IMG/VR virus record: IMGVR_UViG_3300032280_000659
Location: 1-64,000 of that record
From: a virus
Taxonomy: Duplodnaviria; Caudoviricetes
Length of the DNA stretch: 64,000 nucleotides
Reading direction: 5' to 3' (one strand)
In this document: positions 1 to 64,000 of the stretch, in pieces
Numbering within the stretch: the stretch's first letter is position 1
How the letters are laid out: each line of letters opens with the position of its first letter
The notes under the pieces: model-generated
Told to the model about the DNA's origin: nothing
The model's input: only the letters and a program-made list of their open reading frames with translations
The model's database searches: none
Position numbers and translations under genes: made by a program

Positions 1-504
1 ACCCTGCGCTACCGTTGAGGCTATGGTTAAAACATCTTGAGCAGCATCGTATGCTAGAGTTATTTGTGCTCCAGCTCTTAGTTCGGTTGTCGTAGTAAGA
101 TCACCAGTGATGCCTTGACTACCAGATACACCCTGAATTCCCTGAGTACCCTGAATACTACTCACAGCATTGAATGCTCTTGTAACAAATTGAGTACTAG
201 CTATTTGATTAGTGTTTGTTCCACTAGTAGCTGTAGGAACAGAAGGAATACCAGTAAGCGTTGGACTATCTATAGGAGCATAAGTACTACTAATTAATGA
301 GTTAACGCTAGTATTAAAATCAGTAATATTACTAGAAGTTAAATTAATACTAGATAAACTATTCCAAGCTGTGGTACCATTACCTATTTTAAATACTTTA
401 TTAGTTACATCATAACCCAGCTCTCCGCTGTCTAGAACTGGGTTCTGTGTTGACCACTCTGTAGCCGTTCCTTTACGAACTGTTATATTTGTAATCCTTG
501 GCAT
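1..504 (-). CDS. Tail fibre/virion protein, partial (runs off left edge); Mtd_N-like N-terminus and short collagen-like GxQ repeats
   Basis: Manual translation from ATG at 504: MPRITNITVRKGTATEWSTQNPVLDSGELGYDVTNKVFKIGNG...QGTQGIQGVSGSQG. N-terminus is paralogous to the 541..2178 product. Absent from the ORF track because there is no stop in the window. Confidence 0.75.
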   Translation of the reverse strand, partial: MPRITNITVRKGTATEWSTQNPVLDSGELGYDVTNKVFKIGNGTTAWNSLSSINLTSSNITDFNTSVNSLISSTYAPIDSPTLTGIPSVPTATSGTNTNQIASTQFVTRAFNAVSSIQGTQGIQGVSGSQGITGDLTTTTELRAGAQITLAYDAAQDVLTIASTVAQG

Positions 505-540
505 AATTTAACCTAAAGTAAATTTATATCTCTAATAATA

Positions 541-2178
541 TCAAGGAGTTCCTCCGTCTACGCTTGAGATAGTAATATTTGTAGTGCCATCAAATGATGT
601 TCCATTAATAGTTCTTGCTGTGGCTAGTTTGGTGGCACTACTAGCATTCCCCGTTAGAGCGCCAGTAAATGTTGTTGCTGTAACACTAGTTAATCCAGCC
701 AATGTAGTAGCTGATGAACCAAGACTAATGCTTGTTGAACCAACTGTAACAGCAGAGTTAGCTAATTGAGCGTTATCAACACCACCAGACTTAATAGTTA
801 CTGCACCAGATGTTACACTAAAATCTCCACTATCAAAACTAGCTATACCTTTTACACTTGTAGAAGCATCTTGTGTAGCTGCTGTTACTATGCCTGTTAC
901 TCGGCCATAACTATCCCTAGTAACAGATTGTACAAATGTTACGCCAGCAGTACCCGAAGAATCTGACTGATTTATTGTAGCTAGATCTATACTATCTGCA
1001 TTTACAACAATTCTGTTACTATTAGCTGTTGCAATATCAATAGTATTACCGCTTTTTGTTAAACCTGCACCAGCAGTAATCTGACCAGCTCCTGAGAATT
1101 GAGCAAATACTAAGGCTGTTGTTCCAAGAGTTATGGTATCATTGGTAGTTAATACCCAACCACTATCAGCATTAGCCGTGCCTTCTGCAACAAATGTGAA
1201 CATGCCAGCTGTTACTTCTGCACTAATGTCGGCATCAGTAGCCCTACTCCAAGCTCCAGCAGCCACAACATAAATACCGTTTTGATTACCTGTACTTTGG
1301 TCTTTAACTAAAACTCTATCTCCAGCTATTACGGACACTCCATCAATAGTTTGTGTACCAGATAGAGTAATATTAGCTGTAGTAGCCACTCTAACACTTT
1401 GTTTAATATCTAAACCAGATCTAGCAGCATCAACATACGCTTTAGTTGCCGCGTCTGCATCATCGGTAGGGGTTGCTAGATTAGTAATTTTTTGACTATT
1501 TAAAGATACCGAAGCTGAAGGATTAGCCATTTGATCAAGTCGAGATGTTCTGACTTGAGTATCAAAATCATTAATATTACTAGCCACTAATCCAGAGCCG
1601 CTAACTGTTAAGTTTCCGCTCACAGCTACAGTATTAAAAGTTGGACTATCTGAGAACACCAAAGAACCAGTACCTGTTTCGTCACTAACCAGAGTTCTTA
1701 AATTAGCACTAGAAGGTGTTCCTAAAAAAGTTTGAGCATTACTAGATAGATCTGTAATATCAGCTAGCTGTATTGTTGGATCACTAAGCGATACAGTAAT
1801 TATACCTGATCCATCATTATAATTAACACTAATTCCACTACCAGCAGTTACCATAGATCCAACAACGTCTTGAACTCCCTCAGTATCTATAGTGGAAGCA
1901 GCATTAATTGTTAGCGTATTATTAACATCATTATATGATGTAGTAATATTTGTTCCACCAACAATTAAAGAAGATACTCTATCGTCTACTAGCTCATCAA
2001 GTTCTGATGGTAATATAGAAGCGAAACCTAAACTACCCCATAAGCTGGTTCCATCGCCTATTTTAAATTTCTTTAATGTTACATCGTACCCAACTTCGCC
2101 CATAGCTAATGGATTGTTAGATGCTGACCACTCAGCAGAAGTACCTCGTCTAAGTTGAATAGTAGTTAATGCTGGCAT
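541..2178 (-). CDS. Tail fibre/virion structural protein (Mtd_N-like N-terminus, tail-fibre repeat)
   Basis: IQLRRGTSAEW...GEVGYD...FKIGDG N-terminus; KQSVRVATTANITLSGTQTIDGV..GDRVLVKDQ tail-fibre motif; Ser/Thr/Gly-rich. Confidence 0.75.
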   Translation of the reverse strand: MPALTTIQLRRGTSAEWSASNNPLAMGEVGYDVTLKKFKIGDGTSLWGSLGFASILPSELDELVDDRVSSLIVGGTNITTSYNDVNNTLTINAASTIDTEGVQDVVGSMVTAGSGISVNYNDGSGIITVSLSDPTIQLADITDLSSNAQTFLGTPSSANLRTLVSDETGTGSLVFSDSPTFNTVAVSGNLTVSGSGLVASNINDFDTQVRTSRLDQMANPSASVSLNSQKITNLATPTDDADAATKAYVDAARSGLDIKQSVRVATTANITLSGTQTIDGVSVIAGDRVLVKDQSTGNQNGIYVVAAGAWSRATDADISAEVTAGMFTFVAEGTANADSGWVLTTNDTITLGTTALVFAQFSGAGQITAGAGLTKSGNTIDIATANSNRIVVNADSIDLATINQSDSSGTAGVTFVQSVTRDSYGRVTGIVTAATQDASTSVKGIASFDSGDFSVTSGAVTIKSGGVDNAQLANSAVTVGSTSISLGSSATTLAGLTSVTATTFTGALTGNASSATKLATARTINGTSFDGTTNITISSVDGGTP

Positions 2179-2195
2179 AGTTTTCTCCCTTTATT

Positions 2196-2549
2196 TTATG
2201 GTGTGCCACAGTCGAATGTATAAGAATCTAAATATTCATCAAGTCCATCTATTCTGGAAACGTGTAAATTACCAGCCAAACTTTCTAAAGTTAAATTATC
2301 TGGTAGAGCATATTGAACAATACCATTTGTATTAATAATTTCTAAATTATAGGTATCATATTTTTCTATAAGTATATTACCAAAATCAGATACTGAAACA
2401 ATATCAATAACAAAAACGCTATCTTGTTTATCCGAACTCTCTACTGTTGCTGTTGAATCTATAGAAGATATTACTCCAAATATAGAACTAGATTCTATAT
2501 CTAATATGAATTCAGAATTATTTACTATATCTATAATAAAATCATTCAT
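2196..2549 (-). CDS. Hypothetical virion-associated protein
   Basis: ORF in the late operon; likely start at 2549 overlaps the upstream stop; C-terminal DCGTP resembles the neighbour's DGGTP. Confidence 0.5.
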   Translation of the reverse strand: MNDFIIDIVNNSEFILDIESSSIFGVISSIDSTATVESSDKQDSVFVIDIVSVSDFGNILIEKYDTYNLEIINTNGIVQYALPDNLTLESLAGNLHVSRIDGLDEYLDSYTFDCGTP

Positions 2550-2947
2550 GCGCAATCAATCTCAGATGTTACTTTACTATTTCTTTTTACTAAAGTGATG
2601 GTGCCATAAAGTAATCTAGAAATTTCTTTACCTCCGCCAACATATAAATCAGTATCAGATCTTAGCTCCAAGTCATATCTTGCTAAATTAAAATCGAATG
2701 TATTCGTTATAGATGCTGGTAGCATCAAAATAATTTGACCATTTACTCCGCCGATACTAAATTTGTATAAAGTGGGGTCAGTATTTTCTGTAGAAAAAAC
2801 CTGAGTTTGTCCAGTATTAGTGACCCACGTTAATCTTGCACAATATCCTGTTATATCTATCGGATTTTTGTTTTTATCTTTGTATGTAATAGCCAGCCTA
2901 AAAGACGTACCCTGCTCTATGGAAAAGTCATATTTAGTTGCTGCCAT
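2546..2947 (-). CDS. Ig-like baseplate/tail adaptor protein (BppU_N/LtfC-like)
   Basis: YDFSIEQGTSFRLAITYKD...PIDITGY..R...YDLEL...LLYGTITL pattern. Confidence 0.55.
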   Translation of the reverse strand: MAATKYDFSIEQGTSFRLAITYKDKNKNPIDITGYCARLTWVTNTGQTQVFSTENTDPTLYKFSIGGVNGQIILMLPASITNTFDFNLARYDLELRSDTDLYVGGGKEISRLLYGTITLVKRNSKVTSEIDCA

Positions 2948-2993
2948 AGTTATATCCAGTGGTTAATTATGAATAATAATAATATATACACCA

Positions 2994-3030
2994 TAAAAAA
3001 AGGCCGGCCAGAAGGCCAGCCTTTTCTTTT
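2994..3030. terminator. Intrinsic terminator downstream of the major capsid gene
   Basis: AAAAAAAGGCCGGCC-AGAA-GGCCAGCCTTTTCTTT: GC hairpin flanked by A/T tracts. Confidence 0.7.
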
Positions 3031-3056
3031 GGAACAATAAAACAACTTGATATAAA

Positions 3057-4061
3057 TCAAAGAGAACCGAGTAGAACTCTTCTGTTGTCTAGAACAGCAA
3101 AACCCTGCTCGCTCCAGCCGTAAAAGCCAGCTCTCTTTTGACGATGTAGTGTATCGTCTTCGAAGATTTGAACTTCAGCACGAACTGGCATAATGAAACT
3201 GTCTCTCTTGCGAAGGTCAAGACCAACAACAAGCTCAGTATCACCACCGGGTAATGTGCCACTCAATACATTATCATAGAATGCTTGATATTCTTGGCCT
3301 TCGCCAAGTTCGTCAAGATCATGTAGATTAACACCGAAAACTCTGTTAAGAGTACCATCAGCAGCAGTATAGATCTCACGACGAGTAATTTCGTCAACTT
3401 GATCAATACCCCAGTTTCTGATATCTTCCATGCCTTCTGGTGAAACATAAAGATCAGTGAGAATACCTCTGTTGTTACTAGCAGAGTTACCGCCACCGTT
3501 TCTACGCATAACTGTTTTCATTAAAGAAACTAGTCTCTTTGTAAACTGACCAGCATCAGCATCGCTATCATAAACTACGATGTTGCGATCAACACCAGCA
3601 GCAAGAAGTGTATGCCAACCGTCGTCATTCATCTTCTTAACAAATTGAGCCTCTAGGACTTCCATTGCACGACCAACAACGTCCCAACGAGCATCACGAG
3701 CATACTTTAGGAGGTAGTCGATTGAAGCACCGATGTCATAGGTTGGAACCATGACATAATCGCCTTCAACGTGACGCTCTGGAATATAGCCGTGGTTTGG
3801 AATTGTATATGCAACAAAGTCTTTCTCTGTACCAGGAGCTAAGAAGTCTAATGGGAATTCTGGAGTAGCACTTTGAGCAAGTTTAATTGGCTCAAATATG
3901 CCATTGAGAATATCGCCATTTAATAGCGCCTGACGTAGTGGAAGCTCTAGTGCTTTAGCAAACTCTCTGTTAGCTGCTAAAGATTTATCTTTCTCAGCAG
4001 AGCCTGATTGCACTAATAGTTCAGTAAGCTGTTCAGTGGGTTCGAATCTAGTATTTGCCAT
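3057..4061 (-). CDS. Major capsid protein (HK97-like fold, inferred)
   Basis: 334 aa; position downstream of protease/scaffold and decoration gene; C-terminal EDDTLHRQKRAGFYGWSEQGFAVLD typical of large-phage MCPs. Confidence 0.8.
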   Translation of the reverse strand: MANTRFEPTEQLTELLVQSGSAEKDKSLAANREFAKALELPLRQALLNGDILNGIFEPIKLAQSATPEFPLDFLAPGTEKDFVAYTIPNHGYIPERHVEGDYVMVPTYDIGASIDYLLKYARDARWDVVGRAMEVLEAQFVKKMNDDGWHTLLAAGVDRNIVVYDSDADAGQFTKRLVSLMKTVMRRNGGGNSASNNRGILTDLYVSPEGMEDIRNWGIDQVDEITRREIYTAADGTLNRVFGVNLHDLDELGEGQEYQAFYDNVLSGTLPGGDTELVVGLDLRKRDSFIMPVRAEVQIFEDDTLHRQKRAGFYGWSEQGFAVLDNRRVLLGSL

Positions 4062-4084
4062 TATATATTTCTCCTATTTCGGGT

Positions 4085-4549
4085 TCAGGTGATATTGATG
4101 TCTACTTTAACAAAACCTTCGGAATCTTTACTACTCAAGAAGGTGCCAACTCGTACACTATTGGTTGAAACGGTAGTAAATTTTCCGTCGGCGCCATAGT
4201 AAGCAGCATTGCCAGCAACTGGAGCTTGACCAGTAACAAGCATGTCTGTAGTTACCTGACCTCTGCGAAGAAGTGTAACTTTGCCGCCAACTTGCATCTC
4301 ATCTTTGTGCCAATTGATGTGTTGTCTTGTAAGATCAAGATTAACAACATCATTTAATAAAACGCCAGCTGGAACTGTACCAGATGGACTTCCGGCAGGA
4401 TACTCAACAACAGCATCAGCGTCGTCCATAGCGGAACCAACACCACCGCTGCTGAATACAACAACGCCGCCTCTATCACCGGTTGTATTCATGAAGTAGG
4501 AAATATCTGTGTAACTTTCGATACGATTTGGTTTTAAAGCCATGTTCAT
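4085..4549 (-). CDS. Capsid decoration/cement protein
   Basis: Small beta-rich protein between scaffold and MCP; GVLLNDVV...GGKVTLLRRG motif. Confidence 0.6.
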   Translation of the reverse strand: MNMALKPNRIESYTDISYFMNTTGDRGGVVVFSSGGVGSAMDDADAVVEYPAGSPSGTVPAGVLLNDVVNLDLTRQHINWHKDEMQVGGKVTLLRRGQVTTDMLVTGQAPVAGNAAYYGADGKFTTVSTNSVRVGTFLSSKDSEGFVKVDINIT

Positions 4550-5322
4550 TCTCCCTTATTAAATTGTGGTTTGCCTAGTCTAGAATATACAAAATCTATT
4601 AGTGATGCTCTAGTATTTTGTACTTCCGAGTCATCTTCACTACCAACACTGAGATCAACCCCTGGTTCAACTTCAGCATTCTCTAAAACATCTTCTGTAA
4701 CAGCTGAACCAGTTTTCTCTTCAGTAACCTCAGTGGTTGATTCAGTTGTTGCTTCGACAGCAGCAACTGGCTTAATCCACTCTGGCATATGAGAGAGTAC
4801 CAAAGATTTAATTGTAGCAAATGCCTCGTCATCTAGTGTTTCGAATTTACTTACAGTAGCTTCTGCAACAGAAGACTCTACACCAGCTTGAACAAGTTCA
4901 GTAACTCTACTCATAATTTTAGCCTGTTTGATCATTTCAGCTTCATTAGCCTTATATGCATTAATGACCTCGCTAGTGGCAGAAAGTTCGTTCTTAAGCG
5001 TTTCGATTTCTAAATCTTTAGCCTTAACCGCTTCGTCATGAATTGTCTGTAATGATTGTAGCTCATTAGTTTTAGTCTCTTCAGCAGAAGCAACATCATA
5101 CTGCATTTTATTCTTATATTCTTCTAAGAATTTATCTTTCTCTGCCATTTCCTTATCTTTCATTTCCATATCTTCTTGATATTTTTTCATGACTGATTCT
5201 GTTTGGAGCATTTTAGTCTCTAGCTCATTAATGCGACTGTATGCTTCTTTGACGATAGCTCCACAATCGCTCATGGCTTCAACTTTTTCTTTTAGTGATT
5301 CGATATCTTTTTCTAAACTCAT
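4546..5322 (-). CDS. Putative nested in-frame scaffold protein (258 aa)
   Basis: Internal ATG at 5322 with AGGAG RBS 9 nt upstream and a TAGTGTAT late-promoter-like motif at 5361-5368. Confidence 0.55.
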   Translation of the reverse strand: MSLEKDIESLKEKVEAMSDCGAIVKEAYSRINELETKMLQTESVMKKYQEDMEMKDKEMAEKDKFLEEYKNKMQYDVASAEETKTNELQSLQTIHDEAVKAKDLEIETLKNELSATSEVINAYKANEAEMIKQAKIMSRVTELVQAGVESSVAEATVSKFETLDDEAFATIKSLVLSHMPEWIKPVAAVEATTESTTEVTEEKTGSAVTEDVLENAEVEPGVDLSVGSEDDSEVQNTRASLIDFVYSRLGKPQFNKGE

Positions 5323-6159
5323 TTTATCGTTCTCCTGGTTAAGGGATTCTGTTAAATTAGATACACTATTATTATCAAAATGGACATTTTTTTTATTTAA
5401 AATTTTTCTGGTAATATCAGTTTCGAAAATAATACTATCAGGATTAGCTGGTTTATCCACAAATCCCTTTCCAGAAAAGTTAATATTCCTTAATACTCTA
5501 CCAATTTTATAATTATCGTATTCACCAATACCACCATATGCTCTAAGATGTTTTGTTAAGTAAGATGTATTATCATCTCTTCTTAATGTTTTATATTCTC
5601 CAGTACTCTTATTAAGAAGACCATAATCAAAACTATCAAAAAAACATTCCATACTAACATACTTTTGACCAGCCTCAATTTGTTGAACTAGGGTATCTGA
5701 TCTATTTTTTAATTCTGGCGACACAAAACTACGATATATCACAGATCCTGTTACGATATGAAATTTATCTGGTAAACTCTCTACATCAATAGTCTCTGAA
5801 ATAACATTTCCGTCAATATCAATAGGCCAGTTTGATATAATGTGTCCAACAATCTGATCTTCATCGTGTTCTAAATTAGTTGGCTTATCCTCTGGTGTAG
5901 ACCTAGCAGCCCAAACTTCTTTTTTATCAAAAATATCATCGTTTTTATTCCACGAAGAAGAAACTAAAATAGATTGAACATAATACAAATCCTCGTCTGT
6001 AAAATTACTAACTGTTTTTTGATACTCATTAGAATTAGCCCGAGCAAAATCAATATCATTTTTTGTGCAGTGTTGAGCTTCGACAGAGTATGCCAATGTT
6101 GTGTTGGCTAAAACTTTATCTGCTATACCATCATGATATTCGTGTTTATAGATATGCAT
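4546..6159 (-). CDS. Prohead protease-scaffold protein
   Basis: N-terminal NKNDD.F...KPTNLEH...IVGH...VSMEC...FSG.G.V..PA protease-like motifs; C-terminal acidic coiled coil. Confidence 0.75.
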   Translation of the reverse strand: MHIYKHEYHDGIADKVLANTTLAYSVEAQHCTKNDIDFARANSNEYQKTVSNFTDEDLYYVQSILVSSSWNKNDDIFDKKEVWAARSTPEDKPTNLEHDEDQIVGHIISNWPIDIDGNVISETIDVESLPDKFHIVTGSVIYRSFVSPELKNRSDTLVQQIEAGQKYVSMECFFDSFDYGLLNKSTGEYKTLRRDDNTSYLTKHLRAYGGIGEYDNYKIGRVLRNINFSGKGFVDKPANPDSIIFETDITRKILNKKNVHFDNNSVSNLTESLNQENDKMSLEKDIESLKEKVEAMSDCGAIVKEAYSRINELETKMLQTESVMKKYQEDMEMKDKEMAEKDKFLEEYKNKMQYDVASAEETKTNELQSLQTIHDEAVKAKDLEIETLKNELSATSEVINAYKANEAEMIKQAKIMSRVTELVQAGVESSVAEATVSKFETLDDEAFATIKSLVLSHMPEWIKPVAAVEATTESTTEVTEEKTGSAVTEDVLENAEVEPGVDLSVGSEDDSEVQNTRASLIDFVYSRLGKPQFNKGE

Positions 6160-6172
6160 AGTGTTTTATCTC

Positions 6173-8389
6173 TTAAATGTTATAAATACTCGAATAAAAT
6201 ATAGACTTAATTAATTTCTGTTCATCTAGAGTAATTGGTCTATTGAGATCGTTGGTAATTTGTTTTAACCAATATTCATACCCCGATATTAGTCTTTTGG
6301 CTTGGTTTTCTGATGCTTTAATATGATTGACTATTTTAGAGTCATCTATATTGCAGAATGGCTCTAGTGAGAATAGTACTTGTGTTTTTAGATTTTCCAA
6401 ATATTTTGACTCGTCGCTGGACAAAGATCTAAGATTTTTCTTCTTAAAAAATTCTAGAATTATTGGGTTAATAATAATACTAATTTTATCTTGGGCATCT
6501 TGAGCCCAGATATTTAGTGTGGCACCAGTGCGTGGTTTAAATTGTTTTGTTTTGCGCTTCTCAGTATCTTTTGAATTATTGGGCCTACCCTGCCCTGGAA
6601 CTCCAGGTAAAGATTCTGGCGAATCTTTTACCAACTTCGTTGTGGGAACACCAGAGGGAGGTGCTCCTAATGGCTTGGGAGCAGAGTCCATCTTAAGATC
6701 GTATAATGTTTTTTCTCCTTTTTTCTTTGGGTCTAATTCTAGTCCAACCTGACTAGGAGAAGCAACTCCTGTTTGTAGAACAATCTTTTTAAGACTATTT
6801 TCAAATTCTGGATCATGCCATGGTCCAGACTTGGGTGTTCTTCTTTCAGACGCTCTTTCTCTATCTTCACGATTAAGTCTTGTTTTCTCCATATCTGGGT
6901 CAAGACCAAACCTTGTCTGGATTAATTCGTCACTAATAAGATTTCTATCAGCTAACTGAATCAATAAGGCTTTTTCGCTATCTTCGTTACTAAGATCCAT
7001 TCTATCAAATTCTATTTTAGCTGGATATGTGAATCCCATAGCCTTTTGTACAATTTCGATTTCTTTCATCCAAAATTCCATCAATACTCTACGACCATAC
7101 TCAAGTCTTTGTGTTAATGTTTTTAAACTAATAAAATTGTTAGTTGTTCCGGCAGCGCCGTATGTTCCTGTTAATGTTGGAGGAATGCCAAGTCCAGCAT
7201 AAACACTATTTAAATGAGGGGTATACTTAGCCTCTCCAAGAAATTGATGAACTTGTGTTTTGCTCTCTATTAACTCAATATCTGGACCCCATATTAGATC
7301 CATTGTTCCTCCACCAACATTATTCTGTAATATACTAGATAGTTTGGAAGCAGCTGCTTTTGTTGGGGCAATTTTATGCTCAAGACTACCAAGCTTAAAG
7401 ATACGAATATTAGAGATAGCGCCATCAAGAGCAGCCAAGTCTGCAAGCTTAAGTTTTTCAATAATATTAATATCATCCATAATAGCATATATCATTGGAT
7501 ATGCCCAAATCTGCCAGTCATCTTTTTTGTAATGAAATACTAGAGTTTTCTCTGTATCCAAAACATATGATGTTTTGTTCTTAGCTGCTTCTAAAATATC
7601 AGGAGGTAGCTGAGAAATTATATTACGCTCTAAATCATTTTTTGGACTATTAATAGTTTTGCGTAATTGTCCTGGTAATGAAATTTCATAAATTCTTTTA
7701 CCAACAAATGAAGATAAACTATCTCCAATAACGTCAACATAGAAAGGATCAATAAAAGTATATTTCCATGGAATCTCTTTTTTCTCTATAATGATATCAT
7801 CATCAGATAGAACAATATCTGCTTTACCTGATGCTTTATATAGATTATCTGAGACTTTCTTACTAATTTTAGCTGTTTGTCTATTAATTACGACATTACC
7901 AACACGATAAACATTATTAAGAAATCTTTCTGATCTTTCTTGTCCTTTTACTTTTTGAAACCAGTTTCGATAGAATCTTTCGATTCTTTTATTTCTATGA
8001 ACCAATCTAATGCCCTGACTTGCAAAATCACCCATTAAATCGATAACGTTTTTTACTAATCCAACTCTTTGATATATAGTATCAGCGTTACGAATAATGT
8101 GTTTAATTTGGGTAGGTACTGATTCATTAGGTCTAAAATAGTCATAATCAGATCTTGTTAATCCTGGTCTGCTGGATGTATTTTCGACCAAGTTAGAAAA
8201 ATCCCTACTATAGCGAGCATATCCAGTGGTTCTGTGAATACCATCATATTCATCTAAAGACGCTGAAGCTTCGTGTAGTGCGCTTTGTTTGGAAGCTAAA
8301 TCGTCACCCCATGCAACATAAGCCTCGATTTGTTCAGCATTTGGGTTGGCATCAGGAATATTAGCATTTTTGGTACGTTTTTTAGCCAT
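6173..8389 (-). CDS. Portal protein
   Basis: 738 aa; adjacent to terminase; portal-like helical core with Pro/Lys-rich GRP-containing tail. Confidence 0.75.
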   Translation of the reverse strand: MAKKRTKNANIPDANPNAEQIEAYVAWGDDLASKQSALHEASASLDEYDGIHRTTGYARYSRDFSNLVENTSSRPGLTRSDYDYFRPNESVPTQIKHIIRNADTIYQRVGLVKNVIDLMGDFASQGIRLVHRNKRIERFYRNWFQKVKGQERSERFLNNVYRVGNVVINRQTAKISKKVSDNLYKASGKADIVLSDDDIIIEKKEIPWKYTFIDPFYVDVIGDSLSSFVGKRIYEISLPGQLRKTINSPKNDLERNIISQLPPDILEAAKNKTSYVLDTEKTLVFHYKKDDWQIWAYPMIYAIMDDINIIEKLKLADLAALDGAISNIRIFKLGSLEHKIAPTKAAASKLSSILQNNVGGGTMDLIWGPDIELIESKTQVHQFLGEAKYTPHLNSVYAGLGIPPTLTGTYGAAGTTNNFISLKTLTQRLEYGRRVLMEFWMKEIEIVQKAMGFTYPAKIEFDRMDLSNEDSEKALLIQLADRNLISDELIQTRFGLDPDMEKTRLNREDRERASERRTPKSGPWHDPEFENSLKKIVLQTGVASPSQVGLELDPKKKGEKTLYDLKMDSAPKPLGAPPSGVPTTKLVKDSPESLPGVPGQGRPNNSKDTEKRKTKQFKPRTGATLNIWAQDAQDKISIIINPIILEFFKKKNLRSLSSDESKYLENLKTQVLFSLEPFCNIDDSKIVNHIKASENQAKRLISGYEYWLKQITNDLNRPITLDEQKLIKSIFYSSIYNI

Positions 8390-8443
8390 AGTTGGATTGT
8401 ATTCCTATTGTAATGGAATTAGAATTTTATATATTATAATACA

Positions 8444-10486
8444 CTAATTCTTGTAAATACCAAGATAGATATCTTCATTAGCATTATTAGTAAACCATGA
8501 AGGCCCTCGGTATAATGTCTTATCCTTGCTAGGCATAGTGTCTCTAGTTGACCCAATTACATCATAAGTTAATGGACTATCTGATCTACTAATAGTTCTA
8601 GCAATAGTATTTGCAATTAATAATGCGCTATACCTATCTTTTCTTAGCCTCCCTCTTCTACCTCCGGAGCCCTTGACTTCGGGAGTGTCCCATCGCTCTC
8701 TCGCTCCAGAATTATTACTAGTTTGACTCATTACAATGGTTGTTAATTCGTTTTTAAGTTCTTCTATTTCTAGTATACATTCGCTAAGAGTGTCATATAT
8801 AGGACTGGTCATATCTGACTCAAGAATATCCTTAGATTCGTTAGCCAGTGCTAGTCCTATCGTTAGATTATCAAAAGATGGAAATAATAAAACCTTATCT
8901 TCAAAATCTTTTCTCAATCCATGATTGGCATGACTTGTCCATTCTGCTCTAGCAAATTGTATAAGTTCTAATATATGTAGTCCTGATTTGCTGTCTGTAT
9001 CTTTATCCTTGTTCTCATTGATGATAGGCCAGATAGGCAATTCGTCGGCATTAATTTTTGAAGTGTCGTGTAGAGCTTCTTCTATTGCTACGCCACCCCC
9101 CTGAGCGTCTAAGCCGATCCGTTCGCATGGGAATACTGTCATAAGATTTCTAATTTTTCTAGCACAAAAACCATAAAAATCGTTTTCGTTTACTAATCCA
9201 GTTTGTTGTCTTTGCTTAAAATTAGATCTATTAGTTGTCCAGCAATAAACTATTCTACTATGATTTGCGTGTAACTCTAATATAACTATACTAAAATTAT
9301 CTTGTTCACTCGCAGGGTCTATTCCATAAACGTATTTTTTGTCTGGATCACCAGATACTTTTGGATCAAAAACAATACTTTGATTATTAATAACAATTGG
9401 ACTTTTATTATTGGCTACACAGCTCTCTATTAAACTTCTACGAAAAAATCCACTACTATCTTTTGTAAAACATGCAGCATATTCCATATTATATATACCA
9501 CTATGAATAGTGGCTTTAGCTCTAGCAACCTGTCTATCGTCCATGAAGCCCTTAGGAATAAGTTCATAAGGCATTCTAACTATACTATAGTCTTTCCAGT
9601 TAAAATTAGAAGGAACTTCTCCTTTAAAAAGATCAGATAGTATTCTGTCACTACCACGACTATGAATAATTGCTTTATATCTCTCCCAATAAGAAGCAAA
9701 ATGTTTAAAAGAATAGTCGGCTGTACCAGCAATAATAGCTTGATTACTACGACGATATTGCAATTCTTCTAGCTCATCGGACCATATTCCCAGTTCTTTC
9801 ATGAGATCCTTTTTAGCTTCTGCCTTAACATTACCAATAGGATCAGCAGACACGGCAGCAAAACCTGAAACTACTGTTTCGTAAACTTCTGGGGATATAG
9901 AAGCAAATTCATCAGCAATAATAATGTGCGCCCTTAAGCCTCTAATCTTACTACCATCTCCAAGAGGAATAGCTATAGTCCAACTGTCACCATATCTCAT
10001 TGTACATCTATCAACGTCTCTTCTTGGACCATCATCATTACCATTAAAAATACTTCGTATTATAGAAGACTTTCTCCAAATAGTTTCCATATATTCAAAA
10101 ATAACTTTACTTTGTCTAAAAGCAGCACCTACAACAACAATTTTAGTACCTGGTACAAAAATACATTTAAGAGTACAATATAATGCTAATAAGAATGACT
10201 TACCAAAACCACGACTAGCAATGAACATTGGAAAAGGACGATCCCAAAATTCTTCTAATATTGCTAATTGAATTGGATGTAATTCAATGTCCATTAAAAG
10301 TCTAGCTGTCAAACTGAAGTTTGCTGGTGACTTCATTATCTTTAATAAATGCTGATCCGGATTCTCTATATCTTTTTGAGGCCTATGGATCATTAGATTA
10401 TCAGTAACTGTTATTTTACTGATATCGCCAAGCTTTAACCACGCATAATCTAATTCGCTAGAGTTTACCATAGGTATGCATCTCAT
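8444..10486 (-). CDS. terL: Terminase large subunit
   Basis: Walker A ASRGFGKS, IRGLRAHIIIADE Walker B, C-terminal RNase H-like YGIDPA...D...KDRYSA. Confidence 0.9.
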   Translation of the reverse strand: MRCIPMVNSSELDYAWLKLGDISKITVTDNLMIHRPQKDIENPDQHLLKIMKSPANFSLTARLLMDIELHPIQLAILEEFWDRPFPMFIASRGFGKSFLLALYCTLKCIFVPGTKIVVVGAAFRQSKVIFEYMETIWRKSSIIRSIFNGNDDGPRRDVDRCTMRYGDSWTIAIPLGDGSKIRGLRAHIIIADEFASISPEVYETVVSGFAAVSADPIGNVKAEAKKDLMKELGIWSDELEELQYRRSNQAIIAGTADYSFKHFASYWERYKAIIHSRGSDRILSDLFKGEVPSNFNWKDYSIVRMPYELIPKGFMDDRQVARAKATIHSGIYNMEYAACFTKDSSGFFRRSLIESCVANNKSPIVINNQSIVFDPKVSGDPDKKYVYGIDPASEQDNFSIVILELHANHSRIVYCWTTNRSNFKQRQQTGLVNENDFYGFCARKIRNLMTVFPCERIGLDAQGGGVAIEEALHDTSKINADELPIWPIINENKDKDTDSKSGLHILELIQFARAEWTSHANHGLRKDFEDKVLLFPSFDNLTIGLALANESKDILESDMTSPIYDTLSECILEIEELKNELTTIVMSQTSNNSGARERWDTPEVKGSGGRRGRLRKDRYSALLIANTIARTISRSDSPLTYDVIGSTRDTMPSKDKTLYRGPSWFTNNANEDIYLGIYKN

Positions 10487-10931
10487 TTACTCTTTTGATA
10501 ATGGAAAAAGCCATCTCTTCGGCTGCTGATGGATTGTCACAAAAAAGAACATGAATATTGTGTTTAGTTTGCAGCTCTGTTAAATATTTTAATATATATG
10601 GTGGTCGAATTTTAATTTTACTCCACATTCTTGGCGGAACATTCGAGCCTTTAGGATAATTTAATACATCTTGTAAGCTAAATTCTAATAAAATAAATTT
10701 ATAGAGATAATTAGACATTCTGTCTAGCTCATCTTTAAATCTACTCTCAGATATATTATTTGCTATTTCACTAACTGAATTTTTCCTCTCAATACATAGC
10801 ATTGTTTCTAATCCTTCAATTGAATAGTCTCCTGTATCCAATTTTTTCTTAACCGTGTTGCAAGCAGCGAAGGCCCATGGTTTTTGTTCCCTAGTGTCTA
10901 TCACTATATTAAAACTATACTTGTTATCCAT
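10458..10931 (-). CDS. ERCC4-domain nuclease
   Basis: VIDTREQKPW...LDTGDYS...IERK motifs. Confidence 0.85.
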   Translation of the reverse strand: MDNKYSFNIVIDTREQKPWAFAACNTVKKKLDTGDYSIEGLETMLCIERKNSVSEIANNISESRFKDELDRMSNYLYKFILLEFSLQDVLNYPKGSNVPPRMWSKIKIRPPYILKYLTELQTKHNIHVLFCDNPSAAEEMAFSIIKRVNEMHTYGKL

Positions 10932-11601
10932 GGCAAAACTCCAATAAATCTAATGTTCTTTGTCTGATGATATCGTCAGAAAATTTTAAGTTAGGTATCT
11001 CACTGCTAGTTAGTTTTTTAATATCTTTCATCATAGCTTTAAGTACTTTTTTAATATTTAAGTTTAATCTTAATAAATTAATCAATACGTTATTGTATAA
11101 TATTTGTGTTTTATAAACAGTAGACAATACTAATATATTCATAAGATATTGTAAGTTTTTATTTTTTTTAATATACTGATCAATACTATAGGCTACTACG
11201 CACTCTATTGGCAAAACATTGAAAATTAAACCATTATGGGCTATGGTTGTATGGTCATTATTTATATAAAGATCATGATAATTAATAGTATTATATTTAT
11301 TTTGAATAGTAAAAGTAAATCTATTTAAATAATTAAAAGATATGCCATTGTCATATATAATATTACTAGTCAAAGATATGTTTTGAATAAGGAATGAACA
11401 AATATTTAGAAATATATCAGAATCAGTAATAATAGAACATTCTTTAAAAACAACAGGATACATAAAAAATAATTCTTTTGAGTAATGAAATAGATATAAT
11501 GCTAAAGATCCATCAAGACCAAGAAACGAGGTATATGCTTGATCATAATTCAAGATAGATGACGATAAGATAAAATTATATAAGTAGGCATTATTGTTCA
11601 T
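10924..11601 (-). CDS. Hypothetical protein
   Basis: 225-aa ORF, very AT-rich, overlaps neighbours operon-style. Confidence 0.5.
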   Translation of the reverse strand: MNNNAYLYNFILSSSILNYDQAYTSFLGLDGSLALYLFHYSKELFFMYPVVFKECSIITDSDIFLNICSFLIQNISLTSNIIYDNGISFNYLNRFTFTIQNKYNTINYHDLYINNDHTTIAHNGLIFNVLPIECVVAYSIDQYIKKNKNLQYLMNILVLSTVYKTQILYNNVLINLLRLNLNIKKVLKAMMKDIKKLTSSEIPNLKFSDDIIRQRTLDLLEFCHG

Positions 11602-11878
11602 TGTTGTCTTTATTATTACTCTTCAGTACTAATTGAAGAAAAAATAACTCATAGTTTTCTTCATTATTCTTAATAAAATCATGATGATATTTACATAAAG
11701 TAATACCATTTGATAAATGAAATCTTAGTCCTGGATAATCTGACCATTTTTTTATATGATGAGCATTAAGTTTTTTGTGGGGCTGTACGCAGTGGGGCCA
11801 CTGACAGCTATGGTTATCTCTTTCAAAAATAGACTTAATCCATTGTTTATATTGTCTATCATAATATCTACGAGTCAT
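11591..11878 (-). CDS. HNH endonuclease
   Basis: RDNHSCQWPHC...LNAHHI...NGITLCKYHH. Confidence 0.85.
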   Translation of the reverse strand: MTRRYYDRQYKQWIKSIFERDNHSCQWPHCVQPHKKLNAHHIKKWSDYPGLRFHLSNGITLCKYHHDFIKNNEENYELFFLQLVLKSNNKDNNEQ

Positions 11879-12683
11879 CTTCTTGAACCGATTCTGCATT
11901 GAGTATAGGTCTATCTAATTGTCCGTCTTGATATGAATGTAAATCATATAGTGTGGTCTTGGATTTATTCATAGCCATCTTTAGGATTTCTAACTGTCGT
12001 CCTTCTTTTTCACGGATCTCTTCTTCTTCTAACATTCTAATTAATCCTGTCCAAGAACTTTTTCCGTCTTCTATTCTTTTAATTCGCTGTTCTCTGGTTG
12101 CTTTTAAGTCCTTACTAATTTTTTGTTGTTCTGATAATAACTTAGTATATTCGTTAGTATAGCTAGCAATACTATTTCTAGCAAAACTGAGTTGAGTTTC
12201 CATATTAGCTAATTTAGCAATATCTCTTTGGTCCTCAGGTTTGGCATATTCTTTGTCTACCAATACTTGTAATTTTTCAGTTTCTGTAATATGTCTTTTA
12301 CGTTCTTTCATGCTTCTGTTAATAAGAATATCAATAGTAATAAATTGTTTAATTTGTAATTCTTCAGCTGGTAAAACATCTTCTCTAAACTGTTTAATAA
12401 GATTAATCCATGTATTTTCAAAATACTCTAATTCACCACTTTCTTTATCAAACTGGCGGGTAATTTCAGTCCAAAAAGATTTTGATCGCAACTTGAGTCT
12501 TAGAATCTCATTCTCTTGTTGAACGCCCTTTGGCTGTAGTAATGCTTCGGTTTCCACATATCTCTTAATAGGTTCTGGTGTGCGATTTAGAACAACAGCT
12601 ATATCTTCTATACTTTGTTGATCAATATTATCTCTTATATATTTTTCTTCTTCTAAACTAAGCTGTCCACGTTTTCTACTCAT
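11868..12683 (-). CDS. Coiled-coil protein with N-terminal HTH-like segment (possible small terminase)
   Basis: Likely start MSRKRGQLSLEEEKYI; long coiled coil; upstream of terL. Confidence 0.45.
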   Translation of the reverse strand: MSRKRGQLSLEEEKYIRDNIDQQSIEDIAVVLNRTPEPIKRYVETEALLQPKGVQQENEILRLKLRSKSFWTEITRQFDKESGELEYFENTWINLIKQFREDVLPAEELQIKQFITIDILINRSMKERKRHITETEKLQVLVDKEYAKPEDQRDIAKLANMETQLSFARNSIASYTNEYTKLLSEQQKISKDLKATREQRIKRIEDGKSSWTGLIRMLEEEEIREKEGRQLEILKMAMNKSKTTLYDLHSYQDGQLDRPILNAESVQEDDS

Positions 12684-12687
12684 ATAA

Positions 12688-13311
12688 TTAATCTTTTTTA
12701 AAGTTGGGTAAAATATTATTTTTAATATAGTTCTGAAGTTTAGTTTTATCATTCTTAGATATTTTGACACCATGCTTTAGCTTTAGATAAATTTCTCTAT
12801 ATTTTGTGGGTAAATTATCTTCTAAATAATCTATGATCTCTTGATTAGATATTTCATTAATAAAATCTGAAGATTGTTGTGGATCAGAATTATCAATATA
12901 TCCGGGCTTCATGATATTTTTTTTACTATTATTGCGAGTAAACCATATTTTATATGCATTACAATTCATTTTATCTTTAAATTGTGAACAATCTGACTCT
13001 CCATTGTTGGGCCTATACAATGGACAACTTAAGCATGGTTTATCTGGTCTTTGGTAATGGTCTCTTTTGTAATTAAATAAACGATTTCTAACATGGGTCC
13101 ATAAGAAGTTTTCTAGTGGCCTAGAGTGATCATATTTTTCCAGGCCTTCTAAAGCAAATATGGCTGCTTGTTGCTTCATGTCGTCAATATCATGATAGCC
13201 AAACTTAAACTTATATACTAATTTTTTTGTAATAATATCTAATGTATTAAGAAAGTCTTCTTCTGAAACACTATTATTCTTTATTGGATTCTGTTTTTTC
13301 TTGTTCATCAA
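12688..13311 (-). CDS. Phage sigma70-family RNA polymerase sigma factor with a Cys-rich insert
   Basis: Region-2-like YHDIDDMKQQAAIFALEGLEKYDHSRPLENFLWTHVRNRLFNYKR; region-4-like LEDNLPTKYREIY; CLSC..C..C insert. Confidence 0.7.
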   Translation of the reverse strand: MMNKKKQNPIKNNSVSEEDFLNTLDIITKKLVYKFKFGYHDIDDMKQQAAIFALEGLEKYDHSRPLENFLWTHVRNRLFNYKRDHYQRPDKPCLSCPLYRPNNGESDCSQFKDKMNCNAYKIWFTRNNSKKNIMKPGYIDNSDPQQSSDFINEISNQEIIDYLEDNLPTKYREIYLKLKHGVKISKNDKTKLQNYIKNNILPNFKKD

Positions 13312-13435
13312 GTAATTCTGCTATGGTTTTATTGTCATTCATATCATTTTTAGCTAAATCTTCAGAAACATCTACTTTAGAAGATGCTATAACTTTCATG
13401 GTTGAACCAACAACATTGTATGTGATCTTGTTCAT
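13274..13435 (-). CDS. Small hypothetical protein (53 aa)
   Basis: Manual ORF MNKITYNVVG...ESNKE; downstream of a TGGTGTAA motif. Confidence 0.45.
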   Translation of the reverse strand: MNKITYNVVGSTMKVIASSKVDVSEDLAKNDMNDNKTIAELLDEQEKTESNKE

Positions 13436-13525
13436 AAAAAACCTAGGTGTTGCGTGACTAAAAATCTGGTCTATAATATGATTATTATAGGATAAGTTAC
13501 ACCAATGTAAAGTGAGACATTAATA

Positions 13526-13729
13526 ATGAATAAAACATATAAAAAGTGGGCAGAGAGTGATTTGGACTTTATCCGTCAAAACTACGACAAAATGACTGAT
13601 AAAGATATGTCTGAAACTTTATCTAAAATTTCTGGACAAAATATTACTATTAGTATGGTTAGAAGACAACGACGCAAGCTTGTATTAGGAAGAAAGCGTG
13701 GTCGTCCAAAAAACATAATAAGTAAATAA
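13526..13729 (+). CDS. Small DNA-binding protein (HTH-like with AT-hook RKRGRPK)
   Basis: KWAESDLDFIRQNY..MTDKDMSETL..; C-terminal GRP AT-hook; own TTGCGT..TATAAT promoter at 13450-13477. Confidence 0.65.
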   Translation: MNKTYKKWAESDLDFIRQNYDKMTDKDMSETLSKISGQNITISMVRRQRRKLVLGRKRGRPKNIISK

Positions 13730-13732
13730 TAT

Positions 13733-14620
13733 TTATGGTAGCAAATCTAACTCTTGGTATAATCGATTCATATGAGCAGTATAGTCACAAGAGCATGATG
13801 CGCTATTAAATGTGTATGACGTATTTGGTGTACTTGGTGGACATTGGTCTATACATGATCCATCGTCACAGGTTAACTTGTCGGATGGACATCCGTCACA
13901 GGTACAAGTTTTGACATACGATTGACCTGGTTCACAAACATTGGTACATGGTTTGCAAGCGCATGTAGAGCTATCAAAAAATTCACTATCTGAACAATCG
14001 TCTTCAGTAATCCAACATTTACATGAACAATCTGATGAGTCTACAGATGGTGTTTCTGGCGGACAGGTATTTCCACTATTAGGATCATCATATTGGCAAT
14101 AGCATTCGCACGTATCTGTATTTAAACTAGGGGTGCCTCCGGTACACTCTCCTGGACTTCTATTACATTCGACACATTCGCATAAGTCAGCGTCTAATGA
14201 GGGGGTTGGAGCTGTACAGTCATCATCAGTAAGTTGACACTCACATTCACAAGTGTCAGTATTGAGTTGTTCATTAGGATTCTCGCATCCATCTTCAGCT
14301 AATTTACAATAACATGTGCACTTGTCTCCGTTCCAATCCGGTGTTGGTGCCTCACAATCTCCACTCCATCTTCTATCTATAGCATTGCCTTCTGAATCAT
14401 AATCGTATGTATACGAGCCTATTTGACCACCAGCTTGTTGATCGCATTCACACTCACAGCAACCTCTCCAGCTACGATGAGGAGTTGCTTCGCTATATGC
14501 TGTACAATTAACTCCGTCGTCTAATGGGCATACACAACAAGGCGCTTCGATAATTTTTTCCCATAATCCACCACATTCTGGTGGGGCAGGACAAGGACAG
14601 CTTTTTCCGCAACAACTCAT
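13733..14620 (-). CDS. Cys-rich CXCXC-repeat protein
   Basis: 46 Cys in 295 aa; repeated C-x-P..N.DTCECxC units; ends DLLP. Confidence 0.7.
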   Translation of the reverse strand: MSCCGKSCPCPAPPECGGLWEKIIEAPCCVCPLDDGVNCTAYSEATPHRSWRGCCECECDQQAGGQIGSYTYDYDSEGNAIDRRWSGDCEAPTPDWNGDKCTCYCKLAEDGCENPNEQLNTDTCECECQLTDDDCTAPTPSLDADLCECVECNRSPGECTGGTPSLNTDTCECYCQYDDPNSGNTCPPETPSVDSSDCSCKCWITEDDCSDSEFFDSSTCACKPCTNVCEPGQSYVKTCTCDGCPSDKLTCDDGSCIDQCPPSTPNTSYTFNSASCSCDYTAHMNRLYQELDLLP

Positions 14621-14637
14621 ATAATTACCTTTTAGTA

Positions 14638-15819
14638 TTATGTATTTGTAATATTTATAAAATTTAAACTATTAGTTGAGATAACATTATTGGGTACTAT
14701 AGAATTGGATGCTCTGTCTATAATTTGTATTTCTGGCGCTAGTTTGTGATTGTAACCTGGGTCAATAACTTCAATATCTGATAGCGTAAAATTATCTGTA
14801 ATTTGAGCTGATATTAAGTCATTATTAATAATTATATTAGGAACTAAACCCCAAATACGATATACAGAATCATCTTCTGATAAAACACAAATTTCGTCAC
14901 TAGAAAAATAGTGTTCTCCAGGATTAACTACTGTTATTTCTTTTAATACAAATAAATTATCAATAGTAATATTACAACCAGAGCCGAGTCCTTCGTAAAA
15001 AATAGTATTAGTGTTAGGTGAAGAAATAAAAGATCCATCAAATAATATTTTATGTTTTAAGATACTACCTGACTCATCTACTTCTGTAACTTCTATAATA
15101 GCTCCACCATCATCTTCATTGTCAGAGCCGAAGACGTCAAAAATATCTCCAACAGAATACCCGCTACCGCCACTAATTTGAATAGTAGAATCAGAAAGTC
15201 CCCAAATTGGATCTAATTCGGCATTAATAAACTCTTGGCCAAAATTATTCATTCTTTGTACAGTAAACTCTGTTTCTACGGCAAAAAGAAACTGTGGACC
15301 AAGTGTTGAGATGCCTATAGAATCAATTGGCCCTGCTACCTGCAAACGTAAACTATTTATAGAGAAAAAATCATTAGCATCAGATGATAATAAATTAGTA
15401 TTTAATAAATTATTAGAAATAACAAAAGTATTAGTAACTTCTTTATTATTAAGTGTAAATTCTGTTGTATTTATAATTTTATTATTAGTATCTAGTATAG
15501 TTGCATAAATATAGTCGGATGTGTAAGAACTATCAATATTTGTAATAACTATAGTATTTTCTGTAGCTAATAATATTATATCTATTAATGTATTATCTTT
15601 AATTGTTTCAGAATTTATGACACTAACAAAAGCACTAGCAGGAATAATATCGTGAGTTAAATTAAAAGTATCTCTAGAAATACCTAAATTTGTAACTCTA
15701 GAACCTGGACCATTTAGTGGTCTATGAATGTATTGAGTAAGACTTGTATAAATTTTTTTAGCAATTAAGGCATTGTAATTTACTGTATATTTATTATTAA
15801 TAATATTGAATGATATCAT
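14638..15819 (-). CDS. Virion structural protein (beta-rich, tail/baseplate-like)
   Basis: GGSGYSVGD, VVNPGEHY and VIDPGYNH repeats typical of phage structural proteins. Confidence 0.55.
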   Translation of the reverse strand: MISFNIINNKYTVNYNALIAKKIYTSLTQYIHRPLNGPGSRVTNLGISRDTFNLTHDIIPASAFVSVINSETIKDNTLIDIILLATENTIVITNIDSSYTSDYIYATILDTNNKIINTTEFTLNNKEVTNTFVISNNLLNTNLLSSDANDFFSINSLRLQVAGPIDSIGISTLGPQFLFAVETEFTVQRMNNFGQEFINAELDPIWGLSDSTIQISGGSGYSVGDIFDVFGSDNEDDGGAIIEVTEVDESGSILKHKILFDGSFISSPNTNTIFYEGLGSGCNITIDNLFVLKEITVVNPGEHYFSSDEICVLSEDDSVYRIWGLVPNIIINNDLISAQITDNFTLSDIEVIDPGYNHKLAPEIQIIDRASNSIVPNNVISTNSLNFINITNT

Positions 15820-15847
15820 ATTTATATCTCATAACTTAAAATTTTAT

Positions 15848-17362
15848 TTAACCGCAACCAAGAAACGTTATTGTGCCTGTGGCGTTTACAACCTCTTTAG
15901 CTTGAGCACAACAATTTTGACAATTAGCAGCCAAAGATTGTTGGTATTTTCTGTCTAGGTCGTCTAATGCAGAACTGAGCGCTGTGCCAGCTGCTCCAGC
16001 TATTTGAAAAGCTATGGTATTTTGTGCACACCTAAAATTAGACAATGGTGTGTATAATGAACTATTACTAATTTTATTATTAACTTGCGCCCAGTTTACA
16101 TTTCCGGCACCGTTTACACAATCCGTAATATCATAACAAGTGTCTATTTCTCTAATACTTAGACCTGACCATTTATCTCCATGTTCAGCAGTAAAAGTCG
16201 GAGGCAACACATCTCTAAGAGCCAATGATGATGGGGCAAACATACATATGCGCCATGTTCCGTCTCCAACTTCGTATGGTGGCATCATACTGGGCTGACC
16301 CTGCTGCGGAAATGCTGCTGTATTATAACATGGCCACCCATATAATACTTTGCCTCCAACTTTAGGATATGGTACAATCTCAAATCTTGTTAAACAGCCT
16401 TGGTTATTTGGATTTCCTCTACCTCCACTATTTCTAATATTCCAATCTTTAAGTTCTGGTCCATTTTTTAGTATTGGTTTGGTTATTACTGTAGCAAAAT
16501 CTTCTGCATCTATTTTTTTTATGCCTATACCAGAAATATTAAATGTTTTATCTTCGTCGTCCATAACGCATCGACAAGTTCCTTCGATCGTTACCTTGAC
16601 ATTAATTGCACATTTACGAACAGTAGACTGTTTATGCTCAAATGAGTTTCTTACATATTTATCAATAGTTCTTAAACAATCTGTTTGAATAAATTTTTCT
16701 GCTTCTTTTTTAACTTTAGCAACAGCTTCTTGTGAAGTAACTACACCATTACCGTCTGTGTCCATAAATTGTCTTTTACTGTTTTGACATGGAGTATCTT
16801 TGCCTCCAACCCCTGGGGTTTGACGTAATCTTGGCTTCATAGCACCGCCTCCTGGGTCGGTGCAAGCTGGTACACATTGATTGGCACAAAAATTAACTGG
16901 ACCTCCACAGTTATTTACTTGATCTCTTAATGCCCAACAAGTACCAGAACCAGGAGATTGAGCTTCTTTTTGTGCATCGCATATGTCATTTCCGTTGATA
17001 CATGTTCTATATTGTTCACAGATTGCATTTTCTACTAATGGTCCAAAAGTTCTAGCTCCTCCTTCAGGTTCACAATTAATTGGGCCAACATTTACTGGAT
17101 TAGAAGGAGGATATGTTAAAACTTTAAATTTAGCATTTTTACCACCATCAATTATATCATTAGAAGATAGTCCGGATACGTCTGTATTTTGAAGTACGTC
17201 ACTAGTATACTTATATATTGTTGGTCCGCCAGCAACTGGACAAGTTTTCTGAAACTTAAAAGTCTCTTTTTGATATTTAACTGCTTCCACAGCGGGTGTG
17301 TCTGGACATCCTTCTCCTTCTTCACAGGCAGCATTACCTGTTTGTTGTATATTTATACTCAT
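15848..17362 (-). CDS. Cys-rich hypothetical protein
   Basis: 504-aa ORF with many paired Cys. Confidence 0.6.
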   Translation of the reverse strand: MSINIQQTGNAACEEGEGCPDTPAVEAVKYQKETFKFQKTCPVAGGPTIYKYTSDVLQNTDVSGLSSNDIIDGGKNAKFKVLTYPPSNPVNVGPINCEPEGGARTFGPLVENAICEQYRTCINGNDICDAQKEAQSPGSGTCWALRDQVNNCGGPVNFCANQCVPACTDPGGGAMKPRLRQTPGVGGKDTPCQNSKRQFMDTDGNGVVTSQEAVAKVKKEAEKFIQTDCLRTIDKYVRNSFEHKQSTVRKCAINVKVTIEGTCRCVMDDEDKTFNISGIGIKKIDAEDFATVITKPILKNGPELKDWNIRNSGGRGNPNNQGCLTRFEIVPYPKVGGKVLYGWPCYNTAAFPQQGQPSMMPPYEVGDGTWRICMFAPSSLALRDVLPPTFTAEHGDKWSGLSIREIDTCYDITDCVNGAGNVNWAQVNNKISNSSLYTPLSNFRCAQNTIAFQIAGAAGTALSSALDDLDRKYQQSLAANCQNCCAQAKEVVNATGTITFLGCG

Positions 17363-17658
17363 TTAAGAGTTCCTTATATTATTAGTGTAAGAGGTTTTAT
17401 TTTTGATATTAAAAACTATAGAAGGATTGCTAGCAAAAAATTGTTCAGTATTTTCTGGCTGTTTTTCTGTGTTAGTATTTTTAATATTATAGAAAGTTTT
17501 ATTAATTCTAAAAACTATATTTTTATTTACCAATATATTCATAGTATAATTCCGTATTTTAGAGATGCCAGAACAACTTCTTATACACCAAAAAAATAAA
17601 CCGCACCATAAAGATGCGGCTATTTATTAGAAAATAACTTATAGAAAACTTATATAAA

Positions 17659-18261
17659 TTATTCTTTATCTAGTTCTTCGTCATTTTCTGGTACTGGCTG
17701 ATTGGCCAATAATTTTTTAGACTTTTTAATAGCTCTATTAACCATAACCCTGCCAACCATGTCAACAAATGGAAGTCCTCGTCGGCTTGCTTCTTCTCTG
17801 AGCCATCCAACAACAGTGTCCAGATTTTGAGAACACCACTCATTGCCCTTTTCGTTCATAGCAAGAGCATGACGGCGACAGGAACAGCTGTCACTCATAT
17901 GAATACCTAAAGTTTTGATCATTCCTGCCAATACTGTACCAGGACCATGAGGATCTTCTTCCATGGTTCGTGGAAATAATGACCGTAAAACCGCACTAGG
18001 ATTATCTCCTAGGATTTGTAGTAATCTATTCTCTAAAGTTGACTGATTCCATAATCCATTTAATTCTTCATATGATGGGCCACCATATAAAGTAATAGGT
18101 AATGGAAAATGCTGTATATTAACAGTTATTCTTTGTGCTTCTGGTTCAATGCTAAATGTTAAATCTAAGGTATCTGTTGCTATAGCTTCTGGACTAGTTA
18201 CTTTGCCAGCATTATCAGAAAAAGGTGGTGGTACAACATTAATTTTTTGTGCTAGTTTCAT
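17659..18261 (-). CDS. Hypothetical protein
   Basis: 200-aa ORF with GPGT...CSC motif; followed by a hairpin at ~17595-17625. Confidence 0.6.
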   Translation of the reverse strand: MKLAQKINVVPPPFSDNAGKVTSPEAIATDTLDLTFSIEPEAQRITVNIQHFPLPITLYGGPSYEELNGLWNQSTLENRLLQILGDNPSAVLRSLFPRTMEEDPHGPGTVLAGMIKTLGIHMSDSCSCRRHALAMNEKGNEWCSQNLDTVVGWLREEASRRGLPFVDMVGRVMVNRAIKKSKKLLANQPVPENDEELDKE

Positions 18262-18355
18262 GGACGGATATCCCCTATTTTTCCTAAGAATAAAATATAA
18301 CCTTTAGTTTATAATAAAGGGCCAGATTTATCTGTCAAGAGGATATAAAATATTT

Positions 18356-19660
18356 TTAAGGCAATAAATCTAATAATGAAGCTTGTTCTATTTCGTACTG
18401 TGAACAGAACCAATTGCCTTGTTTATCTTGCATACATTTTAATGGCTTACCAATAGATTGTGAATCATTAGCACAAGAGTCTTCGCACGACCAACATTCT
18501 TTCGATTTAAGTTGGCTATCGTTACAATCGCTACTAAATACGGGCTGCTCGCATTTTTCACACTCTAATAAAGTATCAAGGTCTTTGCAAACATTATTAT
18601 CACAAACCTGTTCTCTGCCACACAAGCTACTACAAAAACCATCATCACAATATTCGCAAGGACCAGTACATTCAGCAGAAACTGTGCATTTTTTAATACA
18701 TAGTGTTCCTAAACATGTTTCTCCTGGTGGACATGTATTAATTTTTTCACAATTATCATTATATTCAAAACATGAATTGGCAAATTTATCTTTTACTATT
18801 CCATTACAACATAGTTGGTATGGCGCATAATTAGGAACACAAGAGAATTCTGTATCAGAAATTTTTTCGCATCTCTCGCACTTTAATGGATCGCATTCTG
18901 GAGTGCATCCTTGATTAACACATACTCCAAATAAACAATCTTCTCCTGTTCCACATCTATATTTACAATATCCGTCTACACAATCATAACACGAAACGGA
19001 ACTACATGGACGTTCTTGATTACATGATTTTTTACAAATATAATCGGTTGCAGCAACATCGTATGAGCAATCAAATCCTGGAGAACAAATATCTTTACAG
19101 CCGTTATCTGTGCATTGTTCACAAGTTTTACAACTATACTCTAAGCCATAGGGATTGATGCACCTATAGCATGGTGGAACAGGAAATTTCTTATAGACAC
19201 ATTTTTTTTTATCTTCTACCCAAGCTCCACAAGGATCAGGTGTTGGGCTCATATTATTTTTATGGGTCCAGCGACCATAATAACATATCATGCAAGGGTC
19301 GTCGGGGTGCTCTTTATTGTTATTGTTTCCTACACACGGAAGATCATCTTCATTTTTTTGTTTTTGATCACCCTTTAAAGTATTAGCAGTAATTATTTCT
19401 CTATTATTATGCTCTGGATTTTTAAATTTAAGTGTGGTTGTGAAGCTTTTGGGCTGGGCCATACTTTGTATATTAATATTTGCCCCTACTGATACTGCTG
19501 TTACTTCATTAACTTTACTAGATGAATTTGGTGATAAAATTTTTGATCCATATGCTACTTGAGGTACATTCAGACTTTGGGGTGCATTATCAGCAGGATC
19601 GGGGGAAGTGGATTGTCCTGAAATAGAGATTATTCGACCATTAGTATGGAATGTTGTCAT
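18356..19660 (-). CDS. Cys-rich repeat protein, paralog A
   Basis: Starts MTTFHTNGRIIS; ends DLLP; dense Cys repeats. Confidence 0.7.
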   Translation of the reverse strand: MTTFHTNGRIISISGQSTSPDPADNAPQSLNVPQVAYGSKILSPNSSSKVNEVTAVSVGANINIQSMAQPKSFTTTLKFKNPEHNNREIITANTLKGDQKQKNEDDLPCVGNNNNKEHPDDPCMICYYGRWTHKNNMSPTPDPCGAWVEDKKKCVYKKFPVPPCYRCINPYGLEYSCKTCEQCTDNGCKDICSPGFDCSYDVAATDYICKKSCNQERPCSSVSCYDCVDGYCKYRCGTGEDCLFGVCVNQGCTPECDPLKCERCEKISDTEFSCVPNYAPYQLCCNGIVKDKFANSCFEYNDNCEKINTCPPGETCLGTLCIKKCTVSAECTGPCEYCDDGFCSSLCGREQVCDNNVCKDLDTLLECEKCEQPVFSSDCNDSQLKSKECWSCEDSCANDSQSIGKPLKCMQDKQGNWFCSQYEIEQASLLDLLP

Positions 19661-19678
19661 ATTAAACTTTATATTAAG

Positions 19679-21133
19679 TTAAGGAATTAGATCTGAGGAT
19701 AAACCTGTGATATTTATCTCATAAGGATCTTTACATTCTCCAGTACCTGTGCATACTAATTTTTTCTTATATAAGATCGAAGCTTCTGCACAATCGTCGT
19801 TGCATGTATAACATGATATGTTAACCGAACATAATGCTATATTATCACTACATTCTGGAGTATCTTTATATTTTAAGCTTTGACATTTGCTTGTACAATT
19901 TAATGCTCTTTTAATACTTTCCATTATTGATGCATCTGGTACACACTGTCCATTAAAACAACTGGTTCCAGGACTTCTGCTGTAAATACTACCTGCTCCA
20001 CAAGGCAAACACATATTAGTATAACTGCCATCTTCTTGAGATAATACTTTAGTACATTGTTCACAGCATAAAGGATTACAGTCGCTATCAAATCGGCATC
20101 CTATATCTCTACATTGTCTACCGCTATTAGTATTTGCTCCTCCATAACATTCTGTACCAGGAGGACAAATTGGAACTTGTGGATGATCACAATCTTGAAA
20201 AGTATAACAATCCTCATATTCAGCAACTACCAGACTTCCATCACAACACACTAATCGTTCTCCTCTTGAATTAGTTGTTGGAGGAGACGAGCACCCATAA
20301 ACGCCATTTTTATATTCGCATGTTTCACATTTAAGAGGGTCACAAGTTGGCTTAAAACATCCAGATTCACAGTTTCCTTTTATACATTTTGATCCGCTAC
20401 CACAAGAAGGTTTACATATATTTGCATCGTTACAAGTTTCGCATTCTTGCCATGAACAATCGCTACTATCTACACAAAATTTAACGCATCCGTTGTCTGT
20501 GCATGTTTTATTGTCAAGACATATATCCTTACATTGATATTCCTGTTTTCCTGTAAATGGATTAATTCCATTCTCAACACAATCTTCACAATCTTTACAT
20601 GAAAAATATTTCCCCCGAACGTTATCACAGGTCCAACAAGGAGGTAGTGGGGTTCTTTGAAACTCACAGCTAGCTCCTGCTGGAACATAAACCCACTTGC
20701 CACACTCTGTGTCTTCAATTTCATTTTTATGTTTCCATCTAGAGCCCCAGCGGTCAGATGTACATACCAAACAGGGATTTTCTGGATGAATTTGTTGGTT
20801 TAATTGATCGGTGCATTTTAATTTTTTATCTTTAGCGGGCTTCATAAAAACAGCCAATGCAACATTATTCTTTTTTTGTGCTGGCTGTTGTGCTGTTTTT
20901 AAGTTTTGAACTTCGGAAACTTGATTAATGCGTAATACTGAAGGTTCTGAACTACTAGCTTGATTAGTAACAAAACTATCATCATCTTTAGATACTATTT
21001 GAGAAGCATACGTTGTTCTAATCTTGTTATTGTTTGAAGAAGAAGATGATTGTGCAGAAGATTGGGGGTCGGCCTTGTGCGAAACAGGGGGAGGATTAGA
21101 AATTATGCGACCATTAGTGTGAAATGTGGCCAT
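19679..21133 (-). CDS. Cys-rich repeat protein, paralog B
   Basis: Starts MATFHTNGRIIS; ends DLIP; colinear Cys pattern with 18356..19660. Confidence 0.7.
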   Translation of the reverse strand: MATFHTNGRIISNPPPVSHKADPQSSAQSSSSSNNNKIRTTYASQIVSKDDDSFVTNQASSSEPSVLRINQVSEVQNLKTAQQPAQKKNNVALAVFMKPAKDKKLKCTDQLNQQIHPENPCLVCTSDRWGSRWKHKNEIEDTECGKWVYVPAGASCEFQRTPLPPCWTCDNVRGKYFSCKDCEDCVENGINPFTGKQEYQCKDICLDNKTCTDNGCVKFCVDSSDCSWQECETCNDANICKPSCGSGSKCIKGNCESGCFKPTCDPLKCETCEYKNGVYGCSSPPTTNSRGERLVCCDGSLVVAEYEDCYTFQDCDHPQVPICPPGTECYGGANTNSGRQCRDIGCRFDSDCNPLCCEQCTKVLSQEDGSYTNMCLPCGAGSIYSRSPGTSCFNGQCVPDASIMESIKRALNCTSKCQSLKYKDTPECSDNIALCSVNISCYTCNDDCAEASILYKKKLVCTGTGECKDPYEINITGLSSDLIP

Positions 21134-21176
21134 AAGATGTTATCTTTATAATGTGGGATGATGGATTATTCGTAAG

Positions 21177-21184
21177 ATACACCA
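21177..21184 (-). promoter_or_regulatory. Putative late promoter motif TGGTGTAT (also 2985-2993, 5361-5368, 8439-8446, 13497-13504, 17582-17590)
   Basis: Same T(G/A)GTGTA(T/A) motif 40-60 nt upstream of several late-module starts. Confidence 0.5.
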
Positions 21185-21529
21185 AGAGAGGGGGATTATT
21201 AGTGGGGCAAATAGTATCAAAAAATATGTGGGATTTTAAAAGAAAAGATGTTGTGCAGAGGTGTGTTGATTATAAGTTATGGGGCGATAATATGGCGGCA
21301 TAGAATAAAGAATCATTGGTCTAAAAGATTGTAGGACTCTTATGGGAAATTATAGCTTGAATCTATTAGCTTAAGAATAACTTATGGAACATGGGGGAAT
21401 TAGGCTAATAAAGTGGTCAATTTATATATGGGGTTCCTTATTTTTTCTGGACCACCCGGCCCTTTTTGAGATTTATTCTCAATACCATCGAAAAACAGAA
21501 AAACCCCCTACTTGTGGGGGAAGCTGGTA

Positions 21530-21544
21530 GCAAATGCCATGCCA
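21530..21544 (-). promoter_or_regulatory. Sigma54-type -24/-12 site
   Basis: Reverse complement TGGCATGGCATTTGC (GG-N10-GC). Confidence 0.55.
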
Positions 21545-21576
21545 TAGAAAATATTTTTTTCTCTAATTTTTTTTTC

Positions 21577-21604
21577 TTGCGTTGACGATACTATAATGTA
21601 GAAT
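21577..21604 (+). promoter_or_regulatory. First early sigma70-type promoter
   Basis: TTGCGT-N16-TAGAAT with TG just upstream of the -10, CGATA in the spacer and an upstream A/T tract. Confidence 0.6.
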
Positions 21605-21629
21605 AAGGAAAACGAAAGAGAGAATAAAA

Positions 21630-21851
21630 ATGCTTACGTCTGAAAAAGTTTTGGCTTGTGTTGAAAAGATTTTTGGCGATGAATCCCACAATGTTCGCGT
21701 GATTCAAGCCGGAAAAAACTTCAAGGTAGAAATCAAGGATATGATCCACGATGGGGCGTGGATTCGATCCGAAAATACGATGGAAGAAAAAATCAACGAT
21801 ATGTTTTACGATTATTGTCTCGAAAATGCCGATTGGATGGGCGTTTCATGA
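21630..21851 (+). CDS. Early hypothetical protein
   Basis: Promoter and purine-rich leader upstream. Confidence 0.6.
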   Translation: MLTSEKVLACVEKIFGDESHNVRVIQAGKNFKVEIKDMIHDGAWIRSENTMEEKINDMFYDYCLENADWMGVS

Positions 21852-21957
21852 TCCAAAAAATCGAGAAAGAAAACTAATTTTTTTTTCTTGACGCGACGAT
21901 AAGATAATGTATAATCGGTGAAACGAAAGACAAAGAAAGAAAGAAAAGAGAAAGAAA

Positions 21958-22278
21958 ATGATTTTTACACGTCCGAAAGCTCAAGGTGGTCAGAATGTCG
22001 TTGGTTGCAAGATTGTTTGCACCTATCAAGGTGTCAAGGATCCTGCTCCCCTCAAGATTGAGGGTACTGTCAAGAGTCAACGTAAAATTGAGGGTAAGGG
22101 TAATCTGCTGGTCATTGAGACCGTAGACGGCTTCCGTTCGATTTACTTTGAAAAGGCTCAAGACGTTATGTTCCATGTTGAACGTCCGGCTTTCAAGAAT
22201 ACTGACGATGGTTATGATGCTTGGAAAGATAATCAGATGGTCAAGTATGGTAGCCTCCCTAGTCGCCGGTATCGGTAA
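21958..22278 (+). CDS. Early hypothetical protein
   Basis: Promoter TTGACG-N16-TATAAT at 21888-21915. Confidence 0.6.
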   Translation: MIFTRPKAQGGQNVVGCKIVCTYQGVKDPAPLKIEGTVKSQRKIEGKGNLLVIETVDGFRSIYFEKAQDVMFHVERPAFKNTDDGYDAWKDNQMVKYGSLPSRRYR

Positions 22279-22526
22279 GACTAGGCCAGTCACACTAGAT
22301 ATAGCTTCTCTCGAAAGATAGGATACCATGAGAAAAATCGCTACTTTTACTCTGCAAAATGAATTGAGACTTTCGCAAGTTAGGCTTGCCAACTGTACGA
22401 ATGAGCAGATGAAACAAATGTATATGGTATACATTCGTGATCTTGCCTCTGAACTTTTGTATAGGTGGCGAAACCCCTCTATGGGTGGGTGTTCATCATA
22501 GCTCATAAGCTGCCATAGTGGCATTC

Positions 22527-22612
22527 GACGTAAACCCTTACTACCAAAGGACTTACAGCGAAAACGCGCCCGCTTTTTTGACGTAAGTGCTTATGTACCA
22601 ACGACTTACGTC
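22527..22612. repeat. Bipartite dyad element, copy 1
   Basis: TAAACCCTT-ACTACCA-AAGGACTTA / GC-rich linker / TAAGTGCTT-ATGTACC-AACGACTTA; dyads start 22531 and 22584. Confidence 0.9.
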
Positions 22613-22618
22613 GCATGA

Positions 22619-22633
22619 GCAAATATCATGCCA
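22619..22633 (-). promoter_or_regulatory. Sigma54-type -24/-12 site
   Basis: Reverse complement TGGCATGATATTTGC. Confidence 0.55.
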
Positions 22634-22728
22634 TAAAAAATATTTTTTCTCCCATATTTTTTTTTCTTGCCAATCAAGATACAGAATGTATAATGTCGAT
22701 ATAAAGAAAAAGAAAAGAGAGAACGAAA

Positions 22729-22962
22729 ATGAAGAACATGATTGTGCTGAATACGGTTGCTGAGTTGGTCGAATTGCTGAACAGCGGTTCATTGAATACG
22801 TTTGTGAACAATGTTGCTTTTGCTGGCGATCTGCTGGAAAAGGCTCGTATCAATGGACACAATCAAATTGCCATTGATGATGAATTGGGATTCATGGATG
22901 ATGGCGGTTGGATCGGTGTCGATGAAGTTGGATACGTTGTAGAAGAAATGTATCTTCCGTAG
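22729..22962 (+). CDS. Early acidic hypothetical protein
   Basis: Promoter 22667-22694 upstream. Confidence 0.6.
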   Translation: MKNMIVLNTVAELVELLNSGSLNTFVNNVAFAGDLLEKARINGHNQIAIDDELGFMDDGGWIGVDEVGYVVEEMYLP

Positions 22963-23047
22963 GAAAACCTAACCTTACGATATTGCAAGGTTGACGCTCT
23001 AAAACAATCTGATACAATCACAACACAAGAAAGAAAAGAGAAAAGCT

Positions 23048-23431
23048 ATGAAAACCAAGTATCCAATCATTGAAAATGCCAAGCGTCAAGCCCGTATGAT
23101 TTTCAAGGGTATCGCTGTCCCGATGCTCGTGGAAATTCCCGATGATAAGGTTGTGGAAGATGCCGATTACGTCTATGGCGTGAACGATCAGAAACGCTAC
23201 CTTGTGACCGAAAAGGTTATCAAGTTCAATCGTACCGCATTGAAGAATATCGGTAAGGCTCGCAAGGAAAAAGCCGATCCCCGCTATGTGGGGGGTGAGG
23301 ATACCATGATCGTTCCGGTAGGTAAGCCCGGTAGCCGTGAACGTGTGGAAGAATTGGCAAGGCAGTATGCAGCCATCGCAGCTTGTGGTGAAGAAATCAG
23401 TCCGTTCAGCTTCAAGGGAGAAGATGAATGA
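23048..23431 (+). CDS. Early hypothetical protein
   Basis: 127-aa ORF with promoter and purine-rich leader. Confidence 0.65.
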   Translation: MKTKYPIIENAKRQARMIFKGIAVPMLVEIPDDKVVEDADYVYGVNDQKRYLVTEKVIKFNRTALKNIGKARKEKADPRYVGGEDTMIVPVGKPGSRERVEELARQYAAIAACGEEISPFSFKGEDE

Positions 23432-23500
23432 ACGAATGTACACTAGTGTACGATGTTATACTAGAGACTGAACGTGTGTATAGGCGCAAACATAAAGCTT

Positions 23501-23586
23501 GACGTAAACCCTTGCTACCAAAGGACTTACGACGAGGGCGCGCCCGCATTTTTGACGTAAGTGCTTACACCACAACAACTTACGAC
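23501..23586. repeat. Bipartite dyad element, copy 2
   Basis: Dyads start 23505 and 23558. Confidence 0.9.
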
Positions 23587-23620
23587 ACGTTTCTGCTGAA
23601 TCTTACCTAGCTTAACAAGA

Positions 23621-23635
23621 GCAAATATCGTGCCA
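23621..23635 (-). promoter_or_regulatory. Sigma54-type -24/-12 site (perfect consensus)
   Basis: Reverse complement TGGCACGATATTTGC. Confidence 0.6.
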
Positions 23636-24752
23636 AAAAAGAAAAAGATTTTTCCTAATTTTTTTTTCTTGCAACGCCGATAAATATATGTAGAATAAGA
23701 GAAAGAAAGAAAGAGAGAATGAAAATGAGAAAGCCTCCAAAGATTGCGACTGTCAAGGGTAAGATTCAAGGCTATGCCTACAAGTGCGGTTTTACCTACC
23801 ATCCGAAAGAGGATGGGACTTTTGCTCTGTTCGACATTCACATGGGATACTACGTCTGCCGTGGTAGTCATGATCGGATTGTCCAGTTTGTGATGGATGA
23901 ACTGTGGGCAAAGTATTTTCGCTCACAATCGACCCCCGTATAAGAGGGGTTGACGGCGGCGGAAAAGTTTGGTATAATAGTCGAAAGAGAAAAAAATGCA
24001 AAAAATTATGGTTGGCGATGTGGTTCAAGTAGTCGATGGATATGGTAATGTCCAGCAAATTGTCGGAAAGAATATCAAGATTCAGCTTTCCGGCCGATTT
24101 GAAGGAGAATGGTATACGCTTGACCAGATCGTATCTCATGCCTATCTGAACAAAAAGAAAAGTAATTGACAGCACAAGAAAGAGAGAAAAGAATGTACGA
24201 AATTGGTGATTATGTGGTACTGAAAGAATTCGATAAACAGATTACTGGACAGATTGTTTCTTATCATTACGATGATGGAATTGTGTGGGTTGTGCGAACC
24301 GCAGGTGGTAATCTTTGGGATTGTGCAGATCACGAACTAGCTCCCGCAGTAGATGCCTACGGACATCCTTGGACTTATCGGCCCACGCATAATGATGGTT
24401 GATAATAACAGAACAAAAGAAAGAAAAAGAAAATGCACAGTTCAAAACAATACCCTTTGCACAATATTGGTGAAATTTGGTTGGTATGGTATATGCCAGA
24501 TTGGTATAATCGTGCGTACTATAATGGTAACACGCCAACCGTTCAAAATGCTCGTATCGAAATTTATCAAGGTACGGTAGTAAGTTCAAAATGGATCGAA
24601 GGTAACGATAGTAAAAAGCCTTATGGATGGCTGGTTGTGATTCAACTTGAAGATGGTTCGTATCGTTCGCTCTATGAGTGTAAGTGTCAGATGATTAGTT
24701 CGCCCAAAAATAAAACTTGGTCGCAGACTATCAAAGACGAATCAGTCGTTAG

Positions 24753-24796
24753 TCTCAGCTAACCCTACGGGTTTGGGTAGGTTGGGCATAGTCAGC
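24753..24796 (+). repeat. 44-bp polar motif, copy 1
   Basis: TCTCAGCTAACCCTACGGGTTTG-N13-TAGTCAGC. Confidence 0.75.
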
Positions 24797-25233
24797 GTAA
24801 TTCTAGGGTTCTTGACAAAACGATATCAATAGTAGATAATAGTGCAGAAAGGTGAGGTTTATGCTAGGGGATTTTATTATGGTGTGGGTATGGATGGGTG
24901 CTACTCTTTTAATTCTTAGCTTTGTCTATTTTCTCTCTATCGTAGGGGAAGTTTGGCAAAGGATAAATGAGTATGAGAATATGAAAGCTCGGGGTTATAC
25001 TCTTATGAAAAGTGATAAGGATGATGATTTTTGGGTAGGATACGGGGATTGACTACTTAAACCAAAATGGAGATACAGGGATGTATCGGTTTGATTTTAT
25101 CAGTGTGGCTTTTGGGTATATTGTTGGTATTATTCTGTATGCTAGTATGTCAAATATCATGTATATGGAGGAAAATGATGAAGATTAGTGATTATATTCT
25201 ATTAGGGGTGTGCTTTATTCTAGGTTGTGGCTT

Positions 25234-25319
25234 GACGTATCTCCTTCACCAGTAAGGACTTACGTCGAGACCGGCCGGCCCGCCGCGTCTTAAGTGCTTA
25301 TCTACCAACACTTTACGTC
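25234..25319. repeat. Bipartite dyad element, copy 3
   Basis: Dyads start 25238 and 25291. Confidence 0.85.
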
Positions 25320-25675
25320 AACTGCAAAATTTTTCATGTTTGGCATGGAATTATATTCTGGAATTTTCTAAGTTCCTGCTTGACACCGGCCGATGATAAG
25401 TGTATAATCGCAGCATCACAAGGAAACCCATAAGGAACAGGATCATGTCGAACGATTTTGATGATGTCAACCGGATTCTGATGGAAATGTCCGAGCAAAA
25501 CATTGTGGAGCCGATTGACGATCCAAGCGTGGAAGTCAATTTTTGGGATTGGGCCGAAGTTGTGGGTGCTATTGACGATTTTGTTCCAGAGGAGTATACT
25601 AATGCTTAGTGCAATTGCTTTTGTTGTGGGCTATGTTGGTTTGTTCTACATTACTACTATTGTGAGGGATTGATC

Positions 25676-25927
25676 ATGAGCTACGAATACGATGACGTTG
25701 AAGATTTTTACGGTGAGTGCATGGACACTGACCTTTCCGATTATGAGGTTGAGGATGATTCGTTTGATGATAGTATGGATGGTGATGCTGAATCTGCACT
25801 GGCTTCCGCTGGATGGGGAACCGACGAGGACTATGGTTACTATGGTGACGATGGAATAGAAGATTTTCACGCAGATGAGGCTGTCGGATTCGTTGATTAT
25901 AACGATGATGGCCCATATGATGATTGA
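25676..25927 (+). CDS. Extremely acidic small protein (DNA-mimic candidate)
   Basis: 32 D/E in 83 aa, no K or R; DGDAESALASAGWGTDEDY motif. Confidence 0.65.
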   Translation: MSYEYDDVEDFYGECMDTDLSDYEVEDDSFDDSMDGDAESALASAGWGTDEDYGYYGDDGIEDFHADEAVGFVDYNDDGPYDD

Positions 25928-25940
25928 CTAAGCCGCTCGC

Positions 25941-26024
25941 CATAAACCCTTTGTGTGTAAGCACTTAGGGCTGGCGGGGCGGGCCGAATTTACTCTAAGT
26001 CCTTATGCTGCAATACTTTACGTC
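25941..26024. repeat. Bipartite dyad element, copy 4
   Basis: Dyads start 25943 and 25996. Confidence 0.85.
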
Positions 26025-26574
26025 AACCTTACGATATTGCAAGGAAATTTTTCTGTTTGACAACTAAAGATTCGTATGCTAAAATGTCGATATAAGAGAT
26101 AGAGAAAGAGAGTGAATGATGAAAAGTGAAGAAGAAAAGCGTATCGAAGAATATAACCGATTTATGGATGAATGGGAAAAGCGTCCTAAGAATCGTGATT
26201 TGTATGGCAATAACTGCTATCGTCCCGATGAAGTGGCGTTGACTGACGAAGAGTACGAGATGTTTGGTTAGGAGTATAAAAAATGGATCCTCATTATGAA
26301 TTTTTGCTGAAAGTTATGTACCAAAAGCCTAAAAAGAAAAAGACTTCGCATGGTTCTGCTAGTCGTAATTACTATGGCGAATTGAAAAGGTTCAAAGGCT
26401 ATCGTGGCCCGTTGAAGAAAGAAGAAGAAAAGAAATGAAAACGAAAAAGAAAGAGTTGACAGCACATGAGAAAGCTGTTATACTCATGAATCGTGAGACT
26501 GATCGTGCAGTAAGTCGTGTGAAGATGTTGGAAAAGTTGTATCTTGAAACCGTGAAAGCAAAGGAAACTGTTAA

Positions 26575-26805
26575 ATGAAGTGCGTTGTTACACATACTGA
26601 TACTTTTGGTGGTGAAGCTAACTATAGTTGGGTGAATCGATACGAATTCATTCCCAAGAAGAATGCTTCCCAGCGTAGCGTTATTCGTAAGGCTAAGGCT
26701 TTGGTCGGTATGACAGCCGTCAAGTCTGAAACCTACGATTATGGTGATGGTTATACCGTTAAGCCACGCGGCTATGCTCAAATCATCTTTGTTGATTTTG
26801 AGTAA
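26575..26805 (+). CDS. Early hypothetical protein (DTFGGEANYSWV motif)
   Basis: ORF with RBS; motif seen in small phage proteins. Confidence 0.6.
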   Translation: MKCVVTHTDTFGGEANYSWVNRYEFIPKKNASQRSVIRKAKALVGMTAVKSETYDYGDGYTVKPRGYAQIIFVDFE

Positions 26806-26815
26806 ACTATCCCTC

Positions 26816-26900
26816 GTCGTAAACCCTTTGTGTTCAAGTACTTAGGGCCGACGGGGCGGGCCGACCGAGTCATAAGTCCTTATTCTGCAACACTTTACGC
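26816..26900. repeat. Bipartite dyad element, copy 5
   Basis: Dyads start 26820 and 26873. Confidence 0.85.
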
Positions 26901-26995
26901 CAATCCTTACAATTTCGTAAGATTCAAGTTTACCCCTTGCAATAGACGATAATAGATAGTAGAATACGATATAGAAGAAAGGCAAGGGTGAGAAC

Positions 26996-27259
26996 ATGAG
27001 TCCCGATGGAAGCTATAATGGTTATCAAAACTATCAAACATGGAATGTTTGCTTGTGGATTAGTAATGATGAAAATCTGTATAGTCTGGCAAAACAGTGT
27101 ACCTCTTACGAACATTTCAGAATTTTGATTCGTGAAATTTTTGAAGTGAGTCCTATCAGATTCGAAACGCCCGATTGTGTGGCCTGGAATGATAGTGGCA
27201 TCAACATGGCTGAAATGGTAGAGTATTGGGAAGAAAATTTTTCTAAAGTTACCGCTTGA
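26996..27259 (+). CDS. Conserved small phage protein (YNG..NY.TWNV.LWI.NDE family)
   Basis: Motif recurrent in aquatic phages. Confidence 0.65.
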   Translation: MSPDGSYNGYQNYQTWNVCLWISNDENLYSLAKQCTSYEHFRILIREIFEVSPIRFETPDCVAWNDSGINMAEMVEYWEENFSKVTA

Positions 27260-27329
27260 CAAATGACGATAAATAGTGTAGACTTGACGTATGGATGTTG
27301 TGATCGGTTTTCAATTTGAAAGGGTTTCT

Positions 27330-27734
27330 ATGAACGATGTGATTTTGTTTGGTTCGATTCTGTCGGCTGTTGCCGTTGCTGTTGTGGGTTTCGTCTTCTA
27401 TTCGGTCTATGGTGGATCTAAGGCTAGTTTGGCGAATGCTCAAGAGGGTCAGGTTTACAACTTTGTTTACGAACAGCCGTTGCACGGAACGCACGAGCGT
27501 TTTCTTGCTAAGGTGATCGGTAAGCAGACGTTGACTGCTGACCAGATTGCGAGACTGAATCGCAAGAGTCGGTATCGTATCAATGATCCTGAGTTCATCC
27601 GTACCAGTAATCTGGTAACGTGTCGAACTGCGGATGGTAAGGTGCGTAATTTCTATGCAGAGCGAGTGACCAAGTGCCGAAAGCCTCTCCTGGCCGGTGC
27701 TTTGTTCAAGAGCGGGTTTGCTAACCTGTTCTAA
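27330..27734 (+). CDS. Membrane-anchored hypothetical protein
   Basis: N-terminal TM helix; likely start MNDVILFG. Confidence 0.6.
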   Translation: MNDVILFGSILSAVAVAVVGFVFYSVYGGSKASLANAQEGQVYNFVYEQPLHGTHERFLAKVIGKQTLTADQIARLNRKSRYRINDPEFIRTSNLVTCRTADGKVRNFYAERVTKCRKPLLAGALFKSGFANLF

Positions 27735-27767
27735 AAACTAGCAGTCTCTGCCTACTAACTGACCAAC

Positions 27768-27852
27768 CCCTAACCCTTTGACACCAAAGGACTTAGGGCG
27801 AGGTCGGCCGCCCCGCTTCGTCGTAAGTCTTTATGCCCCAACACTTTACGAC
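27768..27852. repeat. Bipartite dyad element, copy 6
   Basis: Dyads start 27771 and 27824; -35 TTGACA at 27880. Confidence 0.85.
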
Positions 27853-27932
27853 AATCTTTTATTTTTCAAGTTTTTCCTCTTGACAGGCCGATAATAGTAG
27901 TGTAGAATACAGGGAATCAAAAGGAGAAAAAG

Positions 27933-28199
27933 ATGCTGTTTACGCCATATGCTTTGACGGATAAGGTTACTCGCAAGGTTAGTGATGAGGGTATGATCGA
28001 GTTTAGTGGGTTGTCTACTGGCGGTCGTCCTTTTTCCATAGTCACTCGACTTGACGATGCCCAGCGTTGGGTCAACGGAGAGTTGATTCAAGTTGCTTTC
28101 CCGTATCTCAATGCGGATGATCGTGAGATTCTCAAAACGGGAATTGATGCTCAGGAATGGGAAACTATGTTCGCAGGAACGCAAGAGGAGGATGAGTGA
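27933..28199 (+). CDS. Early hypothetical protein (GELIQ.AFP.L.ADDRE.LKTGI family)
   Basis: AGGAG RBS; promoter 27880-27908. Confidence 0.65.
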   Translation: MLFTPYALTDKVTRKVSDEGMIEFSGLSTGGRPFSIVTRLDDAQRWVNGELIQVAFPYLNADDREILKTGIDAQEWETMFAGTQEEDE

Positions 28200-28338
28200 T
28201 GAATACTGATACTTATATGGTGATGAAAGGCAACAAGGTTGTAGGCTATGTTCAAGCGTACAGTACCTATCATGCCTTGTGTCAGGCAGAGAAGTTGTAT
28301 GGGAAGAATTTGCTACTTGAGCGAATCTCCCAAGTTTG

Positions 28339-28382
28339 TCCTGCCTAATCCTACGGATTTGGGATAGGTGGGTATAGTCAGC
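28339..28382 (+). repeat. 44-bp polar motif, copy 2
   Basis: TCCTGCCTAATCCTACGGATTTG-N13-TAGTCAGC. Confidence 0.75.
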
Positions 28383-28657
28383 CAGTAGTCAGGGCTTGAC
28401 AAAGAGTCTTTAATAGAGTATATTGGGCAGAAAGGGAGAGAATTATGTTGACGAGTGATGAACGAGACGCTGTTTGTGATTGTGTGGCTGATTTTGCTAC
28501 TCGTTTGCTTACCGCTGCTACTATTGATGAGAAGTCTATGCACCAAGAACTAGATATTTTCTTTGAGTTTTTTTGTAAGGCTCTTGAGATTGCTGAAAGA
28601 GACGGGGCGGGTAAGTTCCGTGAGTCTATTGGGACTAGTAATAACTAAGGAGATATC

Positions 28658-28837
28658 ATGAGAATTTGTCCATGTGGGTCTGGCAAGAAAAGTTGGTGGG
28701 AAAGTGATGCTAGGGGGATTCCACTGGGTAGGGTTTGTTTGGAGTGTCTGGATAAAAAGTTGAGTAAGTATAGGCCAGAAGTGTTGACCAACTCAAATTA
28801 TGAGTGTGACGAGCCTATTGAGGCCGAAGACTACTGA
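28658..28837 (+). CDS. Small Zn-binding protein with SEC-C-like CPCGSGK motif
   Basis: Manual ORF MRICPCGSGKKSWW...CLEC...; AGGAG RBS. Confidence 0.65.
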   Translation: MRICPCGSGKKSWWESDARGIPLGRVCLECLDKKLSKYRPEVLTNSNYECDEPIEAEDY

Positions 28838-28922
28838 TCGTAAGTCCTTATCCTTAAACAACTTAGGGATAGGGCGGGCGGCCGAACTTGATGTAAGTGC
28901 TTGTGTATCATAGGGTTACGTC
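28838..28922. repeat. Bipartite dyad element, copy 7
   Basis: Dyads start 28841 and 28894. Confidence 0.85.
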
Positions 28923-28959
28923 AATACTAAAAAATTTTTGGAATTCCTATAGATAGCTC

Positions 28960-28988
28960 TTGACAAGTGACGATAATAGATGTATACT
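28960..28988 (+). promoter_or_regulatory. Strong sigma70-type promoter driving the ncRNA array
   Basis: TTGACA-N17-TATACT. Confidence 0.8.
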
Positions 28989-28996
28989 TAGCACAT

Positions 28997-29079
28997 AAGC
29001 AGATGAGGGCCGCTGGCAGAATGATATCAAAGTAGCCACGGTTAAATGGCTGTCGAGTATGGCTCAACCCTATCTGCTT
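28997..29079 (+). ncRNA. Array unit 1, structured RNA (83 nt)
   Basis: Ends pair AAGCAGAT(G)AGGG/CCCTATCTGCTT; internal GTAGCCA/TGGCTGT hairpin. Confidence 0.65.
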
Positions 29080-29093
29080 TACAATACAAAACT

Positions 29094-29229
29094 CGTGGGT
29101 CCATGCCTTGGACTAGGTTGGGTAACTCATTACGATAAGCATCGCATGTCGCGGCAGCGATGATGCTGACGGTGCCGGTTACGCACTGGATAGTAGTGCC
29201 AATCTATGGGGGATCGCGTCCTCACCACG
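29094..29229 (+). ncRNA. Array unit 2, pseudoknotted RNA family copy A (136 nt)
   Basis: CGTGG/CCACG closing stem; covaries with unit 4. Confidence 0.75.
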
Positions 29230-29237
29230 TTATAATA

Positions 29238-29341
29238 CAATGTGTAGGTTAAGCGTTAAGCAGCCAACGGTTGGCGGGAGTACTACCACAACCGTCCGTT
29301 AGACCAGCATAGGAAAGTGTGGGTAAAATCCCACCACATTG
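29238..29341 (+). ncRNA. Array unit 3, tRNA-like RNA (104 nt)
   Basis: CAATGTG/CACATTG stem abutting T-arm-like GTGGG-TAAAAT-CCCAC; ACGGTTG/CAACCGT arm. Confidence 0.6.
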
Positions 29342-29354
29342 ACAATACAAACAT

Positions 29355-29511
29355 CCGTGAGTCCGTGCCAAGGGACTAGATTGGGATAACCACTTCGATT
29401 ATAGATATACATACCGTGTTGATCACTGGTCAAAAACTGTATATCATTGCCTGTTGGGGTTATACAACGGGCTAGAAGTCCAATCTATGTGGGATTGCAT
29501 CCAGATCACGG
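29355..29511 (+). ncRNA. Array unit 4, pseudoknotted RNA family copy B (157 nt)
   Basis: CCGTGA/TCACGG closing stem; covaries with unit 2. Confidence 0.75.
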
Positions 29512-29519
29512 CCAATACA

Positions 29520-29596
29520 ATCATGCGGTGGAGAGATTTCCTTTACTATGCGTGGCCTAACAGCCTAGACGTTGCAACGCCGCATAGACGCATGAT
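29520..29596 (+). ncRNA. Array unit 5, structured RNA (77 nt)
   Basis: ATCATGCG/CGCATGAT closing stem; inner CTATGCG/CGCATAG with two small hairpins. Confidence 0.65.
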
Positions 29597-29603
29597 ACAA
29601 TAC

Positions 29604-29774
29604 AACCAGTAACCGTTACTAAGAGCCAGACCAGAGCGGGTCTTATGTGCTAGCAATGCCCGCTTTGCAGGGAGGTTTCCGTGGACGGTTTCCACTAGTG
29701 TTTACCTGGCCCAAGGGTTAAAAATATCGGGTATTAGTGGAGCATAGAACCGGATCGTCAATGGTTCGCTGGTT
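29604..29774 (+). ncRNA. Array unit 6, structured RNA (171 nt)
   Basis: AACCAGT-AACCGTT / AATGGTT-C-GCTGGTT closing stem; CAGAGCGGGT/GCCCGCTTTG and GTGGA/TCCAC hairpins. Confidence 0.65.
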
Positions 29775-29778
29775 ACAA

Positions 29779-29853
29779 ACAGGGGTCGGATAGAAACCTT
29801 AGATAAGGTAAAACCTTGAGGTTGGTTAATGCGTGATACCGGACATTATCTGT
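29779..29853 (+). ncRNA. Array unit 7, structured RNA (75 nt)
   Basis: ACAGG/TCTGT ends; AACCTTA..AGGT-AAA-ACCT..TGAGGTT hairpin. Confidence 0.5.
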
Positions 29854-29862
29854 AAAACTATC

Positions 29863-29937
29863 GCTGGATATAACTCAAATGGCAGAGTTCCACTCAGAGA
29901 TGAGAGGAGTTACAGGTTCAAATCCTGTTATCTGGTA
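29863..29937 (+). ncRNA. Array unit 8, tRNA mimic lacking an anticodon loop
   Basis: Acceptor GCTGGATA/TATCTGGT, D arm ACTC-AAATGGCA-GAGT, T arm ACAGG-TTCAAAT-CCTGT; anticodon arm TCC-A-CTCA-GAGA-TGAG-A-GGA. Confidence 0.75.
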
Positions 29938-30939
29938 AGTCGATCCATTAACAGCCGGTATATTAATACAAAGGAGAAAGATGATGTTAGTTACACAAGA
30001 GATGATTGTTGAAGCAAAACAACTTGCCAAAGATAATTACGCGGGTTGGGGTCAATATGTGGTAGAGTGCTATGAGGATAGTGAGTTGGCCGAAAGCCTT
30101 GAGAGTTTTGATACTCTAGAAGATTGGGTAGAAGTTAGGATTGCAGTGGCAGAAGTATATGCTGAGAGAGAGGCTTTCTATGAATAAAGAAGAATCAGAC
30201 AGAAATGCAGCGATAGTTTATGTTCTTAGGGTTCTTAAAAACCCAATGATGATCAGGAGTCCTGCTAAAAAAGACGCATTGACTTTAGCAGAGAAGTATG
30301 GTATAACGGTGACTGATTTGATTAATGAGTATGACGAGATAACAAAGAGAATATAATGAACTGGCATTATGGAAATCCTATTGTAAATGGAGAATATCTT
30401 TGCTGTATAAAGGGTTATCCTTCTCCTATTTCTTTTGATTGGTATGATGGCAAGTGGGGAAACTGGGATTGGATTGACGACAAGTTGAATCCTATTGACC
30501 AATCTCTAGTAGTGTGCTATATTGGTTTTGATGAGATTCCTATGCCGGAGAATTGGTAATGATCTATCTAAATATTAATGAGATTGAGCGTTTGGCCGAA
30601 ATTGTAGCTGAACTGGTTAAGTTGGACATGTGTGTGATTGCTGAGTTGAAGGGAACTAAGTGGAGTATTGAGGTAACCAAATAATGGAATGGATTAGTTT
30701 TTTTGACCGACAGCCTGAAGATGGACAGGGTATTTGGTATTATGGTGAACATATTGGCGTGTGGGCTGGAGAGTATTCTTATTCTCCGAACGACCCTTTT
30801 AGTCCTCATCTTATATTTTGTCATGAATCTCCCGGTCTGGTTGACCGAATGGACGCTCCTTGGTGGATGGTTGATGATGGGGTAATGAACAGGCCAATCA
30901 AACCAGCAAAAGATTATCCACCTGATTATCCTGGGAGTT

Positions 30940-31024
30940 GACATAAGTCCTTGCTGCTAAAAGACTTAGCTCAAGGGCGCCCGGCCGGATTCGTCGTAAG
31001 TCCTTATCTCTAAAGACTTTACGA
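30940..31024. repeat. Bipartite dyad element, copy 8
   Basis: Dyads start 30944 and 30997; -35 at 31052. Confidence 0.85.
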
Positions 31025-31343
31025 TTAGCCATATTTTTTCAAGATTTCCTCTTGACTTGTCGATAATAGTAGTGTAAGATACTAGCAACACGAAAGGGAA
31101 AATGATGACTGTTGCTGAACTGATCGAAGAACTGAACAAGCTGCCCCAAGATATGCTCGTACTAGTGCCGGGTTATGAGGGTGGGTATGATAATATCGAA
31201 GTTCAGAGGAATGGGGCTGTTGTTCTGGACGATAATTGGGATGGACAAGAAAAGTTTTATTGGTATAATGGGCGACACGCAACGTACTACAAGGATATGG
31301 AAGGCGACGAGCCTACATCATGCGTTGTTATCGGGAGAGGAAA

Positions 31344-31853
31344 ATGAAAAGAGTAGAACTACACGCCGAAGTACGATTTCATCTGCTCAATGGGCAAAAC
31401 TATCGGAAGTGGCAAGTAAATATTATGCAAGGTAAGAAAAGGGTTGACCAATTTTATGTAGACCCTACAGAATACCAGTTGGAGATGCGTGGTTGTAAGC
31501 TGGTAAATAAGGTAGCTAGGGCGAAATGGGTCAATAAGAAACAGAAAAAGAATGTTAGTGGTTGGGTACAGTGTGAAGAAGTTATGCTTCGCAAGGATTT
31601 TTATCCTTCTTTGCCTATTGACAATCTTGAGAAGTTGTATTACAATCCGATAAAAGATATCCACTGGCGACGAGAGAGTGATGGTGGTGAATTTGTTTGG
31701 GATAATAGTGAGTATGATACCTTAGTTACCGATGGGCGACAGGTTCATATTCTGGAAGAACGAGACGGAAATTTTGACGGTATTTACGAAATAGACCCTA
31801 AGTATACAGAAAGTTTTGGAATTTATGATCAAAATCGAACTGAGCGTGCGTGA
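31344..31853 (+). CDS. Hypothetical phage protein
   Basis: Likely start MKRVELHAEVRFHL after GAGAGG RBS. Confidence 0.6.
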   Translation: MKRVELHAEVRFHLLNGQNYRKWQVNIMQGKKRVDQFYVDPTEYQLEMRGCKLVNKVARAKWVNKKQKKNVSGWVQCEEVMLRKDFYPSLPIDNLEKLYYNPIKDIHWRRESDGGEFVWDNSEYDTLVTDGRQVHILEERDGNFDGIYEIDPKYTESFGIYDQNRTERA

Positions 31854-32199
31854 GTCCCTGAACATGATTGCAAACGGTTGCAGTCTCGATATGTTCGACA
31901 AGATTGTGTGTGCATTGGAAGTGGCACTGGGTGTGAACCAGCGTCGTATGGTAACGATTACCGGAGGTCTGACTCTGGACAACCGTATTCATTCCATCAA
32001 GGCTATTCGACTCCACACTGGATGGGGTCTGAAAGAGGCCAAGGATTGGACTGACTATCTGGTTGGTGGCTGGCATTACGACAAGTTCGTTCCTGCCAAG
32101 TCCGGGGCCAAGCAGAGTATCACTCTGAAAACGCCCGAAGCGGCAGAGGCACTGCTGCGTGATCTGGTGGGTTTGGGTTGTGAGGGTTATCTCTCATGA
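31825..32199 (+). CDS. Ribosomal protein bL12 (L7/L12) C-terminal-domain-like protein
   Basis: RIHSIKAIRLHTGWGLKEAKDW...PEAAEALLRDL..LGC resembles the bL12 CTD motif K..VIK.VR..TGLGLKEAK. Confidence 0.65.
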   Translation: MIKIELSVRESLNMIANGCSLDMFDKIVCALEVALGVNQRRMVTITGGLTLDNRIHSIKAIRLHTGWGLKEAKDWTDYLVGGWHYDKFVPAKSGAKQSITLKTPEAAEALLRDLVGLGCEGYLS

Positions 32200-32283
32200 C
32201 CTAAAGCCTTGTCCCTAAAGAACTTAGGGCGAGGCTGGGCCGCCAAATTTGATGTAAGTCTTTATCTGTAAACAACTTAGGAC
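32199..32283. repeat. Bipartite dyad element, copy 9
   Basis: Dyads start 32202 and 32255; -35 at 32321. Confidence 0.85.
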
Positions 32284-32487
32284 AAAATCAAAAATTTTTG
32301 AGGCTCACTCAAGTTCCTGCTTGACAATGACGATACTATACTGTAGAATGAGAGTATCACAAGTCAAGACCCCGCGACGATGCACAACATAAGAAACCAT
32401 CACGACGGACTTGACAAGTGAGTATTAGTATCGTATACTGATACTGTCCGATTGAGTTAGTTTTACAATTACTTTGGAGGTTTTACT

Positions 32488-32748
32488 ATGAAGGCTTTTA
32501 GTTTCAATGTGACGATTGCTTCGGATGTTCTTGATACGGATGTGGTGGAAGATACGCTGCGTCAGGCTCTTGTCGATGGTCTGCCGAGCGAGACTCTTGC
32601 TCTTGTCAAGGCCGATGGTGTGAAGGAGTATAGTGAGCAGGGTTGGAAGGTTGCTCGTAACCGTAAGTTCGGTATCGGTGTCAAGGAGGCCGGTGACGGC
32701 CACAAGGCAACGAAGTCTAGCAAAGCAACAGAGGAAGCGGTTGCGTGA
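32488..32748 (+). CDS. Hypothetical protein
   Basis: GGAGG RBS; 86 aa. Confidence 0.65.
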   Translation: MKAFSFNVTIASDVLDTDVVEDTLRQALVDGLPSETLALVKADGVKEYSEQGWKVARNRKFGIGVKEAGDGHKATKSSKATEEAVA

Positions 32749-32814
32749 TAGACTCTAAGGAGTTATAATGACTGCGAGCCTCCACGGGACGCCGTGGGGG
32801 CTTGCGGTATTGAC

Positions 32815-32886
32815 GGCCCCATAGTTAAATGGATATAATAAGTGACTTCTAATCTCTAGTTGCAGGTTCGATTCCTGCTGGGGCTA
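32815..32886 (+). tRNA. tRNA-Arg(UCU)
   Basis: GGCCCCA/TGGGGCT acceptor, loop CTTCTAA, T loop TTCGATT. Confidence 0.85.
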
Positions 32887-32891
32887 TTGTT

Positions 32892-32965
32892 GGGGGTGTA
32901 GATCAATTGGTTAGATCGCTAGCTTGTCACGCTAGAGGTTGCGGGTTCGAGTCCCGTCACTCTCG
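32892..32965 (+). tRNA. tRNA-Asp(GUC)
   Basis: CTAGC-TTGTCAC-GCTAG anticodon arm; canonical T arm. Confidence 0.9.
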
Positions 32966-32968
32966 TTT

Positions 32969-33054
32969 GTTGTAAACCCTTACTACATAAGCACTTAGAG
33001 CAAATGCGGCGGGCCGGCCGCGTCGTAAGTCCTTATCTAGCAACAACTTGCATC
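32969..33054. repeat. Bipartite dyad element, copy 10
   Basis: Dyads start 32973 and 33026; -35 at 33081. Confidence 0.85.
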
Positions 33055-33130
33055 AAGAATAATTTTTTAGAGTTTTTCGCTTGACTATGCCGATACCATA
33101 GTGTAGAATCGGTAGACACAGGAGAAGAAC

Positions 33131-33835
33131 ATGAAAACTGCTGATGGTAATGATAAGTTGGGTAAGGGTTGCATTGTGGTATCGCGTCCAGTGGGTGATA
33201 CTTGTCCGCCAGACTGCGACTATCTTGGCAACGGTTGCTATGCCGAAGCTACTGAAAACCAGTATAAAAATGCTCGTACTGCTGGTTTTGCTAATGTCGT
33301 GACCGAGAAGAATAAAATCCGTGCCATGATTCTGGATGCAAAGCGTCGTGAGAAGTCTATTCGTTGGCATGAACGTGGCGACTGGTTTCTCAATGGACAA
33401 CTTGACCTAGACTATGTTGCTAATGTAACGTGGGCTTGTGAGAGTATTCTTGCCGATGGTGATACGTTGCCCGATATGTGGTTTTATACTCATATCTACG
33501 ATGCTCGGCTTGTGAGTCTGGAAAAGTATATGAATGTATATGCTAGTGTGCATGATGATAATGATATGGGCGAAGCACTATCACAGGGTTTCAAGCTGTT
33601 TGCATGGTGTGACAGCGATATGAAGATTGCACCCAAGCGACCCAAGAGCAAAGCAAAGGCAGAAGCATGGCGACAAGCACTACCGAAGCTGGTGGTTCTC
33701 AATGCTACAAAGTTTGTAGTGTGTCCGGAAATCCGTCGTGGTCGTTCGGAAATCACTTGCACTGGTACTAAAGATAGTATATCATGTGACTTGTGTGTTC
33801 GTGGTTTGGCTAATGTCTTGTTTCCAGCCCATTGA
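33131..33835 (+). CDS. Gp88-like Cys-cluster protein (radical-SAM-related fold, inferred)
   Basis: GDTCPPDC...CYA; IRWHERGDW; WFYTH; C-terminal CPE...C...C..C. Confidence 0.6.
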   Translation: MKTADGNDKLGKGCIVVSRPVGDTCPPDCDYLGNGCYAEATENQYKNARTAGFANVVTEKNKIRAMILDAKRREKSIRWHERGDWFLNGQLDLDYVANVTWACESILADGDTLPDMWFYTHIYDARLVSLEKYMNVYASVHDDNDMGEALSQGFKLFAWCDSDMKIAPKRPKSKAKAEAWRQALPKLVVLNATKFVVCPEIRRGRSEITCTGTKDSISCDLCVRGLANVLFPAH

Positions 33836-33846
33836 AAGGAATAAAA

Positions 33847-34416
33847 ATGAGCTACATTGGATTGTATGATGATGCAGGAAGTAAGAATGCTTTCTATATT
33901 ATCAAAGATAAAAAGATTGGTCGTAAACGGGTGGGCTTCAAAGAGTTTGAGAATGAGCAAGAGGCTAAGTTTGCCCATCGGGTTCAGTCTCATTTGGCAC
34001 AGTTTGATTTAGCCCCTATGGTATATGGGGATGTTGGTATGATTCGTAGGCATGATGGTGAGTTGACTGCTCATGGTTATTTGACCGAAGTGGCTCGACC
34101 TATGCCGGAATGTCATGATGATGAATATTGTGATGGTGAATGTTTTGAGAGTAGTTGTAAGAATGGTATTTCTATCATGGGAATAGTATCTGATTTAGAT
34201 GAGCATGGTTTATCATACAATGACGCTCATAGAGGAAACTTTGGTTATGTTCGACGCAAAGGATCATGGGTTCCGGTTGTGATCGACCTTGGTATTGAGA
34301 GTTTTACTGATTGGGATGAAGATATTTATGGACAGTTTGATTATAATGATGATTGTAATGATGATTATAATGGATGTAATTGTGTTCACTGCCAAAAATT
34401 TAGAGATAGGGGATAA
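33847..34416 (+). CDS. Protein kinase-like protein
   Basis: GFKEF; LAPMVYG; catalytic-loop-like DAHRGNFG; VIDLG. Confidence 0.65.
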   Translation: MSYIGLYDDAGSKNAFYIIKDKKIGRKRVGFKEFENEQEAKFAHRVQSHLAQFDLAPMVYGDVGMIRRHDGELTAHGYLTEVARPMPECHDDEYCDGECFESSCKNGISIMGIVSDLDEHGLSYNDAHRGNFGYVRRKGSWVPVVIDLGIESFTDWDEDIYGQFDYNDDCNDDYNGCNCVHCQKFRDRG

Positions 34417-34817
34417 TCATGGCAAAGTATTATATCAAATGTGGGACACTAGAACTAATTTATTCCTGCAACAAATGTCCAAGGGATGCTGCGATGGATG
34501 CTATATGGGAAACAAATGAAAATGATACACTAGATGAACACTTCTATATAGATGAGCGTGGGTATAGAGACTATGTTACTGCTGATGGACATACTTGTGT
34601 ATTAAATACTGGTCATATTCTCATAGACGCAGGATGGAGTATTGAATAATGTGGATTATTATTGACGAGAAAAAGGTAAGACATTTGTGGGAATGTTCAG
34701 AATGTAATAGGCAAGCATATGTAGAGCCTTGGTACTATTCAGAGATGGGTACTCCATCGTGTGAAATTTGTGAAAGAGAGATGGAGTATATCAACACACA
34801 AATAGATATAGAGAGTT

Positions 34818-34903
34818 GACGTAAACCCTTGCTACCATTGCACTTATGGCAAGCGGGGCCGCCCAACTTTGACGTAAGTCCTTAATCCACAAAGCTTTAG
34901 AGC
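34818..34903. repeat. Bipartite dyad element, copy 11
   Basis: Dyads start 34822 and 34875. Confidence 0.85.
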
Positions 34904-35401
34904 AAATCCAAAAATCTTCTAAAGTTTCTACGCTGGATTGGTCGATAATAAGGATATGAGAACGACAAGAGAATCAACAAGGGGTGAGAGAATGATCCAG
35001 TGGGTTGGAATTGTGATTACGATTTTGGGTCTGGCTTATACGGGAATCAAAGATTATCAAAAAGGTGATATTAAATTCCCTCCAATCCCACAGAAACCGG
35101 CCTTGACAAAGGTGGTTTATCCGGTACAATATTGTCTGATGGCTTACGATCCTAATGTTGACAAGGTTTTTTACTTACACGAAAATGGACAATGGCATGA
35201 TTACGCTCCAGAACAACGACGATATTCGACCACGCCGCAACCATATCAAAATCAAGGTCAAGAAACCGTGGGAAATTCCTACAGGACACAAGGAGCATCG
35301 GTATACCGTTATGGACAATCGCCCCAAGCGTCAGCGAACACGATCCGCTGAAAAGCGTAGGGCTTGTCAAGATGATGACTATTGACTATAATAGTTTGAT
35401 T

Positions 35402-35474
35402 GCCGATGTAACTCAGTTGGTAGAGTGTTAGTTTTGTAAACTAAATGTCGCCGGATCGTTCCCGGCCATCGGCT
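35402..35474 (+). tRNA. tRNA-Thr(UGU), atypical T loop
   Basis: TTAGT-TTTGTAA-ACTAA; T loop ATCGTTC. Confidence 0.85.
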
Positions 35475-35475
35475 C

Positions 35476-35546
35476 TCCGGGATAGTGTAACGGTAGCACC
35501 AGAGATTTTGGTTCTCTTTGTCTGGGTTCGAATCCTAGTCCCGGAA
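35476..35546 (+). tRNA. tRNA-Gln(UUG)
   Basis: AGAGA-TTTTGGT-TCTCT; canonical T arm. Confidence 0.9.
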
Positions 35547-35554
35547 TTAGATAT

Positions 35555-35626
35555 TGCCCGATAGCACAACGGTAGTGCGGCAAACTGTTAATTTGTAGGT
35601 TCTAGGTTCGAATCCTAGTCGGGCAG
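35555..35626 (+). tRNA. tRNA-Asn(GUU)
   Basis: GCAAA-CTGTTAA-TTTGT. Confidence 0.9.
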
Positions 35627-35629
35627 TTT

Positions 35630-35716
35630 GGAATCTTGGCCGAGTGGTTTAAGGCAGCGGTTTACTAAACCGCCGAGGGTTAAAATCCTCCGTGGGTTCG
35701 AATCCCTCAGATTCCG
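35630..35716 (+). tRNA. tRNA-Ser(ACU), A34 anticodon
   Basis: GCGGT-TTACTAA-ACCGC; long variable arm; G1/G2/A3 and G73 serine identity. Confidence 0.8.
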
Positions 35717-35766
35717 CTAAAGAAAGGTCTTGACAACAGTCGATACTTACTGTAGAATACGAACAC

Positions 35767-35840
35767 GGGGCGTTGCAGCCGGTAGTTGCAATCACTCTTA
35801 TAAGGTGACCATAAGGTAGGTTCGACTCCTACACGCCCTA
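35767..35840 (+). tRNA. tRNA-Ile(UAU)
   Basis: TCACT-CTTATAA-GGTGA; own promoter at ~35730-35758. Confidence 0.75.
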
Positions 35841-35871
35841 TTCGGAGGCTGATGTTTGGGTTACGATGGCT

Positions 35872-35943
35872 GGCCCTATAGTCTAACGGCTAGGACGACA
35901 GCCTTTCACGCTGTAGATTTGAGTTCGATTCTCAATAGGGTCA
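35872..35943 (+). tRNA. tRNA-Glu(UUC)
   Basis: ACAGC-CTTTCAC-GCTGT. Confidence 0.85.
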
Positions 35944-36401
35944 TTTAATAATGTTTCATATTAGACATGATGTTGGCGATATGGTGTGGGTAGAAACTAC
36001 AGAGTATTCTGCTAGTAGAGCAAGAATTACCGGCACTCATACTGACGGGTACTATGTTAATTTCATAGATAAAACATCTGAACAAGAATCTTGTCACAAC
36101 TATCCTGTTATGAGTCGAAAGGTTAAGCCTATCGATTACATAGGACTAGAAAAATAAAATTTCTCAACTCTGACCACTTGACAGACCGATGATAGTATGG
36201 TAAGCTGTTGGCACACACAAGGAAACTAAAATGAAGAATCTACGCATCTATGATATTGTAACTGAAGATGGTAAAACTCTTGCCGATATTCAACTTGCCA
36301 TGCAAGAAGATTTTGACTGGGTTGATATTTTTGATAAGTTATACGATATGACTAGTGAGAATGTTGAGAGTTATTCTTACGAAGAAGTTAAGTAATAAGG
36401 C

Positions 36402-36474
36402 GGGCCTTTAGCTCAATTGGCAGAGCAAGGAGCTTTTAACTCTTAGGTTCAGGGTTCGAGTCCCTGAGGGCCCA
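36402..36474 (+). tRNA. tRNA-Lys(UUU)
   Basis: AGGAG-CTTTTAA-CTCTT; canonical arms. Confidence 0.9.
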
Positions 36475-36525
36475 CTTGACAATGTTGGTTGTTGGTGTAG
36501 AATAGAGGCATGAAAGGGATTTACT

Positions 36526-36699
36526 ATGCGTTATGAAGATTACTATGATGGATACAACTATAACTACGATGATCTCTTAGAGAATACTGAGGATCTCGGT
36601 TTAGATGAAGAACCTTGGATGCAGGATGCAGAAGATGACGAGGTTCCATCTTATGGTAAGAATTATTATTCAGATACCATTGAAGAAGATGACGATTAA
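36526..36699 (+). CDS. Highly acidic Tyr-rich small protein (57 aa)
   Basis: Manual ORF MRYEDYYDGYNYNYDDLLENTEDLGLDEE...EEDDD; promoter at ~36476-36503. Confidence 0.6.
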   Translation: MRYEDYYDGYNYNYDDLLENTEDLGLDEEPWMQDAEDDEVPSYGKNYYSDTIEEDDD

Positions 36700-36704
36700 T
36701 TATT

Positions 36705-36791
36705 GTGGATGCTTCTAGGTGGGCCTAGACAAAATTATCTGGAATTATTTCCTATCATATGTAGAAGTACGTTCGAATCGTACCATCCACT
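36705..36791 (+). ncRNA. tRNA-like RNA without a canonical anticodon arm
   Basis: GTGGATG/CATCCAC acceptor, perfect T arm GTACG-TTCGAAT-CGTAC, 6-bp TCTAGG/CCTAGA D-position hairpin, AU-rich middle. Confidence 0.65.
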
Positions 36792-36794
36792 TTT

Positions 36795-37286
36795 ATGTTT
36801 ACCATTGATAGCCACAGAAAAACTAATGATGGTAAAGTGATTCAGGGTTCTTCTCATACCTCTATTATTCTGAATCATCAGTATAGGAATAAAATTATTA
36901 TGGAGGCAGTAAAGGAGCTGCGTAGCCATAATTTTGATAGCATTGCTTGTTGTGGTACTAGTGGACTAATGGTTGTTCCACAGATAGCCGAGATACTAGA
37001 TAAGCATATTGTCGTGATTCGTAAACCAAGTGATAAACGTTATTCAATTTTTGATATAGAAGGAGTAGCACCTTATCATTATATTATTGTTGATGATCTT
37101 ACTTGTTCAGGAACCACTATAAAACTAATTCAGAATACTCTACATAATGAATGTCCACGCGCTATATGCGTAGGAGCCTACTTCTACTTACCGGATGAGT
37201 GCGCTTATTCTGGTAAAGAAGGTCATGAGCTTTTTCAAAAGGACTTCGGCTTCCCTGCTCTAAACTCCTTTCCACAAAGGACTTAG
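36795..37286 (+). CDS. Type I phosphoribosyltransferase-like protein
   Basis: PRPP-binding loop YIIVDDLTCSGTT; GTSG and IRK motifs. Confidence 0.8.
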   Translation: MFTIDSHRKTNDGKVIQGSSHTSIILNHQYRNKIIMEAVKELRSHNFDSIACCGTSGLMVVPQIAEILDKHIVVIRKPSDKRYSIFDIEGVAPYHYIIVDDLTCSGTTIKLIQNTLHNECPRAICVGAYFYLPDECAYSGKEGHELFQKDFGFPALNSFPQRT

Positions 37287-37342
37287 GGCAAGGCCGCCCG
37301 GCCCCGGTCGCCGTAAGTCCTTGTCTGACAACCACTTGCGTC
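37257..37342. repeat. Bipartite dyad element, copy 12
   Basis: Dyads start 37261 and 37314; -35 at 37369; first dyad overlaps the PRTase 3' end. Confidence 0.85.
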
Positions 37343-37440
37343 ACGAAATTTTTTCTCAAAGTTTCCGCTTGACAGTGACGATAACATAGTGTAGAATCAG
37401 TGAAGTAGAACGATTGAACAGCAACACGAAAGGGATGATT

Positions 37441-38391
37441 ATGGCTCATGCAGTTGAACAGATGATGTTTGTTGGTGCGACCCCGTGGCACGGTCTGGGG
37501 AACCAACTCGACGAGGCTCCAACGGTTTCGGAGGCGATTACTGCCGCCGGTTTGGATTGGGAAGTTGGCTTGAAGGATCTGGTCACGGTGGACGGCCAGC
37601 CCGTTCCGGCCCGTGCGACGTTCCGCAAGACTGACGATAGCATCTTGGGCGTTGTCGGCCCCCGCTACACCCCGCTGCAAAACAGCGAGGCGTTCGACTG
37701 GTTCCAGCCGTTTCTCGACGCTGGCGAGTGCAACCTGCACACTGCGGGTTCTTTGCACAGCGGTCAGAAGGTCTGGGTGCTTGCCCAGTTGAACCGCAGC
37801 AATAGCGAGATCGTGAAGGGTGACGAGGTTGGGAAGTTCATTCTTCTCAGCAACTCGCACGACGGCACGACCGCTATCCGTGTCGGCTACACGCCGATCC
37901 GGGTTGTGTGTGCAAACACGATGGCAATGGCCCACAGTAAGGGTAGCGGTTCCAAGCTGATTCGGATTCGACACACACGTTCCAGCAAGAGCAATCTGGA
38001 AAACGTGAGGGATATCATGGACAACATCAACATGGAGTTTGAAGCGACTGCGGAGCAGTTCAAATTCCTTGCGTCCAAGAACTTCAATCAGGCTGACGTT
38101 CGCCGGTATGTCAAGGTGATGCTTGATATCGACGGCACGCCTGACGATCAGATCAAGACTCGTACCAGAAATATCATGGACGAGATTCTGGCTCTGGTCG
38201 AAGGCCCGAAGCAGAGTGCGACGGGGGTTCGTGGAACTTGGTGGGCCGCGTACAACGGCTACAACGAGTACCTGAATTACAACAAGGGTCGCACCGAAGA
38301 TAATCGGCTCGACTCTCTCTGGTTCGGCCAGAATGGGGTTGACAACTCCAAGGCTCTGACCACTGCCTTGGATTTCGCCAACGCACTGTAG
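37441..38391 (+). CDS. DUF932 family phage/plasmid protein
   Basis: MAHAVE.M..VG.TPWHGLG...AGLDWEV...Y.PLQN...TAGSL..G..VW...LLSNSHDG...PIRVVCANT...GTWWAAYN. Confidence 0.85.
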   Translation: MAHAVEQMMFVGATPWHGLGNQLDEAPTVSEAITAAGLDWEVGLKDLVTVDGQPVPARATFRKTDDSILGVVGPRYTPLQNSEAFDWFQPFLDAGECNLHTAGSLHSGQKVWVLAQLNRSNSEIVKGDEVGKFILLSNSHDGTTAIRVGYTPIRVVCANTMAMAHSKGSGSKLIRIRHTRSSKSNLENVRDIMDNINMEFEATAEQFKFLASKNFNQADVRRYVKVMLDIDGTPDDQIKTRTRNIMDEILALVEGPKQSATGVRGTWWAAYNGYNEYLNYNKGRTEDNRLDSLWFGQNGVDNSKALTTALDFANAL

Positions 38392-38412
38392 TTTTCCTTT
38401 CGTGGCGTGGCA

Positions 38413-38456
38413 GGGGAGGCCGTCCCTCAGTGGTGGGGGGCGGCTTCCTCTATTTC
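38413..38456 (+). terminator. Strong GC hairpin/terminator after the DUF932 gene
   Basis: GGGGAGGCCGTCCC...GGGGCGGCTTCCTC followed by TATTTC. Confidence 0.6.
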
Positions 38457-38472
38457 TAAACAACAGGAGATT

Positions 38473-38557
38473 GCGTAAGTGCTTGCTACATAAGGACTTA
38501 CGTCAAGCCCGGCCCGGCAATTTAGTCCTAAGTCTAATGAAATCAATGACTTACATC
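38473..38557. repeat. Bipartite dyad element, copy 13 (single dyads also at ~38608-38638 and ~38760-38792)
   Basis: Dyads start 38476 and 38529; contains AATCAATGACTTA. Confidence 0.85.
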
Positions 38558-38682
38558 AAATAGCCTATAGACAACCATGCGAACTGCCGATATACTATAG
38601 GGTGGTGGTCGTAAGTCTAATGCTGCCAATAGGTTAGAGAAAAATAGTAAAAGTAATTTATAATTGTAATAGGGTAAATTTG

Positions 38683-38726
38683 TCTTAGCTTATCCTGCGG
38701 GTTTGCCGGTCATGCCGACAGTCAGC
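38683..38726 (+). repeat. 44-bp polar motif, copy 3
   Basis: TCTTAGCTTATCCTGCGGGTTTG-N13-CAGTCAGC. Confidence 0.75.
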
Positions 38727-38940
38727 CAGATTTCTACATATATTAGATAGTCTGATGAATCATAAGTCTAGTATCCATAGGGACTTGCGTCAAATAGTAA
38801 CATGTGGTATACTGTCTGTAGGAGAGAGGCTATTAGATAAAGTAATAGTCTGTTGAGATTTAGTCTCAATTATTCTCAATAAAAATTATAAGCACTCTAT
38901 ATATTATAGGTCATAGTCTGGCCTATTCTGGGGTCCTTTG

Positions 38941-38984
38941 TATTACCTAATCGTCCGGGTTTGGCGGTCGTGGTGATAGTCAGC
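38941..38984 (+). repeat. 44-bp polar motif, copy 4
   Basis: TATTACCTAATCGTCCGGGTTTG-N13-TAGTCAGC. Confidence 0.75.
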
Positions 38985-41207
38985 GAAAATTAGGGGTCTT
39001 TTGATTATAGGTGATTTATGCAGAAGGAAAAGATAAAAGTCCGTGTGACTAATAAGAATCGGGCAAAGATTATATATAACCATGCTCAGAATGTTGCTGA
39101 GAATATGGATATGGGTACTGTTATTGCTTTTACTAGGGATACTATTATTGAAAGTTTTAGTAAATTAAGTAATGTGGAAATAACTAAGATAGTAGGCGAA
39201 TATAATCCTCAAATACTGGAGAATGTAAATGACAACTATAATAGTTACGAATGAAAATAGAGAGAAAATAACTGATATCTATTGTAACAGACTGTTGGAT
39301 GATATGGACTTTAGCACATTGTACTGTTTTGCTTTTGATATGTTGAAGGATAATAAGAGTGGGTTGACTAATAAAATGCTGGAAGATCAAATCGTTGACT
39401 ACTACCCTGACCTCTTGGAGAATTACTAATGGAAGTAGAAATTAGTAAACAAGAAGCTTGGAAACTGTTAGATGCTATTAGTGCCTATAAGAAAGATTAT
39501 ACTGTTACTGGCGCTGTTAGTAAAACATTTGATAATATTACTAAGAAACTAAAAGAAATAGTAAAGGAATAAAATGACCTATATTTTCTGGCTAATTGCA
39601 TTCTTTTGCATGAGTCTTATTTACTATATTAAGAGTAATGAGTAATGGTGTATAAAATTAGTTAGTGATCTTTGGGGTGTCCTAATTTCGGAGGGCTTTA
39701 TGAAAGCTCTATGGAAAATAATTCGGGCTATTTTTTGCGGATGTTTATTCGCATGGATCGGGGTCTCTATGATGGAAACGGAACTAGAGATTCTTACTCA
39801 TAGTTCTTATGCTAAGTATATGGCTCATGATTTGTTCTATGGTTATTTATCAATCAGAACTTTTTATGAGAATATAGTATATGTGGCTGTTTTAAATTTT
39901 ATAATGGGTTTTTCAATAGGAATAATTTGGAAACCCGGCAGTTTAAAGATATAAGTATTAGACTATCTGATTAAAATTTATTTGATCCTATCTACTCTCA
40001 TGGTATAATACGGTAGTCAACGAAGCCGATAGTCAAGCAAATACTGAGGTATTTTGCGGGACTTTTGGAATCATGGGCAAGAAGTATTTTAACTTTTAAA
40101 CCATGAGGTGATTTATGAAAAGTCGATTTATAGGTTCGGATAATCGTATTGAGATTCAGAGAAAGTATATTGATCAGATTCTGGGTGAATTAGATTTCAT
40201 GCAGATAAAAGATTATCTGAGAGATTATATAAGTAAGGAAAAAGATAAAGAATCTAACTATGCCTTGGAAGCTGAGATAAGAAAAGAAGCTCCAGATGTT
40301 TTGGTAGACAATTGGGATAGTTCTGATGGGCCAACCACCTTAATAGAGGAAGAAGGATATCATCATGCTTAAAACTTTCCACAGAATAATTTCTTTTGAA
40401 GTAGAGGGTGAAATTTATGATAGCTCTACTACTCCAGAGAGTATTCTAAAAAGTTATGACTGGCATTTTAAAGGATTTCATGACAATCATGAGGACAAAT
40501 GTTTCTTAGAATCATCTCATGATAATAGTCATGGACGCATTACTAAAATTGTGCGAAAGAATAAGATCAGTAAGACTGATAAAGCAGATACAGAAACTTT
40601 CACAATTAACAATAGGTGACTTATGAATTATCAAATAGTTTATTGGAGTGTTGGAGTTTTAGTAACATTGTTAGCATTAGTATCATTATATTATTACTCA
40701 TGCCATTGTTCTACTCCTGTTATTAAATAGTTGGTTAACTATAGTGCTATTGTGGGGGTTGGATTTAATAGTCTAGCCCCTGCATGGCTCTATAAACATC
40801 TCTTCATTGACCAACACGCGCCCATCAGGTATAATACCAATATGGGAGAGATGGTCATCATAGTATAGGATTTTCCTAACTATTCAGTTACCCAAAAGGA
40901 TTAGAATAACATGGATTATAGTTTTGTCTTTGACTTATACTATCTAACTTTAATAAACTCATCACTGATTAATAACTACCAATACGAGGAAAACAAAGGA
41001 GAGGTCCGTTGATCTATTGTATCTTGAATCTTATCTCAGTCAACAAGAAACTTTTTGAGGAAATCAATGATTGTTTTGCTTCTTGTTCTGGTACTATTTA
41101 TGGACTGATAGGGTGTATATAGTATATCATCCCCGGTCCTGCACTAATTATATATCTATCTTTGAAGTTGTCAAGCCAACAAACTCTATAACAAAAGGAC
41201 CATTAGG

Positions 41208-41516
41208 ATGAATTCTTACAAAACAAAAACCAAACCGCAGAAGCACCAGGAGGAGACAATGAAAGTAGACCCTGTAAGCATCGAGACTGATGGTCTGGTG
41301 TGCGATCTTTTAATGAAGAGTATCGGTCGTCCAAAGAACTTAATAATGTGCAGGGCGATCAACCTGTGGGACAATCGATATCGTATCAATGTTTATACCA
41401 AGCATATGGTTGATGACATTGAAAGTAAAAAGATATCATATAGTTGTTTCGCAAAAGTTAGTAATAACGAATTAACTATTGTTTCAGAAACAGAAGTTAT
41501 TAAACCAAAATTTTAG
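41208..41516 (+). CDS. Hypothetical protein (NLWDNRYRINV motif)
   Basis: 102-aa ORF; GGTGTAT motif ~95 nt upstream. Confidence 0.6.
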   Translation: MNSYKTKTKPQKHQEETMKVDPVSIETDGLVCDLLMKSIGRPKNLIMCRAINLWDNRYRINVYTKHMVDDIESKKISYSCFAKVSNNELTIVSETEVIKPKF

Positions 41517-41535
41517 ATTAGGTTAAAGCTATTTG

Positions 41536-41579
41536 TGTTACCTTAACTAATAAGGTTGCGTTAGTTGCTCATAGTCAGC
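41536..41579 (+). repeat. 44-bp polar motif, copy 5
   Basis: TGTTACCTTAACTAATAAGGTTG-N13-TAGTCAGC. Confidence 0.7.
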
Positions 41580-41893
41580 GAGTGGTGGTGGTCTTTGAGT
41601 TTTGGATAAGATTTCGTTTCTTGTTATCCTAGAACCTTTTGGTATCATAAGGGTACGAGGAACAAAAAAATGAATGACGGCATAGTTATAATCATGATTC
41701 TTGGTTTAGTGTCGGGCTTTGGACTATTATCTATAATTATATCATTCTTTGAAACGGATTTTGAAGAAGAATATTTGGAAGAAATACGAAGAAGAAGAAA
41801 AAGATCACAACCGGCAACAGCTATACCAATAAATAATGAGCTAGATATATCAACATACGATTTTTATACTGATGAAATATAAGCACATACCTG

Positions 41894-41937
41894 TCTTAGC
41901 TTATCCTATAAGTTTGCCCCGGTTGAACTTAGTCAGC
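41894..41937 (+). repeat. 44-bp polar motif, copy 6
   Basis: TCTTAGCTTATCCTATAAGTTTG-N13-TAGTCAGC. Confidence 0.75.
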
Positions 41938-42216
41938 GAGAGTTGGAGGTCAGTATGATTGGTATACGTTTAGATAAAGATATAGCTTGTGAACATGTTT
42001 GTAAGATAGTAAAAGATTTAGTTAATAGTTATGCAAAGGAGAACGGAGACTTAACTAACGCCCTAATAAGTATTAATATAACCAAATTCTCAGAAGGAAC
42101 TATTAAAGACCAGATTCTAAATATAGAAAATCATTGACATCCACTATCCCTACTAATAGTATAAACCATAGAAATCATAAGGTCAATGAGTTACTTTTAA
42201 CCAAAGGATTTTAATT

Positions 42217-42405
42217 ATGAAATATATTCTTATCATTATGTTGTCCCTTCTTTCTGCACAAACTTTTGCTAATGATTGTGTAGATGGTAAATGCATTATT
42301 CGATCAAATAAACCTGTGGCTACTATTACTAGTAAAGTAACTAAACCCGTTAAGAATTTTACTTCCAAAGTATGCAAGACTTGTAAAAATTTAGTTAGAA
42401 GGTGA
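42217..42405 (+). CDS. Small secreted protein (signal peptide, CxxGxC)
   Basis: MKYILIIMLSLLSAQTFA signal-like sequence followed by DCVDGKC. Confidence 0.6.
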   Translation: MKYILIIMLSLLSAQTFANDCVDGKCIIRSNKPVATITSKVTKPVKNFTSKVCKTCKNLVRR

Positions 42406-43784
42406 TCATGAGTCCCAAAAAAGTTAATAAGAAAAAAGTTAAACCTCCCGTAAGCCGTGCTAAATCTTCTGACAAAAAGAAACCGGCCAAAAGAGTCACA
42501 AAAAAACCCGTTGAGACTCAGGTAGTTTCATTACCACCAGAACCTATTGAACCAAAGACTCAAGGATTTTTTAATTACCTATGTTCTTTATTCTTAAAAT
42601 CCCCAAAGGATAACGAATCTTGAAAAATAGTAAAATAGTAAGAAAATCATCATTTTTTTTACCAGAATTACTATTTGTAGCCATAATAACACTATCCCTC
42701 ATGGTAATAGTTCGCCCAATAGTATCTTATATTCTACTAGGCTATTAGAATATGGTCATTTTAAGCTTAGGTTAAACCCATATTAACTTGAATGATGCGG
42801 TTTTAAACCTTATAACTTATATCTTTCACTAAATTCGCCGAATTATTACTTATTGCTTATGGCCGTGGTAAAATTTGACCATAATAGGTTTTCCCTAAAG
42901 TTCCTATGAGTCACTAGTCGATACCTTGACAAGACCCTTACTCTTTGGTATACTGGTTCTATTGGTAATAGTAGGGATTTTGGTAATAATAAGGGGAAAT
43001 ATGTATAAAAATGTATTATTGACCGATAAAGAAATTGCTCTCTTAAAGAGAGTTGTTGGTGATTATCTTCATGAGAAAATTGTCCCAGAAGCTACTAATT
43101 TGACCATTATTCTTAATCGTCTCAGGGACATTAAACCCACAAAAAAGTATAATCAGAGTATCAATTAGGGAAATGAACCCACAAATGAGACGCAAATCAA
43201 AATACGGAAACTCTAATCAGAAAAGCCTACAAGAAACTAATGGACAAAAGAGTTGTCAGCGTTGTCGATTAACCAAACCAGTTAATCAATATGGTTTTAA
43301 TAAAAAAGGTCAATATAAATTGATTTGTAATAGTTGCGTAGAATATATGTCCCAATTATCCTCTTGGAATAATAGAAAATGAGCATTGTAACTAAAGACT
43401 CTTATAAGGCCGATATCTTTAATTTCTACATGGAATATTGGAAACAGGAAGATCCAAAGGGGGAACTATTTAACCTTACGATCAATAATGTTATCAGTTG
43501 GGAATGGCAAAAGCTTAAACTAACAAGAGAAGAGCTAAAGGGGCTTGCTAATTTTATCAATAGTTTTGTTGATGAGACAAAAGATAATCCCGTAGTAAAA
43601 CGTGGAGCAAGTCAAACAAGCTGTGGGGTGGAATAATGACTAAACCAATAATTTTAACAGATAAAGAAATTGAGGCGATTGAGGTGGCTATTGACCGATT
43701 TAGAGATTGGGTCAATGGATTTGATGATGATGAACGTGCCACTATTCTCCGTAGTCTATTAGAAAGAACAAAGGAGAATAAACA

Positions 43785-44297
43785 ATGAATAAGTTTGAAC
43801 AACACGCATTGACTGAATTTCGTGTCGCTGGTTGGGTTGATGAAGACGGAAAATTTAAAGACGATATGCAGGAAATGATATGCAAACATGTATTAAAATT
43901 GTTAGAAGTTTTTAGTAACGAAGGTCACTCAGGATCTAGTGCTAGTTATGCAATTGATCTATTTAAGACACTTGCAAATTTTGAGCCAATTGGTCCATTA
44001 ACTGGCGAGGATTTTGAGTGGGTTGTTGTTGGCAATGGTGTTTATCAAAATAAACGCATGGGTTCTGTATTTAAAGTGTCTGATCGTTTTGACGGCAAAC
44101 CATATTGGATGGATGGTAAAGTATTTTGGGAGTGGGCTTCTAGTCCTGATATTGATGATGGAAAGCCATTTAAAACACATTTTACAAATAGTGATTCGGC
44201 TGTTATGATTGAATTTCCTTGGACAAAGCCAGACAGTCCCGAATATATTTTTAGACCCACAGAACAATACCCCAATGAACATATTGAAGGAGAATAA
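43785..44297 (+). CDS. Conserved phage hypothetical protein (EGHSG.SA motif)
   Basis: 170 aa; AAGGAG RBS. Confidence 0.7.
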   Translation: MNKFEQHALTEFRVAGWVDEDGKFKDDMQEMICKHVLKLLEVFSNEGHSGSSASYAIDLFKTLANFEPIGPLTGEDFEWVVVGNGVYQNKRMGSVFKVSDRFDGKPYWMDGKVFWEWASSPDIDDGKPFKTHFTNSDSAVMIEFPWTKPDSPEYIFRPTEQYPNEHIEGE

Positions 44298-47019
44298 CTG
44301 ATGATTAATGAACCTTTGGCATGGGCGGTCATGCAACCCGATTCTTATTCTGTTTTCGCATCATATTATAAAGCTGTTGCTCATCGTGATATTTGTGCTG
44401 GTGGTGATATTATTCCTCTTTATCGTTCACCCAACCTTACTGATAAAGAAATTGTGGCGATTGAGTGGGCTATCGTGGATGCGGAAAAGGCTGGAAGTCA
44501 AAAAGACGCTGCCATCCTCCGCAATCTCTTAGAAAGAATAAAGGATAAATAATGATAATTCAAAAATCTTGGACAGAATTATTGGGACAACCTCAAAAAT
44601 ATGACCAAATTATGGATAATGACATTGTGAGACCAACAAACTATTTTTTTATAGGGGAGTTTGTAAAATTCTTATCAATATGCAAGTCACTTTCCCAAAA
44701 CGGTTTAAAAATGAAGGAATGGAACATATGAACAACGAAGAAATTGATGATATTAAGACCGTGTTAAACGAACAGATGTTAAGTATTTACAAGCTTAAAG
44801 ATTTGATTAACGAGGCTAGGATTTCCGGCACAACACTTCTTCCGGTTGCCGTAGTTGTTTTTATTAAGGAAATTTTAGAGTGTAACGAGGTAATCGCAGA
44901 AATAATCAATGGTCCTACTGGCGGAATTGAAAAAGTAGTTGAAAGAACAAAACTAAACAACAATCCTAACGAAGAGATAAAACCATCTCCGAAATCTCTT
45001 AGAAAGAATAAAGGATAAATAATGATTACCTATAAAAATAAAAAGATCAAAATTTTACCCAAATCCGAATTACCAACAGTATTGGAAAAACATAACCAAT
45101 CTGATATACAAGTTCCATTTCATCAGTATAATAATGATTTGATGGAGCATTTATGTTCTTTTATGGACGATATGGAAAAGCATGATCCTAAGAATGAATA
45201 TGATACAATTTACAGCTTTTATCATAATAATGAATGGGCGATAGTAATATTTGACCAAAATTCTTCTGGTAAAAATTATTTGGTAACTGGAGAATAACTA
45301 ATGACTAAACCCATAATTTTAACGGATAATGAAATTGAGGCGATTGATTGGGCGGAAATGGATGCAATTCTGCAAGAGGAGATTGAGTGGGCGGAAATGG
45401 ATGCAATTCTGCAAGCGGCAAACGAAACCTCTCCAGATCAGATTCAATTGTGGCAAAAAAGAGCCACCATCCTCCGTAATCTATTAGAAAGAATAAAGGA
45501 TAACCCATGAATGATAAACTAAAAAGTAATATCAGGAACTTTATTGTTGATTATGATAATACTGTGAGTGATTTTAATATGGCTGATTATGATTTGTGGC
45601 TTGAGACTGCTGTTAATCTTTTGAAAGAAGTTTTGGAGAATAAATAATGGTAATTCAAAAAACTTGGACAGACCTTTTGGGCAAGCCTCAAGGTAATGAG
45701 AGTGTTGATGGGAAAGATATTGTGAGGGAAATTAGCCTTCATCAATTCAGAATATTGTGGTCATTTAAGAGTAATCAAGAAGCTAATTGGATTTATACTT
45801 ATTGGACAACTATGGAGAATAACTAATCAAAATAATCCCTATACAAGACTGTAAAGACAGACATCTCTACAGAATCAATTCTAGAAATTTTAATCTTGGT
45901 GTTTTTGACGCTGAGAACAGAGATTTTATTGGAATAAGAACAAAAACTGGAAATACATTTTTAGATAGGGAAAATTATAGTCTTGGTTGTGTGAAAGTGT
46001 TACAGGAAATAGAAAAAATACCAGACAATATTGAAGTAAAAATAGGACACAGGTCTGAAACTGAACTTAATGTTTGGGGAGATCGTTCATGGGTGGAAAA
46101 TAAAGATCTTTTTAACTATCTGGAAAATAAATAATGGAAAACGGGACAGTTGTGGTATTTGAACCCAAAAATTTTAATCCAGAGTTTTGGAATAATCTTC
46201 CAGAAAATGACAAGATTAAGTATTACGGGCCTTTGGGTTATGGATCGGACAAGAAGAAGTTCTTTGTGTTTTTGACCGAAATTAAAAATGCCCCCGGCCA
46301 TTGTGTTCTTGTTGATCTTGATGATGGACATTTAGAGGTTATGCGTCATGTTTCTGATTTTAGAGAAGTTAATAAAGAAGAATTTTAGGAGAATAAATAA
46401 TGACTCAACCGCTTGATGTTGGAAAAGTATTGGTAGAAAGACTAAAAAGATTTACTGAAAATATGGAGATTAAACTAATGACTGAAAATCCGCTACAACT
46501 AGCCACTAAAACTTGGATAGAAGCAGTCCAGAAATATTATGAGAGAGAACAGGATCGTAATCAACTTACTCAAATTTTCATGAGGGGCTATTTTAGTGGC
46601 TGGAGCGAAAGACAGGTGGCCCAGTTGGCCGATCAACTAGCTAAAAACGAAACTGATTATCCTTTATGGAGAGATAAGGAGAACAACTAATGGCTGGACT
46701 TGTATTATTTGTTATATTAGGATATATGGCTTGTATACGAATTTATGATTGGTGGAATGGATATGGAGAGCTATTTTAATGACTAATGAAGATAAAGAAG
46801 ATTGTCTTACTTTGTTAAATCAAATGAAAGAGTTTATAGTATATTTCAAAAGCACAAAAAGCATAAAAGACCCTACTACTGTTTCATTTGTTTATGCTAT
46901 GGATCAGTCTATTAATGTGCTTATTGAGATTATTGAAAATAAGCCACTAGAAGTTAAAAGAATGTTTTAGTGTAATATTTAATTGAAAGAATATCCAACC
47001 TCAATTTTAATAAATAATT

Positions 47020-47688
47020 ATGGACGATGCTATAATCATTAGCGACATTCACTTAGGAAGTAATGTCTGCGAAAGTAAAAGACTATACAATTTTTTAGAA
47101 CTAGTATATACTCATACTAATAAATTGATTATTAACGGCGACTTTTTTGACAATTTAGATTTTCGTAGATTAAAGAAAAACCACTGGAAAATACTGTCTT
47201 TACTTAGGAGAATGAGTAAACATATTGATATAGTATGGATAAGAGGAAATCACGATGGTGATGCAGAATTAGTGTCTCATCTGATAGGACTAGATTTTAG
47301 AGATGAATATTTTTTCAATAGTGGAGATCAGAAAATATTATGTTTACATGGCGACAGATTTGATGATTTTATCTACAAATATCCAAATACTTCTAAAGTA
47401 GCAGATACAATATATCGTTGTATACAAAGAATAGACAAAAGGTTCTTATCAAAATTTATCAAACAAAGATCAAAAACATATTTAAGATGCACAGAAAATA
47501 TGATTAATAGTTCCAGAGAATATGCTTTATCAAAAAATGTAGATATAGTATGTTTAGGGCATACACATCATCCTATGATTGACACCGATCATTCAATAGT
47601 TTACGCTAATAGTGGATGCTGGACGGAAAAAATTTGTACTTTTTTGTCTATTAAAAATGGACAAGTAGAACTTAAAATTTTTAGCTAA
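47020..47688 (+). CDS. Calcineurin-like metallophosphoesterase (LpxH/YbbF-like)
   Basis: ISDIHLG, NGDFFD, RGNHD, HGD, GHTH and NSGCW motifs. Confidence 0.85.
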   Translation: MDDAIIISDIHLGSNVCESKRLYNFLELVYTHTNKLIINGDFFDNLDFRRLKKNHWKILSLLRRMSKHIDIVWIRGNHDGDAELVSHLIGLDFRDEYFFNSGDQKILCLHGDRFDDFIYKYPNTSKVADTIYRCIQRIDKRFLSKFIKQRSKTYLRCTENMINSSREYALSKNVDIVCLGHTHHPMIDTDHSIVYANSGCWTEKICTFLSIKNGQVELKIFS

Positions 47689-49389
47689 AAATAGAGAATC
47701 ATATAAATGCAAATTAATATTAAAACAGAACTACAAAATCTTGACCGTGATGATTTTATGGCAGTCTCACAACTTGTTGATCTGATAATATTTGATCTTA
47801 GTGATCTTCTAATTGATGTTGGCGATGAGATTATGCTTGATGCGGCGAAGGACTATATGATTGATCTTATTAATCCTGACCTATTAGATATGGACAATAA
47901 ATAATGAGCGTACCATACAAAGGAAACTGCGAACATCTTAAAGAAGGATATTGTATAGCTTGCATATCTAAGATTAGAGATAATTGGGGTGCTACTGCTA
48001 TGAGTTTTTCTAAAGATTTAAAATGCTATATTAATGTGTGGGATGGTGATTATCCAAATTGGATTGAAGTAAAGGATAATAATGAACAATCAGAGCAAAT
48101 GGGAATTGCTAGAGAGATTATGAAACAAGATAGTGAGTGTCTTAGGAATTTAAGTAAACATAATGATGACTCTATTAAGAACTTTGATTCTTGAATATGA
48201 TCTTGTTGAGGTTCATTATAATGAACTTTTGAAGAATAAACCTTACTTGATCAGGGTTTTTAGCTATAATAGTAGTGACCCTACTGAACTCAGAGTGGAC
48301 GAAAACCAAGTCAACAATCTATATCAAACTCTTAAAGAATACTATCTATTATGAAAATTCAAAACAAGAGTATTAATCAACAATAATGGGGGCGTTTTCA
48401 ATACAAAAAATCATGGTAAGACAAGGAAAAGGAGAATGGGATTTGACCGATATGAGAAAATAAAGCTTAGGTCTGGAACATTGACCTTGGATATCAGTGT
48501 TATTTTCAGAGTATTAGTAATGATACCTCACCTGCCATGATACAATATTTGTTATCTTGTTGTTTTTTTAGTTTTTTGATACTACAAATAGTATTTTTAT
48601 CTTTTGTTTTACTTTACGAACTTTATGAATTATTTTACTATTTGATCAATCCAAACTTTAAAACTAATGATGTGGGACTAAAATGAAATTTGAAGGAATA
48701 AAAAATTATGGATAATTTTGATTGGGATTCATTTCTAGAAGAATCTAGAACATATGAACCCTCTGCGACTTTATGGATTGATAAAGAATCAGATAGGGTA
48801 GAGTTAATTTTGGATACTGCTGCTTGTGTTTATAATGAATGGATAAAAGGCGAAGGAGCAGATATTAGTTTGGTTAGATGCAGCAAAACTAACAAGATTA
48901 TTGGTATTAATTTACCATTATATCAAACTAAGTTTAGCATATTTCATACTGATGGAGTGCAAGTTAAAATTAATGAAGGATACAAGAAGCTTTTCGTTGA
49001 ACAACAAGAGAAAAATTCATCATGAGATTATTTTTTGATATTATCGTATTCTTGCTAATACTTTTTTGTTTTCAAAGAATTGCTGAATTAAGCAACAGAT
49101 TAGGAATGAATATTATGGTTGTTCAAGGTTTACAAGACAGGATAAATGAACTGGAGAAAAAATGAAAAAAACTTGGCAACAAAAACAAAAAGAAAGTATT
49201 CAATCTGGTTATGACCGAGCCAAACAAATAGCAGAAGAAGTGTGGCTAGAGGGAGATCATGAAGGAACTCCTAATGATTTTTACTATTTTCAGTGCGGAT
49301 TTGTGGCGGGTTTGAACTATCAGCGACTACAAGCACTAAATAAATTGAGCCAACTTGATCAAGAGCTAGGACTAGAATAACATAAAAAT

Positions 49390-49475
49390 GTTAACCCTGT
49401 TCCCGTCGAATGTTTACGCTTAGTGCGTAGATCAACTAGGCTAATTGCCGACAGAGTAGGCGGGGCGGGGTTAAC
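49390..49475 (+). ncRNA. Isolated structured RNA candidate (three-way junction)
   Basis: GTTAACCCTGTTCCCGTC/GGCGGGGCGGGGTTAAC closing stem with G-U pairs, enclosing two hairpins. Confidence 0.5.
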
Positions 49476-49716
49476 TATAGGAACATTACAAGTAGTATGA
49501 GAATCATTAACGAAAGACGATCTCAAATAGATGGCAATACCCTAATATCTTGTATATTAGAATATAATGGTAAATTGTTTAAGATTTCTGATTGTCCAAC
49601 TAAATTATTTATATGGTCAGAATTGAATGGATGGCTATTTATAGATTATGGAGACACAAAAGAAACTACACAAAAAAGTATAGAACAATTTTTGTCGATA
49701 ATGAAAGCATACACAA

Positions 49717-49902
49717 ATGAAAACATCGAATGAACTTAAAGAAAGATTAAAAACAATAGTACAAGAAGAATTTATTAACTCTTGGTTAGATGCTCCTAAT
49801 CCGGCATTTAATAATAAAACTCCACGACAAATGGTTATAGAACAAAATACTGATCAAATTGAAATGATGCTATATAGATTAGGAAGCGGAGAACCCACAT
49901 GA
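49717..49902 (+). CDS. Stand-alone MbcA/ParS/Xre antitoxin C-terminal domain (DUF2384-like)
   Basis: WLDAPNPAFNNKTPRQMV......IEMML.RL.SG. Confidence 0.7.
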   Translation: MKTSNELKERLKTIVQEEFINSWLDAPNPAFNNKTPRQMVIEQNTDQIEMMLYRLGSGEPT

Positions 49903-51189
49903 AACTTAAAGACATAGTACCATATTGTTTAGACTCTTTCAAATACAGTAGTAAATACTATTGGGTTATAAATGGCCTAACTTACACTATTGATTCTTTA
50001 AAGCGATATAGTCCAGTGCAATCCTTACAAGATCATTATGATGATCCGTATCCTAGTTTGTTTCGTAATGATAACGAAGTATGCGACTATATTAGTCTGA
50101 GTAGATATAGCTTTATTAATCCAAATGAAACTAAAAAAAGCTATGATTCAGAAGATAACTATCTGTCATTAAATCTTAATCATGAGATTACTATTTTTAA
50201 GAACTTTATCATGGTTCATAAAACAGACCATACCACAAATAACGACGAGAATAATATCTTTGAAAGAATGAATTATTTTGTGGCAAATGGACATGAATGT
50301 AATGCTCATCACTATACAATAGGGTTGTTTGCTACTGATCCATTAGGAGGCATAGCAACTAATTTGCGAGATTTATTTAAAGACTTGATAAACCCGCCCG
50401 TCCAACCTAAACCAGCGGAATTGACGCTTGATGAGAAGCTAGATGATCTTATTGATGATCTTATGAAAAATAGTAGAACTACGGCTGTTAAGAAATTGAA
50501 AAGGATGTTAAATGAACGACTATAATAAGTTAAGTTATGATGAATTAGTAAAGAAAAATCTTGAACTAAGACAAATTATTACTGCTCTTAGAAACCAACG
50601 AGAAGAATATGAAAAATGCACAGCAAGAATTAATCCTCCTAATAAAAGCTATAAAGAACTAGAACAAAAACTTGCAGAGACAGAAGAAAAAAAGCAAAAA
50701 GATATTGATGAACTATGGGAAACACGAATTACTCCATTACAAAATGAAGTTAAAGATAAAAAGATACAGCTAGAATCAGCATACAAAGCTAACGAATCTC
50801 AAAAGGATAGGATTAGAGAACTAGAGAGTATTATAGCTAATCAAAATACTATAATTCATATGGCTGCTGGCTATATTAGTTCAACTCCTCAATTTAGAAA
50901 TCAGCATCCTATGAATGTATTAAAGTGGTTAAGAGGTATAATTATACAATGAGTAGATATAAGATTTGTAAATTCGTAGATGGTAACGGACATGAATGGT
51001 ATCAGATTCAAAAAAGATATTGGTTTTTTTGGGACTATTTATGTGGATATAAAGGTGGCGCTCCAGAATTTTCTCCAAGAAGAATTCCTTTAAAATTCTA
51101 TAGTATGGAAGAAATTGATAAATGTATTAAGCTTGAAGAAATACAGAATAATCAATTGCAAATTAAGAAAGTAGAATGTTTTGATTATG

Positions 51190-51672
51190 ATGGATAAATT
51201 TGATATTAGACCAACAATAATAGTATTGGGTATTTTAGTATTAGCTTTAATATTTATATTCTATTCAAATTATAGTGAGAAAAATTATAATGACCAATAC
51301 AAAGAAATCTTTATCAAATGCTTGTATTGTAAAGGTACTGGAGAACGAGAAGAAGATATTAATGAACTGATGTATCAAGCGAAAATGGCATTATGGTTCA
51401 ATAAACATATCAATATTGACAGGTGTGAAGTGTGTGATATGATTGAAGATAAGGATCAATATCCTTTTGGTGGTAAATTTATCTGTCCATTAGCTCAAAC
51501 TACTTTTATGTTTATGATGAAAGAATATACAAGTATTGGGACAAAAGTAGAAAAAACAGGTTGTAGTAAATGTATGGGAATGGGAACATTCTCCAGTTTT
51601 GATACGAAAACAGGAAAGTATTTAACTCAAGAGCAATATGAACTCAGAGAGGAAGCTAAATCAAATGACTAA
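51190..51672 (+). CDS. Membrane-anchored DnaJ-type zinc-finger protein, paralog 1
   Basis: TM helix then CLYCKGTG ... CSKCMGMG. Confidence 0.65.
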   Translation: MDKFDIRPTIIVLGILVLALIFIFYSNYSEKNYNDQYKEIFIKCLYCKGTGEREEDINELMYQAKMALWFNKHINIDRCEVCDMIEDKDQYPFGGKFICPLAQTTFMFMMKEYTSIGTKVEKTGCSKCMGMGTFSSFDTKTGKYLTQEQYELREEAKSND

Positions 51673-52325
51673 AGATGAAAAATTTGACATATCGAAGGAT
51701 AATGATATTTATCTACAATCTCCAACCTTAAAAGAAGTATTAAGAGCTAGTGAGGATTTGTGTCATCACTTAAAAGTTCCTTATGATCCTTATAAAATTA
51801 AAGTAACTACTGATTATGGACGAGGGATAGTGATTTACTACAAGGAAAATGATGAAATTTAGAACAACAATAGAAATAGATATTACTGGTAACAGTAAAC
51901 TATCAGAACAAGATGTTCAAGATTTGATGCAAAAAATAATTGAGCATGGATCGCTACATACCAGTAAAAACATCCAGCATATTCCCATCAAACAAGTATC
52001 GTTCAATATTACAAAAACAGAAGATATAACATGGACTACTAAATCTGGCATTAAAGTCTGGATTAGAAAACCAATTGTGATGTAGAACTTTATAGAATCA
52101 CGCAAACGATAATGACTAAAGATTTTCAAAAACAGTTGCTACATATTATCTCTAAAATAGAAAAGATAGAAGATTTATGCAAAAAAGAGGTTGCTGAACC
52201 ATTCGGGCCTTATCTTGATACTATAGACTTTATGAAGGTGCTTGAGGGTAGTAAAAAATTAACATATTCAGAAGGATTAGAGGCTGGAATATCTCATATG
52301 GCAAGACAAATATTAAGGATTCTTT

Positions 52326-52781
52326 ATGAACGAAACTAATTTTGATATTAAACCAACAATAATAGTATTAGGAACAGTTATAGGGCTATTATTCTGTATT
52401 TTTATTCTTAATCCTATTCATAAAAAGAATATACAAAAACTGTCAGAACCACCACTGATAACTTGTAATCAATGTAAAGGCTCTGGAGAATATCCAACAG
52501 ACGTTAATAAACTTATGATGGATGCTAGTTTGGCATTATTCATAAATCATCATCTTATGGTTGACAAGTGTGAAAAGTGTGTTAAACTGCCTAACGGCGA
52601 CGGTTATGAATACTGTGAGACTGTTGAATCAAAGTATCAAACTTTACTTAAAGAATATGGTGCTGCTGGGCCGAAAATAGATATGGCGGCTTGTGAGAAA
52701 TGTATGGGGATGGGCCAATTTACCACAGTAAAAAAAGATGGGTCATATATGACTCAAGAAGAATATAATGAAACCAATTGA
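52326..52781 (+). CDS. Membrane-anchored DnaJ-type zinc-finger protein, paralog 2
   Basis: FDIKPTIIVLG TM; CNQCKGSG ... CEKCMGMG. Confidence 0.65.
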   Translation: MNETNFDIKPTIIVLGTVIGLLFCIFILNPIHKKNIQKLSEPPLITCNQCKGSGEYPTDVNKLMMDASLALFINHHLMVDKCEKCVKLPNGDGYEYCETVESKYQTLLKEYGAAGPKIDMAACEKCMGMGQFTTVKKDGSYMTQEEYNETN

Positions 52782-53028
52782 AGTTGGATTTGATGGAACT
52801 ATACAGATTTATAATGGAACTAGTAGTCCATATAAAATCATATTTGCACGATCAACACATGATGATAAGGGGCCAGATGTTTGGTCAGCTAGTTGGAATC
52901 CTAACATAAATAACAAAATTAAGAATACATTTATTTGGTGGGCAAAGAAAGATGAGCCAGAATTATTTTATCGAAATAAAGATGGTAAGCTGTTTACTGT
53001 AAATTTTGAACCTTTTGAGGCATAGTTT

Positions 53029-53418
53029 GTGACTGGTTTAAATATACGGTCGCCTTGGTCTACCCTTTTAATTAATGGTCAGAAAACGGTCGAAACCCGC
53101 TCCTATCGCCTCCCACAAAGATTAGAAGGAGTTGAGTTGGCAGTAATTGAAACTCCGGGGAAATCGGCTAAGTTTAAGAGTAGAATTATCGGAACCATAA
53201 CTTTTAGTCATTGTTTTCAATATCAGAATAAAGGTCACTGGGCTTTTGATTATGAAAGACATTGTGTTCATATTACTAATGAGTATGGTTGGAAAGATGA
53301 TAAGCCTAAGTTTGGATGGGTTGTAAAATCTGTGAAAAAGTTTGAAAATCCTATTGAACCTCCAGCTAAACGTGGTATAATTTACGCTAGAAACTGCAAC
53401 ATTTTTGAGGAGAAATAA
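53029..53418 (+). CDS. ASCH domain protein
   Basis: LNIRSPWSTLLINGQKTVETRSY. Confidence 0.8.
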   Translation: MTGLNIRSPWSTLLINGQKTVETRSYRLPQRLEGVELAVIETPGKSAKFKSRIIGTITFSHCFQYQNKGHWAFDYERHCVHITNEYGWKDDKPKFGWVVKSVKKFENPIEPPAKRGIIYARNCNIFEEK

Positions 53419-56346
53419 AATGAATAATACTGAACCAACCAGATTTAGCAAAGAATTTCTTGAGTCTGCCAGAGAATGTGCATCATACATTTTCGATAGT
53501 GAAACTGAACAAAATTCTTACCAGAACTATATTGAAGAAGGACATGATCCTAGAGAACATATTATGTATCATGCTGCTATTATACTAGGTAAAGATGATC
53601 AATTTGATGTTGATATTAGTGAATATGAAAATTTGGAGGATCAAGTATGAGATGGGTTTTTATTGTGGCTAGAAATTCTACCATTGAGAAAGTTAAAGTT
53701 TTTGATGATTATTTTCAGGGAGAGATTCATACTAATGAGTATCTTAGGATAGGATTTGGGGTCAATGGGGTTGATTTTCCAGAATATCGTAAAGGAGAGT
53801 ATTATCAAAGTGCTGATTCTGGAGTTAGTATTGGTCTTTATAAGGACAATACCTAAAAATTCAAGTTGACCGCTGAGTATGACGATGTATAATGCAAGGG
53901 TATCGAAAAGTTATTTTAATAAACACAAACCGGAGTTTTATTATGAGCGTTTTTAAGATTAGTGTTTTGGTTGCTGCTTTTTTGAGTTTTGCTCTTAGTG
54001 TTGGTCTTTGGTTTAGCGGTATGCCAGAGGCTAAAGATAGTGGACTTTTTGTAGGTTTGTGGGTTCCTAGTATTCTTAGTCTTGGTAATCTATTCTCTTA
54101 TAAGGGAGATTAATCATGGAAATGTTTATTTTTTTTGCAGGGCTAATAATTACTCTGATTGTTAGTTCTGGTTTAGCTATTAGTATTTTGTTTTTGGGTG
54201 ACATGAATCCAGACTCTAGGAAAAATCGAAGAGTTAATTATACATTGTCTGATCTGAAAAACAGTGACAATCTTAAAAAACTCATAGCAGAAATAAAAGA
54301 TTACAAAGAAAAAGTTGGCTGTTGACAAACAACGATACAGTAGTATACTAGGGCATACCTTGGAGAAATCAAATGAGTCCAACAGTTCAACAAAAAGTTC
54401 AAGATTTGATTGATAAGTATTTTATTGGTGAGAATAATTACTATCTGCTTATCAAACAAGATAACCTAAATAAATTCTTGTCAGAATACAACAAGATTAT
54501 TATCACTCGTACAGTTGAAGTTTGTGGTCTACACTAATTATTGGAGAAAATATGACAGTTCAACAGCTTCGTAATAGCGGATATAAGGTTAGGGTTCTTC
54601 ATAATCGTCTTTACAATGGATATTATAAGTGGCAAGTGGGTAGCAAGCCTAGTGGTGAACAGGGTTATGGGCCTATTGATCCAGATACTAAAGGTGGATC
54701 AACCCAAATTATAATTGATGGCCCATCTGGTGATCATTATGATGGACTCGCTATTTGTAGTAAGAAAGAGAACTATAATAAAAAGCTGGGCGTTAGAATT
54801 GCTCTTGGGCGTTGTAACATTAAACAGCCAGCATATATTCCAGTCGAGGCAGAAAATGACTAAAGAAGAAAAATTGGAAGAAATTAGGCGAATGTGCTTG
54901 GGTATTATGCAAAACTGGAGCCAAAAGTCTAGTTATAATGATCCTTATGAAGATGGAAAAATTGTTGGTCGTTCAACTTTAGCTGAAACCATTTTAGATA
55001 TCATTAATGAATCATCAAACACCTAATACCATTATAAGTTTGATTGGTGGGCCTTTGTGCGGCGAAAGTGTCACCATGAAAGGTGGTAGAGTTCCTAATA
55101 GTATTCCAATGTTTTCAGAAGATAAATTTTATACATACAATCTTATTATAAACCAAGAAGAAGATTGGACTAACATTTATTATGAATATTCTAATGAAGT
55201 AATGGAGGTCACTACTAATGGCAAAGAGTTTTGAAGATTTGATGAAGAAAACTTGTTCCAAAGATGTTATTATTGCAGGATATAAAAAAGCAATGAATTA
55301 TTGGGCGGAATATATTGGTCTTAATGAAGCACAACAGACAACAGGGACTATTTCAACTACAAAAATTTTTAGACCATACACTATTACTACCAAAACGGTT
55401 AGTCATTATAGTAAACCAAAGAGGCGTGATCCTGCACGACACTGGAAATGAAACTATACCAAGAAAAGACGGTGAAGGTTCTTGATCAAATAATGTGCGA
55501 TATTTGTGGTAAAAATTGTACTGATGATTTTTACAATAACCACGAAAATGCAACCCTTGAAGCAAATTGGGGATATAGCACCAGCAGAGATGGAGACAGA
55601 TTTGAAATTCATCTTTGTGAAAATTGTTTCAGTGAAACTCTAGGATTTCTAAGACATAAAAGAAAAAGTGTTTTGGGGCCATTTAATTATCCTTATGATA
55701 ATGATCCTTTAAATGGTTATAGACATGATATTTAGTATAGTTTGAATTGACAGAGATGTTTCACTATTTATAATAAATTATTCTCATACCATACATAATT
55801 TAAAAAGCTATAAAAAAGACATGATCTTAAATGAATACTTAATAACACAGTTGGATCATACTGTAATGATCTTATTGTCTATAGATAATAAAGAAATATT
55901 TCAATACAATTACTGGAACTGGATTAAACAAACAGAGCAATTACATCTATTGAATGACAACCTAACTATTGGTCATATTATTTATACTACAGGAATTGTA
56001 GAGAACAATGAAGATGGTAGTATGAGTTATAAGAGCGAACAGCATCCTAAAAATTGCACAATTAACTTTTATTTTGGAAAAGCTATTCCGTAATGAAGAT
56101 TGTTATGAGAATGAAGGGAGTATGTAAATAATATGTCAGAAATGGCACCACTTAAATATTTATGCTATGATAAAAATCAAAGAAAACATATCATTAGTAT
56201 TTGTGATAATGAAGAAATTAAAAAACATATACTTGATCTATATAATTTGATAGAGTATCAGCTTATAATGATACATGAACAAAGAAGCGAAATTATCGCT
56301 AAAGAACATAAAAAAGCATGGAAACATTACGACAAAAAAGACAGTG

Positions 56347-56478
56347 ATGAAACAAGAACATAGCCATAATCCACTATCTAGAGAGTTTCTATTACAGAGA
56401 AATTTTTGTTGTGGTAAAAAATGTGTCAACTGTCCTTTTATTCCTAAGTGGCAACACGGGGCTAATAAAAAAATTTAA
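56347..56478 (+). CDS. DUF5522-like small Cys protein
   Basis: LSREFLLQRNFCCGKKCVNCPF. Confidence 0.6.
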   Translation: MKQEHSHNPLSREFLLQRNFCCGKKCVNCPFIPKWQHGANKKI

Positions 56479-57097
56479 GCTTTGGCTTGACAACGCCGAT
56501 ATGATTTGATATACTAACGTATCGTGTTTGATGTTTTCATTGGTGAATCATTTGAAATTTTAGGTTAGTTAATTATAAGGAGATTTTGTGAATACTACAA
56601 GTTCATTTATTGATCAGGTTTTTGAATACATTAATACTCAGTATGGTAAGAATACACTCAAAACAGTTCAGATTAATAATAATAAGTCTGTTGTTGATAA
56701 AATTGTTACATCATCAATAAGACAAGAAGATAGTATAGAACATACAGCAAATAAAATCATTGCAATGCTGAGAATTAATCCATGAAGAAAAAAGATGTGC
56801 GTACCGATGCACACTCTTTCTATATGTCTGTTTACTCTTATATTGACATGGAGTATCATCCAAGATATAGTAAAATTTTAGCAGATTCAGACATATCTGA
56901 GATGCTTGTGGATTTTATCATCAGATATTATTGGGGAGGTAATACAGTACAGTTTACTGCTGGACAAACTATTAATGCTATCAAGATTAAATACAAGATC
57001 TAATGTTAGTAAAAATATGGATATTTCTTGCGTGTCTTATTCTTATAGAAACTATTGTGAATAGTTTTTCTGACCAAAATCAATAAAGGACGTTATA

Positions 57098-57403
57098 ATG
57101 AAAATGTTTATTACTGCCTTTAGCTGCCTCTTTTTTTTTCAACAGTCGTTATACGCCAACCCAAATGAGTGGATGCCATACATTCCCAATGCTCCAGTAA
57201 CTAACTATCAAGCACCAACATTTGTAGAAACACAGCAAACTATACTTACAACTATTAGGCCAGCACCAATTATTGTCTATAGTTGGGTTCCGGTTTATGT
57301 TAATCAACCAGTTATTTATGAAAAGTATAGTATTTTTTATAGACAAAGAATTGTAGCTCAACAGCCCGTTATTTATTGGGTTTATAGACCCATAGCATAC
57401 TAA
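57098..57403 (+). CDS. Secreted Pro/Val/Tyr-rich small protein
   Basis: Signal peptide-like N-terminus; YSWVPVYV..YWVYRP. Confidence 0.55.
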   Translation: MKMFITAFSCLFFFQQSLYANPNEWMPYIPNAPVTNYQAPTFVETQQTILTTIRPAPIIVYSWVPVYVNQPVIYEKYSIFYRQRIVAQQPVIYWVYRPIAY

Positions 57404-57659
57404 TCAAGTACCCTCTGGACTAAATGAATGATACAGCCTGATACTAATAAAAGTTTCTTAAAAAAAGAAACAATATATCTAGAACAAAAAGAAAAGATCA
57501 AAAAATTTTTACAAGAAAATGACACTGGTAATGTCATCAGATGTATTGTAGAAAATCTGGATAGTATACCCGATCTAACACTTACTCAAAATGTAGAAAT
57601 GTTTAGGTTAGTATCTTCCTTAGAAGATGCTCAACACTCTTACAATAAGATATTTAATG

Positions 57660-58271
57660 TTATTCAAGAAGATAAAACAACTCAAGTTTAATGCTGTGCT
57701 ACTACAGACAGACTCGCAAGAATCTTTGTGTAGAACATTTATTAGATTCCAAGAATTTTATGAGAGTCCAAAATTTAAAAACACTATCTTCACACTTGGT
57801 CAACTCAAGCATTGGTACAGCATCACCTATGGTGCTGATACATACCATAGAGATTGGGAGGGGTTTAATTTCCCTAGTTATGTACTAAAACCTTTTATAA
57901 ACGGACTGTTTGACCCATTAACAACAGAAGAAAGCGAATTAATATCCTTATTCAGATATAGAAATGACGATTTCTATGTTATAGGAGCAAACGATGAGTC
58001 TACCATAAGACATGAATTATCTCATGCTCTTTATGCGTATAGCAAACAATATAAAAAACATATAGATGTTATTTGTCACAAATATGATAAAAAACTAAAT
58101 AAAATAAAACAATATTTACTTGATAAAGGCTATTGTAATGATGTGTTAAATGATGAGATTCAAGCCTATACTACAGATAATGACGACGATTTTATAAAAG
58201 AACATTTAGATCCGATAATTGCTCATAAAATTAATAGGCTTTATACTAGCTATTACAATGAAACCAAATGA
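57660..58271 (+). CDS. HExxH-containing hypothetical protein
   Basis: RFQEFYESP, WEGFNFP, HELSHA and DEIQAY motifs. Confidence 0.6.
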   Translation, partial: LFKKIKQLKFNAVLLQTDSQESLCRTFIRFQEFYESPKFKNTIFTLGQLKHWYSITYGADTYHRDWEGFNFPSYVLKPFINGLFDPLTTEESELISLFRYRNDDFYVIGANDESTIRHELSHALYAYSKQYKKHIDVICHKYDKKLNKIKQYLLDKGYCNDVLNDEIQAYTTDNDDDFIKEHLDPIIAHKINRLYTSYYNETK

Positions 58272-58859
58272 AATAGATCAAATCAAAGTTGGAGTATTTG
58301 TATACGATATACTAAATAGAAAATATCGTATAGAAAATTACTCTATTAAATATTACGAAGGAAGTATTACACAAGTATTTGTGGATATTAGAAATGAATT
58401 TGGCGATCTTTTTCAAAATGTCGAATATCAATTTTTGTACACTAGTGTAGAGTATATGTCAGACTTAGAGCGTTTATTTTGTGATTGGGTAAAAGATAAT
58501 TATATAATATCAACACAAGACCTATACTATCTAGCCCTAGATGAACTAGATAAAATTTTTACATACTTTAGTGCAGGATTTAACTCTTATAATAGAATAC
58601 CCATAAACAATGACAATTAATGAAATAAAACGCTGGGCAAAAGAAAAAGGCTACTCTATTACTAAAGAAAAGAATGAGGATGGTACTCATCAGTATCTTT
58701 GGTCTAAACACAGTGATGCTTCTATTTCTGGGGTTACAACTAGTGTTAGTAAAGTGGCTACTGCTATTTTTAATCATATGACAGATAATAAGTGGGTTGA
58801 TCATCAAACAAAATTTAAAGAAGAACAAGCCGACATTAAAAAATTTACGGTGACTGATT

Positions 58860-59366
58860 ATGGTTCTTAAAAACTTATATATTGATAGAGAATGGGAAAC
58901 TAAATGTATAGACAAAATATGTGAATACATTAAGGATAATGGTTTATTTGATTTTGAGCTTGATAAAATAGCTATATTACAATTAAGTTATGAATATTCT
59001 GGCTTGATGGCACAACTAATGTCACACAAGCTATCTATGAAAAATGAGCCTATAGATATAGAACCAGTTAATATTCCATACAAAAATGAATTTGAACCAA
59101 TTATTCATCCAGATCAATTAGACCCATATACGAAACTTATTGTTATTGATAGCGGCTGTTTAAGCGGAAACAACTTTAAAAGAATAGAGAAGAAAATATT
59201 AGATTACGGCTTTATTAAAAGAAAAGATACATTTTTTACCTGTGTAGCGTGTGATCTTAATAGTATTTTTAAGCCAGATTTTTGTCCAATATATTTTAAT
59301 GGAGATGAACAGATGGTTCATTTCTGGTGGGAAACTAAAACAGATAAATTTAGGAGAGATAAATGA
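58860..59366 (+). CDS. PRTase-fold-like protein
   Basis: LIVIDSGCLSGNNF resembles a PRPP-binding loop. Confidence 0.5.
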   Translation: MVLKNLYIDREWETKCIDKICEYIKDNGLFDFELDKIAILQLSYEYSGLMAQLMSHKLSMKNEPIDIEPVNIPYKNEFEPIIHPDQLDPYTKLIVIDSGCLSGNNFKRIEKKILDYGFIKRKDTFFTCVACDLNSIFKPDFCPIYFNGDEQMVHFWWETKTDKFRRDK

Positions 59367-60010
59367 GTTCAGTAAAGCTAATTTCGGTAACTCCAGATGC
59401 AGAAAAACTTATGGCTTATTGTGCTAGAGTCTCAAACCCGAATAACCAAGATAATGATAATTATGCAAAGCTATTAGCATACTGTATTAAAAATCAACAC
59501 TGGAGTATATTTGAACAAGCTTTTATGACAGTTGAAATCAATACAACAAGAGGATTAGCTGCTCAAATTCTCAGACATAGAAGCTTTACTTTTCAAGAAT
59601 TTAGTCAAAGGTATGCAGATACAACATTACTTTCCGAAGATATTCCTCTATTTGAATTAAGAAGGCAAGATAATAAAAATAGACAAAATAGTATTGATGA
59701 TATATCTGATGAGACCAAAGTAAAATGGAATGTACAAATTCGTGAACATTTTTCTAAAGCTAAAGCTATTTATGATGGTATGGTTGCTGATGGAATAGCT
59801 AAAGAATGTGCTAGATTTGTTTTACCATTAGCAACTCCAACTAGGCTTTATGTCAGTGGTTCAATCCGTAGCTGGATTCACTATATCGAATTACGATCCT
59901 CTAACGGTACTCAAAAAGAACATAGGCTTATTGCAGAAGAAATTAGAGGAATTTTTTCGGAACAATTCCCCACAGTATCAGAAGCATTGAATTGGTCAAT
60001 AACTAATTAA
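59363..60010 (+). CDS. thyX: Flavin-dependent thymidylate synthase
   Basis: HWSIFE; QILRHRSFTFQEFSQRY signature; AKECARFVLP; TQKEHR. Confidence 0.95.
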   Translation: MSSVKLISVTPDAEKLMAYCARVSNPNNQDNDNYAKLLAYCIKNQHWSIFEQAFMTVEINTTRGLAAQILRHRSFTFQEFSQRYADTTLLSEDIPLFELRRQDNKNRQNSIDDISDETKVKWNVQIREHFSKAKAIYDGMVADGIAKECARFVLPLATPTRLYVSGSIRSWIHYIELRSSNGTQKEHRLIAEEIRGIFSEQFPTVSEALNWSITN

Positions 60011-60071
60011 ATTCTAAAGACTCTCTTGACTTCTACCGATACTATGGTATACTTCGACAAACGGAGGAAAT

Positions 60072-60983
60072 ATGAGATTTGGATTGTGTTGCATTTCGCT
60101 CAAACTTAAAGAACAAGGGTTTGGTCATCAAACAATGACTTATAAGCGGTTTAATTCTCTTCCAAGAGAAGAGGCGTTAGAAATTCTTGGAGATAGAATT
60201 CTAAATAATCTAATTACAACAGATAAAACTATTCAATTTTGTGCAGAGAATAACTACACTTATCGTGTTAGTAGTGATATTTTTCCACTCATTACTTACG
60301 ATGAGGCTAATGTAAACCTTGAAGATTTGCCAAATTATGACGCTATTCAAAATGAGTTTGATAATATTGCACAGAGCGTATCCTCTACTAATGTACGGGT
60401 TTCTGCTCATCCTAGTGAATTTAATAGTTTGGCAAGTCTCAACGAAAAAGTTGTCGAAAAAACAATTACAGAACTCAACTTCTACAGTAGTTTCTTTGAC
60501 AGAATTGGACTTCCAGCAGATCGTAGATCACCAATGAACTTTCATGTTCATAATAATAATGGAACTAGAGAAGAAATTACCCACAGGTTCTACAATAACT
60601 TTAAGAAACTGGACAATAATTGTCAGGCTCGTATAACAATCGAAAACGATGACAAACTTAATTGCTGGAGTGTCAAAGAATTAGTAAATATTTTTCATCC
60701 AATCACAAGAATTCCCATCTGTTTCGATTATCTGCACCACAAATGTCATCCAAATAATTTGACAGAAAGTGATGCTATTAATATGTGTTGGGAGACTTGG
60801 CAAACTAAACCTCTTTTCCATTATAGTGAAAGTCGATTTGGTAGTAATCCAAGAGCGCACGCCGATTATGCTACTGAACCATTAGATACTTATGGACTAG
60901 AGTTCGATCTTGATATGGAACTTAAAGCTAAAGACCTAGCTATTGCAGAATATAATGAAATTTTAACAACACTTTCTAAATAA
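60072..60983 (+). CDS. uvsE: UV DNA damage endonuclease
   Basis: RFGLCC, YRVSSDIFP, SAHP, IENDD, FDYLHH, HYSES, AHAD and ELKAKD motifs. Confidence 0.9.
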   Translation: MRFGLCCISLKLKEQGFGHQTMTYKRFNSLPREEALEILGDRILNNLITTDKTIQFCAENNYTYRVSSDIFPLITYDEANVNLEDLPNYDAIQNEFDNIAQSVSSTNVRVSAHPSEFNSLASLNEKVVEKTITELNFYSSFFDRIGLPADRRSPMNFHVHNNNGTREEITHRFYNNFKKLDNNCQARITIENDDKLNCWSVKELVNIFHPITRIPICFDYLHHKCHPNNLTESDAINMCWETWQTKPLFHYSESRFGSNPRAHADYATEPLDTYGLEFDLDMELKAKDLAIAEYNEILTTLSK

Positions 60984-61457
60984 GGAGATATAACTATGGC
61001 TCAGATCGGTGCAATTTCAATTAGTCCTAATGTTAACACACAAGCGATCATCAACTTGCTAAAGGAAGATAAGAAGATTACTATTGGACAGGAGCAGGTT
61101 GCTTCCGATGGTTCCAAATACATACCCATAGAAAAGAATTAAATGTCTGCTAATCTCATTCTTATTACCGGTATAATATACCTATATATAGCTATAGAAC
61201 AAGGTTATTTACATAATAACTATGGTATGTTTATAGCATATCTTGGTTATGCCGCAGCCAATGTTGGGCTATATATGTTAGCTTCTAAATAGGAGAATTT
61301 ATGAAAGAGCCTAAAAAAATTAGACTAAATCCAGACGCACCAATATCTAAAGAACCAAACAAATATAGATTACCACCTATTAATAAAACTGAATGGGATG
61401 TTACTGGTCAAGATAATGATGATGTTTATATATCTTTAGATTTGGATATGGATAAAA

Positions 61458-61916
61458 ATGATGAAAATAATTCACAAGACAATTAAAAAAGCATATGAAA
61501 ATTGGGAGCCTAATCCTCTTGTTCGTTGTTATCATTATTGTGCTGCTTTTGATGGTACGAGAATGATTGAGTTTGCAAGAAATAATCCTATTAAGATGAG
61601 TACCAAAGCTTTTAGGATTGGAAAAAGATTTAATATCCCTAAGTATTTGGAGTATCCTTATGTTCATAGTGAATCTCATCTTATTTCTAAATTACTTGAT
61701 CGCTATAACTCCATTGATCCTAATTGGAGTGTATGTGTCTTACGAATTAATAGACAGGGATTAATTCTTGGGAGCAAGCCGTGCATTAATTGCTCTAAAT
61801 TGTTATCGGCAGTAGGGTTAACTCAGGTATATTACAGTAATGACGATGGTGATTTTATTTGTCCTACCAGAACCATCAAAGTTGACGTATTGACAATGCC
61901 GATACCTATGGTATAA
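61458..61916 (+). CDS. Cytidine/deoxycytidylate deaminase-fold protein
   Basis: HSE ... SKPCINC zinc motifs. Confidence 0.75.
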   Translation: MMKIIHKTIKKAYENWEPNPLVRCYHYCAAFDGTRMIEFARNNPIKMSTKAFRIGKRFNIPKYLEYPYVHSESHLISKLLDRYNSIDPNWSVCVLRINRQGLILGSKPCINCSKLLSAVGLTQVYYSNDDGDFICPTRTIKVDVLTMPIPMV

Positions 61917-61953
61917 AGAAAGCGTTACTAGTCTATTCTTTTTTGGAGACAAG

Positions 61954-62172
61954 ATGAATTGTATTTATTGCAAAAATTGTGTCGGTATTGAAAGATATGA
62001 ATTTCTAATTGAAACCAATAGAAATGTAGTTTGTAAAGAATGTTCAGCAGAGAAGAAAGCTGTTGGATTTATGGATTGGGGACATAAAACAGCACCAAGT
62101 TTGGTTATGGTTCCAAGCAATGCTAAAGAAACTATTCGTAAACTTGATAGGGCTAATAGGAGAGCTAGATGA
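61954..62172 (+). CDS. DksA/TraR-like C4 zinc-finger protein
   Basis: CIYC...ER......CKEC. Confidence 0.55.
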   Translation: MNCIYCKNCVGIERYEFLIETNRNVVCKECSAEKKAVGFMDWGHKTAPSLVMVPSNAKETIRKLDRANRRAR

Positions 62173-62271
62173 AACAGATAAAATCCCACTGCTATTTTCG
62201 TTTTTCTCCTAACTGAAGCTATTCTATATTAGAAATAACAAAATTATTTGTCAATAAATAGAAAAGAAAAA

Positions 62272-63618
62272 ATGATTAACTATCAAAAAGAAAAAACTGT
62301 TATTGTTTATCTGGCAATGAACACAAAAAGAGATGAATCTTACGGTAGAGATTCAGCTTCAATGCTTGTAAAAAGTCTTGATAGCTTGTATCAAAATTAT
62401 AATGAAAAATTTAAGCATGATATAATAATTTTTTACGATAAAAATCATGTATTTCTCCCAGATGACCAAAAAAGAATAGCAAACGGAAGAGAAGAAATAA
62501 AGTTTCAACTATTAGATGGTGACTTATGGAGTCCTCCTGATTGTGAAGAAATCAGAAAAAATCCAAATCCAAGTAATTGGACTGCTCCGCATTTTTCTGT
62601 CGGCTATCGCAATATGATGCGATGGTATGGTATACTGATATATAAATTTCTTACTGATCTTGGTTATGAAATGTATATGAGAATGGATGACGACTCATTG
62701 TTACATTCCACTATAGACTACGATCTCTTTGAGTTCTTACACAAAAACGATTATGATTATGGATTCAGATGTTACGTCAACGACCATATTTCTGTTTCAA
62801 ATGGATTAATAGAATTCTGTCATGAATATATAAAAGACAAAAATCTATCTAAACATTGGATAGACAGGTTTATCAACCAAAAAACAAATTGGAAATCTTC
62901 ATCTTATAATATTTTGGGTTACTACAATAATTTTTTGATATCAAAACTTGATTTCTGGATGAGGGATGATGTTCAGAAATTCCTCAAACACTTTGATGAA
63001 TCTGGTTTTATGTATACAAGAAGATGGAACGATCTAGTATCACAGGCTGTAACCATACAGCTTTTTATGGATAGAGAAAAAATCTATCAGTTCACTGATT
63101 GGACTTATGAACATGCAACTTTTGGCAATTATGATTCTCAAAATCACTTAACATGGGGAGGGCTGTATCCAAAAATAGAAAACAATAAGTATGTGCTAAA
63201 CGAATATTGTGAAAAATGGTTCAATAAGTACAACATTTTTGCCAAAAATAGTTTTCAAACACTTGATATCAAAAATTGCTTAAACTTTAAGCCAGTTTCT
63301 CTAAAAGATAATTGGTCAAAATCATTTTGCTTAGGCAAGGCACAGAATATTAACAATGTGTATGATCAAATCAACGACTATCTATTGAATTGTTTTGGCG
63401 AACTCAGAAATGACATACAATTTTCATATAAAACACCTTATGGTTTTGTTTGGCTCAATAATAATTCTTATGGAGATAAATATAACGATATTTTGGTTAT
63501 AAATTCTGATGTTATATCGGAAGTTTATTCTGAGCAAGATAAAGCTTCTGGATTTATTCTTAATCGCAATATTATAGTCAACCCTTGTAATTATGAAATA
63601 GGAGAACTAAATGAATAA
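62272..63618 (+). CDS. GT15-like (Kre2/Ktr alpha-1,2-mannosyltransferase) glycosyltransferase
   Basis: GYRNMMRW, YMRMDDDS, YDLFEFL...YGF, YYNNF.I..LDFW, GFMY.RW.D motifs. Confidence 0.65.
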   Translation: MINYQKEKTVIVYLAMNTKRDESYGRDSASMLVKSLDSLYQNYNEKFKHDIIIFYDKNHVFLPDDQKRIANGREEIKFQLLDGDLWSPPDCEEIRKNPNPSNWTAPHFSVGYRNMMRWYGILIYKFLTDLGYEMYMRMDDDSLLHSTIDYDLFEFLHKNDYDYGFRCYVNDHISVSNGLIEFCHEYIKDKNLSKHWIDRFINQKTNWKSSSYNILGYYNNFLISKLDFWMRDDVQKFLKHFDESGFMYTRRWNDLVSQAVTIQLFMDREKIYQFTDWTYEHATFGNYDSQNHLTWGGLYPKIENNKYVLNEYCEKWFNKYNIFAKNSFQTLDIKNCLNFKPVSLKDNWSKSFCLGKAQNINNVYDQINDYLLNCFGELRNDIQFSYKTPYGFVWLNNNSYGDKYNDILVINSDVISEVYSEQDKASGFILNRNIIVNPCNYEIGELNE

Positions 63619-64000
63619 AATAACTTGGTTGGATCTTTATAATTTCCTTTATGATCAGGCTCATGATTTTAAAAATCTAGGGAAATTCGATTGGAGTTCT
63701 CCTGTTGTAATTCACGATGCTGAAACTGGAGACGAACATTTTTGTGATACATGGATGATATCTGATGATACAAACGAAGAAAAACCAGTATTGCTTATTA
63801 ACGCTCAAGAAATATACAAATGAATAATTCAAACATAAGATTCTCAAATCCAATAGAATATGTATTAAATCAAATGCTTTCTGGGTTGAAAGTAGAAACA
63901 TTTGATATCAGAAACGCAACAGATCAATGGAATCAAATTAAGAATATTCAGCCAGTCGCATACGCACTGGACAATGGAGACGGGAACATTTACAATATAA

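Follow-up and report, generated by a model that had tools for sequence, protein, structure and literature searches.

The window analyzed here is a 64,000-nt stretch of the IMG/VR record IMGVR_UViG_3300032280_000659, which is 114,486 bp long as a whole and comes from an uncultured freshwater giant phage. An 86-bp element occurs in it in 13 copies, all co-oriented and gap-free and all confined to the 22.5- to 38.6-kb portion, an early region whose small ORFs could be assigned to no Pfam family. Each copy runs from a flank through box L1, a variable N7 spacer, box R1, a 20-nt G+C core and a further flank to box L2, a second N7 and box R2. The four boxes are 9 bp each (about 15 bp including flanks), and the two dyads that they form lie exactly five helical turns apart on either side of a G+C-rich spacer of fixed length. 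A T run is found 10 to 15 nt past dyad 2, and in most copies an A/T tract lies about 10 nt 3' of the element. By eye, A/T and G+C modules (dyad, core, dyad, A/T tract) alternate about every 26.5 bp.

The dyad pattern TAA-N4-TT-N7-AA-N4-TTA has 20 matches in the window against 0.70 expected, a number reached in no shuffle; 19 of them fall inside the 13 elements, and the remaining one, at 15388, is unrelated. Seven of the 26 dyads deviate from this strict pattern by 1 to 3 bases, for instance L1 of copy 3 (TATCTCCTT) and dyad 2 of copy 13. When the whole 114,486-bp record was scanned with a model built from the sequence only, it returned exactly these 13 full copies, at 64 to 80 bits in the + orientation and 41 to 55 bits in reverse, plus a weak, solitary, dyad-2-like half copy on the + strand (38606..38639; 7.5 bits, E 0.46). 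The 13 first-dyad starts listed in a preliminary description of this DNA are all correct, and the invariant 53-bp period that it reported is exact, since an alignment of all 13, 106 columns long, has no gap.

Every copy is placed between the end of a gene or tRNA and a sigma70-type promoter, starting at the upstream stop codon or tRNA end or a few nucleotides away. All lie on the + strand. Copy 1 (22527..22612, flank to flank) is followed by a -35 box at 22667, 58 nt past the end of R2, and copy 2 (23501..23586) by one at 23669 (gap of 86 nt). The upstream ORF of copy 3 (25234..25319; L1 degenerate), at 25067-25255, stops inside dyad 1, and the next -35 box is at 25380 (64 nt). Behind copy 4 (25939..26024), an extra mini-dyad, CCTTAC-N6-GCAAGG at 26027-26044, precedes the -35 box at 26057 (36 nt), and behind copy 5 (26816..26901), CTTAC-N6-GTAAG at 26906-26921 precedes that at 26937 (39 nt). 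Copy 6 (27767..27852) has its -35 box at 27880 (31 nt), while copy 7 (28837..28922) adjoins the upstream stop codon and its promoter (-35 at 28960, 41 nt) drives a noncoding RNA array. An upstream TGA stop codon lies within the 5' flank of copy 8 (30940..31025; -35 TTGACT at 31052, 30 nt) and within the flanks of copy 9 (32198..32283; -35 at 32321, 41 nt) and copy 11 (34818..34903; weak promoter about 33 nt 3'). Dyad 1 of copy 9, N7 included, is unchanged in most orthologues among those listed, and the 56-amino-acid ORF directly 5' of copy 11 is missing from four relatives. Copy 10 (32969..33054) begins 3 nt past a tRNA-Asp gene (-35 at 33081, 30 nt), and ORF 36795-37286 ends inside dyad 1 of copy 12 (37257..37342; -35 at 37369, 30 nt). 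Copy 13 (38472..38557) has the most degenerate dyad 2, and TAGACA-17-TATACT begins 14 nt 3' of it. A search for RNA families returned tRNAs and one unrelated sRNA match only.

Strong + strand promoters thus come after the elements, as had been claimed, with gaps between the end of R2 and the -35 box of 14, 30, 30, 30, 31, 33, 36, 39, 41, 41, 58, 64 and 86 nt that are conserved in orthologues. The distances from the start of dyad 2 to the -35 box proposed earlier recur as well (55 to 56 bp in 4 copies and 64 to 66 bp in 3), but when the 13 copies are taken together, the one-turn phasing read into them falls short of significance (Rayleigh test by hand with a 10.5-bp period, p ~0.3). About 20 strong promoters are arranged in tandem within 17 kb. 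Our scan of the early region detected no canonical terminators and no terminator-like matches at the elements, so its transcripts may be ended in some other way; such terminators are enriched neither here nor at 40 to 60 kb. The element itself does not qualify as an intrinsic terminator, which would combine a G/C hairpin with an immediate U run: its core folds like shuffled sequence, and the T run is displaced by 10 to 15 nt from dyad 2.

The element motif is present at at least 119 IMG/VR loci, carried by more than a hundred related contigs of uncultured freshwater or lake phages, and these copies are related within and between genomes, so that statistics drawn from them are not independent. 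In three complete relatives of 200 to 231 kb, all copies sit in a single cluster of 16 to 19 kb and share one orientation; the module of element and promoter is repeated about 13 to 21 times per genome. This cluster lies mid-genome in complete relatives with terminal repeats, which argues against the role in DNA entry suggested earlier. Across the genomes of 185,579 species, multiple copies were confined to phage-like MAG contigs that are small or mis-binned. Megablast and blastn searches of 50,697 cultured-phage records gave no match, no analogous repeat was found in the distant DUF932-bearing phages L235 and L236, and a literature search with the box sequences retrieved unrelated primer matches only. 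The best matches of the large terminase, from Bacillus siphoviruses, are only about 26% identical.

The preliminary description had taken the dyads for protein sites on double-stranded DNA rather than RNA hairpins, a reading supported by the lack of covariation, the absence of indels in more than 120 copies and a joint switch of the inner boxes in one subclade. Covariation was tested in three alignments, of 13, 73 and 27 distinct copies, and in none of them did hairpin models show any beyond column composition. Under the two-hairpin model, 71.0%, 70.5% and 67.1% of cells are paired, versus 70.6%, 71.1% and 66.4% in shuffles, while the nested model, whose 70 to 74% pairing stems from the consensus only and lacks compensation, pairs less than 499 to 500 of 500 shuffles in each alignment; both were rejected for want of covariation. 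RNAalifold found no consensus structure (-2.8 and -0.03 kcal/mol), and folding of the G+C cores is on a par with that of shuffled sequence (z of -1.6 to +1.9); as a terminator hairpin, the core was rejected. Over about 90 nt, 13 + 79 + 28 copies align without gaps; the N7 spacers and the core differ almost at random between orthologues, yet their lengths are constant. Single copies fold more stably than shuffles (z of -1.5 to -4.4), into nested stems or three hairpins, and the predicted folds differ from copy to copy. The inner R1:L2 helix is 78 to 80% complementary in both subclades, with one compensatory pair change, C:G to U:A; at its pair 31:72, G.U and A.C mismatches appear about equally common by eye. 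The stable single-copy folds and the survival of R1:L2 complementarity through the subclade switch therefore leave room for a reading as RNA or single-stranded DNA. At the variable position in the center of R1 and L2, complementarity is rarer than chance predicts, a deficit that a simple homodimer model fails to explain.

In the sister subclade (L217, L220, L221, L222 and L230), the geometry of the element is kept, but in 28/28 copies R1 has changed from AAG[G/C]ACTTA to AAGA[C/G]TTTA and, in 28/28 copies, L2 from TAAGT[C/G]CTT to TAAA[C/G]TCTT (TAAGTSCTT to TAAASTCTT). Phages with one or the other version of the inner boxes are closely related (81% identity in the DUF932 protein). Because both inner boxes were altered jointly in all copies, the binder is probably phage encoded. 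A candidate put forward earlier is the 67-amino-acid three-helix protein encoded at 13526..13729 (+ strand), whose orthologues are the first + strand gene heading the element cluster in three relatives (G001, G003 and G005). In its favor are the look of a small helix-turn-helix protein and an AT-hook-like basic tail, RGRP; however, its putative recognition helix is identical in the two box-specificity subclades and so cannot explain the switch. A fold search gave weak helix-turn-helix-type matches only, the best being the N-terminal domain of a small terminase (probability 0.97, E 0.6). No HU/IHF-family genes were found in five related records. The resemblance of the half-sites to IHF sites noted earlier did not hold up: the full consensus WATCAANNNNTTR occurs 14 times in the window versus 8.8 expected and fits 1 of the 26 dyads, and IHF site identity was rejected. 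That single full match inside an element is the AATCAATGACTTA of copy 13, which had been correctly described.

An exchange of gene blocks at the elements, also proposed earlier, receives some support. Alignment blocks between relatives stop at the 5' edge of elements, indels and replacements adjoin them, early gene order is changed in one relative (G003), and the orthologue of copy 10 in L002 is chimeric, its homology beginning at R1 with the breakpoint in dyad 1. Most indel boundaries lie at the outer edge of the element and not at one fixed internal point. Neither tyrosine nor serine recombinases were detected in this record and four complete or near-complete element-bearing genomes (PF00589, the tyrosine recombinase family, is absent in G000, G001, G003, G005 and G006), and this record lacks a Y1 transposase. 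Repeated about 13 to 21 times in one orientation, the module could act, like PeSLs (promoter-early stem-loops), as a crossover point for the shuffling of early blocks.

Could the element work as RNA? It might be a processing, termination or stabilizing signal at the 3' ends of early transcripts, read by a sequence-specific factor. Its constant position on the transcribed strand directly past stop codons or a tRNA, the stability of single-copy folds, the retained R1:L2 helix and the missing terminators all fit, but we consider this unlikely: the three data sets lack covariation and the nested model anti-covaries, folds vary between copies, the "loops" have constant lengths, the G+C core is unstructured, and mismatches at 31:72 show no preference for G.U. 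Moreover, in two copies translation of the upstream ORF passes through dyad 1, and the shortage of canonical terminators is not peculiar to this region. The natural comparators for such a signal are the T7 early RNase III sites and the PeSL stem-loop. Less probable still is a REP/BIME-like array bound by an architectural or topological protein of the host (IHF, HU, Fis, gyrase or similar), which would handle bending or supercoiling between heavily transcribed units. The 26.5-bp alternation of modules seen by eye, the density of strong tandem promoters and the failure of our search for a phage binder would agree with it; against it stand the single IHF match, the absence of a many-copy motif from bacterial genomes among the 185,579 species and the use of two inner-box sequences by close phages, for which a host factor would need two hosts of different specificities.

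We regard as improbable a site-specific recombination site similar to integron attC, with two "simple sites" (inverted 9-bp arms, 7-bp spacer) at which a dedicated recombinase would move cassettes. The arrangement of four boxes (L1 forward, R1 reverse, core, L2 forward, R2 reverse), one element per cassette in a single orientation, and the cassette indels, reordering and chimeric copy are what it predicts, but the recombinases sought are missing, compensatory changes do not preserve the folded-strand pairing on which attC depends, indels mostly end at the outer edge, and every cassette has its own promoter. A selfish miniature inverted-repeat element that spread through the region is close to refuted: terminal inverted symmetry and high copy number would suit it, but the copies are strictly intergenic, lie in a single cluster in a single orientation and are orthologous across genomes, and neither target duplications nor a transposase was found.

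Our best explanation, which we put forward tentatively, is that the element is a double-stranded DNA docking platform for a sequence-specific multimeric protein. The protein, probably encoded by the phage, would dock on the four boxes of the duplex where an early transcription unit ends on its 3' side, directly 5' of the next sigma70-type promoter. There the complex would most likely insulate or regulate the tandem early units, by blocking read-through from upstream promoters, modulating the next promoter, or both, and the repeats would double as crossover points for reshuffling early gene blocks. The sequences themselves show the anatomy and distribution of the element, the lack of structural covariation, the concerted box switch and the breakpoints at the elements; that a protein binds, which one it would be and its insulating or regulatory role are what we infer. 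Several observations count against this docking platform: about 12 promoters of equal strength in the region have no element, none of the approximately 30 early ORFs tested contains a Pfam DNA-binding domain, and -35 distances of 14 to 86 nt without significant phasing are unusual for an activator. It is possible, if rather doubtful, that the element is an operator for a four-site DNA-binding insulator or regulator, encoded by the phage and not described before, whose specificity coevolved with about 20 sites per genome; it would then be a new kind of boundary element. Sister subclades would have two specificities or more, and early gene cassettes, each with its own promoter, would be defined by this protein.

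Large phages have mosaic early regions composed of unknown host-takeover genes, and to our knowledge, the organization, insulation and reshuffling of such regions have been described for T4-type PeSLs only. A docking platform would be a second, mechanistically different solution, with a rigid protein-type operator in place of a terminator hairpin. The natural specificity switch could point to the binder; its discovery would yield two orthogonal DNA-binding specificities as well as a portable boundary element. In metagenomic phage genomes, the elements also mark early gene cassettes precisely and can thereby guide their annotation.

Among known systems, attC and the core sites of tyrosine recombinases share two inverted box pairs around a variable center, with 9-bp arms and a 7-bp spacer, and the presence of one site per cassette in one orientation. 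They differ in that here neither an integrase (or other canonical recombinase) nor compensated pairing of outer and inner boxes was found, the length does not vary and each cassette comes with a promoter. The REP/BIME of enterobacteria and the T7 early RNase III sites are likewise repeated imperfect palindromes at gene 3' ends in transcribed regions, but they function as hairpins or fold into them. The present element shows no structural covariation and, in the species genomes searched, is absent from bacterial chromosomes, where REP/BIME hairpins number in the hundreds. In T7-type sites, RNase III cleaves two stacked stems around an internal loop; the nested pairing of the present element comes from the consensus and lacks compensation. 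Cooperative operator pairs bind repressor tetramers, as in lambda CI or LacI-type looping. Like them, the element has dyad-symmetric sites on the same helix face, integral turns apart, with unconserved spacers of fixed length; unlike them, it occurs in about 13 to 21 copies per genome, does not overlap the promoters but lies 5' of them at distances that vary, and its half-sites are unusually long, each dyad combining a strong box with a weak one.

The closest known system is the PeSL cassette of T4-type phages, built around a stable G-run/C-run stem-loop with demonstrated terminator activity (PMC2839356, PMC4122927). Both are intergenic composites (stop codon, conserved element, A/T tract, strong sigma70-type promoter, Shine-Dalgarno sequence, start codon) in a plastic, ORFan-rich early region where relatives show indels, replacements and reordering. 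Both flank small ORFans and recur many times in one orientation. Recombination breakpoints inside the module, a feature of PeSLs, appear here too, and individual observations (the chimeric copy, the block ends at element edges and the changes in gene order) suggest that copies may recombine and shuffle the flanked genes. The phage studied here is no close relative of T4, as its terminase indicates, and where PeSLs have their stem-loop, its element has no stable or covarying stem but four conserved boxes, an exact 53-bp period, a fixed-length G+C spacer and a subclade-specific box switch.

The 86-bp double-dyad element is a real, widespread and hitherto undescribed regulatory repeat. Its preliminary description, with 13 copies at 22.5 to 38.6 kb and an exact 53-bp period, proved accurate by pattern count, gap-free alignment and a model search of the whole record. 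The strict dyad pattern occurs 20 times in the window (0.70 expected), the 13 copies align over 106 columns with zero gaps, and the sequence model returned exactly these 13 full copies and no other full ones, the plus orientation exceeding the reverse by about 20 bits in every copy. The 5' half consists of T(T/C)G(A/T)CG, box L1 (TAAACCCTT-like), N7, box R1 (AAGGACTTA) and CGTC or GGGC; the middle, of C-R-A-G, about 14 nt of G+C, a T-rich triplet and GACG; and the 3' half, of box L2 (TAAGTCCTT), N7, box R2 (AACGACTTA or AACACTTTA) and CGTCAA. Conservation is highest in the inner boxes R1 and L2, the outer boxes L1 and R2 following a separate, weaker consensus. An A(n)T(n) tract, centered 24 to 28 bp past the dyad 2 center, is present in 8 of the 13 copies, and it keeps this position relative to the element in copies 3, 7 and 9 (starting at 25234, 28837 and 32198), whose promoters lie at distances of 41 or 64 nt.

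The element resides in a distinct part of the genome. The window covers the initial 64 kb of a source record of 114,486 bp (completeness estimate, 78%), and near relatives include complete genomes of 200 to 231 kb, two of them with terminal repeats; a database search found no close cultured phage. Up to 21.1 kb, the minus strand carries late genes, among them those for the large terminase and a tail fiber; at that point a plus-strand region begins that contains about 20 near-consensus sigma70-type promoters, nine tRNAs, a noncoding RNA array and many open reading frames (ORFs) of 50 to 150 amino acids, none assigned to a Pfam family. A clean intrinsic terminator directed at the late genes (21504-21521, minus strand; CCCCC stem, then T run) marks this divergent junction and is among the few canonical terminators of the window. 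Rfam matches were seen at 29864-29936 (tRNA-like and low-scoring, without an ARAGORN call) and at 49391-49474 (DUF3800-VIII RNA, barely over the gathering score). The element-bearing early region (22000-38000) has a G+C content of 41 to 46%, versus 30 to 34% in the remainder of the window, and element sequence makes up only about 7% of this region.

Beyond this record, at least 119 IMG/VR loci match a 19-base version of the motif, mostly several times each. Three complete relatives have about 17 to 21 copies apiece, all co-oriented within one 16- to 19-kb cluster. Among 185,579 species genomes, multicopy matches were restricted to small or obviously misbinned freshwater MAG contigs labeled as many different phyla, and single matches stayed at chance level; therefore, the motif is a phage feature and not a host repeat. 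Eight several-copy contigs (L126, L147, L150, L158, L159, L170, L172 and L178) in MAG bins labeled variously as Gammaproteobacteria, Alphaproteobacteria, Methylococcaceae or "bacterium" (one contig of 141 kb) are probably misbinned phage contigs.

Does the element act as duplex DNA or as RNA? An RNA role is less likely but keeps some probability: individual copies fold better than their shuffles, and R1 and L2 are still mutually complementary. Under a two-hairpin model, pairing was no higher than with shuffled partners (13, 73 and 27 distinct copies), while a nested model (L1:R2 outer, R1:L2 inner) paired fewer cells than 499 to 500 of 500 shuffles in three alignments. Stem mismatches fall at the same internal sites in most copies, predicted folds differ from copy to copy, RNAalifold gave essentially no consensus fold, and folding of the G+C core did not differ from that of shuffled sequence. 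Between orthologues, the dyad 2 N7 and the core are nearly randomized, yet their length is invariant and they are G+C rich throughout. Such randomized but length-fixed spacers, combined with the exact five-turn period, are the signature of rigid-duplex contacts. In copy 9, dyad 1 (CCTAAAGCCTTGTCCCTAAAGAACTTAGGGCGAGG; 32198-32240) is unchanged, N7 included, in about ten orthologues (alignment A2) despite a randomized core and dyad 2 spacer, which points to an additional constraint on that copy alone. Mini-dyads reusing the box ends in reversed order (CTTAC-N6-GTAAG) lie at 26027-26044, between copy 4 and its promoter, and at 26906-26921, between copy 5 and its promoter.

A concerted change of the inner boxes also bears on what recognizes the element. 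Five loci (L217, L220, L221, L222 and L230; subclade B) encode a DUF932 protein 81% identical to that of this record and score only 17 to 38 bits with the sequence model. Their 28 aligned copies have identical gap-free geometry, R1 having become AAGA[C/G]TTTA and L2 TAAA[C/G]TCTT symmetrically in all copies, while R2 is still xACTTA. This switch calls for a symmetric trans-acting reader with altered specificity or for copy homogenization under symmetric constraint, and it speaks against recognition by a conserved host factor. Complementarity between R1 and L2 at their central variable position is low, with 4 of 27 copies in subclade B (about 12 expected, our own count) and 22 of 73 in subclade A, the box type of this record; a simple homodimer does not account for this feature.

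A 67-amino-acid protein (13526-13729) is a candidate binder. The predicted structure (pLDDT 81) is a bundle of three helices carrying a basic RGRP tail (a subthreshold AT-hook), and its weak structural matches are mostly helix-turn-helix-type DNA-binding domains. The orthologue heads the cluster as the first plus-strand gene in three relatives (G001, G003 and G005), about 130 bp 5' of the first element in G005. In this genome, minus-strand genes spanning about 7.4 kb (13733-21133) separate it from the cluster, which suggests an insertion or rearrangement. Since helix 3 (MVRRQRRKL) is the same in both subclades, the protein is ruled out as the reader of the switched positions and would be limited to features that do not vary, namely the A/T tract and the TAA/TTA frame. 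It is missing from G002 (completeness estimate, 95%). We treat it as a lead, not a finding.

A promoter lies 3' of each copy, at a gap of 14 to 86 nt (30 to 31 nt in four copies, 39 to 41 nt in three). The helical phasing to the promoter proposed from a one-turn difference was not borne out by a Rayleigh test (10.5-bp period, p about 0.3, by hand), and the gap values are not independent, since orthologues in locus L058 have identical gaps. About a dozen similar early promoters have no element. On the 5' side, the upstream gene's stop usually falls inside or just 5' of the element's flank (TGA in tTGAcg), two upstream ORFs extend into dyad 1, and copy 10 (32969) starts 3 nt past tRNA-Asp. The tie to the upstream unit end is at least as close as that to the next promoter, a pattern that fits a boundary element or insulator better than a classical activator. 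Neither the early region nor 40 to 60 kb is enriched in canonical terminators. Besides the two hexamers, early promoters have in common a YAAAGTTYC-like motif directly 5' of the -35 and, between the hexamers, a CGATA box (25364-25409, 27240-27285, 27864-27909, 28944-28989, 32305-32350, 35714-35759 and 37353-37398). A further family of repeats, about 49 nt long, all in one orientation and with the 3' end TAGTCAGC (24748-24796, 28334-28382, 38678-38726, 38936-38984, 41531-41579 and 41889-41937) begins to dominate where the double-dyad elements end; two copies are immediately 5' of strong promoters (24812 and 28396).

We consider the element most likely a putative protein operator or insulator, with cassette shuffling as a further role. 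Relatives share blocks of 77 to 92% identity, and several indels or replacements terminate at the element 5' edge: the 56-amino-acid ORF preceding copy 11 (34818) is missing in four relatives, and the same kind of edge bounds tRNA-Asp, which precedes copy 10, and, in G003, an insertion of 643 bp. G003 also has a different gene order. The promoter module downstream of copy 4 (25939) is repeated ahead of different genes. In L002, unrelated DNA replaces two tRNAs and homology of copy 10 begins only at R1, making that copy chimeric. No tyrosine or serine recombinase was found in this record or in four complete or nearly complete genomes that carry the element, nor a Y1 transposase in this record; homologous exchange is therefore the simpler reading. 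The element-edge indels, the reordering and the chimeric copy resemble the shuffling mediated by promoter-early stem-loop (PeSL) cassettes in T4-type phages (PMC2839356, PMC4122927).
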